NCBI GenBank assembly: GCA_036785375.1
Contig: JAWMAR010000085.1
Span: 7,688,001-7,752,000, forward strand
DNA: 64,000 nt
Source of the DNA: Leucoraja ocellata
Lineage: Eukaryota
Direction of reading: 5' to 3'
Below the pieces are notes generated by a model. That model made no database searches. It had not been told where the DNA came from and saw nothing but the letters and a program-made list of their open reading frames with translations. Positions within the stretch are counted from its first letter, which is position 1. Every line of letters begins with the position of its first letter. Positions 1 through 64,000 of the stretch are shown piece after piece. A program made the translations under genes and the position numbers.

Positions 1-1095
1 TCATCGGTCACCCGTTCACACTAACTAGCTCTACATTATCCCATCATTTTCTCATCAATCCCTACACATTAGGGGCAATTTACAGGGGTCAATTAAACTA
101 TACATTGCACATGAACCTGGTGGTCATGGTTTTCAGGCTTTCTGCACCCTTTTCCCAATGATGGGAGAGAAAAGAGAGCACGGCCAGGGTGGTCAAGGTC
201 TTTGATGATGCCTTCTGTTGACCCCTTTGATGATGGACCCCATGATAGGACAGTTCACCACTCTCCATAATCATTCCTGGGTGTTCAAGTTGCCGAACCA
301 GGCCGTGATGCAGTCTGTGTAGGAAGGATGCTGGTTTACACCGAAGATAGACAAAAAGCTGGAGTAACTCAGCCGGTTAGACAGCATCTCTGGAGAAAAG
401 AAATGGGTGACGTTTTGAATCAAGACCGTTCTTCTGAATGAGACCCGGGGGAGAGGGAATCCAGAGATATGAAAAGGTACATAGAACAAATTAATGAAAG
501 ATAATACAAAAAGACAGATCAAAGCCAGCAATGATTATCAATGAAAGGTGGAGCCCTCAATGGTCTATTGTTGGCTATGGGGAAGGTGACAATGAGTAAT
601 ACAAACAGTGTAAATGGAGTCTATTGTAAATCCTCCTCCCAATCTGTTTCTGACCAATATTTATGAGCCAACCTACTGACTGGGTCTCCTCGCACAAGGT
701 GTAGATGCAGATTGCCTTCAGTCGGCATGCAGCATTTATGCGTGTGGCACTCCAGGCTTATCCAAATCCACCCACAAATTCATTCTCAATTCAGAATTTT
801 AGCTTTCCACTAATACCTAGGGCTTCAATTGTACAGAGAAGCCTCTTATTTAATACCTCAGCAAAAGCCTTCTGAAAGCTGCATTTGTATATGTGATAAC
901 TGCACAAAATTCGAAAGTCGGTTGCTATATTTATGTTAGTGCCGTATTCATAAATGGAATTTCCATTTCTGCATTTTTCTACTATTGTTAGTTTATATGC
1001 CCGCTATGCTTGTCATTTATTTGATAATCTTTCACACTGTATGTAGCAATCAATATGATATTGCCATGATATAGCAACTTTCAATATAATGTTTA

Positions 1096-1398
1096 GTTTA
1101 GAGATACAGCGCAGAAACAGGCCCTTTGGCCCACCGAGTCTGTGCCAACCAGTAATCCCCGCACATTAACACTACCCTACACACACTCGGGACAATGTAC
1201 TTATAACAAGCCAATTTACTTACAAACCTGTACGTCTTTGGTGTGTGGGAGGAAACCAAAGATCTCGGAGCAAACCCACGCGGACACGGGGAGAACGTAC
1301 ACTCCGTACAGACAGCATCCGTAGTCCGGATCGAACCCGGGACTCGTGCGCCGCAAGCGCTGTAAGGCAGCAACTCTACATCTGCGCCACCGCGCCGC
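1096..1398 (-). mobile_element. tRNA-derived SINE (elasmobranch HE1/V-SINE-like). Other - strand copies at ~1652-1885, 6382-6691, 12135-12635, 19175-19472, 24615-24925, 33362-33552, 60995-61293
   Basis: A box TGGCGCAG..GTAG, B box GGTTCGATCC, shared core, CR1-like tail GGGCCTGTTTC..GCTGTATCTCTAAAC(TAAAC)n. Confidence 0.88.
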
Positions 1399-2262
1399 AC
1401 TACTTATCATTTTTAAAGCTTCCTTTTTCTAAAGAAAACAGTGAGAATATTTCCCAATCAAGATGTTTTTAACTGATATACATCGTTGTTATCTTTAAAC
1501 TCGTCATGTCATAGAGCCATACAGTGAGGAAACAGGCCCTTCGGCCCAACCTGCCCACACTGACCAACATGTCCCATCTACACTAGTCCCACCTGCCTGC
1601 ATTTGGTCCATATACCTCTAAACCTGTCCTATCCATGTACATGTCTAAATGTTTAGTTTAGTTTAGACATACAGCGCGGAAACAGGCCCTTCGGCCCACC
1701 GGGTCCGTGCCGACCTGCCATCCACACACATTAACACCATCCTACACACACCAGGGACAATTTACCTTTATACCAAGCCAATTAACCTACAAACCTGCAC
1801 GTCTTTGGAGTGTGGGAGGAAACCGAAGATCCCACGCAGGTCATGGGGACAAAGTGCAAACTCCGTACAGACAGCACCAGTAGTCGGGTGCTTCCAACTT
1901 TCAGGTGCAATGTTTCTTAAACGTTGCGATAGTACCTGCCTCAACTATATTCTGCACTCTGTATCTTCCCCTTTGCTCTACCTATTATACTAAGTTTGAC
2001 TTTGTTTATGAGTTTTGTTCTATTATCTGATCTGATTGGATAGCATGCAAATCAAAGCTGTACCTTGGTACACATGACAATAATAAACAAGAACCTAAAC
2101 AAATTTGTACGAAGGAACAGCAGATATTCTTTTTTTAATACGTATAGTTTTCAACGGGCCCGGTATTCACACCGCCTTTGTGCTGCTCGCTCTCTCCGCT
2201 CCTGCAACCGGAAGCTCCCACCACGTTGGGTGCAACGGGAGCCTTGGTCCGCTATAACCGAA

Positions 2263-2303
2263 ATCCGATATATAGGTTATATCCGATATATAGGTTATAT
2301 CCG
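2263..2303. repeat. 18-bp tandem duplication ATCCGATATATAGGTTAT
   Basis: Two exact copies plus a partial third, within a CpG-rich patch at ~2140-2318. Confidence 0.8.
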
Positions 2304-2321
2304 TTTGAGGGTTTACAGAAT

Positions 2322-2349
2322 CTGAAGAAGGGTCTCAACCTGAAACGTC
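2322..2349 (+). ncRNA. Minimal hammerhead ribozyme motif
   Basis: CUGAAGA-A-GGGUCUCAACCU-GAAA-CG-UC. Confidence 0.6.
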
Positions 2350-3168
2350 ACCTATTCTTTTTTTCCAGAGATGCTGCCTGACCCACTGAGTTGCTCCAGC
2401 GTTTTGTGTCTATCAGTTATAGAGCAGTTATTGCAAGGATTTGCTGTATTGGATGAACCACTTTGGTGACGTACACTAGTGAGAGATTGAAGAGCGTTAA
2501 TGTTTTTTTTATTAGCTGACATCCGCATAAGGCAGGACTGACTAGTTCCTGTAAATTGCCCTCCGTCTGAGACGGCTGTCTGGTCCCACTGTCTATCCAA
2601 TTCCGTATGCTGGAGTAATGTCTTCTTTTGATGAATAGATTGTCATAATGACAGTAAATTGCTGCTCCAGCAATGACTTTTTTTCCCCAGCCCTTCTTGC
2701 AAAGGCAACACTACAATTAATGCTGTTACACAAAATTCTTTCTCGTTCTGGTAAACATAGCTGGAGGCTGGGTAAATTCCACACAATACTACGTATCAAG
2801 TGTTGGTTTTAGATTGTGCTCTTTGCGTAAGGAGTATTGGCATCTGTTACCAGAGTAGATGGGTGTACAGTAGCAACACAATGGAGCAGCGGGTAGAGCC
2901 ACTGCCTCACCACACCAGAGACCCAGGTTCGTTCCTGTCGGTGTGTGTGGAGTTTGCATGCTCTCCCAGTGACCACATAGGTTTACTCCTGATGCTCCGG
3001 CTTCCTCCCACCTCCCAAAGACGTGCAGGTTTGCTTTTCACAATGCAAATAGAACTGCAAGTAAAAATGTATTTGTTCTGTTTTGGTGCATATTGACTCT
3101 TGAACTAGTGTGAACAGGTGATCGCTGGCCAGTGTGGGGCCCGTTTCCTTGCTGTATCTCCAAACTAA

Positions 3169-3512
3169 ATAGATACATAGATACGTAGAAAATAGGTGCA
3201 GGAGTAGGCCATTCGGCCCTTCGAGCCTGCACCGCCATTCAATATGATCATTGCTGACCATCCAACTCGGTATCCCTTTAGCCACAAGGGCCACATCTAA
3301 CTAACTACCTCTTAAATATAGCCAATGAACTGGCCTCAACTACCCTCTGTGGCAGAGAGTTCCAGAGATTCACCACTCTCTGTGTGAAAAATGTTTTTCT
3401 CATCTTGGTCTTAAAGGATTTCCCCATTATCCTTAAGCTGTGACCCCTTGTCCTGGACTTCCCCAACATCGGGAACAATCTTCCTGCATCTAGCCTGTCC
3501 AACCCCTTAAGA
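3169..3512 (-). mobile_element. CR1 3' fragment; similar pieces at ~6742-6993, 11678-12110, 13672-13952, 14930-15350(+), 17590-18045, 21530-21965, 22900-23190, 26060-26380(+), 39013-39420, 48000-48500, 49710-49985(+), 54880-55230
   Basis: DRLDAGRLFP...SRTRGHSL...FFTQRVVNLWNSLP motif and conserved CR1 3' UTR. Confidence 0.85.
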
Positions 3513-5049
3513 TTAAAATGTAAATATCACTCTCTGAATCAGAATTATTAAAGGAAAGTCCAAAAGCTCAAGAAAATTCCACGCCCTTTGTTTGAAGGTG
3601 AGGAGGGCAAGATTTAACAGGAAACTGAGGGGCAACTTTGATTAGTACAGGTGACAGGAATTATGGGGAGAAGACTGTCAAGTGTCATGCTCGGTATTGG
3701 AAAGCAGCCAACAGCTTAGTCACTGTGTAGTAAGGAACTGCAGATGCTGGTTTACACTGAAGATAGACACAAAATGCTGGAGTAACTCAGCGGGTCAGGC
3801 AGCGTCTCTGGAGAAAAGGAATAGGTGATTTTGGGTCGAGATCCTTCCTCAGACTGAGAGTCAGGGGAGAGGGGAACTAGAAATATGAAGAGGTACAACC
3901 GTTTTGGCTCAATAACCTTCCTCGGGCTGAGAGAACTTTAGGCCGAAGGACTTGTTTCTGTTATTTTTAGTGCGTCTTAATGTATGTTTTAATGTTTTTC
4001 GGTATGTCTGATGTGGGGTGTTGCGGGGCGGTGGGGGGGATATAGGGGGAAACCGTTTTCAGTCACTTACCTCGACGGAGTTGCGACTTTTCTTCTTGTC
4101 GCATCTTCGTCCCCCTCACGGCCTAACACCTGGTTTGGTGCGGCCTCTCCAGACCAGAGACTGGCCCAGAACTTCGGCAGCAGGTGCAGTGCGGACTTAC
4201 CATCGCAGAGCCTGGGATCCCTTGCCGGGGATCGCCAGAAGAAGTGCTCCGACCGCTGGCGATCTTTAACATCATGAAGCCGCAGTCTCCGGTAAGAAGC
4301 GGCCGATTCAGGAACTCCAAGCCGCGGAGTGTGTTCTAATCCATCCCGATGTCGGAGTTTCGATCATCCCGACAAGAGGGCTTGTACATCGGGCCGTCCG
4401 TAACGGCGACTGCGGAGGGTCAAGGCTCCGACCACAGGTGAACAAAGGAGGAAGATTGACTGAATTTATCGCCTTCCATCACAGTGAGGAGTGCTGATTC
4501 CACTGTATGTCTGTATGTTAACTGAAATATCACTGTACCTTAATTTGTGCATGTGACAATAAATGTCAACTTGAACTTGAACTCTGTCTCTAAACTAAAC
4601 TAACTGCTGTGAATTTGGTGTTTGAACCGATTTGGGTGGAAGTTAAATCATGTTCTTCAAAGTGAAAGTTGAGTCGCTGCAGAAATGTAATCCTCCTGAC
4701 TGAAACTTGATCCCAGGCTCAGTTTAATTCAAACCCATCTGTCCTTAAAGGCAGAAAGAGCCGAGATATTTCAGTCAGCATTATTCTAATCCCAGCTGTG
4801 ATGCATAATGCTGTAAGACATTGCTGATGAAGCAAATGAACCTTAACCATTAACCTGTTTCATTTGCAGATGCTGATTGAGTATTATTTGACTTACACGA
4901 TTTTCTGCTTCTGTTTCAAGCTTACAATTTTTACTTTTGTTTAATGAAGATAATGGAGAATAGATAGGGTGAATCAGTGGGCCAAAGGACCTGTTTCCAC
5001 ATTGCATCTCTAAACTAAACTAAGAACTAAACAACAAGGTGGTGACCCT

Positions 5050-5810
5050 CATAAGTTCAAGGAGCAGAACTACGCCATTGACCCATCAAATCTACTCCAC
5101 CATTCAATCATGGCTGATCTATCTTTCCCTCTCAACCCCATTCCCCTGCCTTCTCCTCATAACCTCTGACACACGTACTAATCAAGAAATGTATCAATCG
5201 CCACCTTAAAAATATGCATCGACTTGGTCTACACAGCCATCTGTGGCAATTAATTCAACCAGATTCACCACCCTTTGATTAAAGAAAATGCTCCTTCTCT
5301 CCTTTCTAAAGGTACGTCCTTTTATTGTGAGACCATGGCCTATGTTCCTTGACTCTCCCACTAGTGGAAACATCCACATCCACTCTATCCAGGCCCTTCA
5401 CGATTTGGTAAGTTTCAATGAGGTGTCCCCTCATCCTTCTAAACTCCAGCGAGTACAGGCCCAATGCCTTCAAATGCTTCTCATACATTAATCCAATCAT
5501 TCCTGGGATCATTCTCGTAAACCCCCTCTTGTCCCTCTCCATCGCCAGCACATCCTTCCTCAGATACGGGGCCCAAAACTGCTCACAAATGTGGTCTGGC
5601 CAGTACTTTTTAAAGCCTCGGCGTTACAATCCTGTTTTTTTTTTTTGTATTTTAGCCCTCTTAAAATAAATGCTAATGTTGCATTTGCCTTCCATACTTC
5701 AACTTGCAAGTTCATTTTTTGGGAATCCTGCACTAGCACCCCTAGGTTCCTGTGCACCTCAGATTCCTGAATTCTCTCCCCATTTAGAAAATAGTCTATG
5801 CCTTTATTCC
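5050..5810 (-). mobile_element. CR1 3' fragment
   Basis: FTRMIPGM...LGLYSLEFRRMRG.LIETY plus CR1 3' UTR. Confidence 0.85.
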
Positions 5811-7563
5811 TTGGGGATGGGGCAAGGGGTGAGGAATGTACAGGTAGAAAAAATAAAATAAAGAATTGAGACCATTGAAGTGAAAATATTTATGGATATT
5901 TATTACCATCTCCTTTGCACTGAGGCAGATGCATCGCACATTTCACTGGTTTATGAAACGGCGATTTATCTCCATTCTAAATTGATTTGAAAATCCATTG
6001 AAACCTGGAACCGGCTGTAATGTAATGTATGTAACAGAATGATGCTTTTGTACAGACTCCAATTATTTGAAAGCCCAGATTTCCTAAGCTCATTAAAGAT
6101 TGTGTTTCCTACACAAAGAAATAAACAATCAGTTCTATATTGTTTTATAGAATAATTTGAAATCCTTTTAAATGTATTTGTCATACATTAATAGGTAAGT
6201 AAATAAATGCCATTGTCAGTGTATGTGGAGATTAAGTAATTTATTCAATGCCATCCCCTTAATTTGCACCGTTTGCCATTGGTGATTTGTGTGCACTGTG
6301 CCAACTGGTATAACGGCGCATCATGCAAAAATGAAAACGGTATCCAGGGTTGGAACTTTCACCAGTCAGTGAAGAGTCATGTTTAGTGTAGAGATACATC
6401 ATGGAAACAGGCCCTTTGGCCCATTGAGTCCACGCCGACCATTGATCACCCCTTCACACTAGTTCTGTTATCCCACTTTCTCACCCACTCCCTACACACT
6501 TAGGGTAATTTACAGCGCAAATTAACCGACAAACCTCACACGTCTTTGGGATGTGGGAGGAAACTGGAGCATCACAGAGCAGGCAAAGGGAGAACATGCA
6601 AACTGTACTCGCAGACAGCAACCAAGGTCAGGATCGAACCCGGGTCTCTCACGCTGTGAGGCAGTGGCTCTACCCGGTGTGCCACTGTGCCACTGTTGTC
6701 CCGTGTAACTGGAGGAACGAAACCCATTATTAGAAACAAAGAAGCATAGAAAATAGGTGCATCAGGCCATTTGGCCCTTCAAGCCAGCACCGCCATTCAA
6801 TGTGATCATGGCTGATCATCCACAATCAGTAATCGGTGCCTGCCTTCTCCCCATATCCCTTGATTCCGCTAGCCCCTTGAGCTCTATCTAACTCTCTTTT
6901 AAATCCATTAAAGGCCTCCACTGCCTTCTGTGACAAGTGCACAACTCTCTGGGTGAAAAAAAAATATTTTTTCTCATCTCAGTTTTAAATGGCCACACAC
7001 GCACACACCCAACTCGCAGGCTCAGCTAGAGAGGGGGCAGGAGCAGAGGGAGGGCGGGGGCGGCAGAGTGGGAGGGGGTAGAGTTTGAGGGGCGGGAAGG
7101 GGACATGCAGCGCCACAGGGGAGGGCTAGTTCCCGAACGCAATATTCCCTCATTCCAGCTCCTGCTCCAGGCGCCAGAGCGAGGCCAGGGAGTGGGGAGA
7201 TTGTTCAGCTTTGGTCTTCAGTCCACAGCCTGACTTGCTCGTTCTTTGTGTGTCTCTTTTGAGTAACGAGGTGGGGGGGGGGGGCGTCACTCGCTGCACT
7301 TGGAAGAAGGCAGGCACGGAGATCCATTGTGATGTCATCAGCGAGATTCCGGCGTTTTTTTACAGATTTTTGTACATTTTCATTAATAACTGGAGAAATA
7401 AAGGATGAATTTTTCAGGTAAGGCGATTTTGGACTCCAGGGGGAATATCTCCACCAGAACATGCAAAAGTGTAATCATTAGCGCGTCATTTTTTCAAGAA
7501 GATGTGATTATACACAAACAAATAAACACACATCCAAGATCAGAGGTTTAAGCATATAAGATA

Positions 7564-8512
7564 TGTTTCTATAAGACCCCTTCTCTGCAAATTTGCTAGT
7601 GTCACTTTTAATTCGATCATCTAAATCATTAATATACTGTAAATAGTTGCGCCCTCAGCACCGAGCCTTGCAGCACTTCACTCGCCACTGCCTGCCATTT
7701 TGATAGGGACCGGTTTATTCCTACTTTTTGTTTCCTGTCTGCCAACCAATTCTCTATCCATATTAATACCCTACCCCCAATACCATGTGCTCTAATTTTG
7801 CCCACTAATCTCCTGTGTTGGTCCTTATCAAGGGCTTTCTGAAAGTCCAAATACACCACATCCACTGGCTTTCCTTCATACATTTTACTTGTTTCATCCT
7901 CAAAAAATTCAAGAAGGAGTGCTGGCTCGAAGGGCCAAATGGCCTACTCCTGCACCTGTTGTCTATTAGTCAAGCATGATTTCCCGTTCATAAATCCATA
8001 CTGACTTGGACCAATCCTTTTACTGCCATCCAAATGCGCCATTATTACTTCTTTAATAATTGACTCTTCCCCACCACAGATGTCAGGCTAGCTGGTCTAT
8101 AATTCCACGTTTTCTCTCTCGCTCCGTTCTTGAAAAGTGGGATAACATTAGCTACCCTCCAATCCACAGGAACTGATCCTGAATCGAGAGAACATTGTAA
8201 AATTATCACCAATTAGTCCACAATTTCTAGAGCCACCTCCTTGAGTACCCTGGGATGCAGACCATCAGGCCCTGGGGAATTATCAGCCTTCAGTCCCATC
8301 AGTCTACCCAATATTATTTCTTGCCTAATGCAAATTTCTTTCAGTTCCTCTGTCTCCCTAGATCCTCTGTCCTCTAGTACATCTGGGAGATTGTTTGTGT
8401 CTTTCTTGGTGAAGACAGAACCAAAGTACCTGTTCAACTCTTCTGCCATTTCCTTGTTCCCCATAATAATTTCACCTGTTTCTGCCTTCAAGGGACCCAC
8501 ATTTACTAATCT
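7564..8512 (-). mobile_element. CR1 ORF2 RT fragment
   Basis: ORFs 8213-8500 (SPGPDGLHPRVLKE) and 7629-7883 (VDVVYLDFQKA...QGSVL) are near-copies of the long CR1. Confidence 0.88.
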
Positions 8513-10053
8513 TTTCCCCCCAGATATGTAGCATTTACGAAGCTTTTAGAGAGGCACTTGGATATGTAGGGGATGCAGGCATATGGATCAGGTGAAGGCA
8601 GAGGAGTGTAGGAAGACACTGCAGATGCTGGTTTAACCCGAAGATAGATAGACACAAAAAGCTGGAGTAATCCAGTGGGTCAGACAGCATCTCTGGAGAA
8701 AAGGAATAGGTGACGGAATGGGTCAAGACCCTTCTTCAGACTGAGAGTCAGGGGAAAGGGAAACGAGGGGATTGGTTTATCTTGGCTTCATGTTGGGCAT
8801 GGATATTGTGGGCTGAAGGGCCTGTTCCTGTGCTGTACTGTTCTATGGACTATCGATCTATCTATGGCGTTCACTTCAACTCGGGATTGAGTGGTGCCAT
8901 CTGCTTCATGATGTCCTGGTGCTGTGTTAGCCATTCGTCATGATGCAGTTTCACTCATAAGTAAACTAAGCGGATGAGCAGTCTTCTCCTAGCATGAAAG
9001 AAAGAACACAATACATAACAGAATTCAACATAAAACATAAACATCCACCACAGTTGAACCAGCAACTCCCGCTGTAGTGGAAGACACAAAAGTTCACTCA
9101 ATCTTCCTCCTCCATTCACCCGTGGTTGGGGCCTTGAACCCTCCGCAGTCGCCGCTACGGAAGGCACGATGTACAGGCCCTCTCGCCAGGGTGATCGAAA
9201 CTCCGACGTCGGGACGGGGACGGATGGGAACACTCCGCGGCGTGGAATTCCTTAATCGGCCGCTTCCTACTGGAGACCGCGGCTTCATGATGCCAAGACC
9301 ACAGGCCCCGCGGTCGGAGCACTTCTTCTGGTGATCCTTGGCAAAGGATCGCAGGCCGCTCCGCGATGTTACAAGTCCGCGCAGGGCCCGCGGCTAGAAG
9401 CTCCACAGATCGAGCTCCACGATGGTAAAGTCAGCAGGCCCCCCGAGGTCGGAGCTCCAACACTGGCGACCCCTGGCAAAGGATCACAGCTCCGCGATGT
9501 CAATGTCCTGCAGAAGCTCTGGGTTCTGGGCTGGTCTCCGGTCGGAAAGGCCACACCAATCCAGTCGTTAGGCTGCGAGAGGGGCGAAAATGGGACATGG
9601 AGAAAAGTCACATCTCCATCGAGGTAATTGCCTGGGAACGGTTTCCCCTATTCCCCCCCCCCCCCCCCCCCCCCCTCTCTCAGCACCCCCCACACCGGGA
9701 GACATACATTCAGACACACTGAAAACAACAAAAAGTCCAAAGAAACACACGAGCTGCTAGCGAGGCTGCCGCGAGTGGCACCATCTTGGGAAATTTGGAC
9801 CGCTGGTCCTGAAATGCCCAGAAACCAGTTGCTGCGTCCCTCTGTGTAAGGTACAACTATTTCTGGGTTGTGCATAAGCCTGTCTATTTGGCAACATCAG
9901 ATATTCTTAAATATGTTTATAACTCTTGATTTTCATGTTGTGAGTGTCTGGGTTACTTATACATTCACATGTGAATGATTCAGATAGTCAAAGGATGTGA
10001 TGACATCAGTGTTGGCAGCATTACATGTTTGTGGATCTTGCAGTTGGAGTAAA

Positions 10054-10325
10054 GGCACAGTGGCGCGGCGGGTAGAGCCACTCCCTCACAAAGCCAGAGA
10101 CCCGAGTTCGATCCTGACCTCAGGTGCTGTCTGCGTGTGTGGAGTTTGCACCTTCTCCCCGTGACCGCGTGGGTTTCCTCCGGGTGCTCCGGTTTCCTCC
10201 TACCTCACAAAGACGTGCAGGTTTGTAGGTAAATTGCCTTCTGTAAATTGCCCCTAGTGTGATCGATGGTCAGCACTGACTCAGTGGGCGGAAGGGCCTG
10301 TTTCCATGTTATATCTCTAAACTAA
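10054..10325 (+). mobile_element. tRNA-derived SINE. Other + strand copies at ~2873-3167, 10970-11262, 18486-18770, 23527-23840, 25343-25610, 26480-26775, 27728-27982, 46461-46787, 56411-56600, 57845-58035
   Basis: GGCACAGTGGCGC...GGTAGAG...GTTCGATCCTGAC head, same core and CR1-type tail as above. Confidence 0.88.
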
Positions 10326-10770
10326 TACGCAATTATCTTTGTTATATCCACTACATTGTGAAAACGTATGAAAATAATGTTATAGATTTTGCCTTTTATG
10401 AATTTGGATCATATCCCAAGGGAGTATTTTGAGTTGTGCACTGATCTATTGACATAGTAGTAAAATATATCGGGTTCAACATCATTTACGTTAGCTATTT
10501 GATGGCACAGTGTATAGTACAAGGAGATGTGTAGAACAACTCGTGCACTGTTGACACAAGGAACTGCAGTTGCTGGTTCACAATCACAGACACAAAGTGC
10601 TCGAGTAACTTGGCGGGTTAGGCAACGTCTCTGGAGAACATGGGATAGGTGACGTTTCGAATTGGGATCCATTGTTGGGGCCTGGAAGGTTATGAATGGT
10701 GATGTCTTTAGGGCTTTGGTCTTTGCTACGAGAATTAAAAATAAGCAGTTTGTATATTGTGGTAGAACTG

Positions 10771-10968
10771 TGCAGGAAGGAACTGCAGACGCTAGTTTAA
10801 ACCGAAGATAGACATAAAATGCTGGAGTGACAGCTGAACAGGCAGCATCTCTGGAGAGAAGGAATGGGTGACGCTTCGGTTAGAGTAGGGTCTCAACCCG
10901 AAAAGTCACCCATTCCTTCTCTCCAGAGATGCTGCCTGTCCTGCTGAGTTACTCCAGCATTTTTTGTC
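10771..10968. mobile_element. Palindromic Penelope-terminus element with 13-bp TSD. Related palindromes at ~12655-12845, 16565-16800, 23893-24075, 29823-30040, 37361-37540
   Basis: Inverted arms (CAAAATGCTGGAG...CAGGCAGCATCTCTGGAGA...GGTGAC and its reverse complement), flanked by TGTGGTAGAACTG at 10758-70 and 10969-81. Confidence 0.8.
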
Positions 10969-13900
10969 TGTGGTAGAACTGCTGCCTCTCAGCGCTGGAG
11001 ACCCGGGTTCGATCCTGACCTCAGGTGCTAACTGTGTGGAGTTTGCATGTTCTCGCTGTGACCTTGTGGGTTTCCTCCGGGTGCTCCAGTTTCCTCCCTA
11101 TCCCACAGACGTGTGAGTTTGTCGATTAATTGGCCTCTGTAAATTGTTCCTAGCATGTAGGGAGTGGATGAGAAAGTGGGATAACAGAGTTAGTGTGAAT
11201 GGGTGATCGATGGTTAGAGTGGGCTGAAGTGCCTGTTTCCATGCTGTATCTTTTGATCAATCAAACATTCCTCCAACAGTTGTCATTTGTGGCTTGTGAA
11301 AGTTTTTGGGGGTATTTAACTAAGTTAAAGACACTATAAATGCAAATTGCTATTATGACACATTAATTTAAATAATCATCATCTTTGCTCAATTGTATAA
11401 TGGTAAATGATTAGGATATGCAAAATTTTGGGGCTAAATTTGCATAACATGCCATTTATGTATAATTACATATCAGATCACTTAACATCTGAATGTGCAA
11501 AAGATGTTATGATATTTACACTTCATTACCACTTGATCCTGCAAAAATATAAAACTGATCGAAAAACCCCTCCTGTGGCTGCTTCCGTTAAAATAAAGAT
11601 AATTTAATGATAACTGATCCACTCAGATAGATTCTGACCATTACGCTGATATTAGGAATTCCTTTATTGCAATACCATAGAACAGTACAACACATGAACA
11701 GGCCCTTCGGCCCACAATGCCTGTACTCAACATGATGTCTCATTAAACTAATCTCTGCCTGCACGTGTTCCATATCTCTCCATTCCCTGCATATCCATGT
11801 GCATATCCAAAAGTCTCCGAAACACCACTATTGTATCTGCCTCCACCACCACCCCTGGAAGCATGTTCCACGCACCCACCACTGTCTGTATATTAAAAAA
11901 AAGTAATTGCCACACATATCTCCTTTAAACTTTGCCCCTCTTATCTTAAAGCTATGCCCTCTCGTCTTTGACATTTCTACCCCGGTAAAAAAGCTTTGAC
12001 TATCTGCCTTTATCCATGCCTCTCATCACATTATATACTTCCATCAGGTCTCCCCTCAACCTCCCACACTCCAGAGAAAGCAATCCAACGTCTCCTTGTA
12101 GCTAACCCAGGCAGTATTCAGGTTAGACTTTACTTCAGACTTTAGAGATACAGCGCGGAAACCGGTCCACCGAGTCCGCGCCGACTAGCAGTCACCCCGT
12201 ACACTAGCCCTACATACTAGGGACAATTTACAGAAGCCAATTAACCTGCAGACCTGCATGTCTTTGGAGTGTGGGGGGAAACCGGAGTACCCGGAGAAAA
12301 CCCACACAGTCGAGGAGAACATACAAACTCCGCACAGACAACATCCGTAGTCTGGATTGAACCTGCGTCTCTGGTGCTGTAAGGCAACAACTCGACCACT
12401 GTACTACTGTACCACCTGTTTTGTTAGTCTCTTCTGGACCCTCTCCTACACACTCGGACAATTTACAGAAGCCAATTAACTTACAACCCAGCACGCCTTC
12501 AGGATGTGTGAGGAACCCCTCAAGGTCACAGGGAGAACGGGCAAACTCCGCACACAGACCACATCCGAGGTCAGGATCGAACCTGGGCCTCTGCTGCTGT
12601 AAGGCAGCAACTCTACTGCTGCGCCATTGTGCCGCACAACAGATATGTAAACATAGGCACAAAATGCTGGAGTAACTCAGTGGGTCAGGCAGCATCTTTG
12701 GAGAAAACGGATAGGATGACTATTCTTTCAAAGGGCCCCAGTCTATCCACATTCTCCAGCGATACTGCCTGACCCACTGAGTTACTCCAGTACTTTGTAT
12801 CTATCTTTGGTATAAACCAACATCTGCAGTTCCTTTTTATTACAAGCTGTCCCTGAATCGGGACGTTTCACGTTTCAGGCTCCTCTACCTTCTTCCCAAT
12901 GGCAGGGGTGAAATGAGAGTGTGGCCCCCGTAACCCTCTTTATGAGGCAGCAACTCCTCAATTGTGATTTCTGGACTACTTTATATGAATAATATTGACA
13001 GTGTGGGGATCATATAGTCAAGCTGCTGCTCTTGTTCAGAGCACTGGATGATCTACACTTTCTCACGATCGGGTTAGGAATGATAAATAACACAAATGGC
13101 TTTTGCCGTGGTAATCGGAATTAGTCAAATGCTGGTTGCATGAAATCCAGTCAGCTGGTTGCTATGGTGAGCAACAACTGGCAGCAGCTGGGAAGACGGT
13201 CAAGAGAGCTTATAGTTGTCATATACACCGGCCGGATATGAAGCAGAGCAATGACATCCTTACTTGCCGCAGCTTCACAAGCACATTAGATGTAACAAAC
13301 AGCAACGATAAATGTGCAATAAATGATCAGTTTTTCAAAGTAAACTAAATCATGAAAGTGCAAGGATCAAAGTATATAGAGTAACCATTGTAGTGCAAAG
13401 TTATTTGTGTTGAGTTTGGATTGTGTTGGGTTGTGTAAGGTTGATTCAGATTCAGATTCAATTTAATTGTCATTGTCAGTGTACAGTACAGAGACAACGA
13501 AATGCATTTTCTTGAATGCATTTTGATGCTGTTCTTGAACCTGATGGTCATGGTTCTCGGACTCCTGTACCTTCTTCCTCTTGGTAGCAGCGAGCAGAGA
13601 GGGTGGTCATGGTGGTGTGAGTCCTTGCTATCAGCTGCCATCTTGAGGCAGCATTTGCTGCAGTTCCTTTCATAAGTTCACAAGTTATAGGAGCAGAATT
13701 AGGCCATTCGGCCCATCCAGTCTACTCCGCCTTGCAATCATGGCTGATCTATCATTTCCTCTCAAGCCCATTCTCCTGCCTTCTCCCCGTAACTCCCGCA
13801 TTCTAGTCCTTGGAAATAAATGCTAGCATTGCATTTGCCTTCCTTACTACCGATTCGACTTGCAAATTAACTTATTGGGAATCCTGCACCTGCATTTTCC

Positions 13901-16879
13901 AAGTCCCTTTGCACCTCCGATTTCTGAATTCTCTCCCCATTTGGAAAATAGTCTTTGATGGTACCTGTGATGGACCGGGCAATGGTGAGCACTTTCTGCA
14001 ACCTCCTTCGTTGCTGAACTTGGTGATGCAACCAGCCAGTATGCTCCCTGCCTGTACCCTTGCAGAAGTTTGAAAGACATGCCGAATCTCCTCAAACCTC
14101 TGAGGAAGTAGGGGCATTGGTGAGCGTTCTTCATGATCGCATCAATGTGCTTGGCCCAGGACAGATCATTGTAGATGCGTCTCTATAAGGATCACTCCTC
14201 AGCCTCCTGCGCGCCAAGGAATAAAGTCCTAGCCTGCTCAACATCTCTATATAGCTTCGACCTTCAAATCCTGGAAACATCCTGGTAAATCTCCTCTGCA
14301 CCCATTCCACCTGTAACATGATGACCAAAACTGAACACAATACTAAATATACAATTGTACAACTGTAACATGACTTCCCAACTTCTATACTTGAGTCCTG
14401 ACAACACCTTCGTAAACTAGTGATTCATGATTCCATAACTCTTGCTGCAGTGTGGTGTACAAACCCTCTCTTTTTCAGTGAGAATATTGAACGTGTGGTG
14501 TGAAATTTACCCTTCCTACCTTGGGTTGTAGCTTTGTTGATTGTGCCAGTAATTCCTGACTTGCTGTGATCTTTTCCCTCTTGGTACTTGAACATCGACT
14601 ACAAAAGAGCAAGACCCAGTGGCAGCTAAAGGTTAATGTAATATTAAAGCTGTCATTTTGCAGGTTTAATAAAAGTCCACGACTTGTGCTGAAATAACTC
14701 ATCCCCAAATTGAAATTTTGCAATCAAAAAATACACCTGCCAACTCCCCAGCCACTTGGTTCGTGTAGGAAATATTGTGGCAATAAGCAGATAATGAAGA
14801 ACCATTGGAAAACCCTTCAGTAGCATTTCTTTTCTTTTGCAATGCAATGACTGTTCTCTCTTAGTTGGTGGTAACAGAAATAGCATCACTGTTCACTCAT
14901 TCTGTTGAAGGTGGGTGTATTTCAAAGCATGCAGTTAAGCTGGACAGGGTGCAGAGAAGATTTACAATGATGTTGCCAGGACTTGAGGGCCTGAGCTACA
15001 AAGAAAGTTTGGGCAGGCAAGGTCTCTATTCCCTGGAGAGCAAGAGGCTGAGCAGTGAACTTTAGTGGTGTACAAAGTCATGAGGGGAATACATAGATTG
15101 AATGCACAATCTTTTACCCAGGGTAGAGGAATCAAGAACCAGAGAATAGGTTTAAGATAAGCGGGGAAAGAGTTAAAAGGAAGCTGAGGGTTGATCTTTC
15201 CACACAGAGGGTGATGGATATATGGAACGAGATGCCAGAGGAAGTAGTTGAGGCAGGTACTATAACAATATTTAAAAGTTACGTGGATAGGAACATGGAT
15301 AGAACAGGTTTAGAGGGATTTGGACTAAATGCCAGCAAATGAGACTAGCTTTGATGCTCTATTCATTGAATTTGAAAGCTTATCATCAATAAAGATCAAT
15401 GCTTTTCACTAAACCTTTATCAACAGAAATAATAACTCAATTCCTAGAAAAATAAACTTACGTTATGGATTAAGATCATTAAAATCATACATCATATAAA
15501 ATCTGAATTGATTCATTAAAAATCTAAATTTCAAGTTCAATGTGATTTATTTTAATTGCAATCAATAAACACATCTGTATTTTTTGTAGTTTGATTAATA
15601 ACACTGTTTTCTAAGGAAAATGTTACCAGATGGTGCACATGAATATATGTGAGCATTTGTTTTAGCTACACTGTAGGTACAGTAAGTATTATCTAACTTT
15701 CGGTCCTTGCCTGAAGAAATGTTGTGTCTAAAGAAAATTTGAAATCAAAGGTGGTTAAAGTTCGAATTGTATTCAAAGCATTTATTCAGAGGTCAAATCA
15801 CAAAGTGTTGGAGGAAGGAAGCGGGTCAGGCAGCATCTGTGGAAGCAATGGACCATTGACGTTGCGGGTCAGGACCATTCTTCGAATCTGAGTCGTGATT
15901 AGCAACGTTGCCTGTTCATTCCCTCCACAGATGCTGCCTGCCCCACTGAATTGATAAGTTCAGAAATCATAGGAGCAGAGTTAGGCCATTTGGCCCATCG
16001 CGTCTCCGCCATTCAATCATGGCTGATCCATCTTTCCCTCTCAACTCCATTGCCTCGTCTTCTCCCTCTAACGTTTTGCCGCCCTTACTAATCAAGAACC
16101 AGTCAATCTCTGCTTTAAAAATACCCAAGGACTTGGCCTCCACAGCCATCTGTGGCAAAGATTTCCACAGATTCACACACTCTGGCTAAAGAAATTCCTC
16201 CTCATCTCCTTTCTAAAACTTCCTCCAGCACTTTGAGTTTTGCTCAAGATTTCTAGCATCTGCAGTCCTTCCCATCTCCATTTATTTTGCGGAATGTCTT
16301 CTTGAAAACACGACGCATTGAACTGCAAAATCCATTTCCAAGCTGTGTTAATACTGTGAAGGTATCATAGCAACATCTCATCTCAAAAGTGTGATGGCCA
16401 ATTTTACCACCGCTCTGTGCATTCACTGCATAATTGCGCGGAGCCAAAGCACAATTTATTCAGAGTGCCTGGGCGCTTAATTGCAGTTTATAAATACCAA
16501 TAAAGTTGGCAAAGTTTCCAACAATTTCTACTTTTATTTCTGATTTCCAGCAACTTCAATTTGTTCGAGAAACAAGGAACTACAGATGGTGGATTAGAAA
16601 AAAATACCCACAAAGTGCTGGAAGAACTTTACAGGTTAGGCAGCATCTCTGGAGAACATGGATAAGTGACGTTTTGGGTCAGGGACCTTCTACAGACTGA
16701 AGGAGATGGGTCTGAAGCCGGATAGCCAAAACATTGACTATCTGTATTCTCCAGAGATGTTGCCTGTCTATTGAGTTACTCCCCAACTTGGTGTCTTTAC
16801 CTTCAGTTTGTCAGTTTGCTTAACATAGAACTGGCCCTAGGGCCCACTATGTCTGTGCCGAACATGATGCCAAGACTAA

Positions 16880-17585
16880 AGGGGCTGTCCCACTGCGGCG
16901 ACCTAATCTGTGAGTTTAGACGAGTTTGCCCTCAACTCAAACTCGCAGCATGGTCGACACGAGGTCCTAGGAGGTCCTATGAGGTCACTGGAACTCTCCT
17001 TCATGCTCGAGGGAAGTTCCTGAATACTCATGGCCTCAGCTAGGTCGCGGAGAATTTCTCAGCTGGTTGAAATTTTTTCCGCGAGTACAATTTGGTCGGC
17101 ATGGTTCTTTTTGACTCGTAGTGCAGTGGAGTGGGGTCACTATTTAGTTACAGGCAGTCGAGGGCAGCCGTAGGCAACCTCCTTCGCTGACTGGGCATTT
17201 TGATTGGCTCATTAGAGTTATCAGGACCAGGGAAAACCGACCAGTAGGTAAAATGCCCGCTAAACTTTATTATACTTCGTAAAAGTGTCTCCATTCCTTC
17301 TCCCCACCCCCCACCCCCCCCCCTCCGCGCTCTCTAACGGACATACCGTACATTGTGGCAGCCGTCTTTAATCTTCCTGTTCATCGCGTGTGTGAATTTC
17401 AGATAGAGCTCCCCCGCGTTCCCTGGCCCCCGCCTTTGCGATGTGTGTGTGTGTGTGTGTGCGCTCGCGGTTTCAACGCGGACGGTCGATCCAGCTCGAG
17501 GTTTTCAGGTGAGTGCCCTCGAGCTTGAAGGTCGAAGGCACTCTTCTTAACTCACGGATTAGGTCACCGCAGTGGGACAGCCCCT
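16880..17585. mobile_element. PIF/Harbinger-type MITE
   Basis: 37-bp TIR AGGGGCTGTCCCACTGCGG.GACCTAATC.GTGAGTT (2 mismatches), TAA TSD (16877-79, 17586-88), inserted in a CR1 tail. Confidence 0.88.
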
Positions 17586-19580
17586 TAACTCTTATCTGCC
17601 AGCACATGATCCATATCCCTCCACTCCCTGCCTGTGCCTAACTAAAAGCCTCTTAAACACTACTAAACTATCTGCTTCCACCATCTTATCTGCAGCACAT
17701 GCCAGGCACCCATCACCCTCTGCATTAAAAAAAACTTGTATCATTCATCTCCTTCTAGTCTTTGATATTTCCACATTGGGGCAAATGGTTCTGACTGTCT
17801 ACCGTATCTATTCCACTCCTCATATTATAGACTTCTATCAGGTCTCCCCTTAGCCTTTGAAGCTCAGGAGAAAACAATCCAAGTTTGTCCAACCTCTCCC
17901 TGTAGGTAATACACTCTGATCCAGGCAGTATTCTGGTACATCTCTTCTGCATCCTCGCCAAAGCCTCTACATCCTTCCACTATTTGGGCGACCAGAACTG
18001 TACGCAATACTCCAAATGCAGCCTAACCCAAAGTTCTATAAAGCTGCAAGTTTAGGGAGGTCTAAAAAGGTTTGGGTTTTGTTTATTATTATCTCTCCCT
18101 CCGGCCCTCCGGAGAAAACAATCTAACTTTGTCTGAAGAAGGGTCTCGATCCAAAACGTCACCCATTCCTTCTCTCCGGAGCTGCTGCCTGTCCCGCTGA
18201 GTTACTCCAGCATTTTGTATCTAACTTTGCCTAACCTCTCCCTGTAACCCCGGAAGACCCTGTATTTGAATTGGTTTAAAGGATTCGTTTTTGATGTGTA
18301 GTTGCAGGTGGAAGTCAAGGACATGAATCGCTGTTCCATAATCTAACTAGAGGGGTACAGGCAACTGCATTGAACATCAGCCTATGAAATAATTCTTTGT
18401 TTTTCTCCTTTTCTTTGGACTTTCTGTTACACTTTCAGTTGAACCTTCCTAAAAGTAATGGGGATATAGGGGCAGAGCGATTGGGGTGGCACAGTGGCGG
18501 ACTGGTAGAGTTGCCAGTTCGATTCTGACTACAGGTGCTGTCTGTACAGAGTTTGTACATTCTCCCTGTGACCCCGTGGGTTTTCTCCGGGTGTCCCGGT
18601 TTCCTCCCACATCCCAAAGACATGCAGGTTTGTAGGTTAATTGGCTTCTGTAAATCATCAATTGTCCATATTGTGTAGGGTAGTGCTGGTGCAAGGGATG
18701 ATCTCTGGTCAGAGTGGACAAGATGGGCCGAAGGGCCTGTTTCTAAGCTGTGCCTCTACACTAAACTAAAAATTATGGTGATAGCACAAAATGCTGCAAT
18801 AACTCAGTGGGTCAAGGTCTCTGGAGAAAAGTGACGTTTTGGGGAGGGACTTTTCTTCAGACTGAGAGTCAGGGGAGAGGAAAACTAGAGGTGTGAATAG
18901 ACAGAACAAACAACCATAAAAATGATGGTGGGCAGAATGTGTGGGACGTATCTTTCACTTCCACTTCATCTCTGAATGTTTCTGTCTCTGAAGATCCAGT
19001 CACGTCCTCCATTGTTGACCTTGAGATGATCGGCATGAAGGACTTGGGTGTGTGATGTGGGTTGAATTACACAATGTTTGTCAGCTCTCTCCTTTGAAAT
19101 GGGGCCTTATCTCAACGTTATTTCAGACAAAGGTCTGAAGTCACATTGTGCATGATGCACCTCCAGTAAATGATTTAGACTTTAGAGATATAGGAAACGG
19201 GACATTTGGCCTGCCGAATCCAAGCCGACCAACGATCCCCACACCCGAGCACCATCATATACACTGGGCACAATTTACACTTTTACCCAAACCAATTAAC
19301 CCTCAAACCTGCATGTATTTGTAATGAGAGATGAAACCAGTGCACCCAAAGAAAACCCACACAGTCACATGGAGAACGTACAAACTCCGTACAGACAGCA
19401 CCGATAGTCAGGATCGAACATGGGCCCCTGACGGTGTGAGGCAGCAACTCTACCGCAGCGCCACTGTGCTGCCCATTTGTGTGCTGTGCTATCTGTGTTA
19501 GGTTTAGGTTTATTATTGCCATGTGTACTGAGGTACAGTGAAAAGCTTTGTTTTGCATGCTATCCAATCAAATCAGATAT

Positions 19581-19930
19581 ACAGGTCCACCACCGATTTT
19601 CCGGCAACTGGGGATCCGGCAACTCCTTTACTCCGGATAAAATTGTTGGAGAGCACTTGAAATTCTCCCCAGAAGTCCCCTCGAAAATATGGCACACTGG
19701 CCAGGTGAGGCGGTCGACCTCATCGGGATATCCGCGTGCGATCGGCTGGTTGAATCCTGCGAGCGGGGCTCTGGAACTCCGGCCTGGCTGGAGCCTGCAG
19801 ATCCAGTCCCATTGCTGATTTCCGGGGTCAACTGAGGCAGAGCATTCCGTCACCGTTGGACTACTCTTGGTGATCTCTGTTTGTCCGGAAAAATTGATAA
19901 TCTGGCAAGGCTAGGAACCAAGAGGGCCAT
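19581..19930. mobile_element. Possible Tc1/pogo-like MITE (one end recognisable)
   Basis: Begins TA|CAGGTCCACCACCGATTTTCCGG, contains repeated TCCGG motifs and interrupts a Rex-like tail. The second TIR is not clear. Confidence 0.4.
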
Positions 19931-19934
19931 AAAA

Positions 19935-20400
19935 TTAAGCCAAACTCAAGTACAATAGGTAGAGCAGAGGGGAAGATACAGAGTGCAGAATATAGTTCTC
20001 AGCATTGTAGCGCATCACTTCCAGAGACAAAGTCCAATGTTCGCAATATGGTAGAGGTGAATCGGATAGTACCCTAGCTTATGGAAGGACTGTTCAGATG
20101 CCTGATGACAGAAGGGCAGCAGGTGTTCTTGAGTCTGGTGGTGCGCGCTTTCAAGCTTCTGTACCATCTGCTCGATGGGAGCGGGGAGAAGAAGATATGA
20201 CCAGTGTGGGACAAGCCTTGGATTATGTTGGCTGCTTTTCTGAGGCAGTGTGAAGTGTAGATGGAGTCAGTGGTGGGGGGAGCCTGGTCTGTGTGATGGA
20301 CTGGACTAAAATCTCTGCAATTCCTTGCAGTCTTGGACAGTACTGTTCCCAAACCAAGCCGCCATACAATCCGACTAAATGCTTTCTACAGTGCATCACT
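19935..20400 (-). mobile_element. Rex1/Babar-like LINE 3' fragment. Others at ~112-320, 1945-2100(+), 13444-13670, 13960-14175, 36150-36530, 63290-63680
   Basis: C-terminal motifs RWYRSLKARTTRLKN..P..IR.LN, RRYRSPRTMTIRFKNS and YFLRGLRRFGMS; tails ending TGACAATAAA plus short tandem repeats. Confidence 0.7.
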
Positions 20401-20927
20401 GCTACAAAGACAAATTTCACTCCAGGCACTATTAAGTTGTTCTAATTTGTTATGGTCCAATGCATTGAATTGAGATCTGCATCATGTATATTATACAGAG
20501 CTTGGACAGGTTTACAGCACTTTGATCTGCAGTGGCATTTCCAACACTCCTTGTTTTCTTTATCCTTCTGCCTCAGCAACCAGAAGATTATTGGTTTACA
20601 GCCCAATCTTTAAATCAATTCTCAGTAAGTGTTGCATTATTAGAGATGCAGAACTCCCTTTATCTAATCCATGGGATAACATAGAACCACTGTGAACGGG
20701 CTATCGATGGTCAGCATAGACTCGGTGGGCTAAGGGTCTATTTCTATGCTGTATTTTATGATCAATCACTCAGTCATCTGGGGCGAACACTTAACAGGAA
20801 CAAGCCGGCTATTTTACACCTTGGCACCCTGGACAAGGATAGCCGACACTAACGTTTAAAACAAAAGACACAAAGTGCTGGAGTAACTCAGCGGGTCAAG
20901 CAGCATCTCTGGAGAACATGGATAGGT

Positions 20928-20955
20928 GACGTTTCGGGTCGGGATCCTTCCTCAG
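20928..20955 (-). ncRNA. Minimal hammerhead ribozyme motif in a Penelope terminus
   Basis: Minus strand reads CUGAGGA-A-GGAUCCCGACCC-GAAA-CG-UC: both core boxes, a stem II with one mismatch, palindromic ACGU mini stem III and a GUC cleavage triplet. Stem I is weak. Confidence 0.65.
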
Positions 20956-23900
20956 ACTCTTTAAAAGGTTTGAGTGAGGGGGTGTTTAAATGGCAGCTGA
21001 TTGCTGGCAAGATGTGTGAGAGTGGGTGAGTGTGTGTGTGTGAAAGAGTGGGTGAGTGTGTGGGAGAGAGAGAGCGCATGCGATTCCCGATCCAAAACGT
21101 CACTTAGCCAGAGGAAGGAATGTGAGGGGAGGGGAGAATTGGGTGCGAGTCTAGGTGGGGCCCAAGGGAGGTGGGGGATGTTGTGAAGAAAGGGTGGGGA
21201 ATGAATATTAATTAACGTTATTTATGTCATTTACTTTGGCACCTTATTCTGTCACATTAATATGTGGTCTAGATTAGATTAGACTAGATTCAATTTATTT
21301 GTCATTTGGACCCCTTGAGGTCCAAACGAAATGACGTTTCTGCAGCCATACATTACAAACAAATAGACCCGAGACACAACATAATTTATATAAAACATCC
21401 ATCACATTGCTGTGATGGAAGGCCAAAAAACTTATCTCTCCACTGTCTGAACTTCAGGTTAAGAGAACATCAGAGTAAAATGATTAGAGTCATGGAGGTG
21501 TACCTTGTCAATGGTTGACATACTGGGCTGTTCCCATTTGCCTGCATTTGGTCCATAGCCCACTAAACCCTTCCTATCTCCATATCGGTCCAAATGTTTT
21601 TTAAACATAATTGTATCTGCTAATCATAAGAGCAGATTTGGACCATTAGAGCCATCAAGTCTGTTCCACCATTAGATCGTGGCAGATCTATCTTTCCCTC
21701 ACAACCCTATTCTCCTGCTTTCTCCCTGTAACCTTACTAAACAAGAAATCAATCTCAGCTTTAAAAACATCCAATGAATTGGCCTCTACTGTCAACTGTG
21801 TCAATGAATCCCACAGATTCACAATCCTTTAACTAAAGAAATTCCTCCTCCTCTCCATTCTCCATCCTTTTATTCTGAGGCTGTGCCCTCTAGTCCTAGA
21901 CTCTTCCACTACTGAAAATATTCTTTCCACATTCATTATCCATGCCTTTCATTATTTGGTAGGTTTATGCTCTTCTGAAGCTCTGGTAGCTCATTCCAGA
22001 TACAGAGTTCCCTCTGAATGAAAGAGTTGCTACTAGAGTTACCTCTCTTAAAACTCTCCCCTTAAGCCTGTGTCCTCCAGTTTTAGAATCCTTCAACCTG
22101 GGGAAAAAGTCTGTGAGCATCTTCCTTTTAATAGAGTTATTCAGCACAGACATATATGGCCATTCGGCCCAACTTGTCTATGCCAATCAAAATGCCTCAT
22201 ATACACTAGTGTCACCTAAGCCCCAGCCTATGCAACTTCTCCCTGTAACTCAAAGCTGCAAGCCCAGGTAACATCCTGGTGAATCTTCTCTGCGCCTATT
22301 TCAAGATGAGGGAGGAACAGAGAATATGAGCACAAGGACACAAAGTGCTGGAGTAACTCAGCGGGGCCAGGCAACATCTCTGGGGGACATCTCGAGTCGG
22401 AACCCTTCTCCAAATCATCAACAACGATTTGTTCAGAGTGAGAATTTCCTAGCAATAGCCGAGAAGCTACTTTTTCTCAAACAGAACTGGAATGTAAATT
22501 TGAATGTTAACTGTGTTAAGGCAGGAAGCTCGGCAGCTAATTGTTGAGTTGACTGCAGGCTAAATATTAATTAATTACTGTTTTAGAAGCAATAGGCGCA
22601 AAATTAGATTTAGAACTGCAGACATTTGATTACATGGTGTACTGAGAATAGGTCGTTCACTATTTTGATTAACATATCATCAAAAACCATGTGTTGGATT
22701 AGATGGAATAGATGGGTAACGTGAACTGAAAGTAAACGTGGGTTATTTTCCCGCTTGGTAAAATAAGGACAATTTCAATTATTTTATTACCCTCCAGGCA
22801 TTAATGCTTCAGAGATTGCAGATTGATCTATCAATCACATTTCTGCCTGAGTATTGTCATGGTGCTTTTTGTGATCAAGTACCTTACCTTAATAGTCACA
22901 CAGCGCAGAAATACAATCCTTCGGCACAACTTGTCCATGCCAACCAAGATGTCCCAAATACATTTGTGCCATCTTCCTGCGTTTGGCCCATATCTCTTTC
23001 CTATCCATGTTCCTGTCCAAAATGTCTTATACATGCTGTTGCAGTACCTGCCTCAACTACTTCCTCTGGCAGCTCGTTCCATGTACCCACCGTCCTCTGT
23101 GTGAAAAAGTTGCCCTTCAGGTTCATATTAAATCTTTCCCCGATCACCTTAAACCTATGTCCTCTGGTTCTTGATTCCCCTACACTGGAAGAAATTCTCA
23201 GTATTGGCTGGGCGATTAATTTATTCCCTAACCTTTGATTGTTTCTCATTGTTCTTTTTGCACGACCATTGATAATAGGTGACATTTCACATCAGGACGC
23301 TTGGTCAGACTGGTTTAGTTTTTTTTATTAACTTACTTTTTTCCTGGTGGCAATTTTATCTTTATTAGTTTATTTAATATTGTAACATTGCATTACCATA
23401 AGAATAAGGAGACAAAATTAAGAAACTTATTACAAGCTTCGATTCTACATTCAGGAGATTAATAGACACAGCGAACAGAAATTCCACACTCAGAAAATAT
23501 TCCCATCAACATTTAGCATGTTTAGAGTGGCACAGTGACGTAGCTGGTAGAGCTGCTACCTCACATTACCAGAGACCCAGGTTCGATCCTGACCTCGGGT
23601 GCTTTCTGTGTGTGGAATTTGCACGTTCACCCTGGGACCGTGTGGGTTTCCACCAGGTGTTCTGGTTTCCTCCCACATCTCAAAGTCATGTAGGTTAATT
23701 GGCCCTCTGTAAATTGCCCCCTAGTGTGTAGGGAGTGGATGAGAAAATGGGATAACATAGAACTGGTGTGAATAGGTGATCGATGGTCGGCATTGACTCC
23801 GTGGGCTGAAGGCCCTGTTACCATGCGGTATCTTTCAATCTAAGTCAAAACGATCCTTTACACCAGTTGCTTATTCTTTGATGGATGCAAATTGCTGGAG

Positions 23901-26900
23901 TAACTCAGCGGGTCAGGCAGCATCACTGGAATACATAGATAGGTAATGTTTCAGGTTGGCAGAAGGGTCTCAACCTGAAATATCGCCTATCTATGTTCTC
24001 CAGAGACGCTGCCGGATTCATGGAGTACTCCAGCACTTCGTGACCTGGTGGGGAAAGCAGCATCTGCAGTTCTTTGTTTTTACTGCTGATTCTTTGAGCT
24101 TTATTGAACCTAAACGATTTGAATTGTTAGCTTGGGTCTAATTTGGGTATTATGTGAACAGCTGGAATTAATCCCCTGCTTTCTGTGACACAATGGACTG
24201 TATCCATTTCCAGCAAAGTTTGATGTCTTGCAATCACATCAGCTTTACAAACTGGGATCCTGTCAACTATCAAACAATTCAACCAGTAAACAAATGTCTC
24301 CCTTGAAGGCTGTGTGTGTTTATTCAGTGAGTAGCTATCTGTACCGCACATGCCAGCCAGCCTTGTGTTCCGAGCTAACAACACCATGCTGGAGTAACTC
24401 AGCCGATCAGGCGGCATCTCTGGAGAACATGGACAGGTGATGTTTCAGGTCGGGATCTGTCTTCAAGCCAAGCTTGTGTTTTTGTGTTGTCCTTTGAGGC
24501 AGGAGTAAGGGTCAAGAGACAAGAGCGTGTACTTGTCATGTACCAACAATGATACAATGGCATTTGTACTTGCAGCAGCTTAACAGGCCTGTACACACAA
24601 TGCACATAGATAAGTTAGTTCAGTGTAGAGATACGGCAGGAAAACAGGCCCTTCGGCCCATCGAGTCCATGCCGACCGTCGATCACCTGTTCACACTAGT
24701 TCTATGTTATTCTACTTTCTCATCCTCTACACAGTAGGGACAATTTAAAGAGGCCAATTCACCTATAAACCCTCACATCTTATGGGTTGGGAGAAAACCG
24801 GAGTACCCAGAGGAAACCCATGTGGTTACAGGAAAATGTGCAAACTCCACATAGACAGCACCCAAGGTCAGTATCGAACCTGGGTGGCTGGCACTGTGAG
24901 GCAGCAACTCTACCGGCTGTGCCATCGAGTCGCCATGTTTTTCTACATTTGGCCCATGCCCCTTTAAATCTCCCCTATCCATGTATCTGTTCAGCGTCTT
25001 TTAATTATAGTAGCTGCCTCAACTACCTCCTCTACCCGCCACTCTCTCAGCGGAAAAAGTTGTCCCTCAGGTTCCTATTAAATATTTCCCCTCTCTCACC
25101 TCTGGTACTTGAGCTTTCTTTCCTTTGTGATTCTGAAGAAACTAATGAAAACTTTGCTTTACCAGATTGTTGCTATCATTTACTGATACCTTTATCACAT
25201 TATTGTCACAGGTTTTCCAGAGTTAGCATCTCCAATATAATACCCATCATCCAAAACGTAGTTTCTAGTTGCTGAGTTACTCCAGCAATCTGTGTCTTTT
25301 TTTTTGTAAATTGTTCCTTGTTTCTACATTTTACTCCCAGTGGGTGGCACATGGCGCAGTGGTAGAATCGCTGCCTCACAGCACCAGACCCAGGTGTGTA
25401 CGTTCTCCCTGTGACCGTGTGGGTTTTCTCCGAGTGGTTTCTTCCCACATCCCAGACGCGTGCAGGTTTTTGTAGGTTAATTTGCAGGTTAATTGTCTTC
25501 TGTAAATTGTCCCTAGTGTGTAGGATAGAACTAATGTATGGGGCGATCGCTAGTTGGTGCAGACTCAGTGGGCTGAAGGGCCTGTTTCCGCGCTGTATCT
25601 CTAAACTAACAAAAATGAATATGTGAGGTTTCTTTGCATAACTGGGTCAAAGGTTGTCTACGACAAGCTCACCTTCGACATGTTGATTTCTTGACACATG
25701 CGAACAATTTCATCTGCAAGAATAATTCATAAGCCTGAAATAGCAGCAGCGATCTTTGATGTTCAATCTAATTTGACTATCGGTAGACAATGAAATAAAG
25801 GGTGCAGTTAGCTATTTGGACATTCGAGATAAGCTTCAAAGTGCTGGTGTGCATCACCAGATGAGAGAGAATGTTAAATGTGGGATGTTGTGTCAGGAAT
25901 CGCTCCGTCTTTGGAGAAAAATATATCTTTTGATCCTTCAATGATGCCAAACCTCAACACAGCACAGTAGGTGATGAATTTTCCCTGAGGCTGACAGCAG
26001 AGGTGGTCTGCTGGCTCTGATTCATGTCCTCTCACTGCCCGGCTCAGTTTATTGGGCAATTGGATGCCCTGAATCACTTGCCCAGAGTAAGGGATTCGAG
26101 AACCAGAGGGCATAGGTTTAAGGTAAGGGAGGAAAGATTTTATCGGTATTTGAGGGGAAGTTTTTTCACATGAAAGGTGGTAGATGTATGGGACAAGCTG
26201 CGAGAGAAAGTAGTTGAGGCAGGGACTATAACAATGTTTAAGAAGCAATTAGACAGATACATGGATAGAACAGGTTTACAGGGATATGGGTACAACGCAG
26301 GCAAGTGGGACTAGTGTAGATGGGTTGATCAGTGTGGGCAAGTTGGGCCGAAGGGCCTGTTTCCACACTGTATGACTCTACTATAATTGCATGACATAGG
26401 TTTTGGTTTATTATTGTCACGTGAACCAATGTTTTGTATGTTTCCAATCAGATCAGATAATACCATATGTAGATTTGGAACGGCGCAGTGGTAGAGTCGC
26501 TGCCTCACAGTGCAAGAGGCCCAGGTTCGATCCTGACCTTGGGTGCTGTCTGCACGTTCTCCCTGTGATCATGTGGGTTTTCTCTGGGTGCTCTGGTTCC
26601 CTCCCACACTCCAAAGAAGTGCAGATTTGTTGGTTAATTGGCTTCTGTAAATTGCCCCTAGTGTGTAGGATGTGCAACTGGGACAACATAGAACCAGTGT
26701 ACGGGTGATTGTTGGTCAGCACAGACAAGGTAGGCTGAAGCCCTGTTTACATGCTGTATCCCTAAACTAAACTAAAGATGCAATCAAGTCAAAATGTCGA
26801 CGAACCAGCCACACTTTGTCTTGTCTCTCCTTTCTCCCAGCTTTATTTCCTTCAACCCCCCCCCCCCCACACACCCTGTCATTCCTGCTACTCTTCTACT

Positions 26901-28976
26901 CTTTGACCGTGTTCATCTCCAGACTTTGTCCTCCCATTTGCCAATCAAACCCACACCCTCAGATGTATTCACTTATCACATGCCAGGCTTTGCCCTGTCC
27001 CTTCTCTCATCCAGCTTTCTCCCCTATCCCCACCACCACAATCAGCCTGAAGAAGGTTATCGATCCAAAATGTCCTAACCATATACTCCACAGTTTTATG
27101 TTTTGTTTATTGTCAGGTGCAGCGAAAAGCTTTTGTTGTTGCGTGCTATCCAATCAGCGGAAAGACTATATATGATTATAATCGAGCCTCCACAGCGTAC
27201 GGATACAGGATAAGGGGAATCGCGTTTCATGCAAGATAAAGTCCAGTAAAGTTTGATTAAAGATAGTCGGAGGGTCTCCATTGAGGTAGATGGGAGGTCA
27301 GGACCGCTCGCTAGTTGGTGAGAGGATGGTTCAATTGCCTGATCGCCGCCCCATTAGGTATGTGGATATATGAATGCTAAATATATTGATCTAAATTTCT
27401 TAATTTGAAAGGGAAGGTGTTGATATCTCTGCTAATAGATTTATGCATTAATGGATCGATGTTCATGCTGTGGTTTTTAAAGCTTTATAAAATGAAGAGT
27501 GCCAAGTGGTGTGCACAGAAACAGCTCTGTGAGCTGTTTCTCCTCGGGGTAATGCAAAATTCCATCTCATCTTTATTTTCCATATGTTTTTCTCGCTTGT
27601 TTTCCAAGCCTGCTGTGTAGATCTTTAATCCAAGAACATTGTGTTGAGCGGTCTCTATAATGAGGTTCAATATGTCTCAAACCCATCTCGCGGAATTAAA
27701 CATATTTACAAACACAGAACAGTTTTGGGTGGCACAGAGGTAGAGTTGCGATCCTGACTATGGGTGCTGTCTGTATGGAGTTTGCACGTTCTCCTTGTGA
27801 CTGCATGGGTTCTCTCCCGGAGATCCAGTTTCCTCCCACATTCCAAAATGAGCATTTTTTCAGGTGAATTTGCTGCTGTAAATTGTCCCTCGTGTTTAGG
27901 GTAGAACTAGTGTACAGGATAATTGTTGGTCGGCGTGACCTCAGTGGGCCAAAGGGCCTAGTTCCACACTGTATCTCTAAACTTGAGCAGCAGCGCTCTT
28001 CAGATACTCAAACAGGGGCATGTCATGTCAGCATAATTCAACATCTTGTGTAAAATCCGCATTGAAATATAGTTATTAAATAATCCGCTGCCAACCCCTC
28101 AGTGCCACACAGTATATGTCAGGAGGTCACAGAGAGGTTAAGATGGGCTAGTGTGTCGGATAGAACTAGTGTAAAGATGATTGCCGGTCGGCAGAGACAT
28201 GGCGGGCTGGAGGTCCTGTTTCTGCACGGTATCTAAACTCTAAAGTAAAAAGTGCAGCACAGAACAGGCCTTCAGCCCACAATGTCTGTGCCAAACATGA
28301 TGCCAAGATAAACTAATCAGCTTTATGATGGCAGCTCATTGAGTCTATAAAGACTGGCCATCTGCATCATCTACACATTTAAACCGTTTGGAACATAGAA
28401 CAGTACAGCACCAGAACGGGCCCTTCAGCCCACAATGTCTGCGCTGAGCATGATGTCAAGACCGTTACATATTTACCTGCATCAATCCATTCCCTGCAAG
28501 CCCAGGTGCCTATCCAAACGCCACTATCCCATGTGCCTCCACCACCACCCCTACCAATGCGTTCCAAGCACCCACCACCGTCTGCGTAAATAAAAACTTG
28601 CCCTCCTTTAAACTGTGCCCCTCACACCTTAAAACTCTTCCCCCTAGTATTTGAGTTAAACATCCTGGGAAAAATATTCAGTCTACCCTATCTATGCCTC
28701 TCGTCATTTTCTATTACTTTTTGAGTCACGGTGATAAAGAGATATAGGACGAAACAGGCCATTCGGCCCATCGAGTCCACACCCGGCCATTGACCACCCA
28801 GTTACACTAATTCTATATTAAACTCCTTGTTTTATTCTCCTCATATGTTCCTCAACTCCCCCCGAGATTTTATCACTCATCTACACACTCTCGGCATTTT
28901 ATTGTGGTCATTTAACCCATCAACTTGAATGTCTTTGAGACAATGGGAATATCGAGACAACCATTAGGTCACAGGG

Positions 28977-29249
28977 CAGCTGCCTGCCCCTTTTCCGGGG
29001 TTACGTCCGTGCCCGGGTGGGGTTAGGGTAGGGAATACGCCCTGTCTATGGGCACCCTGAGGGACCGCTGGGCTCCGCAGGGTGTTGAATGTATCTTCAA
29101 TAAGGATGGTAGCATAGTTGTATAGTAGTTTATTATGGATACATGTTTGTATTGTATTATGGTGGTGGGTTCTGGCTTGTTTTATTCTAGTGTAAATATT
29201 ATTTTTAATAATTGAATACATTTTTTGATTAAAAAAATAAATAAATAAA
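28977..29249 (+). mobile_element. 5'-truncated Tx1/L1-clade LINE 3' end
   Basis: CLPLFRGYVRARV...RDRWAPQGVECI C-terminus, A-rich (AAAT)n tail, TSD TAGGTCACAGGG (28965-76, 29250-61), inside a SINE. Confidence 0.75.
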
Positions 29250-29310
29250 TAGGTCACAGGGAGAACGTGCAAACGCCCACATAGGCAGCACCCAAGATCA
29301 GGATTGAGCG

Positions 29311-29707
29311 AGCCCGTCCATGTGGCTCAACCTCTCCGTCCCGGGCTCCCGGAGATTCTTCCAAACCGAGCAAGCCCCCGGAGCGTGGGATTGTATCTGC
29401 GCGTTCGGGCCGCCTCTTTCGGCATCCCGTCCGGTTCGGTCCCTCTGGTTCTGGTGGGGGGGGGGCAGGGTCATGTGGCAGCACCTGGTGGCAACCCAAG
29501 GGCACAACGAACCATCGGCTCTGGAGGGTGGTGTCTTGGTGTGGGAGGCGCTAGTCATTGGGTCGGTACCCGAGTTGGTATTTAAGGCCGGGCAACACCC
29601 GTGACATCGGGGGAGTAGGGAGCTGTATTGGAGAGAATAAACACACCTAGTGCACACAACTAGTGTCCGACTAGTTTTTGGCTGGACTCCTGCGAGTCCC
29701 CACTACA
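29311..29707 (+). mobile_element. Probable partial solo LTR
   Basis: CpG-rich, TATTTAA box (~29579), AATAAA (~29636), ends in ...CACTACA. The 5' TG end and TSD were not identified. Confidence 0.5.
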
Positions 29708-30175
29708 ATGCAAGTGAATGGTCTTTATTATATCTACAACATTGTGCCAAATATCTGAACATAATGTTATAAATGTTATCTTTTCTGAAATTGTCATATC
29801 TCTAAACTAAACCAAATCTCTATGCATTGGAAGGAACTGCTGGTGCTGATTTATACTGAAGATAGACACAAAGTGCTGGAGTTACCCAGCAGGTCAGGCA
29901 GCATCTTTGGGAAAAAAGAGCAGACTGAGTCTGAACTGAGTCAGACTTCAGTATGAAGAAGGTGTCCGATACAAAACATCACCTATTCTTTTTCTCCATG
30001 GATGCAGCCTGGCCCACTGAGTTACTCCAGCTCTGTGTGTCTAAACTAAATCTCTACTAGCTATGTCACTGTGCTGCCCAAAGTTTAGCTATCATTGAAT
30101 CTCGTACAGTCTCTGTTCATTCAATAATTGTTTATAATATGTTCTATTGACCATCCCCGTTCTGTTCCCTCCCAG

Positions 30176-30583
30176 TTATTCAAGATACTCTCCGTGCAAC
30201 ATCTGTAGCCCAGGAGCTGAATAAAGTGGAGGGAGATTCGCTGGAGCTGGTGTGCGAGGTCTCTGAGCAGACGCCGTACCACACGCACGTGGCCGTCACG
30301 TGGTATCTCCAGAAGGCAGATCAGAGTCTCAAGGTCATCTCACTGACCCGGGATTTCATCCTACGTTCCGGAGAGTCGTACAGGCAGAGGCAGACATCGG
30401 GCGATGTCCGACTGGACAAAACTGGGGCCACGTCCTACAGACTCACCATCTACAGACTTCAACCGTTTGACCAGGGGACCTTCTACTGTGAGGCCAGAGA
30501 GTGGATTCAAGACCCAGATAAATCCTGGTACACCATAGCCACCAAGCCCTCCGATAGGACCACTGTCAACGTAAAAGCCACCG
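30176..30583 (+). CDS. IGSF3: IGSF3 internal exon (V-type Ig domain 2, EWI motif)
   Basis: Pyrimidine tract plus CCCAG acceptor, G|GTAAG donor, 408 bp, phase 1-1. Encodes IQDTLRATSVAQELNKVEGDSLELVCEV...TWY...FYCEAREWIQDPDKSWY, which resembles vertebrate IGSF3 (YCEAAEWIQDPDGSWY, from recall). Confidence 0.93.
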
Positions 30584-31851
30584 GTAAGGCATTGTTTTAG
30601 AATGATTATTCCTCAAAAAGGTACATCAAAATCACTATTGCCAAAGTCTGAAAGGATAGGGTATAGAGAAGGGTCCCGACCTGAAATCAGATCTAAGAGG
30701 ATCAAAGAGTGTGGGTGTCAGAGGTTATGGGGAGGGCAGGAGAATGGGGTTGAGAGGGAAAGATAGATCAGCCGTGAATGAATGGCGGAATAGACTCGAT
30801 GGACCGAATGGCCCAATTCTGCTCCTATAACTTATGAACTTATGAAGAGTTGCTAATTATTAAGCTAGAAGAGGAAATGTAGGTGGAAGGGGAGAGAACG
30901 AGGTGTTGGGTCCAATCAATCATTTTGTCTCATACCTTCTGTATTTTTTATCTCTGGTCTTTATCTTACTGTCTGCCAATCACAAAATCCTCCTCACCTG
31001 TATCCACCTGTTACCTACCGGGCCTTGTCCTGCCCCTCCTGGTCATCTTTGGTCTGAATAAGGGTCCCGACCCAAAACATCACCTCCTTTTCTCCAGAGC
31101 CTAATCTGCTGAATTACTGCAACACTTTGTGTCCTTTTGTGCAAACCAGCATGTACAGTTCCTTGCTTGTGCATTTTGAATGTTCAAGTAAGTCTTGGCC
31201 AATCACAGGCTTCATTTTTAGAGTGTTACAGCATGGAAACGGGCCCTTCAGCCCATCTTGCCCGTGACAACCAAGATGCCTCCATTAGTGTAGGAAGGAA
31301 CTGCAACTGCCAGTTTATACTGAAGATAGACACAAAATGCTGGTCAGGCAACATCCCTGGAGAAAAGGAGCAGGTGATGTTTCGGGCCTGAACCTTTCTT
31401 CAGCATAAAAGTAGAGCAGGAGGAACTGGAGATAGGAAAAGGCAGGAACAAATCAAAGCTGGTAATAAGATGACCAAGGAAGGGTGGAGCCCATAATGGC
31501 CCATTTGTTGGCTGGGGAAGAGGTGATAACGTCTGCCTCCACCCGTCCCAGCTACCTGCATTTAGTCTGAATAGAAACATAGAAAATAGGTGCAGGAGGA
31601 GGCCGTTCGGCCCTTCGAGCCAGCGCCGCCATTCATTGTGATCATGGCTGATCGCCCCCAATCAGTAACCCGTGCCTGCTTTCTCCCCATATCCCTTGGT
31701 TCCACTAGCCCCTAGAGCTCCATCTAACTATCCTTCTAAACTCTATCCTCCTAAACTTTTCCTATTCATGTATCCTGCCTTTTAGTTGTAAATCCTGACC
31801 CTAGGATTCTCAAGGCGTCACCGTTAAATGTATGTCTGTGTTTTGTTACAG

Positions 31852-32241
31852 ATAAGAACTTCAGTGTTCATTTGGAGAATGAAAAGAAAGTCTTCACGGT
31901 GGGAGAGAGCTTGGAGTTGAGGTGTGTCCTTGTGGCTCAGAATATACAGGACCGATATTTCTCAGTGTTGTGGATTTATAACGGCACGCAAATCGTCAAT
32001 ATTGGCCGCAATGCCGTGCCAACGGTCCATGCTGACTACACAACCAGAGAGCGTTTGGGATATATAAGGTTTGCAAAAGAGACTGATACAACATATCTGC
32101 TGAAGATCTACCACCTTCAGGTGGGAGATAGTGGCAAGTATCACTGTCGGGCCACTGAGCATGAGAGGACGGTGACAGGAGATTTCATCGGCAGAGACAC
32201 GAACAAATCTACGAAACATTTAATAATTGTGCTGCCTGTCA
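31852..32241 (+). CDS. IGSF3: IGSF3 internal exon (Ig domain 3)
   Basis: TTACAG acceptor, A|GTAAGT donor, 390 bp, in frame with the previous exon. DKNFSVHLENEKKVFTVGESLELRC...DRYFSVLW...DSGKYHCRATEHERTVTGDFI...IIVLPV. Confidence 0.93.
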
Positions 32242-32305
32242 GTAAGTAACTGTTCAAAATTGTTAATCCACCCTTGCAGATTTTCTCCTGAAACCTGCCT
32301 CTATA

Positions 32306-33156
32306 ACTCCTTCCTCAACTCCATCCAGGGACTCCGACAGCCCTTTCAGATGAGGCAGGGGTTCACTTGCACCTCTTCCAACCTCACCTACTGTATTCGC
32401 TGTATCGGCGAGGCCAAGCACAGACTGGGCGATCGTTTCGCTTAACACTAACGCTCAGTCCGCCTTTACCTACGTGATCTCCCTTTTGCCAAACATTTTA
32501 ACTCCCCTTCCTGTTCCCATACTGACTTTTCTATCCTGGGCCTCATCCATAGTCAGAATGAGGCCACATGGAAATTGGAGGAACAGCACCTAATTTTTCG
32601 CTTTGGCAGCTTACACCACAGCGGTATGAAAATTGACTTCTCTAATTTGAAGTAACCCTTGCATTCCCTCTCTCCCCATCCCTCCCTATCCCTCCCTCAC
32701 CCTAGTCGAAGTGCTAGTTTTACTGTTCATATCCCTTCTGTAAATAGCCAAAGAATACAATCTGAAGTTCAAGATCATCTTTAATCAGTATTCATCTTAT
32801 AGCGGTACAGCAGGTTGTTAGTTGTTAGATCATCGTGACCGCTTCCAAGATTGACTAGTGTAGGAAGTGGGTGTTAGTATAAATTGTACAGTAGGGTGAG
32901 ATTAGTGATGCTATTCTACTATGATTGGTTCTCCTGCATAAACCAATCTACGCCTTCATTATCACCTCTTCCACAGCCAACAATGGACCATTGTGAGCTC
33001 CACTTTTCCTTGGTCATGGGTGCCGGCTCTGATTTCTTCTGAACCATTTCATACCTGTAGTTTACCTTTCCCCGAAGAAGGGTCTCGACCCAAATCATCA
33101 CTTATTTATTTTCTCCAAAGGTGCTGCCTGACCCGCTGAGTTATTCCAGCATTTTA
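32306..33156 (+). mobile_element. Penelope-like element remnant: GIY-YIG endonuclease C-terminus plus pseudo-LTR
   Basis: FTCTSSNLTYCIRC..IGEAKHRLGDRFA*H...AKHFNS...LEEQHLIFRFGSL..GMKIDFSNLK* (to 32655), followed by pLTR sequence ending in the degenerate hammerhead-like unit at 33071-33156. Confidence 0.82.
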
Positions 33157-34514
33157 TAGGAGAAGAATTAGGCCATTCGGCCCATCAAGTCTACTCCACA
33201 ATTAAATCAATCATGGGATCATCCTTCCCTCTCAACCCCATTCTCATGACTTCTCCCCATAACCCCTGACACTCTTACTAATCAAGAATCTGTCAATCTC
33301 CACCATTAAAACATCCATTGACCTGCCCTCCACAGCCTTCCGTGGCAATGAATTCCACAAGTTTAGAGGTACAGAGTGGAAACAGGCCCTGTGGCCCACC
33401 ATGCCCTCGCTGACCATCAATCACCCATTCACACTAGTCCTATGTTATCCCACTTTCTCATCCACTCCCCTCTACACACTGGGGGGGCAATTTTCAGAGG
33501 CCAATTCACTTACAAACCCGCACGTCTTTGGGATGCGGGAGGAAACCGGAGCACAAACAAACAATCCAGTACTTTCTTTCTTGTTTAAAGTGGGAATTGA
33601 TAGTGAAATGTCCCTGTGGGGAGATAAGCCCAAAGGAAAGTGTTCACCCATCCGCAACGACAATATATTCTTTCCAACTGTAATTATTCACGGTCAGTGC
33701 AAAAGTCAGTTTCTATAGGTAACTCTACGTTTGCGATGACCTGACACTTATTCTTAGAGAGGAACTAATTGGGGATGTGATCGCCACAGGGTCAAACTGG
33801 AATTCTCTAACGTTGGAAATCATGTGGGCTGACCCATCATATCAGGACTCCAGGCAGTACAAAGTGCACACATTGTAGCTGGAACGATGAAGCATTTTAT
33901 CTCCAGTAACATTCTGTTGTTTCACAAATCAGACAATTTTGAAAACAGAATTATCATCCTCAAAATGGTGTCTTTTCAATATATATGTGCAAAATGTGCA
34001 GATATTTAGACTAGTCCCGTTGTAGTTACCAAGGACTTAGAGAAATAGCATCATATTTGCCCCAGATTTTTGGCAGTTCTTGGTTTTATCTGACATCAGT
34101 TTTCTTTACCTGCTATTCTCCCATCGTCAAGACCCCCATTCCCTTTTATCCCTCCTCTTCCCGCAAATAGCGTCATAGAGCCATGCAGCGTGGAAACATG
34201 CCCAACTTGCCCATGCCGAGCAACATGTCCCATCTACACTGATCCCACCTGCCTGCATTTGGCCCATATCCCTCTGAACCTATCCTATCCATGTACCTGT
34301 CGAAATGTTTCTACAATGTTGTGATAGTACCTGCCTCGACTATTTCCTCTGGCAGCTCGTTCCATACAACCACCACCCTTTGTGTAAAATGTTCATTTAC
34401 ATTTGTCTGTCTCCCCCTTCCCCTTCCACCCATATCCCTGCCTCCAGCTTTACATTTCACTCTGCTTATCTGGCGCCCTTTTGTCTCCTTTAAACCTCCG
34501 GCCTTTGTCACTTA

Positions 34515-35149
34515 AGGGCCAGTCCCACTTGGGCGTCATTTACGCGGTATCATTTACGCGTCGTGACCAGTGCCGGATTTAGATGAAGAGAGGCCCTAAG
34601 CTGTTCCACTTGTGAGGGCCCCAACGACCGGACAGCCATGGCGGCCAAATCTCCCACAATTCAAAGCGAGGGAGAAAGTGCCCAGCGCCGACCAGTTGCC
34701 GTTGCAGTGCGCATGCGCAGGGCGGCCGATGATGCGCTGGCCGTGGTTGTGCGCATGTGCAAGGCGGCCTGCCGTGCCGGCGGATGAGGAGCGAGCGGAG
34801 CCCGGCGGGCGGAGATGGAGAGAGAGAGATAGAGAGGGGGGCCGCCCAGAGTTGAACGGTAGGTGTTCTGCCTTGGCCGGAGGCCCCCCTAGACCTCGAG
34901 GCCCATCACTTTTTTGGGGGGCCCCCTAGAAAGCGCGGGCCCTAAGCTATAGCTTGTTTAGCTTATACGTAAATCCGGCACTGGTCGTGACGTGCGCATG
35001 GCGTGCATGATGCGCGTTTGGCGCGTGGTGTGGCGTGGAGGCGTATGCAATGACGCACGGTAGCGCGCGGCGCCCCAGATTTTGGGATGCTCAAATCCTC
35101 GCACGCCACCCACGTGACGCGCAAATGACGCCCAAGTGGGACAGGCCCT
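34515..35149. mobile_element. PIF/Harbinger-type MITE
   Basis: 32-bp TIR AGGGCC.GTCCCACTTGGGCGTCATTT.CGCG (2 mismatches), TTA TSD (34512-14, 35150-52). Confidence 0.88.
34568..34983. mobile_element. hAT-type MITE nested in the Harbinger MITE
   Basis: 14-bp perfect TIR CAGTGCCGGATTTA, 8-bp TSD GTCGTGAC (34560-67, 34984-91). Confidence 0.9.
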
Positions 35150-36629
35150 TTATTCCACTCATCTGCCATTTAATGTCCCTCTCACCTGTATCCACCTGTC
35201 ACTTTCCTGGCTTTGTCCTGCCCCCACCTCTCTTTTCCCAGCTTTCTCCTCCTCCCCACTCTGAAGAAGGGTCCTGACCTGATATGTCATTCGTCCATTC
35301 CCTCCACAGATGCTGCCTGACCCTCTGAGTTCCTCTAGCACTTTGTGCTTTGCTCCAAAATAAAACAAGATGATATGTATTTTGTGTTCATTACCAATGG
35401 CAGAAAATTCAAACTGGACAGATTTTGAAAAAGAAAAACATTGTTTCAGACACTTCGGAAAAGTAATAGCATTTCTTCACAGAGTATTGGCACCTCGCCA
35501 ACTCCAATCATAGAAAAATTATTTTAGGAACAATAAGTAATTAAATCAATCATTCTGCTTTCAACAGACACAATTAAACAAATCTTTCAAGCAGTATTAG
35601 TAGTAAAATTAATTAATTACTATCAGATTTTAAAATGCGCTCACCAAAAATCTACGCCGTTGCTTATTTTGCAAAAATAGATACAGATCTCACCCAGAAA
35701 ACTCATTTTTAAGTAATTAGTGGATTTACTTGGCTACAATTCCCATAAAATCCAAAACATTGGTTTTTATGATGTGAAACAAGTGGCACCTTCCCCATCC
35801 CTGCTATTCCTTACATATCCATTTACCTATCTAAAAGCCTCTTAAATACCACAATCGTACTTGCCTCTGCCACCACGCTTGGCCGCACGTTCCAGGCATC
35901 CACCACTCTCTTTGTTTAAAAAAAAACTATCCCCTCATCTCAGAGACCCAGGTTCAATCTGTACAGTTTGTACGTTCTCTACGTCCGAGTGAGTTTTCTC
36001 CGGACGCTTCGGTTTCCTCCCAAATTCGTACAGGTTTGGAGGTTTATTGACTTTGGCAAAGATTATATATTTTTTGTAATATGCCACTGATATTGCTGCT
36101 GCACCCGCTGAGTTTCTCCAGCTTTTCTGTGTAACCTTATATATTTTTAATAGTCTGATGGTTGTTGGGAAGAAGCTATTATTGAACCTGGTGATCACGG
36201 TTTTCATGCTCCTGTACCTTCTTCCTGATGGTAGGATTGAAATGTGAACATGTCCAGGGTGGTGGGGGTCTCTGATGATGCTGGCTGCCTTTTTGAGCTA
36301 ACGACTCCAATAGATCCCTTCGATGGTGGGGTGGTCAGTACCCGCGATGGACAAGGCAGTGTCCATCTCCTTCAGCATTGAGCGTGGGAGGTAGACATTT
36401 TCAAACTTCTGTACATTTTGCCTGATGGGAGAGGGGAGAGGGGAGAGGAGGGAGTGACCGGGTGCGACTGGTGTTTGAATATGGCGGTGGCTTTGTCGAG
36501 GCAGCGTGGTGTAGATGGACTTGATCAAAGGGAGGATAATGGAAGGGAATTGGGGAGCAAGCTGGTGGGTCTTGAAGGCTTGTTTTGCCAATGCTACCAG
36601 TTGTACTAATGGTGTTCTGTATTCTCCAG

Positions 36630-37031
36630 AGAGTAGTTTGAACGTGACTGTCACCAGTAACACCACCAAAGTTTTGGAGGGCGGCATGCTTCAGTTTGTA
36701 TGCAATGTTAATTTGCCGATCGGCAACCACAATCGCCTCTCCATCACCTGGCAGATGATCAACAAGCGGGGTCAGGCCATTGACGTTATCAGCCGGGAAC
36801 AGGACGGGACCCAAGTCATTGACACATCGTACCACAAGCGGGGGGCCAGCGGAGACCTCAGGCTGGTCAAACAAGGGCCGGGCTCCTTTGTGTTGCAGCT
36901 CCACAATGCAGCGGTGTCGGATGACGGAGAGTATATCTGCACCATGGCCGAGTGGATCTCAAGCGCGGCCAGAGATTGGCAGCGGGTCGGGAAGCAATCG
37001 GCCCGCATCGGCGCAGTGGTTACTCCACTTG
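36630..37031 (+). CDS. IGSF3: IGSF3 internal exon (Ig domain 4)
   Basis: CTCCAG acceptor, G|GTAAGT donor, 402 bp. KSSLNVTVTSNTTKVLEGGMLQFVC...ITWQ...DDGEYICTMAEWI. Confidence 0.92.
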
Positions 37032-39590
37032 GTAAGTGTCAGCACCAAAGACCTGAGAACTGAAAATATCTGTGATATGAAATGATATGAAATGAAAATA
37101 TCTAGCATGGAATGAACATTGACTTCTCCAGTTTTAGGTAACCTCTAACAAGGTGGTGGCACAGTGGTTACAATTTGGTAAAAATTGTACATTGCCCCTT
37201 GTGTGTAGGATAGGGCTAGTATACTTGGGTGATCAATGGTCGGCGTGGTCGGTTATTTTCGGGTTTGGGTTGGGACCTTTCTACAAACTCATGTTAAAGC
37301 CGGCACTGGATGAGAGAGGTGCTTTGTACAGGCAGCAATAGATTTGGGGAAAAGTAGAAACAAGGAACGGCAGATGGTAGTATACAAGAAAAGGCACAAA
37401 GTGCTGAAGTAACTCAGCGGGTCAGGCAGCATCTCTGGAGAACATGGATAGGTGAATTTTCTAGTCCCCACCCAAAACGTCACCTATCCATGTTCTCCAG
37501 TGATCCTGCCTGACCCGCTGAGTTACACCAGCACTTTGTTGTTTGATTGAAACTATCTTGTGCTTTAGTCTGGTACATGATTATCCAAAAGAAGTGCTGG
37601 AATATGTAGGCACATAGGGATTGCAGATGCTTGTTTACAAAAAAATAGACACAAAGTGCTGGAATGAGTGCTGGATCTGCCAGTATCTGTGGAGGATATG
37701 GAAAGGTGATGTTTAAGGTTGGGACCCTTCTTCCGACTGATGAAGTACAGGAAAAAAGCTGGAAGATGGGTGGGACAGGACAAAGCCTGGCAAGTGATAA
37801 TAGACACAAAAAGCTGGAGTAACTCAGCGGGACAGGCAGCGTCTCTGGAGAGAAGGAATAGGTGATGTTCCGGCATGTGACCCTTCTGCAGACGAGTGGA
37901 TGCAGGTGAGGTGGGGGTGATTGACAAATGGTTATCCAAAGGCTAGAGATGAAGAGACAAAGGGTAGTGAGGTAAGGAGAGAAGAATAGAAGAGGCATGA
38001 AATGTGATGCCTGAGAAAAGGATATAGATGAAAGGGGGTGATGGGTTGGGGAATGGAAAGGGGAGCAGGGTAGTGGGAGAAATGTGTGCGCTTCCAGTTG
38101 TGGCACAGGGAAGAGGGCAGGGGAGGTATGTTTCTTGGTTATTATTAACCTAAAACTGGAGAATCCTATTTGGTTGTGAGCTCACTAAATATGTCAATAT
38201 TTGCAATATGCCATTGATATTGTTCAATATGGCTAGATTTTCCAGGGCCATATGTTGACTTGGGGACCAACTATTTTAGTGTTTTACAAAGAGAGTGAGT
38301 TAATTGATAATTATGTAATTAAGCTGCCTTTAGAAAAGACCAACCATCCATGATAGAATTTTATGAAAAGATTGAAAATGATTTTGTTCAATCTTAAATG
38401 TAATCAAAGCAAATTATGGAGCTGGCTACAGAGATTGGGGAACTACACTACAAGGGATGGTGTTGAAATACACAATGACTAACATTTCGTGAATTAATGC
38501 AGTTTATCGCAAAAATACATCTCTTTGTGGCACAAAAACCCAACTGGAAAGATTAGCCGAGAATGACAAACAAGAGAAGTTGGCAATAATGTTAGACAAA
38601 AGGAAAAAGCTAATAACCTACCAGAAGGCTCAGCAACCCCATGTAATGAAAAGCATAAAGGAGGTTTTTTTTTTATTAAAGGAAAGTAAATTAGAATATG
38701 AATGAATATAGAAACAGATTTCAAATGCCTATTGGTTCAGAGGTATTTTATTGTCGCATGCAGTGAAATTCTTTTTTTGTACATAGTTCAGTAAAAATCT
38801 TGCCACAGGTCCACAACTGATTTTCCAGTACCCTTGTTTCCAGAGCCTAGCAGTATTATCTATCCCGCAAAGTCGACTATGAGAACAGACCGCATGGGAC
38901 AAATTCAACCTGCTGATCGGCCGCGGAAATTAACGATGGGAACGGATCCGCCTGTCCATTCCCTCCACAGGTTCTGCCTGGCCCGCAGAGTTGTTTTTCT
39001 TTAGGTTGGTTTACATAGAAACATAGAAAATAGGTGCAGGAGTAGGCCATTCGGCCCTTCGAGCTTGCACCGCCAATCATGACCATGGCTGATCATCCAA
39101 CTCGGTATCCTGTACCTGCCCTCTCTCCATACCCCCTGATCCCTTTAGCCACAAGGGCCACATTTAACACCCTCTTAAATATAGCCAATGAACTGGCCTC
39201 AACTACCTTCTGTGGCAGGGAGTTCCAGAGATTCACCACTCTCTGTGTGAAAAATGTTTTTCTCATCTCGGTCCTTAAGGATTTCCCCTTTATCCTAAAC
39301 TGTGACCCCTTGTCCTGTACTTCCCCAACATCGGGAACAATCTTCCTGCATCTAGCCTGTCCAACCCCTTAAGAATTTTGTAAGTTTCTATAAGATCCCC
39401 CCTCAATCTTCTAAATCTTCTAAATTTTTAAGATGCTTTTTAAGATTACTTTTAAGATACAGCGTAGAAACAGGCTGAGTTACTTCTGCACCTAGCGTCT
39501 TTTTATAATATCTTCCCACTGACTATTTAGATGTTGAAATTATTGCACTTTGGCACCAACACCTTTTTTTATTTGTTGATGGCTTTACAG

Positions 39591-39989
39591 AGAGTGGTTT
39601 CAGCGTAACAGCAATAACACGGACACCCTCAGTGACGTACGGTAATGCGTTTGAACTCCAGTGCTTCATCAGACCAAACTATCCTTCCTGGGTGTCTGTA
39701 TCGTGGAGGTGGAAATTCCAGTCATCCCAATCAGGCAACATCTACGACATGGTCACGTTTGCCCGCGACACGTCTATCATTTGGGGAAATAAGGTCACAA
39801 ATTTTAAAAGCAAGACGATGATAACAAAGACGCCCAATAACGTCCGGCTAAACGTCTCCAAGGCTAGTGATTTGGAGGCGGGGAGATACCAGTGCATTGC
39901 AGAACTTTGGCATCAGAATCAGATGGAACAGTGGGTGAGGAAAGCTGAAAAATCGTCAAACATCCTGGAGGTCAAGGTCAAACCGCCAG
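39591..39989 (+). CDS. IGSF3: IGSF3 internal exon (Ig domain 5)
   Basis: TTACAG acceptor, G|GTAAGT donor, 399 bp. ESGFSVTAITRTPSVTYGNAFELQC...NNVRLNVSKASDLEAGRYQCIAELW...SNILEVKVKPP. Confidence 0.93.
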
Positions 39990-40506
39990 GTAAGTGCCTG
40001 AGATTCTCTTTCAGTCAGATAGCGATGCACTTGCCTCGGTTTAATACATCAATATGTCTGCAGTCTAGCCTTGCAGGCACCTGTCTGTTTTCAGTATTGT
40101 TGTACATTACAAGCCATTTAAGCTTCTAAACCTGATTGCTGCCTTATTAACATTCTGCAGCCCTGAATATTTGGTTGACAATATTTCAATTGTCTAAATG
40201 TTTATAATACACAAATTCGTATTCCCGTTTGGACAGTACATTTCCTGTTAATGATGTTAAATTCTGCATTCCGCTCCAATTGTTTTCCATATATTCGCAT
40301 TTGCTGAATGCATCATATTTAGTAAAATACGTTTAGAATTGGTGCGGGTAGACCCGAAACGTCGACTATTTCCTTCCTATAGGTGCTGCCTCATCCGCTG
40401 AGTTTCTCCAGCAGTTTTGTCTACCTTTAGAATAGGTGCTGCTCAATTCTCAGTGTAGAAGCAAGGAAATGCAAATGCTAGTTTAGCAAGGAAAGCGGTA
40501 ACCAGT

Positions 40507-40534
40507 CTGAAGAAGAGGCCCAGCTCGAAATGTC
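40507..40534 (+). ncRNA. Minimal hammerhead ribozyme motif (variant stem II)
   Basis: CUGAAGA-A-GAG(GCCCAG)CUC-GAAA-UG-UC. Confidence 0.55.
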
Positions 40535-40952
40535 ACCTATCCATGTTCTCCAAGGATTCTGCCTGACCCGCTGAGTTACTCCAGCACTTTGTGACTTTCC
40601 CTGTTCAATTCTAATTTTTTGAATGAAAGGTTCAGCTTGGGAACAGGGCCTTTGGTCCACCAAGTCCACGCCGACCTTCGATCACCTGTTCACACTAGTT
40701 CTATGTCATCTCACTAACGCATCCACTCCCTGCACACTAGCAGCTATTTACAGAGGCCAATTTTACTTCGGAGTCACGTGAGTGACTACGTGAAGAACCC
40801 CGCTAGGACGCATGCCTGTCATATCGCTACACGCATTGCAAACGTCAGGCGGGGTGGAAGGACGTTCCCCCGCAGCGGCTGTTTAAAAAGCCGGAACCCG
40901 CAGGTAAGATTATTCTACGGTTAATGTGTGTTTCTTATACCAACTACAGGTA

Positions 40953-41418
40953 TACAGCCTGGGTTTCAACAACTAAGTTACAGAGATAGGTTTAATAAGT
41001 TAGGTCTTTATTCTCTGGAGTGCAGAAGGTTAAGGGGGGACCTGATAGAGGTCTTTAAAATGATGAGAGGGATAGACAGAGTTGATGTGGACAAGCTTTT
41101 CCCTTTGAGAATAGGGAAGATTCAAACAAGAGGACATGACTTCAGAATTAAGGGACAGAAGTTTATGGGTAATATGAGGGGGAACTTCTTTACTCGGAGA
41201 GTGGTAGCGGTGTGGAATGAGCTTCCAGTGGAAGTGATGGAGGCAGGTTCATTGGTATCATTTAAAAATAAATTGGATAGGCATATGGATGAGAAGGGAA
41301 TGGAGGGTTATGGTATGAGTGCAGGCAGGTGGGACTAAGGGGAAAAAAAAGTTGTTCGGCACGGACTTGTAGGGCCGAGATGGCCTGTTTCCGTGCTGTA
41401 ATTGTTATATGGTTATAT
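40953..41418 (+). mobile_element. 5'-truncated CR1-type LINE inserted in the DIRS 5' leader
   Basis: Open C-terminus LSYRDRFNKLGLYSLECRRLRGDLIEVFK...TRGHDF...FFTRRVVAVWNELP...FKNKLD, CR1 3' tail GGCCTGTTTCCGTGCTGTA, and possible AGGTA duplication (40948-52 / 41419-23). Confidence 0.88.
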
Positions 41419-41429
41419 AGGTAGGAAAC

Positions 41430-42650
41430 ATGGACAAAGGAAAGAAAACAAGGGTTGTGATGAAGCTGGTGAAGGACCACGGAACAGCGGGCAGCCAGCA
41501 GCGGCCAGCGGCACTTGGATCACCAATAATGGGATCAGCTGTGCCCGATGTCGCCTCCACACCGGCCAAATCCACTCCGCAGCCGGGCGGCAAGGGTACA
41601 CAAAAAACCAACAAGAGTCGTGGACTCAGAGGAGTCCGACTCTGAGCAACCGCGGGCGGCCAGCGACCGTGAGCGCTGGAGCCGGATGGAGCGGTGCATG
41701 GAGCATTTGCTCCAACGTGACAGGCTCTAGGAGATGGAGTCGAGTCACTGTGGGCCCTATGGTAAACCCACAGCAGCACCTCTTGGAGGGATGCACAGTG
41801 TCTCTCCCTCATCAGAGGGGAGCACTGGGGGTCAGTTCTGGGCTGACCTTGAAGAGGGGTTCTCGGAAGAAAAATCAAGTGTGCAGGGGGTGCAGGAAAG
41901 AGAAAATCTGCTGGACATGGTGTCCAATTTCATACAGCCAGACCAGGCTGGCAATAACCTGGAGCAAAAGCTTGCTGCCAGTATAGACTATATGTCTTTA
42001 AACCAGCTACAAGAACAGGCTGTATTGGACACCACATCAAGACATCTGGCACCGGGAAACTGCATATCCCTGAATGTTCCAGCAGTCAACACCTGCATAT
42101 GGAAATATATTGGAACAGGAGTTAGGAGCATGGACGTTAAACTCCAGAAAGTATTAAAACTCCTAGCTGCTGGGATAACAGCATTCGCCCGCAGTGGATG
42201 AAAAAGATATGTCCCAAGACCAACAGGATGCACTGGCATTGTGTTGTAACACTCAATATGAGTTAAACAACATCAGAAAGAATGCCATTCGACCCACACT
42301 AAATCCAGAATTTGCGGGTCTGTGCAAACCTGGGACCCCAAAACCGCCAATACTACTGTTTGGAGGGGACTTATCGAAGCAAGTAAAAGAGCTCGATGAA
42401 GAATCAAAAAGGGACTTCATCCAAAATCCACTACAACTACAGACAGCACCCCTACGCACCCACCAGTAGAACAGGATGGTCTGGGTGACCGACTAGTGAA
42501 AGCTCGAAGGTTCGGTACACTAAACATGAGTCTTTTTTAGGCCATGGCCCAGGCCGACCTTCTTGGAAGATAAGAGAACCTCCAACATCAACCAAACCTC
42601 AAACCCAGAATCCACCGCCTCAACATCAACGAAAGACTTACAGGAAGAAG
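41430..42650 (+). pseudogene. DIRS gag-like ORF1, frameshifted
   Basis: ATG at 41430, continuing through ORF pieces 41734-42201 and 42194-42469 (...VPAVNTCIW...DVKLQKV...ELNNIRKNAIRPTLN...LLFGGDL), which resemble DIRS1 gag. Lies upstream of RT. End approximate. Confidence 0.7.
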
Positions 42651-42670
42651 TGAACCTGCCACTGGTAACT

Positions 42671-44160
42671 ATGGAGGTAGGTGGGTCTGGTTCCCTACAA
42701 AATACAGGGAGCACGGAGGTTGGGGGGAGATTACACTCCTTTCTGAATGCATGGAGCATGATAACTTATATTTTAAGCAGTATCCAGGGATATACTATAG
42801 AATTTATACACAAATACAAACCTCCAGTTCAACATATATCGAACCGAGTGTTCGTACTTTTGGGTAAAGAGAAATCAGAAGCACATGCTGAACTGGAGCG
42901 GCTTTACGCAAAAGGTGTAATTGAAAAATCCCAACACGAACCATTAGAATTCGTGTCCAATATATTTACCAAAAACAAAAAAGATGGTGGTTGTCGCATC
43001 ATCATAGATCTGACCAAATTGAATACTTTTGTACAATACATTCATTTTAAAATGGAAGCCTTTGGTTACTGCTAAACAATTGATTTCCCAAGATTACTTC
43101 ATGGCCAGCATCGATTTAAAAGATGCTTACTATTCAGTGCCTATACGAGGTGACCACAGATGTTTCTTAAAATTCAACTGGATGGGAAAGCTCTGACAAT
43201 ACAGAGCACTACCAAATGAGTTAACATCAGCCCCTAGGCTGTTCACAAAAATTTTGAAACCAGCCCTAGCATTTCTACGGAAACGAGAACACATGGTCAT
43301 GGCATATCTAGATGGCATACTCATTGTGGGCAAAAATTTGGAATTGGCCAAACAAACTGTAACAGCCACAAAACAGTTATTTGAAAAACTGGGGTTTATT
43401 ATCCATCCAGTTAAATCTAAATTAACGCCTTCCACTACAATGGACTATTTGGGGTTCACCATTCACTCAGTTCACATGTTGGTGACATTACCAAAAGGAA
43501 AGGCGATAGAATTAATAGAGGCTTGCAAAAACCTCATTGGCATCAATAAACCATCCATCAGGTTGGTAGCTAAAGTAATTGGCAAAATGGTGGCTGCCTT
43601 TCCAGCCACACATTTTGGATCTTTACATTACCAAAATTTACAAAGGGCAAAAATACAAGCTCTCAAAACTAATGCTGGTCATTTTGACAGACCGATGAAG
43701 CTGCCAATCAAAGCCATAATGGAACTAAATTGGTGGATAGATAACATTTGGCATTCCTACAATCCAATCATTATCAGCAACCCTTCAACGGTGCTACAAA
43801 CTGATGCCAGTGCACTTGGTTGGGGTGCCACCAATTCCATCTCCAGCTGTGGAGGTAGATGGACTGCACAGGAGGCATCATTATTACTCACACTGGGCAT
43901 AAACTACCTGGAAATGTTGGGTGCATTTTATGGCCTAAAATCATATTGTACTGGGTCACACCACCAGCATGTTAGATTACAGATTGATAATACCACCGTG
44001 GTAGCATATATCAACCACATGGGTGGAAACAAATCGACATCATGTGACAATCTGGCTAATACAATTTGGCAATGGTGTACTCAGAGAGATATTTGGATAT
44101 CAGCAACTTACCTACCAGGTAAACTAAATTTAGTGGCAGACACTAGGTCACGCAAATTTA
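42671..44160 (+). pseudogene. DIRS reverse transcriptase + RNase H (disrupted)
   Basis: RT: VGGRL...FVSNIFTKNKKDGGCRIIIDL...HFKME, frameshift near 43060, MASIDLKDAYYSVPI, in-frame TGA at 43194, catalytic YLDD altered to YLDG (43305-43316). RNase H: LQTDASALGWGA, INYLEMLG, IDNTTVVAYINHMGG, YLPGKLNLVADTRSR. Confidence 0.93.
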
Positions 44161-44169
44161 ATGAAAACA

Positions 44170-44589
44170 CCAAATGGATGTTGAACAAAAAAGTATTTGC
44201 TGATATTACAGCACGATATGGAACACCAGATATCGATCTATTCACATCCAGGCTTAATCACCAATTATCAAATTATGTTTCGTGGGAACCAGACCCTGGG
44301 GCAGCGGCGACAGATGCATTTTCGCTGCATTGGGGGAAAATTGTTTATATATGCATTCCTTCCTTTCTGCCTCATCAGTCGGGTATTAAGGAAAATACAG
44401 CAGGACTCTGCGTCTGGTATTTTGATAGTACCCGATTGGCCTACTCAACCATGGTTCCCAGTGATACTGAACATGGTTTTAGAACCATGTATCACCATCC
44501 CAAATAGACCAGACTTGTTAGTACATCCCGTAACAACGGATAGCCACCCATGCCATAAATATTTAAATTTATTAATTTGTAGAGTTTAA
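44170..44589 (+). pseudogene. DIRS DAM-like (N6-adenine) methyltransferase domain, frameshifted
   Basis: W...PDIDLFTSRLN...DAFSLHWG, frameshift at GGGGGAAAA (~44332-44340), then YAFLPF (YAFPPF-type motif IV) and LIVPDWPTQPWFP. This is the typical MT domain of DIRS1-like pol. Confidence 0.85.
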
Positions 44590-44633
44590 AAATACCACTA
44601 CTACAGCTGGGACTGACGGACCGAACAGTGAAC

Positions 44634-45560
44634 ATGATTTCAGCGGCCCAAAGACAGTCCACCCAAAAACAATATCTGGTCTATATCAGGAAATGGTAGA
44701 TGTATTGCCACAAAAACAACATCACCTACAGAGAGATGAACATCCCGTCTGTTCTGGAATACCTGGCAGGCCTCCATTATGATGAGGGGCTCAGTTACAG
44801 TGTCATCAACTGCGCCAGAAGTGCCTTATCAACGTATCTATGGCAAGGAACAGAGTGTCACTCTGTTGGGCCTCACCCACTGGTAACAAAACTCATGAGG
44901 GGAATTTTTAATACTAATCCCCCAAGAACCAGGTACTCCCAAATATGGGATATAAGTATTGTCCTGAAGATGCTCAGGAATTGGTCTCCAGCAACAGCTC
45001 TGTCCCTACACAGACTGACATTAAAAACAGTCATGCTAATGGCATTGGTCACGGCTCAGAGGGTACAGTCATTACATAAACTAAGACTGGACAACATGAC
45101 TTCTACACCCGAAAATATTACATTTCATATTTATGAATTAGTAAAACAGAACAGACAAGGATCAGCAGGCCTCAAAATAGAATTTAGATACTACCCAACA
45201 GATGATCGTCTCTGCATAGGCAGACATTTGTCGTGATATATGGAGAAAACAAAAAACATCAGAGGCTATGAGAAGGCACTTTTAATCAGCCATAAACAAC
45301 CACACAAAAGAGTAACGGTCCAGACCATCTCGAGATGGCTGAAACAGGTTCTAACACAGGCTGGGGTGGATACTAATGTTTTAAAATCTCATTCCACCAG
45401 GGCTGCAGCAACATCGGCAGCAATGCAGTTGGATGTACCAATGGACCAAATCCTCAAGGCAGCAGGATGGTCAGGGGGAAAAACATTCCAATTGTTTTAC
45501 CATAAACCAGTCATGAAACCTGGAACGTTTGCAGAAACAATTTTAAGTTCTGTAAATTAA
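44634..45560 (+). pseudogene. DIRS tyrosine recombinase (two in-frame stops)
   Basis: ARSALS, catalytic R in TAQRVQSL, HSTR in LKSHSTRAAATS, AAGW...TFQLFY. Stops at 44697-44699 and 45234-45236. Confidence 0.93.
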
Positions 45561-45722
45561 TTTAACCCATAAAAAAGGGGTTTATAATTTGTGTTAATAA
45601 ATTTCATGGATTTTAATATCGGATCATGTCTAAATTATGTTAACACAATTCCTCCTGCAGTAAATAAGGCAGATGTGAGGCATGGACTCGTTTCCAGGGC
45701 ATGAAATCACAGAGCTTTGAAA

Positions 45723-45830
45723 TCTTCACGTAGTCACTCACGTGACTCCGAAGTAAAATAGTAAGATTAAACGAGAACTTACCAGTTCGAAGTTTGATCA
45801 TTATTTTATGAGGAGTACGTTGAGGGAATA
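45723..45830. repeat. DIRS internal complementary region (ICR)
   Basis: 45723-45758 is the exact reverse complement of 40761-40796. 45759-45830 is the exact reverse complement of 45975-46046. Together they spell the circle junction. Confidence 0.95.
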
Positions 45831-48800
45831 TGTGCCCTCCGCTCCCACCCATGATCATATACTCAACTGGTATTTCTTCTCTAATCTTACTATGTTTAGT
45901 CATTACAGTTATCTGTGATTTCACACCGCTGCTTTGAAGAATGACACGCATGCGTCCTAGCGGGGTTCTTCACGTATTCCCTCAACGTACTCCTCATAAA
46001 ATAATGATCAAACTTCGAACTGGTAAGTTCTCGTTTAATCTTACTATTAACCTGCAAACCCACACGTCTTTGTGATGTGGGGAGAAACCGGAGCACCCGG
46101 AGGAAACCCACGCAGTCACAGGGAGAACGTGCAAACTCCACATACACAGCACCTGAGGTCATGATTGAACCCAGGTCTCTGGCACTGAGAGGAAATATTT
46201 TAATTGTCTAATGCATGAACCAATAAGTCTTATTACTGTTTAGGCAGCACATTTCCTGGTAATTACTTAAAACTCTGCATTATGCTCCAATTTCTTTCTA
46301 TATACCCGTACTTGTGTTTATTGAATACATCCTGGTTGGCAACATACATTTTAAGTAGGTACTGTTTAATTGTCATTTCAAACCCCTTTTTTCTCTGGAA
46401 GATATTGATTACTCGCATACTAATAGACATTGGGTAGCTTGTGCAGGGACACCATTAAAGGGTGGCACAGTGGCGCAGCTGATAGAGCTGCTGCCTCACA
46501 GAACCAGACCCCGGGTTTGATCCAGACTGTGGGTGCTGTCTGTGTGTGGAATTTGCATGTTCTCCCTGTGACCGCGTGGCTTTCCTCCAGGTGCTCCGAT
46601 TTCCTCCCACATCCCAAAGACGTACGGATCTGTAGGTTAATTGGTCTCTGTAAATTGCCCCCTACTATATAGAGAGTGGATTTGAAAGTGGGATAACTTG
46701 GATCTGGTGTAAACGGGTGATCGATGGTCGGCGTGGGCATGGTGGGCTGACAGGCTTGTTTCCATTCTGCACCCCTAAACTCTAAACATTACGTAAACTC
46801 TTGCTAAAAATAAACACACAATGCTGGAGTAACTCAGTGGGTCAGTCAGCATCTCTGGAGAAAATGGATTGGTGACGTTTCACCTTCCAACATGAGGCAA
46901 CATGTTAGTCCCAAAACATGGCTCCATCACACTGCTGGCACTGTCCGTCTCACTGTATTGTGCTGCATCAGCACTTTCCCTGTTGTGCCCCTCACCTTGA
47001 TGAGGCTTCTTAATCAACTCCAGGGCACATAATGAACTTAGTCGCTATCAGTCGCCGTCTCTCTCCCTTTTCTAAGTCCATTGTTTAAACTTTATCTCTA
47101 TCTTCCTCTGTCTTTCCATCTCTGTCGTCTCTCTTCATCTTAAACATCCCTTGATGTGAGAGTTAGCTTTATTCAGATACCTTGTGAGAAGAATTGAATG
47201 GTGCTTGTAGCCAGTAATGTTCCTGCTGTAGACTTCCAGCAGTAATTACTGTCCCTGTGTGTCAGTAGTAATGAATGTTCAGCTTCGAGCCATCTGTCAG
47301 AACAAGCGGGAATACAAGATTTCACCCTTGCCTCCTTCTCTCGAATTATTCATTGGAATATCCGAGAGCTGCCTCAGATAATCTCAAATCCTCTTTAACA
47401 TGGGGTATGCTTTTGTTTAAACATTAATTTAATGCTGAAAAGTGATTATTTTCAGTTGTGGTGAGCATTTTCGTCAGAAGCCTTTCACAACATCAGATAT
47501 AACATAGAAATATGAATAAAGAAGAAGGTACTAAAACATTTTCTTATGGGAGCACTTCGTATCTAATATAAATACATCAAAATCTGATGAATGTGCATTA
47601 TAAAATGGGCGCCAAATTGTAATTGGCATCCAGCATACATGTGCTTTGCATAAGATTCCAGCATCTGCAGCTCCTTGTGTCTGATACTATTTCAATATTA
47701 ATTTTGTTAAATGAAAAATTTAAATACTATTTTTAAAGGATGGATTTTAAGCCATGTTGATGACTGCTTTTAAAAGACACAAACATAATGAGACACCTGT
47801 AGCTAAAAAATAATTAGTAGTGTGGTTATGTGCTAGCAAGTTCAGTACGTTCATTCAGGTGAGAATTATGATCGGCAGAAATGGAAAATTGAACTCAAAA
47901 CTGAATTGTTCCTGAACCATAGAGCAAAACAGGAAACCCCACGAATGCCTAGACATAAGGATAACGATAAAAGGACCAATGAAAATTCATCTGACAGATC
48001 ATATACAGCACGGAAACAGGCCCTTCGGCCCAACTTGTCTATGCCGACCAAGATGTCCCATCTAAGTTAGTTCCATTTGCCTGCATATCCTTCTAAACCT
48101 TTCCTACCCATATACCTGACCAAATGTCTTTTAAGTGCCCTTAACTATCTTTGCCCTTAACCTTTCCTACCCGTATACCTGCCTCAACTATCTCCTTTGG
48201 CAGCTTTTTCCATGTACCCACCACCTGTGTGAAAAAAGTTCCTCCTCTCACCTTAAACCTGTGTCCTGTGGTTCTTGATTAGCCTACTCTGGGTAACAGA
48301 CTTTGCATTCAGCCTATCTATTCCCCTCATGATTTTATACACCTCCACAAGATCTTCTCTCAGCCTCCTGCGCTCCAAGAAATAAAATCCTGCCCGACCC
48401 CTCCCTATAGCTCACGCCCTCGACTCCTGGCAATATCCTTGTTAATTTTCACTACGCTCTTTCCAATTTAATGGCATGCTTCCGATGGCCGGCTGATCCG
48501 AAATGAACACAATTCTCCAATTGTGGAGTGCTCCTTGATCGTTCCAACTAATGCTTTATGCTTCCCTTTCCAACAGACGAAATCCACCCTTGATATATTC
48601 ATTCAACATCTTTGATTTCTCTCTTGCCATTTCTTCTAATATCTAGTCCCTGATTTACTAGGAGTTTCTTATATTTTCTGTTTGAAATTGATGAGACTTA
48701 AAAAAAAAATGAATCTGAATTAATTAAAATTATATTTTCACATCTAACAAATTATTTAGAAATGTATTAATATTACATGTTTAATTTACGTGCACTTCAT

Positions 48801-50100
48801 CATCCTGCCCAAGATCACATTGCCTGTTATTTAACTGAGGAAATTGATAGCTGGTACACTTCGCTTTAGTTTAGAGACACAGCAAGGCAACGGGTCCTTC
48901 AGCCCGAGTCTATGCTGACCATAGATCACCCGTTCAAACTAGTTCCATATTCTCCCATTTTCTCATTCACTTTTCTACACACTAGGAGCATTTTCACAAC
49001 AGGCAATTAGCCTTTTGTAGGTTAATTCGCTTCTGCAAATTGCCCTTAATGTGTATGAAGTGGGTGCAAAAGTGGGATAGCATAGAACTTGTGTGAATAG
49101 GTTGATTGATGATTGGCATGGATTTGGTGATGAAAAACTACAACCGCTAAACCTGCACGTCTTTGGGATGTGGGAGGAAAGCAGAGCACCAGTCACAGGG
49201 AGAACGTGCAAACTCTACACATGGACAGCACCCGAGGTTAGGATCAAACCCGGGTCTCTGGTGCTGTGAGGCAGCAACTCTACCAGCTGTGTCATTGTGT
49301 CACCACACAGTGGAACGGTACCGAGAATACAAATTTGTATATGACCCTCCAGCATTTTGTGTCTATCTTTGGTATAAATCAGCATCTGCAGTCCCTTGTT
49401 ATTACATTTTGATACATTTTTTGAGCTGTTTCTCTCCGGTTCTGTAGCATTATCTTATTTTGGCCTTAACCTTACAAATTGCTGCTGTTTCTGGTATATA
49501 TTGTTTGTTGGCTGCTTTTTGAATTGACCCCTGAAGATTCCACAGAAGCACGGTTAGGCTGAATGCTAATAAAGTTTGAGCTTTGGTGGGAAGTTAACTT
49601 CACATCATCATCCAAAAAGGATATTAAGAAACATTGCTTTTCACTATTTTTTCAATTGGTAGAGTTAAATATTGTTGTTTTCTGTATTTTATAGTGTAGA
49701 GATTATTTATAACAATGTTGCCAGGACTTGAGGGTCTGAGCTGTAGGGTGAGGTTGGGCAGACCAGGATTCGATTCCTTGGAGCACAGGAGGATGAGGAG
49801 TGATTTGCAGAAGTGTATACAAATCATGAGAGGAATAGATAGGGTGAATGCTTAGTCTTATACACAGGGTTGGGGAATAAAGAACCAGAAGTAGGTTTAA
49901 GGTGAGAGGGGAATGATTTAATAGGAACCCGAGAGGCAACCTTTTCACACAGAGGGTGGTGGGTATATGGAAAGAGCTGCCAGAACGTTCCTTCAGCACT
50001 GTGTTTTGTTCAAGATTCCAGCACCTGCAGTTCCTTGCGTGTCTCTACATACCCACACGTAGGAATCACTGGGTTCCTGCCGACTCCGGTAAATAGCAGC

Positions 50101-53100
50101 AGACATAAAAACATAGAAACATAGAAAATAGTGCACCTTCGAGTCAGCACCGCCATTCATTGTGATCATGGCTGATCATCCCCTATCAATAACCCGTGCC
50201 TGCCTTCTCGCTTTGTCCCTTGACTCCACTAGCCCCTAGAGCTCTATCTAACTCTCTCTTAAATCCATCCAGTGACTTAGCCTCCACTGCCCTCTGTGGC
50301 AGGGAATTCTATAAATTCACAACTCTGGGTGAAAAAGTTTTTTCATACCTCAGCCTTAAATGACCTCCCCTTTATTCTAAGACTATGGCCCCTGGTTCTG
50401 GACTCGCCCAACATTGGGAACATTTTTCCTGCATCTAGCTTGTCCAGTCCTTTTATAATTTTATATGTTTCTATAAGATTCCCCCTCATCCTTCTAAACT
50501 CCAGTGAATACAAGCCTAGTTTTTTCAATCTGTCTTCATATGACAGTCCCGCCATCCCAGGGATCAGTCTCGTGAACCTCTTCACTCCTATACTGAAATC
50601 CTCTTGTTATGAAGACCAACATTCCATTGGCTTTCTTCACTGCCTGCTGTACCTGTAAGCCAACTTTCAGTGACCCCCAGGTCACACTGCACCTCCCCCT
50701 TACCAAACCTAAACCCATTGAGATAATAATCTGTCCCCTTGTTTATGCAGCCAAAGTGGATAACCTCACATTTATCTATATTATACTGCATCTGCCACGC
50801 ATCTGCCCACTCACTCAACCTGTCCAGGTCACCCTGCAACCTCCTAACATCCTCTTCACAGCTCACACTGCCACCCAGCTTTGTGTCATCCGTAAACCTG
50901 CTAGTGTTGCTCCTAATTCCATCTTCCAAATCATTAATATATATGGTAAACAGTTGCGGCCCCAACACCGAGCCTTGCAGCAGTCCACTCGCCACTGCCT
51001 GCCATTCTGAAAAGGACCCGTTCACTACTACTCTGCTTCCGGTCTGCCAACCAATTTTCTATCCATGACAACACCCTACCCCCAATACTATGTGCTTTAA
51101 TTTTAGTCACCAGTCTCCCGTGCGGGACCTTATCAAAGGCTTTCTGAAAGTCTAGATACACTACATCCACTGGCATCCCTTCATCCATTTTACATGTCAC
51201 GTCCTCAAAAAATTCCAGAAGATTAGTCAAGCATGATTTCCGTTTCATAAATCCATGTTGACTTGGACTAATCCTTTTACTGCTATCCAAATGCCCCATT
51301 ATTACCTCTTTAATAATTGACTCCAGCATCTTTCCCACCACCGAGGTCAGGCTAATTGGTCTGTAATTCCCCGTTTTCTCTCTCGCTCCTTTCTTGAAAG
51401 TGGGATAACATATCCTCCAATCCACAGGAACTGATCCTGAATCTATTGAACATTGGAAAATGATCACCAATGCATCCGCTATATCTAGACCTCCCTGAAG
51501 ACCCTGGGATGCAGACCATCAGGCCCAGGGGATTTATCATCCTTCAGTCCCATTAGCCTACCCAATACTATTTCTTGCCTAATCAAAAAATATTTCAGTC
51601 CCTCTACCCCCTTAGATCCTCTATCCTCCAGTAAATCAGGGAGATTGTTTGTGTCTTCCTTAGCGAAGACAGATTTGAAGTACCTATTTAACTCTTCAGC
51701 CATTTCCTTGTTGCCCATAATAATTTCTCCTGACTTTGCTACTCTTTTTCCCTTAACATATCTAAATAAACTTTTACTGTCCTTCTTTATATTCCTGGCC
51801 AGCTTCCCTTCGTACTACATCTTTTCAGCCTGTACTGCCCGTTTTGTTTCCTTCTGTTGTCCTAAGAAAGTTTCATAGAAACATAGAAACATAGAAATTA
51901 GGTGCAGGAGTAGGCCATTCGGCCCTTCGAGCCTGCACCGCCATTCAATATGATCATGGCTGATCATCCAACTCAGTATCCAATACCTGCCTTCTCTCCA
52001 TACCCCCTGATCCCCTTAGCCACAAGGGCCACATCTAACTCCCTCTTAAATATATTCCCAATCCTCTGGCTTCCGGCTACTCTTTGCTGAGTTATCCATC
52101 TTTTCTTTTAGTTTTATTCTATCCCTAACTTCTCTTGTCAGCCACGGTTGCCTCCTACTCCCCTTAGAATCTTTCGTCCTTTTTGGAATGAAATGATCCT
52201 GCGTCTTCCGGATTATGCCCAGAAATTCCTGCCATTGTTGTTCCACCGTCATTCCTGCTAGGATCCCTTTCCAGTCTACCTTGGCCAGCTCCCCTCTCAT
52301 GCCTTCATAGTCCCCTTTGTTCAACTGCATCACTGACACTTCCGATTTAACGTTCTCCTTCTCAAATTGCAGATTAAAACTAATCATATTATGATCACTA
52401 CCTCCAAGCGGTTCCTTTACCTCGAGTTCTCTTATCATATCTGGTTCATTGGACAACACTAAATCCAGAATTGCCTTTTCTCTGGTCGGCTCCATTACAA
52501 GCTGCTATAAGAATCCATCTCGGAGGCATTCTATAAACTCTCTTTCTTGGGGTCCTGAACCAACCTGATTTTCCCAGTCTACCTGCATATTGAAATCCCC
52601 ATCACCACAGTGGCATTACCTTTGTTACATGCCAGTTTTAACTCCTGCTGCAACTTACACCCTACATCCGGGCTGCTATTTGGGGGTCTATAGGTAACAC
52701 CAATTAGTGTCTTCTTGCCTTTATAATTCCTCAACTCAATCCACAGTGACTCTACCTCGTCAGGCCCTATGTCTTCTCTCGCAAGGGACTAAATTCCATC
52801 CCAGCAGAGCTACCCCCCACCCCTCCTCTGCCCACCTGCCTGTCCTTTCTATAGGATGTATAACACTGCATATTAAGTTCCCAGGTACGATCCTCCTGCA
52901 GCCACATCTCAGTAATCCCCACAATGTCATATCTACCAACCTCTAACTGAGCCTCAATCTCAACTACTTTACTTCTTATACTTCGCGCATTCATATACAA
53001 TACTTTTAATTCCTTACGCATCTCACCTTTCACATCGATCCCTATTACACTTGGCCATACTCTCCTATGCCTTTGTGAGCTTCCTTTCCTGTTATTTCTG

Positions 53101-54148
53101 GGGTCATTAAGCATGCATTTGCTCTCTTTCCCTTTAACTCCATCCTCGACTATCCCATTTAACACCCCATCCCCCTTATTCAGTTTAAAACCACCCGTGT
53201 AGCAATGGCAAACCTGCCTGCCAGAATGCTGGTCCCCCACCTGTTAAGATGCAATCGTCCCTTTTGTACCGTTCCCCCTTACTCCAAAACAGACACTTTC
53301 GCCAGCACGAGGAACTGGAAGCAAACCAGAGATAACAATCCTGTAGGTCCTGCTTTACAGCATTTTCCGAGCTCTCTAAAGTCATGCTGCAGAATATTCA
53401 TCCCCCTTTTTCCGACATCATTTGTGCCGACATGCACAACACTTCTGCCGGCTGTTCACCTTCGCCCTTGAGGATTTTCTGCACTCTGTCCGTGACATCC
53501 TGGATCCTGGCACCAGGAAGGCAGCACACCATCTTTGTCCTCGAATCCCATCTGTTCCTGCAGAAACCCCTGTCCGTACCTCTCACAATGGAGTCTCCAA
53601 CTACAATGGCATTGACTGACGTTGGCCTCTTTGGTTTTGGCTCAACAGCCCTTTTTGCTTCGCAAGCCAGTTTGCCGCTCAGTGTGATAACGTCTTCTGT
53701 CCCGACAGCTTTTAAGTGGATGAACCTGTTCACAAGAGGTACAACACCCGTGGACGTTTGCATTCCATGTTTCCCTCCCTTTCTCACTGTCACCCACCTT
53801 CTCTCTTCCAGTACCTTAGGTGTAACAATCTTACTGTAGGACTTGTCGAGGAACGACTCCGTTTCTCGGACGAACCTGAGATCAACCACTTCTCCAGTTC
53901 CCCAACACGGTCCTTCAGGAGCTACACCTGGATGCACTTCTCACATTTGTAGCAGCCAGAGGCACTAGCAGTGTCCTTGACCTTCCGCATACTGCAAGCA
54001 TCACACGGAATTAGCTTGCTTGACATCTCCTTCTTTCGTCTCTCCCTCTCCAGCCTTTTACATAGCCTCCTCTCCTCAGCCGAAGACTCTGGAGCCAAAG
54101 ACTCGCACTTTTCTCACAGGGCACTTCCCTCACAAGGCCGCTCCCTCA
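50101..54148 (-). mobile_element. Near full-length CR1-type LINE (degenerate)
   Basis: ORF1 starts MSSKLIPCDAC (~54026), with a Cys-rich finger and SGNH esterase motifs (VVGDSIVRG, VCCLPGARI). ORF2 has APE motifs (LYMNARSI, GITEMWL, PTREKAILDLV, GSDH) and RT motifs (NYRPISLTS, YLDFQKAFD, QGSVLGP, FTDDTK). (TTTCTATG)n 3' tail near 50101-50130. Confidence 0.92.
51875..52032 (-). mobile_element. CR1 3'-end fragment nested in the long CR1
   Basis: A second (CATAGAAA)n tail and 3' UTR interrupt ORF2, which resumes afterwards. Boundaries approximate. Confidence 0.75.
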
Positions 54149-55485
54149 CTCCCTCACTCAGACCCTCAAGTCCTGGCAACATCGTCATAAATCATCTCCG
54201 CATTCTTTCCACCGTAGTCAAGTCATGTATTTCTTTATCAACATGTATTGATAACGGTACAATCAAATGTATATGTGATGCAGCTTTACAGGCCCACAAA
54301 CACAAGAACACACACATAATGTCCAATAATAGTAATACAATAAATGAATGATCAGTAAAACTGGGACATACAGTCAGTGAGTCATAGTCATGCAGTCAAT
54401 GTGCAAACAACCTTGGGTGCTGTCTGTACGGAGTTTGCACATTGTCACATTTGCACTTTGTATCATATTTGTAAACCAACAACTGCAGTTTCATGTTTCT
54501 ACATTTTGTCCCCTCCCCCCCCCCCCCCCACCTCTCCCACACAATCAGTCAGAAAAAGGATTTTGACCTAAAACATCACCTATCCATGTTCTCTAGACAT
54601 GCTGCCGGACCCACTGTGTTACACCAGCACTTTGTGTCATTTTCTTGTAAGCCAGCATCTGCAGTTCCTTGTTTCTGCAGATAATCCGGTTGTTTTGATG
54701 CATCGCTGAATGCTGTATCTGACTTCATCATTTTGTGTATAAACAAGATGTTAAGTGTCAAATCTCGAGAACAGCTCACTCTAAATCAAAGGACCTGATT
54801 GTAATGAGTCCAATCTACACTGATAAATGCTAATTCACCACGAGGCAGCTCCTCTAAGTTTGTAGAGGCAGAGTCATATCACTCTAAACTTGTCCTATCC
54901 TGTCTAAACGTTTCTTAAACTTTGCAATAGTACCAGCCTCAACTACCTCTGGCAGCTCGTTCTATGCGCCCACCACCCTTTGTGTAAAAAAAGTTACCCT
55001 CGGGTTCCTATTAAATCTTCCCCCCCCCCCCCACCTTTACCTTAAACCTATGTCCTTTGATTCTCGATTCCCATACTCTGGGCAAGAGACTCTGTGCGTT
55101 TACCTAGTCTATTCTCTCATGATTTTATACACCCCGATACGATCAACCCTCATCCTCCTGTGCTCCAAGGAATAGAATTCTAGCCTGCTCTACCTCCCTC
55201 TCAGGCCCTCGAGTTCTGACAACATCTTTCCAATTAGAATGGTGACTGTACAAGATGAATTTATAATGTTGTTAAAGCCTTAGCGATGTGTTAGAGGCCA
55301 CGATCTACTGTCAAGATGAAAGGCAGACTCAGAGCATTCGCTGCTTCTGTCGCAGAAATGGTACAAACCCTTCAGGCAAGATTTATGTGTGAGCATTCAG
55401 AGGTTGATAACTGAGCGGCGCTGCTCTATGTTTAGTTTCATGGGGAGTGCATCTTGCTGACTGGCTAATTGTGGATATGCACTGA

Positions 55486-56230
55486 GTGGTGCCATCAGCG
55501 ATGGCAGCCTCGCCAACGGTCTGTCTGTCTTTTCGGCTTCTTTGTTATTTTTAAGTGTGTTTTAAAAGTATGTGTTAACATTCTCTGGTTTGTTTTATGT
55601 GAGGGGGGGTCGGGGGAAACATTTTTCAATCTCCTACCTTGCTGGAGATGCGATTGTTTTCTGGACTGTATCTCCGGTCGCTTTGCGGCCTAACGTCATG
55701 GATCTGGCAGCCTTGCTCGAGACTGACTTTGAGCCCCACCGCGGGGCCGTGGATTTATCATTGGAGCCTGCGATCCCTTGCCTGGGATCGACGCTCCAAC
55801 CGCGGCCTGCGGATTTCAACATTGAGGAGCTTGCAGTCTCGGGTAGAGACCGATGTCGGGAAGCTCCAAAGTCGTAGGAGGTTTGTCCAACCCCGACCCG
55901 GGGTCCGATCGCCCGGCGCGGGGAGTTGAGATCCCCCCGATGGGAGAGCTCGACCGCCCCGACGTGGATCGCTCGACTACCGGCTACGGGAGCCAAGATC
56001 GCCACGACAACGGGAAGTTCAAGTGTCCCGACCGCGGGAGAACAAAGAATTGAACTTGTTTTGCCTTCTATCACAGTGAAGAATATGGGGGAGTCACTGT
56101 GGTGGATGTTCATGTTAAAACTTTGTTTGGGAGTCTTGTTGATCTTTATTGATGTGACTGTATGACAAATCAAATTTCTCGTATATTGCAAAACATACAT
56201 GGCTAATAGGGTGCTATTATGATTATGATG
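55486..56230 (+). mobile_element. CpG-rich non-coding retroposon (unclassified). Relatives at ~3950-4582(+), 8990-9790(-), 21270-21445(-), 56603-57000(-), 62778-63145(+)
   Basis: Shared 5' TGGTGCCA...GGCAGCCTCGC, GGGGGAAAC block, CCTTCCATCACAGTGA...TCACTGTGGTGGATGTT stem-loop, and 3' hexamer repeats (GATTAT/GATTCT/ACTTGA)n. Confidence 0.7.
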
Positions 56231-57377
56231 AAAGCTGTGCAGGTCAAGAGTATTTAATTGTTGTATTCACTGAAAAGAGAACAATGAAACTGGTACTTAC
56301 TGGAGGTTTACAGGCCTGTATATGCAAAAGCACACAGATAAATAGAAAACAATCAATAATGTAACAGATTATTAACATGGATAGGTGATGTTTAGGGCCC
56401 GACGAAGGGTGCCACAGTGGCGCAGCAGTAGAATTGCTGCCTTACAACACCAGAGGCCTGGGTTCGATCCTGACTACGGGTGCTATTTGTACAGAGTTTG
56501 TACGTTCTCCCTGTGTCCGCGTGGGTAATCTCCGGGTGCTCCAGTTTCTTCCCACATTCGAAAGATGTACAGATTTGTAGGTCAATTGTAAATTGTCCCT
56601 AAATCGTAATCATAATCATACTTTATTAGCTATGTATGTTTTGCAACATACGAGGAAATTGATTTGCCATACAGTCATACCAATAAAAAGCAACAGAACA
56701 CACAAAATACGTTTTAACATAAACATCCACCACAGTGACTCCTCCACATTGCTCACTGTGATGGAAGGCGAAAAAAAAGTTAAATCTGTTAACTTCTTTG
56801 TTATCCTGTGTCGGGGGCCTCGAGCCTTCTGTTGTCAGGGCGATCTTGGTTCCCGTAGCCGGTGGTCGAGCCTTCTGCATCGGGGCGATCAAGCTCCCGC
56901 ATCAGGAGGATCTCAGCTCCCCCACGCTGGATGATCGGACCGCGGGTCGGGGCAAGTCGAACCGCTTGGAACTTTGGGGCTTCCCGACATCAGTCTCTAA
57001 CCAAGACTGTTAAATTGTTAATTATTAAAGCAGAGATTGCCAGATTCTTGATTAGTAAGAGTGTCAAAGGTTACAGGGTGAAGGCAGGAGGATGAGGTTG
57101 AGAGATAGATCACCCATCATTGAAGGGCAGAGTAGACTCGATGGGCCGAATGGCCTAATCCTGCTCCTGTGACTTATGAACTTACTCCAGCACTTTTTGT
57201 ATTAACCAGTATCTACAACATTTATTTCTGAATTATTATCAGTATCACCAGGCAACAAAAGCTTTTTACTGTACCTCGGTATACGAGACAATACACTAAA
57301 CTTATAATTCAAAAACCGAAGTCCAGGGCAATTTTTTTTACATAGAGGGTGGTGAGTGCCTGGTACGCACTGCCAAG

Positions 57378-57772
57378 CAAAGGTCCTATAGCAAGCAAGA
57401 TAGACCACTCCTTCTAAATGCAATGGGCTGACTTGTAGTACGCAACGTACGGAACTTGGACCATTTTTTCAACCATTTCAGTAACCCGCCCCGACCCGAC
57501 TCTCAGTGTAATCAACGTTGCGGGTGAACAGTTTGTGTTAATAAATTATAATTCTGAATATGAGGAGAGTATTTTTCCCAAATAACTTTTATTTTTACGA
57601 GGATGTTTCCGTAACCGGCTTCCGGCCCCACACTAGTATCCTATGGGACCTTTGGTGCGGAGACGGAAGCCGGTTACGGAAATGGGGCCCCGAAAATTAC
57701 CCATGAATCTGCCCATGACCGTACTACGTCTTTTTCGTCGAGTGATCTATCTTGCTTGCTATAGGATCTTTG
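57378..57772. mobile_element. MITE with 8-bp TSD (P-element or hAT superfamily)
   Basis: 33-bp TIR CAAAG.TCCTATAGCAAGCAAGATAGA.CACTC (2 mismatches), TSD CTGCCAAG (57370-77, 57773-80), inserted in a CR1 fragment. Confidence 0.85.
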
Positions 57773-60700
57773 CTGCCAAGGGTGGTTATGGCTAACTGAA
57801 AGTCTTTTAAAGACCACTAACGTATCTGCTTCAACCATCATCCCTGGTTTCCTCCTACATCCCACAGACATGAAGGTTTGTATGTTAATTGGCCCCCTGT
57901 AAATTGCCCCTAGTGTGTATGGAGTGGATGAAAGGAAGCGGAATAACATAGAATTAGTGTGAACGGGTTGTCAATGGTCGGCAAGGACTCGTTTGGTGTA
58001 AGTGCCTGTTTCCATGTTGTATTTTGCAATCAATCAATATTGAATTGTAAAGGAAAGTCTTGAGTGCGCCAGTCAAGCTTTCTTCCCCCACCCTGGCAAT
58101 CAGTCAAAAGAAGGTCCTGGCCAGAACCGTCACTTATCCATGTTGTCCAGAGATGCTGCCTGACTATCTGAGTTACACCAACATTTATGGGTTTTTTTTG
58201 ACTGGGCCAAAGATAGACACAAAGTGCTGGAGTAACTCAGCGGGTCAGGCAGCATCTCTGGAGAAAAGTAATAGGGGATGCTTAGGGTTGGGACCCTTCT
58301 TCTGACTAAAAGATAGAGGTGGCGGGAGGGGGAGGGAAGAGAGGGACTGGAGGCAAGAAAAGGCCAGAACCAGAGCCGGCTACACATGCCCTCAGGAAGG
58401 GTGGAGTCCATAATGGCCCATTGTTGGCTGGGGAAGATGTGCTGACTACAGGGATGCGAATAGTGGAACTACTAAACTGGTTAGTCAAAAAAGAAATCCG
58501 AAATAGGTGCAAATGTGAATGGAAATTTGACTGAAACGCTGAACTAATCATTCTGAATAGATAAATCACCTAGATTTTGGACTACTACAAATTGCAGCAA
58601 CCATCAAAAACAAATAATAATCCTTTAATCAAAATTTTGGATTGTTTACAGGCCCTCATTAAGTCAAACTAGAAAGATGCATAGTCTGAGAATAAGAAGC
58701 TGTCGTTTGGGTAATAACTCTCCTGCTTTTGTGTGTACTAATGAAACTATTGGCCAGATTTAGCTTCTGGGGAAGGTGATTATGCAAATTGTGTTGTCTT
58801 TCGTAATAAAGCATCAAGCCTCTCAACGCCTTCATTAGCGAGGTTCCAAGAAGCTGAAGGAAGTAGCATAATATCCATCTCCTCCCAGGCAAAGAGTACC
58901 AATTATTGTCCACTATCACTAACTACGTGTGTTCAGTCGAGAATTTAGACATTAAAGCTTTTCCAAAATGGAGCCATATTTTTTTTTCTCCTTAAAATGT
59001 GCTTTCAGTTGCTCACATGACAACCCACCCTTTATCAACCTAAATCGCCTCCAATTCACTTAAACTTTAGACTTTAGAGACACAGCATGGAAACAGGCCC
59101 TTCGGCCCACCGAGTCCTGCGCTATCCATTATGCATTATAGCGTCACCTATCCATGTTCTCCAGAAATGCTGCCTGACCAGCTGAGTTACTGCTGCACTT
59201 TGTGTCCATTTCAGTATTCAGTATTTCTTTAATATCATTTTCACTGAGTACTCGCATACACCAAGGAAACAAAAAAACGTTGCTCGATCAGTTTCCATTC
59301 AGTGTAGTTAATAAAAAAGGGTAAATACATAGAGCTTTAAAACAAATTAAAATTACCGTCTAAAAACAGAAAGTAGGCCTAAAATTTCCAATAGAATAAA
59401 AACAGACATTCCGACCAACAGTGGCTTTACTTTGACAGGTGCCTAACTGTCAAAGTATGGACGAGGTTGAATGTGTATTCAATGAATATTTAATCTATTC
59501 TGTTCTAAATCTTTCCATGAAGGTATGAAAGTAATTATCTAATAAATAACCACATTGGTACATTGCAATATAATGGTTCATACTGTCTTGTCCATAATGC
59601 CAGCAGAAATTTCTACTTCAGAATATGAATGCTTTCATTTAATGTTTTTGCCAAGCTCGGTTTGCCAAAAAAAAACTTATTTCATGCCTGTGCTATTATT
59701 GTTATATTAATCAGCTACATTACCACAAACTAACAGTGAGTTATAATTGGGATTACAGGTTAGCCTGTTAATAACAATCTCAAAATGTTCACCTGTGACT
59801 GCCTGTCTGGCAGTCTTTTCATCTTCATCCTTGTGGACGTAACAGCCTGTGTGGTTATATCTTTGTTACCATTTGTGTCTTATGTGTTGTTTGAGTTGTT
59901 TCTCGTATGTGGAGCAAGTCATATGTGCGGCCAGTTATTCTGTGGCTCAGAAATACTTTTAACAAACAAATGGAGATTATATCTATTGTTCCCCATCCTT
60001 TCTTTACACACCCCGCAAGTTTTTTGTAACGTACAGCGATCAAAATACAGATGTGCCACACTATAACTTCCTTCTTTGTCCTTTCCACCTCGTTCTTTCG
60101 TAAATTTACCCAAATGTATTCACCCTGATGGAATACTCACTTGTTTATGAAATGAGCCATAAAATTAAACATTATATGTGGAGAATGCATTGTAAATTGG
60201 GTAGGCTTCTTCGAGTGTTGATCTGCATTTGAGACATCCTTTAAAGGTGTACTTACAGAAGTCGAAGGTTGTTATGAGAGGATTAAAGGTATTGTTTTAA
60301 AAAATTAAAGCTTGATCCTCATTTCCAAATAATTTGGGGTTAGACAGCAGATCTATGATAAAAGCATAGACTAGATGAACAGCATGAACCTCTGTTACAT
60401 AAACATCAGGGTAGCACTGTAACACGTTATCCATTTATACACGCCTGCTCTGTTGGCTTCTATTAATCAATGTGTATAGCAGATGCATTGTGTGGCTTCA
60501 AAGTCCCCTGAGTGCCACATAGAGCTCTCTCTCTCTCTCACTCTCTCTGCATCCATTTATCTGAGAACTGTCATCTGTGCAGTCCCTGGTTTTAATTGCA
60601 ACGTGATGTACAACACTGTGGAATGTAGTCAGCACTCAGCCGGTATGAAGTAGGCGACAACCCTGTGGCATTATCAGTAATGTTCTTCCAAAAACCGTCG

Positions 60701-61959
60701 GATCAGCATCCACTCTCAACAAATGCTGCGCTTGGAGCGGCTATTTCTGGTTGCATTGTGAAATATCTTTTAGAATGTCGGGTACCGGCTGAGGTGTTCC
60801 ATGGTGTAGAGGGCCTGGAAGTCCACCAGCCCAGTAATTGTCTCCCTGTGACCTCCTGACAAAGACTTTGGGGCACTGAGGGGTTGGCAGTGGATTATTT
60901 GATAACTATATTTCAATGCGGATTTTACACAAGATGTTGCATTATGCTGGCAAGACATGCCCCTGTTTGAGTATCTGAAAGGGCTGCTCCTCAAGTTTAG
61001 TTTAGTTTAGTTTAGACTTACAGCGTGGAATCAGGCCCTGCAGCCCACCGAAGTTGCACCGACTAATAATTATCCTGTACACTAATTCTATCCTAAACAC
61101 GAGGGACAATTTACAGAAGTCAATTAACCTAAAAAAATGCACATTTTTGGAGTGTAGGAAGAAACCGGGGCACCCTAGAGAATCCATGCAGTCACTCGAA
61201 GAACGTGCAAACTCCAAACAGACAGCACCCGTAGTCAGGATCAAACCCGGGTCTCTGGCGCTGTGAGGCAACAACTTTACCACTGCGCCACTGTCAGCCT
61301 CAGTATTGACTGCATTTTAGCCCCCGCTCCTGATCTTTGGTCACTCAATACAGAGGGGGGAAGAGTCCGTCAGTCGGCGAGGGTTGGGAAGCCCCTGTCG
61401 GTTTGCTCCTGGGTCTGGCCAACATGGCCATTGACGGATCCGGGCAGTCGGGGTTACTTCCCGAGTGGACTGCCTGCCCTTCTTCATGGCCCACGCCTTA
61501 GCTTGCGTGTCCCTTCCATGAACGCTGGTATCCCTGAGTCCCACCTTACCTTTTATTTTCTTCCCCCCCCCCCATTCCTCCTCATCTATCTGATGCCCTC
61601 TTGTCTCATTTTCATCTCTAGCCTTTGCCAGACTCCGCCAATTTCCCCCCCGGTGCCCCTCACCTGTATCCACCCGTCATTTCCCAGGCTTTGTCCAGCG
61701 CCATCTCTCTCTTCCAGCATTTTCCCCCTACTCCATCAACCTGATATAAAATGTCATCTGTCCATCCCCTCCATAGATGCTGCCTGACCCACTTGGTCCT
61801 GCCAGCACTTTGTTTTTTTGCTCCAATTCTGTCCTTCCGATCAGCCAAACACCTTCAGATTTTCTGCCAATCAAGCCAAACTCAAGTACAATAGATAGAG
61901 TAAAGGGGAAGATACAGAGTGCTGAATATAGTTCTCAGCTTTGTAGCGCTCCAGTTCCA

Positions 61960-63290
61960 TAGACATAGATACATAGACAATAGGTGCAGGAGTAGGCCAT
62001 TTGGCTCCTCGAGCCAGCACCCTATTCAATGTGATCATGACTGATCATCCACAGTCAGTACCCCGTTCCTGCCTTTTCCCCATACCCCTTGCTTCCACTT
62101 GCCCTAAGAGCTCTAACTCCCTCTTGAATGCACCAAGTGAATCGGCCTCCACTGCCTTCTGAGGCAGAGAATTCCACAAATTCATAACTCTGTGTGAAAA
62201 AGTTTTTCCTCATCTCAGTTCTAAATGGCTTACCCCCTTATTCTTAAACTGTGGCCCCTGTTTCTGGACTCCCCCAACATCGGGAACATGTTTCCTGCAT
62301 CTAGCGTGTCCAAGCCCTTAATAATTTAATATGTTTCTATAACATTCCCTCTCATCTTTCTAAATTCCAGTGAATGCAAGCCCAATCGCTCCATTCTTTC
62401 ATCATATGACAGTCCTGCCATCCCGGGAATTAACCTTGTGAACCTACGCTGCACTCCCTCAATAGCAAGAATGTCCTTCCTCAAATTAGGAGACCAAAAC
62501 TATACACAATACTCCAGGTGTGGTCTCACCAGGGCCCTGTACAACTGCAGAAGAACCTCTTTGCTCCTATACACAACTCCTCTCGTTATGAAGGCCAACG
62601 TGCCATTAGCTTTCTTCACTGCCTGTTGTACCTGTATGTTTCCTTTCAGTGACTGATGTACTAGGACACCCAGGTCTCGTTTTACTTCCCCTTTTCCAAA
62701 CCTGACAACATTCCAATAATTATCTGCCTTCCCGTTCTTACCTCCAAAGTGGATAACCTCACATTATACTGCATACAGGTTCGACCAGTCCCGACGCGAG
62801 GTCCGATCGCCCGGCGCGGGGGAGCTGACATCCCCCCGATGCGGGAGCTTGATCGCCTCGACACGGAGGGCCCGAATGCTGCCGGCTACGGGAGTCAAGA
62901 TCATCCCGTCAACGGGGGCTCGAGGTCCACGACCGAGGAAGAACAAAAGGAAGAGACTTGAACTTTATTTCACCTTCCATCACAGTGAGGAATGTGTAGG
63001 AGTCACTGTGGTGGATGTTCATGTTAAAATGTGTTTTCAAGTGATCTGTTGCTTTTAATTGTATCACTGACCTGGCCAATAAAATTCCTCGTATGTTGCA
63101 AAACATACTTGGCAAATAAAGTGTGATTCTGATTCTGATTCTGATCTGTCATGCATCTGCCCTCTCACTGAACCTGTCCAAGTCACTCTGCATCCTCGAA
63201 GCATCCTCTTCACAATGCACACTGCCACCCAGCTTTGTGTCATCTGCAAATTTGCTAATGTTACTTTTAATTCCTTCATCTAAATCATTA
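61960..63290 (-). mobile_element. CR1 3' fragment interrupted by a CpG-rich element (62778-63145)
   Basis: CR1 sequence ...TTATACTGCAT|CTGTCATGCATCTGCC... is continuous once the insert is removed. Confidence 0.85.
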
Positions 63291-64000
63291 GATTAAGTGC
63301 AATGTCTGCAATGGGGTAGAGGTGAATAGAACAGTGCCCTAGTTTATGGATAGATTGTGTAGAAACCTGATAACAGAGGGGAAGAATCTATTCCCAAGTC
63401 TGGTGGTGCGAGCTTTCAAGCTTCTGTACCTTCTTCCAGACGGGAGCAGGAAGGAGTAACAAGGATGAGACAAGTCATTGATTATGTTCTCCACTCTTCA
63501 GAGGCAGTGTGAAGTGTAGATGGAGTCATCTGGTCTGTGTGATGGACTGAACTACATCTAAAACTCTATGCAATTTCTCATGGTCTTGAGCAGAGCTCAA
63601 TCATGTCCACTTTGGCCCCATAGTTGCTGATTGGGGCATGTACTCCACCATGCTTCCTGAAGTCGATAACTCACATTTTCTAGTGTTAGGCCCATGAACA
63701 AAATGTTACCTGGTCACTGCGTCTAACTGTTAGCTCCAAATTTCTGAGCATCTATTCCATGCAGTAATTTGTTCCCAGAAACCAACTTACAAAGAGGAAT
63801 TGTTTGATTACATGGCCACTTGTCACCGTGCAGCCTGAGGAACCTGCAGTCCATGAGTTACTTTTGAATAGCCAGCAGGAGTAACATTACATTTGGCATG
63901 ATAATGTGTGAGTGCTTTGATTAATTATTAATTTGGAGCACATTTGCACAAGAAAGATGCAAACACAGCAACTACACAGCAGCTTTTTGGATATAAAACC

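Follow-up and report, generated by a model that had tools for sequence, protein, structure and literature searches.

Hammerhead motifs in the introns of a skate IGSF3-like gene as probable terminal repeats of a Penelope-like retrotransposon

Terminal repeats of Penelope-like elements (PLEs) that carry minimal hammerheads litter the genomes of fishes and amphibians, and the motifs described here in a skate are of this known kind. The accessible portions of the PLE literature call the role of these hammerheads unclear and offered no evidence of cleavage in vivo. The metazoan PLE hammerheads set out in the available text of Cervera and De la Pena (2014, PMC4209133) have the typical core, an extra base between positions 9 and 10.1, a G10.1-C11.1 pair and a palindromic 15.2-16.2 segment; the motif lies in both terminal repeats, and most copies are dispersed, single and truncated, with some opposite-strand pairs. 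The skate element resembles them in each of these respects. Its helix II of 4 bp and helix I of 2 bp are shorter than those given there for Schistosoma (7-8 and 4-5 bp), whereas D. virilis Penelope has the same 2-bp helix I. Cartilaginous fishes go unmentioned in the main text of that paper, as far as it was available, and its supplements may list shark or skate motifs.

The window, i.e., the whole stretch of 64,000 nt that was analyzed (1..64000), lies in an IGSF3-like gene on the + strand. The gene had been named correctly in the preliminary description, the top match being IGSF3-like of Leucoraja erinacea (99%). Because its coding exons span -62286 to 79511 (+), with the last at 79257-79511, the entire window is intragenic. 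Coding exons inside it lie at 30166..30594 (Ig domain, ends approximate), 31845..32241, 36630..37030 and 39590..40033 (ends approximate), all on the + strand, and one assembled contig (run X1) joins the exon at 31845..32241 to that at 36630..37030.

A search with the 31-nt motif returned three window sites at ≤3 mismatches (2322 and 18133 on the + strand, 20925-20955 on the - strand) and none in 100 shuffles; none of the window copies matched exactly. A seed profile gave 51 matches, fragments included, and a second profile gave 41 copies at a score of at least 25, 21 on the + and 20 on the - strand, so that the initial figure of about 20 motifs was an undercount. The motif makes up the 5' portion of a repeat unit of 95-135 nt, absent from the preliminary description, which we refer to as a stub. 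Taking the parts of this reading together, we consider it highly probable that the motifs represent the end (pLTR) that bears the hammerhead in a Neptune/Nematis-type PLE, present as 5'-truncated insertions of its terminal repeats, and that these insertions decay as fast as their flanks and probably leave IGSF3 pre-mRNA uncut. Rfam found no hammerhead family in the window at E≤10; its only matches were hairpin-driven ones to miRNA families, below gathering scores and in several cases on head-to-head pairs of stubs. Outside this PLE family, 1.44 Mb yielded no motif to a relaxed hammerhead scan.

All 12 core positions are kept in 4 of the 41 copies, with C3 at 2322(+), 20955(-), 31403(-) and 40507(+). 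These are the four cores first reported as intact, for which 20928 and 31376 had denoted the low-coordinate ends of the two minus-strand copies. The PLE end stub at 2321..2418 (+) is the best sense candidate in the window, with G10.1-U11.1 closing stem II, the ACGU palindrome and a stem I of 1 bp only. The stub at 40503..40613 (+) has a stem II of 3 bp, AUGU and a stem I of 2 bp. The other two are antisense to the gene: 20862..20958 (-) has an A-C mismatch in stem II, and 31287..31445 (-), which includes a tail, has an A10.1-C11.1 mismatch, a non-palindromic ACAU and no stem I. The stub at 18131..18233 (+) begins 2 nt before C3, has lost G12 to CpG decay and may be flanked by an 8-nt target duplication. 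In decayed stubs G12 is lost at 3723..3892 (-, with UTR and tail) and 27011..27093 (+, partial), G8 and G12 at 31052..31167 (+, with tail), GAAA at 8606..8769 (-, with UTR and tail) and A14 at 35217..35374 (+). Further decayed stubs lie at 327..483 (-, with a pyrimidine-rich UTR upstream), 33074..33158 (+) and 54522..54675 (+, with UTR and tail), and two together at 37611..37893 (-, same direction) and at 58080..58347 (tail to tail).

Head-to-head pairs of stubs occupy 10769..10977 (flanking duplication of 13 nt), 12649..12839 (hammerhead part missing), 15797..15952 (older and more diverged), 16568..16798, 23872..24079 (duplication of 9 nt), 29822..30061 (duplication of 9 nt, about 100 nt upstream of an exon) and 37359..37562 (predicted hairpin of -112 kcal/mol, z = -15.8). 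The predicted pairing of window copies is mainly sense with antisense, and these seven pairs would form long hairpins that bury the motif. A remnant of the GIY-YIG coding end of the element lies at 37112..37140 (+), where the peptide GMNIDFSSFR is followed by a stop. There are 97 copies in 142 kb of IGSF3, compared with 165 in 400 kb and 108 in 200 kb at dynein and myosin loci; IGSF3 appears at most modestly denser in stubs, and their association with this gene appears incidental.

Complete pLTR-ORF-pLTR relatives are present in the genome. In two of these (L100 and L101) each terminal repeat carries the motif, at a spacing of 3,934 and 3,902 nt, and they encode ORFs of 1,241 and 1,202 aa whose likely start codon is about 165 nt downstream of C3. 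The ORF has DKG, YIDD and YIGET motifs and a CX4CxxC linker, i.e., a zinc finger of the CX2-5CxxC type between RT and EN (residues 1108-1116 in L100). Pfam matches to RVT_1 and GIY-YIG were weak, under the curated cut-offs, and many of the 3,073 homologues of the ORF are annotated as RVT_1, with or without GIY-YIG. Recognition of the motif as a minimal type-I hammerhead of PLEs is supported by the fact that full RT-GIY-YIG elements have it in both of their terminal repeats and by the joining of the window's subfamily to a GIY-YIG coding end. In the loci displayed for this subfamily, the coding end is followed by a pyrimidine-rich UTR and then by the hammerhead motif; 20 of 30 loci chosen by the coding-end motif align to the C-terminus of the element protein, partly by construction. 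No full-length member of this older subfamily was recovered, and the complete elements belong to a younger sister subfamily. Partial tandem pLTRs, an inverted 5'-truncated partner and a tail of 30-40 nt, hallmarks of EN+ PLEs, are all present. Judged by these sequence features, the element is probably an EN+ PLE of the Neptune/Nematis type. Exact matches to markers of two subfamilies number 15,546 and 75,800 genome-wide, in an assembly that contains duplicated stretches; copy numbers are far above the 4,000-9,000 motifs given for coelacanth and Xenopus in the available text of PMC4209133, where counting methods differ.

Of some value is a young subfamily whose tens of thousands of copies are 99% identical, so that insertion ends can be counted. 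Stubs often have target duplications, visible in the young ones, and their 3' ends are bimodal, some stubs having a tail of about 36 nt and others lacking it. Head-to-head copies (242/637) exceed tail-to-tail copies (50/637). Short copies have their main 5' start 2-4 nt ahead of the core, most of them at 2-3 nt: of 98 young copies, 53 start at -8..+11, with 14 at -2, and 351 non-inverted copies show 15.3 starts per nt at -6..-1 versus 0.7-4.2 per nt from +6 on. G is in excess at -3 (42/100 by hand count, p=0.009). We infer that the element RNA has its 5' end shortly before the hammerhead, at an initiator-like TCAGTC. Reverse transcriptase (RT) would then prime internally 95-135 nt downstream and run off the RNA 5' end, producing stubs, and priming on the downstream repeat would give longer, variably truncated copies; internal priming has been demonstrated in vitro for the anole element, according to the available part of Frangieh et al. 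(2024, PMC11167929). The hammerhead would be kept intact in master lineages, would depend for its folding on the element's protein and on a partner copy, and would cut only a small share of template RNAs. Once inserted, the motif would be a passenger, lost mainly via the CpGs at C11.1-G12 and C15.2-G16.2. The 5' peak could alternatively mark a preferred RT stop or microhomology at the 5' junction, and several target duplications overlap the first 2-4 bases of the stub.

A spliced leader, suggested by the AG just before helix I, was considered and rejected. The flanks of 30 copies starting at -2 share no upstream exon and have no upstream sequence in common except inverted partners, and no spliced-leader joint occurs among the RNA joints listed. 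A different account would treat the stubs as a SINE-like or retrozyme family in their own right, propagating from short transcripts or from circles. Their defined 5' and 3' ends, their target duplications and one copy (L326) that joins the tail directly to the cut site are in keeping with such a family, but the stubs carry the diagnostic bases of the long copies, subfamily by subfamily, and grade into them. Moreover, the window copies are dispersed or inverted and form no tandem arrays, and most stubs begin about 30 nt before the cut site, where retrozyme units should begin. We regard an independent family as improbable.

The parse first proposed for the motif (CUGANGA, an extra A, a 4-bp stem II, GAAA, ACGU and H, with a stem I of 2 bp) fits the subfamily majorities. 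The core CUGANGA / GAAA / UH is present in 6 of 7 group majority lines; in one small group, of 7 old copies, the majority line is broken in the core. The motif also has the unpaired base between 9 and 10.1 and the G10.1-C11.1 pair. Across the six majority lines, of subfamilies or groups, that were well decoded, it changes only at tolerant positions (loop 2, 11.4, H17 and 1.1), all subfamily-level changes are compatible with the fold and the NUH rule, and helix changes between subfamilies are one-sided and pairing-compatible only. Helix I has two pairs (U-A or U-G, then G-C) followed by an A-C mismatch, and folding gave no longer helix. The palindromic 15.2-16.2 segment (ACGU in the majorities) would allow an intermolecular helix III; the active dimer is predicted to be 12-18 kcal/mol less stable than other dimers, in energies that omit core tertiary contacts. 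For the copy at 2322, the corresponding values are -1.7 to +4.1 for the active dimer versus -14.4 kcal/mol for an alternative one, with the same omission.

Decay of the inserted copies looks neutral. CpG decay, invoked in the preliminary description for the broken cores, was borne out: of 147 family-A copies, 63% retain G12, compared with 63%/67% for a CpG outside the ribozyme. A core no better conserved than its flanks had been named beforehand as telling against ribozymes, and this is what we found in the same 147 copies, where conservation is 0.91 for the non-CpG core versus 0.89 for the flanks; compared across copies, the core is not preserved beyond its flanks in the manner of a domesticated intronic hammerhead. 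A lack of stem covariation, likewise named beforehand as telling against ribozymes, was seen too: an alignment of 19 distinct rows, of which 17 are window copies, scored 0.160, a value that 490 of 500 shuffles also reached; a metagenome scan for distant relatives gave 6 weak matches, none of which was used. Strand-biased CpG decay was borderline (p=0.067). Orientation within genes was 198 sense versus 172 antisense for all copies, 22 versus 10 for structurally complete motifs and 23 versus 9 for intact cores (p=0.02, uncorrected), with gene strands taken from single Pfam exon matches and 10-kb flanks assumed intragenic. The test detects no depletion of intact sense copies in genes and bounds the cost to the host, with nothing to suggest that selection acts against such copies in introns.

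The suggestion that sense copies cut IGSF3 pre-mRNA or form active dimers fared poorly, since only 2 of the 21 sense copies keep the core, with weak stems and 38 kb apart. Given a core that decays like its flanks, stems that lack covariation and are defective in each of the four copies with intact cores, and no depletion of intact sense copies in genes, the intronic copies are unlikely to cleave IGSF3 pre-mRNA. That they act as ribozymes, singly or as dimers, strongly enough to matter strikes us as very improbable. Such activity could draw on the two window copies with all core bases and more in intron 1, on the stem II and palindrome retained at 2322, on the sense bias of intact cores, readable as retention, and on the weak cleavage in vitro of minimal PLE hammerheads as dimers (PMC4209133, in its available part). 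However, stem I has 1-2 bp and the active dimer at 2322 is predicted to be disfavored, decay is neutral across copies, and the anole PLE hammerhead is inactive without the element's protein, according to the portion of PMC11167929 available. Reads did not pile up by their begins or ends at cut sites in four raw RNA runs (possibly of another skate species) examined with one element unit, nor in two RNA runs and two contig sets over 28500-41500 of the window; this is weak evidence because the libraries are oligo-dT or single-cell and multi-mapping is heavy. A spliced IGSF3 contig also crosses an intron with two sense copies, both with broken cores.

Copy starts hint at occasional cleavage of the parent RNA in vivo. 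Among young copies, starts falling exactly on the predicted cut site outnumber starts at four neighboring positions by a factor of about 2.4-3.9, and on inspection 6/20 were clean, non-inverted, target-duplicated insertions, versus 0/20 controls; two of them (L322 and L324) have no added bases and no visible microhomology. A small class starting at the cut site would amount to several hundred clean insertions, next to a large one that starts uncut, 2-3 nt ahead of the core, and that a filter-corrected count puts at roughly 10,000 young copies. The strong cut-site peak suspected in a first sample (3/30 rows) shrank to 4/98 rows (2 events) in a larger one. We tentatively entertain the possibility that a hammerhead with a 2-bp helix I cuts in the germ line and that the genome records both RNA ends, uncut and cut. 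If so, the copies would be fossil evidence of cleavage by a minimal PLE hammerhead in vivo, and cut RNA would still be copyable into the genome; a confirmed step at the cut site would address the role of PLE hammerheads. Rather unlikely, in our judgment, is that masters keep the motif mainly because it belongs to an internal promoter, or to a site bound by protein, at the RNA start, with vestigial catalysis and a cut-site excess due to junction chemistry (the GC/GGCC palindrome, microhomology). The 2-bp stem I and, in the young subfamily, an alternative predicted hairpin that would hide G12-A15.1 point that way, as do hammerhead mutants of the anole element that still insert in vitro (PMC11167929, available part) and the inverted-junction or internal-deletion appearance of about half or more of the cut-site matches listed. 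Against it stand the clean cut-site insertions, including those lacking microhomology, and the retention of the fold and NUH rule through all subfamily-level changes.

Compared with known systems, the skate element shares with Neptune/Nematis EN+ PLEs, as presented in the available parts of Craig et al. (bioRxiv 10.1101/2021.04.23.441226) and Arkhipova et al. (2013, PMC3846280), a single ORF with RT, a CX2-5CxxC linker and GIY-YIG at the C-terminus, as well as partial tandems, an adjacent inverted 5'-truncated copy, a 30-40-nt tail, target duplications and an excess of head-to-head pairs; its ORF of about 1,200 aa, with a proline-rich N-terminal part, is long by the standard of those accounts. 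In the available text on Poseidon PAc of Anolis carolinensis (PMC11167929), the tail is likewise defined by two RT start sites, unprocessed RNA is likewise the main template and RNA-seq ends are likewise absent at the cut site; that text reports no excess, in the genome, of copies that begin at the cut site. PAc belongs to a different clade, and its ORF starts inside the hammerhead, whereas that of the skate starts about 165 nt after C3. D. virilis Penelope, as covered by the accessible part of Schostak et al. (2008, PMC2377424), has a similar splice-acceptor-like pyrimidine tract and AG directly before helix I, but the skate gives no sign of a spliced leader in the 30 flanks and the joints listed. 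Non-LTR retrozymes are defined, in the available portion of Li et al. (bioRxiv 10.64898/2026.07.22.740005), as arrays of tandem units that each carry a hammerhead, an arrangement unlike the spacing and strands of copies within the 64-kb window, where stubs are solo or head-to-head; what they share with the skate element is a type-I hammerhead from PLE terminal repeats, in a chondrichthyan.

Within the window, three sites matched the hammerhead motif at no more than 3 mismatches and shuffled sequences gave none, which bears out the preliminary description's claim of a real recurrent motif. The motif forms the front part of an interspersed repeat of 95-135 nt, and searching with a profile made from long genomic copies yielded 41 window copies, of which 21 lie on the + strand and 20 on the - strand; the copies are present as described earlier, but their number had been put too low, at about 20. 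The full 12-position core occurs in exactly 4 of the 41 (core base C3 at 2322(+), 40507(+), 20955(-) and 31403(-)), the same four that had been listed as intact, and each of them has a stem defect. The host was correctly named as IGSF3: an IGSF3-like gene on the + strand matches a Leucoraja erinacea protein at 99%, and its coding exons span -62286 to 79511 in window coordinates. All window copies are therefore intronic, 20 of 41 being antisense to the gene.

Other repeats share the window. A fairly intact retroelement lies at 42530-46048 (+) in an IGSF3 intron; its reverse transcriptase (RT) frame at 43197-44507 (Pfam RVT_1) is followed by a frame at 44700-45236 that has no Pfam match and that we take to resemble a tyrosine recombinase, and a 78-nt inverted repeat (99%) lies at 45757-46048. 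This retroelement is likely of DIRS type. A broken LINE with RT pieces (50100-53940, -; RVT_1 at 50588-51518) is likely of CR1/L2 type, and frames upstream in it resemble an endonuclease and an esterase-type ORF1. Further abundant families (D2, D7, D9 and D20), in our view similar to tRNA-headed SINEs and LINE tails, are found among the hammerhead-bearing stubs at 2884-3076, 10063-10268, 26482-26672 and elsewhere.

In longer copies of the repeat, the upstream pyrimidine-rich tract connects with the terminal part of a GIY-YIG frame. A young sister subfamily, with copies 99% identical to one another, occurs as complete units of terminal repeat, ORF (1,241 or 1,202 aa) and terminal repeat, the motif being present in both terminal repeats, 3.9 kb apart. 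Pfam matches of the ORF are weak; it carries DKG, YIDD, a CX4CxxC linker and YIGET, and a linker of this type is a mark of the Neptune/Nematis type of Penelope-like elements (PLEs) according to 10.1101/2021.04.23.441226. No complete element of the older subfamily, the source of most window copies, was recovered. The reported motif has 15,546 exact marker matches and the young subfamily 75,800, counts that exceed the number of independent loci because stretches of the assembly are duplicated. Near-identical second copies of this locus (L002 and C1) and of other regions occur in the assembly, and haplotype or segmental duplicates are therefore counted in the genome totals. Across 1.44 Mb sampled, 3' ends were bimodal, yielding an optional tail, and 242 of 637 copies had a head-to-head partner while 50 had a tail-to-tail one. 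Young stubs showed, by eye, target duplications of 7-14 nt.

In the subfamily majorities, CUGAAGA is followed by an extra A, a stem II of 4 bp, GAAA and CGU, then either C or U; stem I has 2 bp, the length estimated earlier. Between subfamilies only loop 2, 11.4, H17 and 1.1 vary; every change is compatible with the fold, no two-sided (compensatory) change was found, and the core is broken in the majority line of one group, made up of 7 old copies. Comparison of these lines suggests that master elements are under constraint to keep the motif. After insertion, judging from base retention, copies are under no constraint. Neither of two signatures sought for the motif appeared: among 147 copies the core was no better kept than its flank (non-CpG core retention 0.91 vs 0.89 downstream), and covariation over 19 distinct rows (17 window copies plus the young form) fell below the shuffled mean, a result unaffected by one collapsed or misaligned window row. 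G12, which lies within a CpG, was retained at 0.63, like CpG outside the ribozyme, in line with the CpG decay noted earlier. In the young-subfamily motif of the full element L101 (2237-2252), the UUCG loop is near-complementary to the GAAAC core, which predicts an alternative hairpin or symmetric duplex hiding the catalytic GAAA; such a form could serve as an off state.

Copy starts, counted from C3, were read in 98 young copies selected by means of a marker located after the ribozyme, a set that includes some assembly duplicates. While 34 reach far upstream, 53 begin between -8 and +11, 14 of them at -2; the predicted cut site, +28, accounts for 4 of the 98 rows, representing 2 events. The identical peak is seen among 351 non-inverted copies of all ages, and 5,130 matches genome-wide start at -2 (about 10,000 after filter correction). 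Among 30 flanks of copies starting at -2 there was no common exon, and a hand count gave an excess of G at -3 (42/100). The template RNA probably ends just before the hammerhead, at an initiator-like TCAGTC, and the stubs would then be run-off products of internally primed reverse transcription. Alternatively, the same peak could stem from a preferred RT stop or from microhomology.

Starts near the cut site were tallied for young copies in which none of the four upstream bases matches, with patterns varying slightly at their 3' ends. Raw counts were 112 at +24, 143 at +26, 333 at +28, 89 at +29 and 180 at +32, and the filter-corrected values 388, 454 (from hand division by the filter factor), 1,515, 634 and 523, respectively; inverted junctions or deletions were frequent at every tallied position. 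At +28 we inspected 20 of the first 32 listed matches, leaving out 2 already sampled, 6 ATAG, 2 TTCG and 2 duplicates; controls were 10 matches each at +24 and +32, obvious duplicates left out. Clean, non-inverted, target-duplicated insertions made up, by eye, 6/20 at +28 vs 0/20 controls (p=0.02), or 7/32 vs 0/20 (p=0.035) with the omitted rows counted. This excess, a signal of modest size and identified post hoc, would fit cutting of a small share of templates by the ribozyme; junction chemistry could also produce it, and that it is fossil evidence of in vivo cleavage seems to us possible but somewhat improbable. At two loci the cut site is fused to other element sequence, directly to the tail of an upstream unit (L326) or to sequence from the ORF start (L134), presumably by template switch or ligated RNA. 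At the 5' junctions of L285, L295 and L313, short pieces of the purine tract on the 5' side of the hammerhead occur twice or are left out, which suggests template jumps upon insertion.

The proposal that sense copies cleave IGSF3 pre-mRNA is not supported, and cutting by the intronic copies is probably not occurring. The window has two core-complete sense copies only, separated by 38 kb; for the active dimer, the predicted stability lies 12-18 kcal/mol below that of other dimers (energies without tertiary contacts), and the fold of the 2322 copy is no better than shuffles. Intact sense copies, if they cut host transcripts, should be depleted in introns. No such depletion was found across IGSF3 and 60 further stretches, each located through a dynein or myosin exon (L156-L215) and assumed intragenic: sense and antisense copies numbered 198/172 overall, 46/30 with full core and 22/10 when structurally complete (95% interval of the sense share, 0.50-0.84). 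Intact-core copies lean sense (23 vs 9, p=0.02 uncorrected; young subfamily 10 vs 2), and strand-biased CpG decay accounts for the lean only at p=0.067. RNA runs from organism A, possibly another skate species, showed no read pile-up at cut sites, which is weak evidence; one contig joins 32241 to 36630. The most likely pairing in IGSF3 pre-mRNA is predicted to be sense with antisense: the window holds seven head-to-head pairs, one with a predicted fold of -112 kcal/mol. The earlier idea that sense copies pair with each other is not supported for active dimers, which are predicted to be disfavoured. One head-to-head pair, at 29822-30061, reaches to about 100 nt before the acceptor region of an IGSF3 exon, where it might possibly affect editing or splicing.

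The element adds a member to an established kind, PLEs with a terminal-repeat hammerhead. Its bimodal 3' ends, head-to-head excess and target duplications repeat a PLE insertion pattern already described in PMC3846280 and PMC11167929, and in the latter an anole PLE hammerhead cut only with its protein. The earlier parse agrees with the minimal PLE hammerhead as given in PMC4209133; the skate form fits this description apart from its two helices, each shorter than its Schistosoma counterpart.

Follow-up and report, generated by a model that had tools for sequence, protein, structure and literature searches.

The element at positions 40760-46048 of the window, by which we mean the whole 64-kb stretch of DNA that was analysed (C85:7688001-7752000, part of a 3.44-Gb assembly), is a genuine DIRS1-like tyrosine-recombinase retrotransposon copy. 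Our data make it very probable that this dead copy, inserted at one ATT within a short repeat, went on to collect almost all of its coding lesions through neutral decay at its present site - rather than having been mobilised in trans with its ORFs already ruined, as a first-pass annotation of the window had proposed. It is, in other words, an unremarkable representative of a familiar type and just one among numerous dead copies, by itself of little significance. The sequences of sister lineages C and D, in turn, are evidence that all steps of the DIRS1 cycle can be provided in trans.

Anatomy of the element and its insertion site

The features of the element and of the repeat it interrupts are as follows (positions are those of the window).

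40760-46048, + strand: DIRS1-like element; ATT at both ends, ITRs, ICR, target duplication absent
40760-40796, + strand: left terminus with ATT start; 37/37 complementary to the left ICR (45723-45759)
40797-40822, + strand: left ITR, conserved part; pairs with 45941-45966, single private mismatch at 40816
40953-41423, + strand: LINE 3' fragment insert of 471 bp; 8-bp near-duplication at its ends
41430-42653, + strand: ORF1, gag by position, broken; no Pfam match; lesions +1 at 41614, stop at 41728, -2 at 42192, -17 at 42408, stop at 42486
42530-44589, + strand: ORF2 (RT with putative RNaseH and MT), broken; RVT_1 E=3.2e-10; lesions -9 at 42764, +1 at 43064, stop at 43194, YLDG at 43305-43316, +1 at 44337
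44590-45560, + strand: ORF3, tyrosine recombinase; Phage_integrase E=1.1e-06; HSTR motif at 45390; stops at 44697 and 45234
45723-45834, + strand: ICR of 112 bp (37 + 78 bp, overlap being the 3-bp circle junction); private CpG transition at 45831
45941-46048, + strand: right ITR and terminus with ATT end; 45971-46048 complementary to the right ICR
40629-40759, no strand assigned: first half of a short (SINE-like) repeat interrupted by the element
46049-46146, no strand assigned: second half of the interrupted short repeat; no target-site duplication

The ITR pair (40770-40822 versus 45941-45993) matches at 87% overall and at 25/26 positions in its conserved part, while the two ICRs are complementary to the termini over 37/37 and 77/78 positions and overlap at 45757-45759. 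That the element lacks a target duplication follows from the rebuilt empty site, in which the flanks, joined by one ATT, align across the junction with no gap to the uninterrupted repeat copy near 46540-46770. Of 73 distinct left ends, 67 have A as their first base and 6 have G.

Within the window, RVT_1 (43197-44504) and Phage_integrase (45237-45557) both score above their Pfam cut-offs, and these RT and tyrosine recombinase (YR) profiles together with the ATT ends, ITRs and ICR bear out the first-pass annotation, which had called a DIRS1-like element with ICR-templated ends and a circle junction. A Pfam search of the window segment for the methyltransferase domain gave no match, and the unbroken ORF2 of a sister copy (L047) gave Dam at E=0.0054, under the curated cut-off. 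The gag ORF of sister copies, ~420 codons long, is without a Pfam match, too, and a search of the YR fragment against PDB sequences gave nothing useful. For RNase H in ORF2, the only sign is a TDAS motif, a candidate mark of that domain; the 471-bp insert, for which Pfam gave no match, is presumably CR1-like.

PMC3266345 describes DIRS1-like elements as having ITRs that combine a conserved with a divergent part, a pair of ICRs whose overlap is a 3-bp junction, ATT ends without target duplication, and coding regions for RT and for a YR that bears HSTR. The window element matches these features, its ICR (37+78 bp) falling within the 85-130 bp reported there; unlike the elements described, however, it is coding-dead and carries a LINE insert. 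PMC7192593 and PMC3266345 lay out how the ends are restored on an ICR template, how a circle junction forms and how the recombinase integrates the element where the trinucleotide matches, and Dictyostelium DIRS-1, for which the former reports an essential ICR and a failed circle-junction PCR, has the same end-restoration architecture as our element. The source of the window copy probably carried one gag frameshift already. By the published mechanism, an incomplete transcript would be reverse-transcribed, both ends would then be restored on the ICR template, and the DNA would close at the ATT junction for the recombinase to integrate the circle at a genomic ATT. From then on, ICR, ends and interior would mutate at equal rate.

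Complementarity between ICR and ends

A perfect ICR match with CpGs intact had been central to the idea of recent mobilisation, and it stands in part. Exact complementarity extends over 37 bp on the left (40760-40796 versus 45723-45759) and 74 bp on the right (45975-46048 versus 45757-45830), i.e. 108 bp in total with the ATT shared and three CpGs per arm. In sister copies, right-end/ICR pairing reaches 78 bp, 4 bp beyond the exact stretch of the window copy, in which these 78 nt pair at 99%. The difference is the pair 45831/45974, which is intact in 23/25 other tabulated copies (the same-locus homolog among them) and which in the window copy shows a private CpG transition at 45831, inside the 78-bp pairing. 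What looked like zero mismatches is a comparison halted at the first mismatch, before the ICR runs out. The corrected score is 1/112 for ICR versus ends and, with a second private mismatch at 40816 of the conserved ITR included, 2/138.

A second contig with the same insertion

Contig C309 carries a copy (L003) that has both flanks of the window element, and the entire 64-kb window is repeated there at ~98%. The two elements differ at 75/4755 sites (1.6%), with 3/112 ICR-end mismatches in L003 versus 1/112 in the window copy, and they descend from one integration, alleles or duplication alike. We consider C85 and C309 likely alleles rather than a fixed duplication, since in other samples the single-copy flank variants of the two contigs replace one another, with one contig per run. 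Over the unique flank, each public run gives one contig; one sample has the states of the window, a second shows C309 states in the left flank (three) and in the right flank (two), and a third is mixed - states read from contigs, which can collapse variants. Six further subfamily copy pairs likewise have common flanks. Contigs from other organisms are interrupted at the repeats that flank the orthologous site.

Coding lesions and their timing

The window copy has 13 lesions: five frameshifting indels, an in-frame 9-bp deletion, five premature stops, YLDG and the 471-bp insert. This agrees with the earlier tally of several frameshifts, at least three in-frame stops and YLDD changed to YLDG. Five of the 13 postdate the insertion, since L003 lacks them: the stops at 42486, 43194, 44697 and 45234 as well as the +1 at 44337. 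Seven (the insert, the stop at 41728, -2, -17, -9, +1 at 43064 and YLDG) are common by descent to both homologs alone, the insert with 11/463 differences between them, and these, too, likely arose after insertion.

The insert junction occurs on C85 and C309 only among the best 40 scored of 2371 first-look candidates, which speaks against an insert that recurs at independent loci. The same two contigs alone carry the junction of the 17-bp deletion among the best 40 scored of 137 first-look candidates. As for the small indels, all four (-2, -17, -9 and +1 at 43064) are missing from every other aligned copy that covers them. Three lesions do turn up elsewhere, namely the stop at 43194 in L024/L041 and L025 (at a hypervariable site where L042 has a different stop), the stop at 44697 in L013, albeit absent from its same-locus partner L044, and YLDG in L045, which has two derived sites in common with the window copy. 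We read these recurrences as probable homoplasy through recurrent mutation, because either a same-locus partner lacks the lesion (43194, 44697) or no linked changes accompany it (L045). Sharing of lesions by likely descent with an independent locus, as expected of a copy mobilised after its decay, is seen for the gag +1 (see below) but not for the other 12/13.

Substitutions found only in the two homologs look neutral, with 6 synonymous to 15 nonsynonymous changes versus 115 to 248 for changes that postdate the split (P=1.0). Between subfamilies, by contrast, synonymous differences abound (125 to 77). The branch common to the window copy and L003 carries ~19 substitutions along with the seven lesions, and its small indels are in mild excess (4 versus 1.5 expected, P=0.07), which leaves some room for decay prior to insertion. 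An origin of the internal deletions from spliced RNA was considered but looks unlikely, as the listed junctions show short overlaps or filler and, by eye, no clean GT-AG.

The shared gag frameshift

The +1 at 41614 is present in 4/33 copies read (the window copy, L003, L013 and L044), which represent two loci with different flanks. These have 2-3 derived substitutions in common and form a clade with a bootstrap of 70. Our evidence is evenly poised as to whether the source of the window copy was already gag-less, had RT and recombinase intact and was mobilised in trans ahead of later decay. While the two flanks and the additional derived substitutions argue for descent from such a source, and RT of Dictyostelium DIRS-1 is reported to act in trans (PMC7192593), 14/17 sites that seem to unite the loci are ancestral by outgroups and clade support stays at 70%. 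The +1 sits, moreover, in a short A-rich run, where it could recur, and a downstream in-frame ATG could yield a shorter gag. A long source branch common to the window locus and L013/L044 was dropped with the same 14/17 majority-polarity sites; Fisher tests on the 17 sites describe differences between source lineages only. A gag-less source refines our preferred explanation, i.e. decay of nearly all coding functions after insertion, and is compatible with it.

ICR-end mismatches and the time of mobilisation

The first-pass annotation suggested that the window copy was recently mobilised in trans after most of its ORF decay, with a helper still active. We judge this highly improbable and, for the stops, already largely refuted. 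In its favour are the low ICR-end mismatch (1/112), a slight surplus of indels on the branch before the split and the presence of non-autonomous lineages in the family; against it, L003 has the same insertion but three mismatches and lacks five of the 13 lesions, and neither insert nor 17-bp deletion was found at another locus (best 40 scored for each). Nor does the low mismatch count require late mobilisation. With ~57 post-insertion substitutions at 4802 sites (1.19%, outgroup polarity), 2.6 mismatches are expected in 108 bp (P of none 0.08) and 2.7 in 112 bp (P of at most one 0.26). The count of the window copy is the low tail of a Poisson distribution with a mean of ~2.7, and 0-1 mismatches are unremarkable at such divergence - an outcome that by the reasoning of the first-pass annotation itself speaks against its proposal. 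At the rate of the window copy, the probability of at least one zero-mismatch copy among 15 is 0.70, copies treated as independent.

The helper predicted elsewhere in the genome did not emerge either: three unbroken ORFs were found in 0/80 sampled loci (60 plus 20, the latter drawn from the top 109 matches to RT, in most cases because of long open frames or a close RT match), where ~100 of thousands of first-look candidates were examined through searches that score the best 40. Among the 20 RT-selected loci, those with both ends cleanly scorable have 2 to 8 ICR-end mismatches, and independent loci of the window subfamily differ from the window copy by ~3%. In the sampled loci, the DIRS1-like family looks extinct.

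As for the clock itself, 15 subfamily copies have 64 ICR-end mismatches versus 53 expected from interior divergence. The initial 39 loci had been picked by likeness to the ICR and right end of the window copy, which biases them to few mismatches. L046 (a head-to-head pairing of two DIRS families) and L051 (an alignment of 624 bp) were excluded from subfamily statistics, and L041, L047, L048 and L049, in which an end is missing or outside the locus, from ICR-end counts. ICR-to-end mismatch is hence an unbiased insertion clock across copies, as the first-pass annotation had assumed, and its caution that 108 bp make a short clock and a suggestive one only was well placed: ~110 bp are too short to date a single copy. 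That post-insertion gene conversion or hairpin repair between the inverted repeats keeps ICR and ends alike and slows this clock is highly improbable and was rejected on same-locus pair data and the mismatch excess: identical variants in ICR and right end of L012, L017 and L036 could hint at it yet fit inheritance from the source, mismatches observed (64) exceed those expected (53), and in four same-locus pairs termini plus ICR are no slower than the interior (16/883 or 1.8% versus 231/17521 or 1.3%, P=0.18), with no concerted ICR-plus-end change private to one pair member.

Sister lineages C and D

The claim of a non-autonomous lineage, which fails for the window copy with its one lesion found elsewhere by likely descent, holds for sister groups C and D, to neither of which the window copy belongs. 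All eight loci of group C (8/8, unrelated flanks) have in common a 76-bp and a 197-bp gag deletion together with two single-base RT deletions. Group D comprises 18 loci with unshared flanks and 51 coding-region indels, each in at least 14/18 loci; 46 of these are frameshifting and they span gag, pol and YR, including seven single-base deletions inside the recombinase region. Its copies diverge by 4.5% from each other and by 16-18% from coding-type copies. The 197-bp deletion junction of group C was matched at ≥97% and a group D junction at ≥98% in 40/40 best scored places each, counts that are inflated by haplotype pairs.

In both groups, inactivating lesions are common to independent loci while the termini are intact. 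Since such crippling lesions occur at many loci with unrelated flanks, groups C and D were likely mobilised in trans by borrowed enzymes. Taking our observations together, we find it rather probable that all DIRS1 proteins, recombinase included, act in trans, that the dead lineage D amplified as parasites and that the source of the window copy was gag-less. For Dictyostelium DIRS-1, trans action of proteins other than RT is left open by experiment (PMC7192593); it is on these proteins that the evidence from C and D bears, and the lesions of lineage D in all ORFs point, from sequence, to trans action beyond RT.

Non-autonomous DIRS elements as such are already known, TOC1 of Chlamydomonas being described as active in 10.1101/2022.06.16.496473. 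Lineages C and D, as we interpret them, resemble TOC1 in being coding-dead elements of the DIRS order mobilised by helpers; unlike active TOC1 as portrayed there, they are near-full-length decayed DIRS1-type elements with ~4-5% divergence among copies. For non-autonomous DIRS1 lineages in cartilaginous fish, we found no paper in a search that left most subscription journals and Repbase outside its reach.

The clock can be read in lineage D as well. Four of the 20 fetched D loci are without a right end (L094, L096, L106 and L110), and four of the remaining 18 copies, with a mis-called or rearranged end (L092, L095, L101 and L102), were set aside; the other 14/18 copies have a mean of 4.6/108 ICR-end mismatches (4.3%), versus the 4.5% by which D copies diverge from one another.

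Non-autonomous sister lineages and their copy numbers

Group D, a DIRS lineage of near-full length (L029, L033 and L092-L111; for example at G000:C172:816900-823900), carries 46 frameshifts common to independent loci, and its copies at independent loci have both their termini and their internal complementary region (ICR) intact. Group C (L006, L008, L009, L019, L020, L028, L036 and L038), whose copies have gag deletions and reverse transcriptase (RT) frameshifts in common, is a second non-autonomous lineage beside D. Each group occupies at least 40 places in the assembly, in which copy counts are inflated because both versions of many regions are present. Such paired versions, exemplified by the window (1-64000) and G000:C309:43000-109399, are 97-99% identical and lie on different contigs or, sometimes, both on one contig (L001/L004, L022/L023, L010/L059, L030/L031 and L073/L075). 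Apparent heterozygosity is high (~1.5%).

Element ends and rearranged copies

The elements show a target preference: in the flanks of 77 right ends, the base following the terminal ATT is T (35), A (27) or C (15) and never G (0/77). The 73 left ends begin with ATT or GTT.

At L046 (G000:C11:1296500-1304500) a copy of the subfamily is joined, in opposite orientation, to a second DIRS family that is 70% identical, and at L101 (G000:C266:1936300-1942300) the segment containing the ICR is inverted. The same-locus pair L047 and L048, on contigs C143 and C2, is interrupted at the ICR by a different element that encodes RT.

The window copy and its surroundings

39590-39989, immunoglobulin-domain exon (weak Pfam Ig_3 match)
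40904, donor-like site close to the element's 5' end
43190-43196, hypervariable spot in RT
44582, acceptor-like site immediately upstream of the tyrosine recombinase frame

The majority of copies vary at the RT spot, where stops are recurrent; the donor- and acceptor-like sites were picked out by eye. The immunoglobulin-domain exon ends 770 bp upstream of the DIRS1-like element, which probably sits inside an intron. In the public sequencing run X19, a single 5.4-kb contig matches the window solely at this exon, the pattern expected of a transcript.
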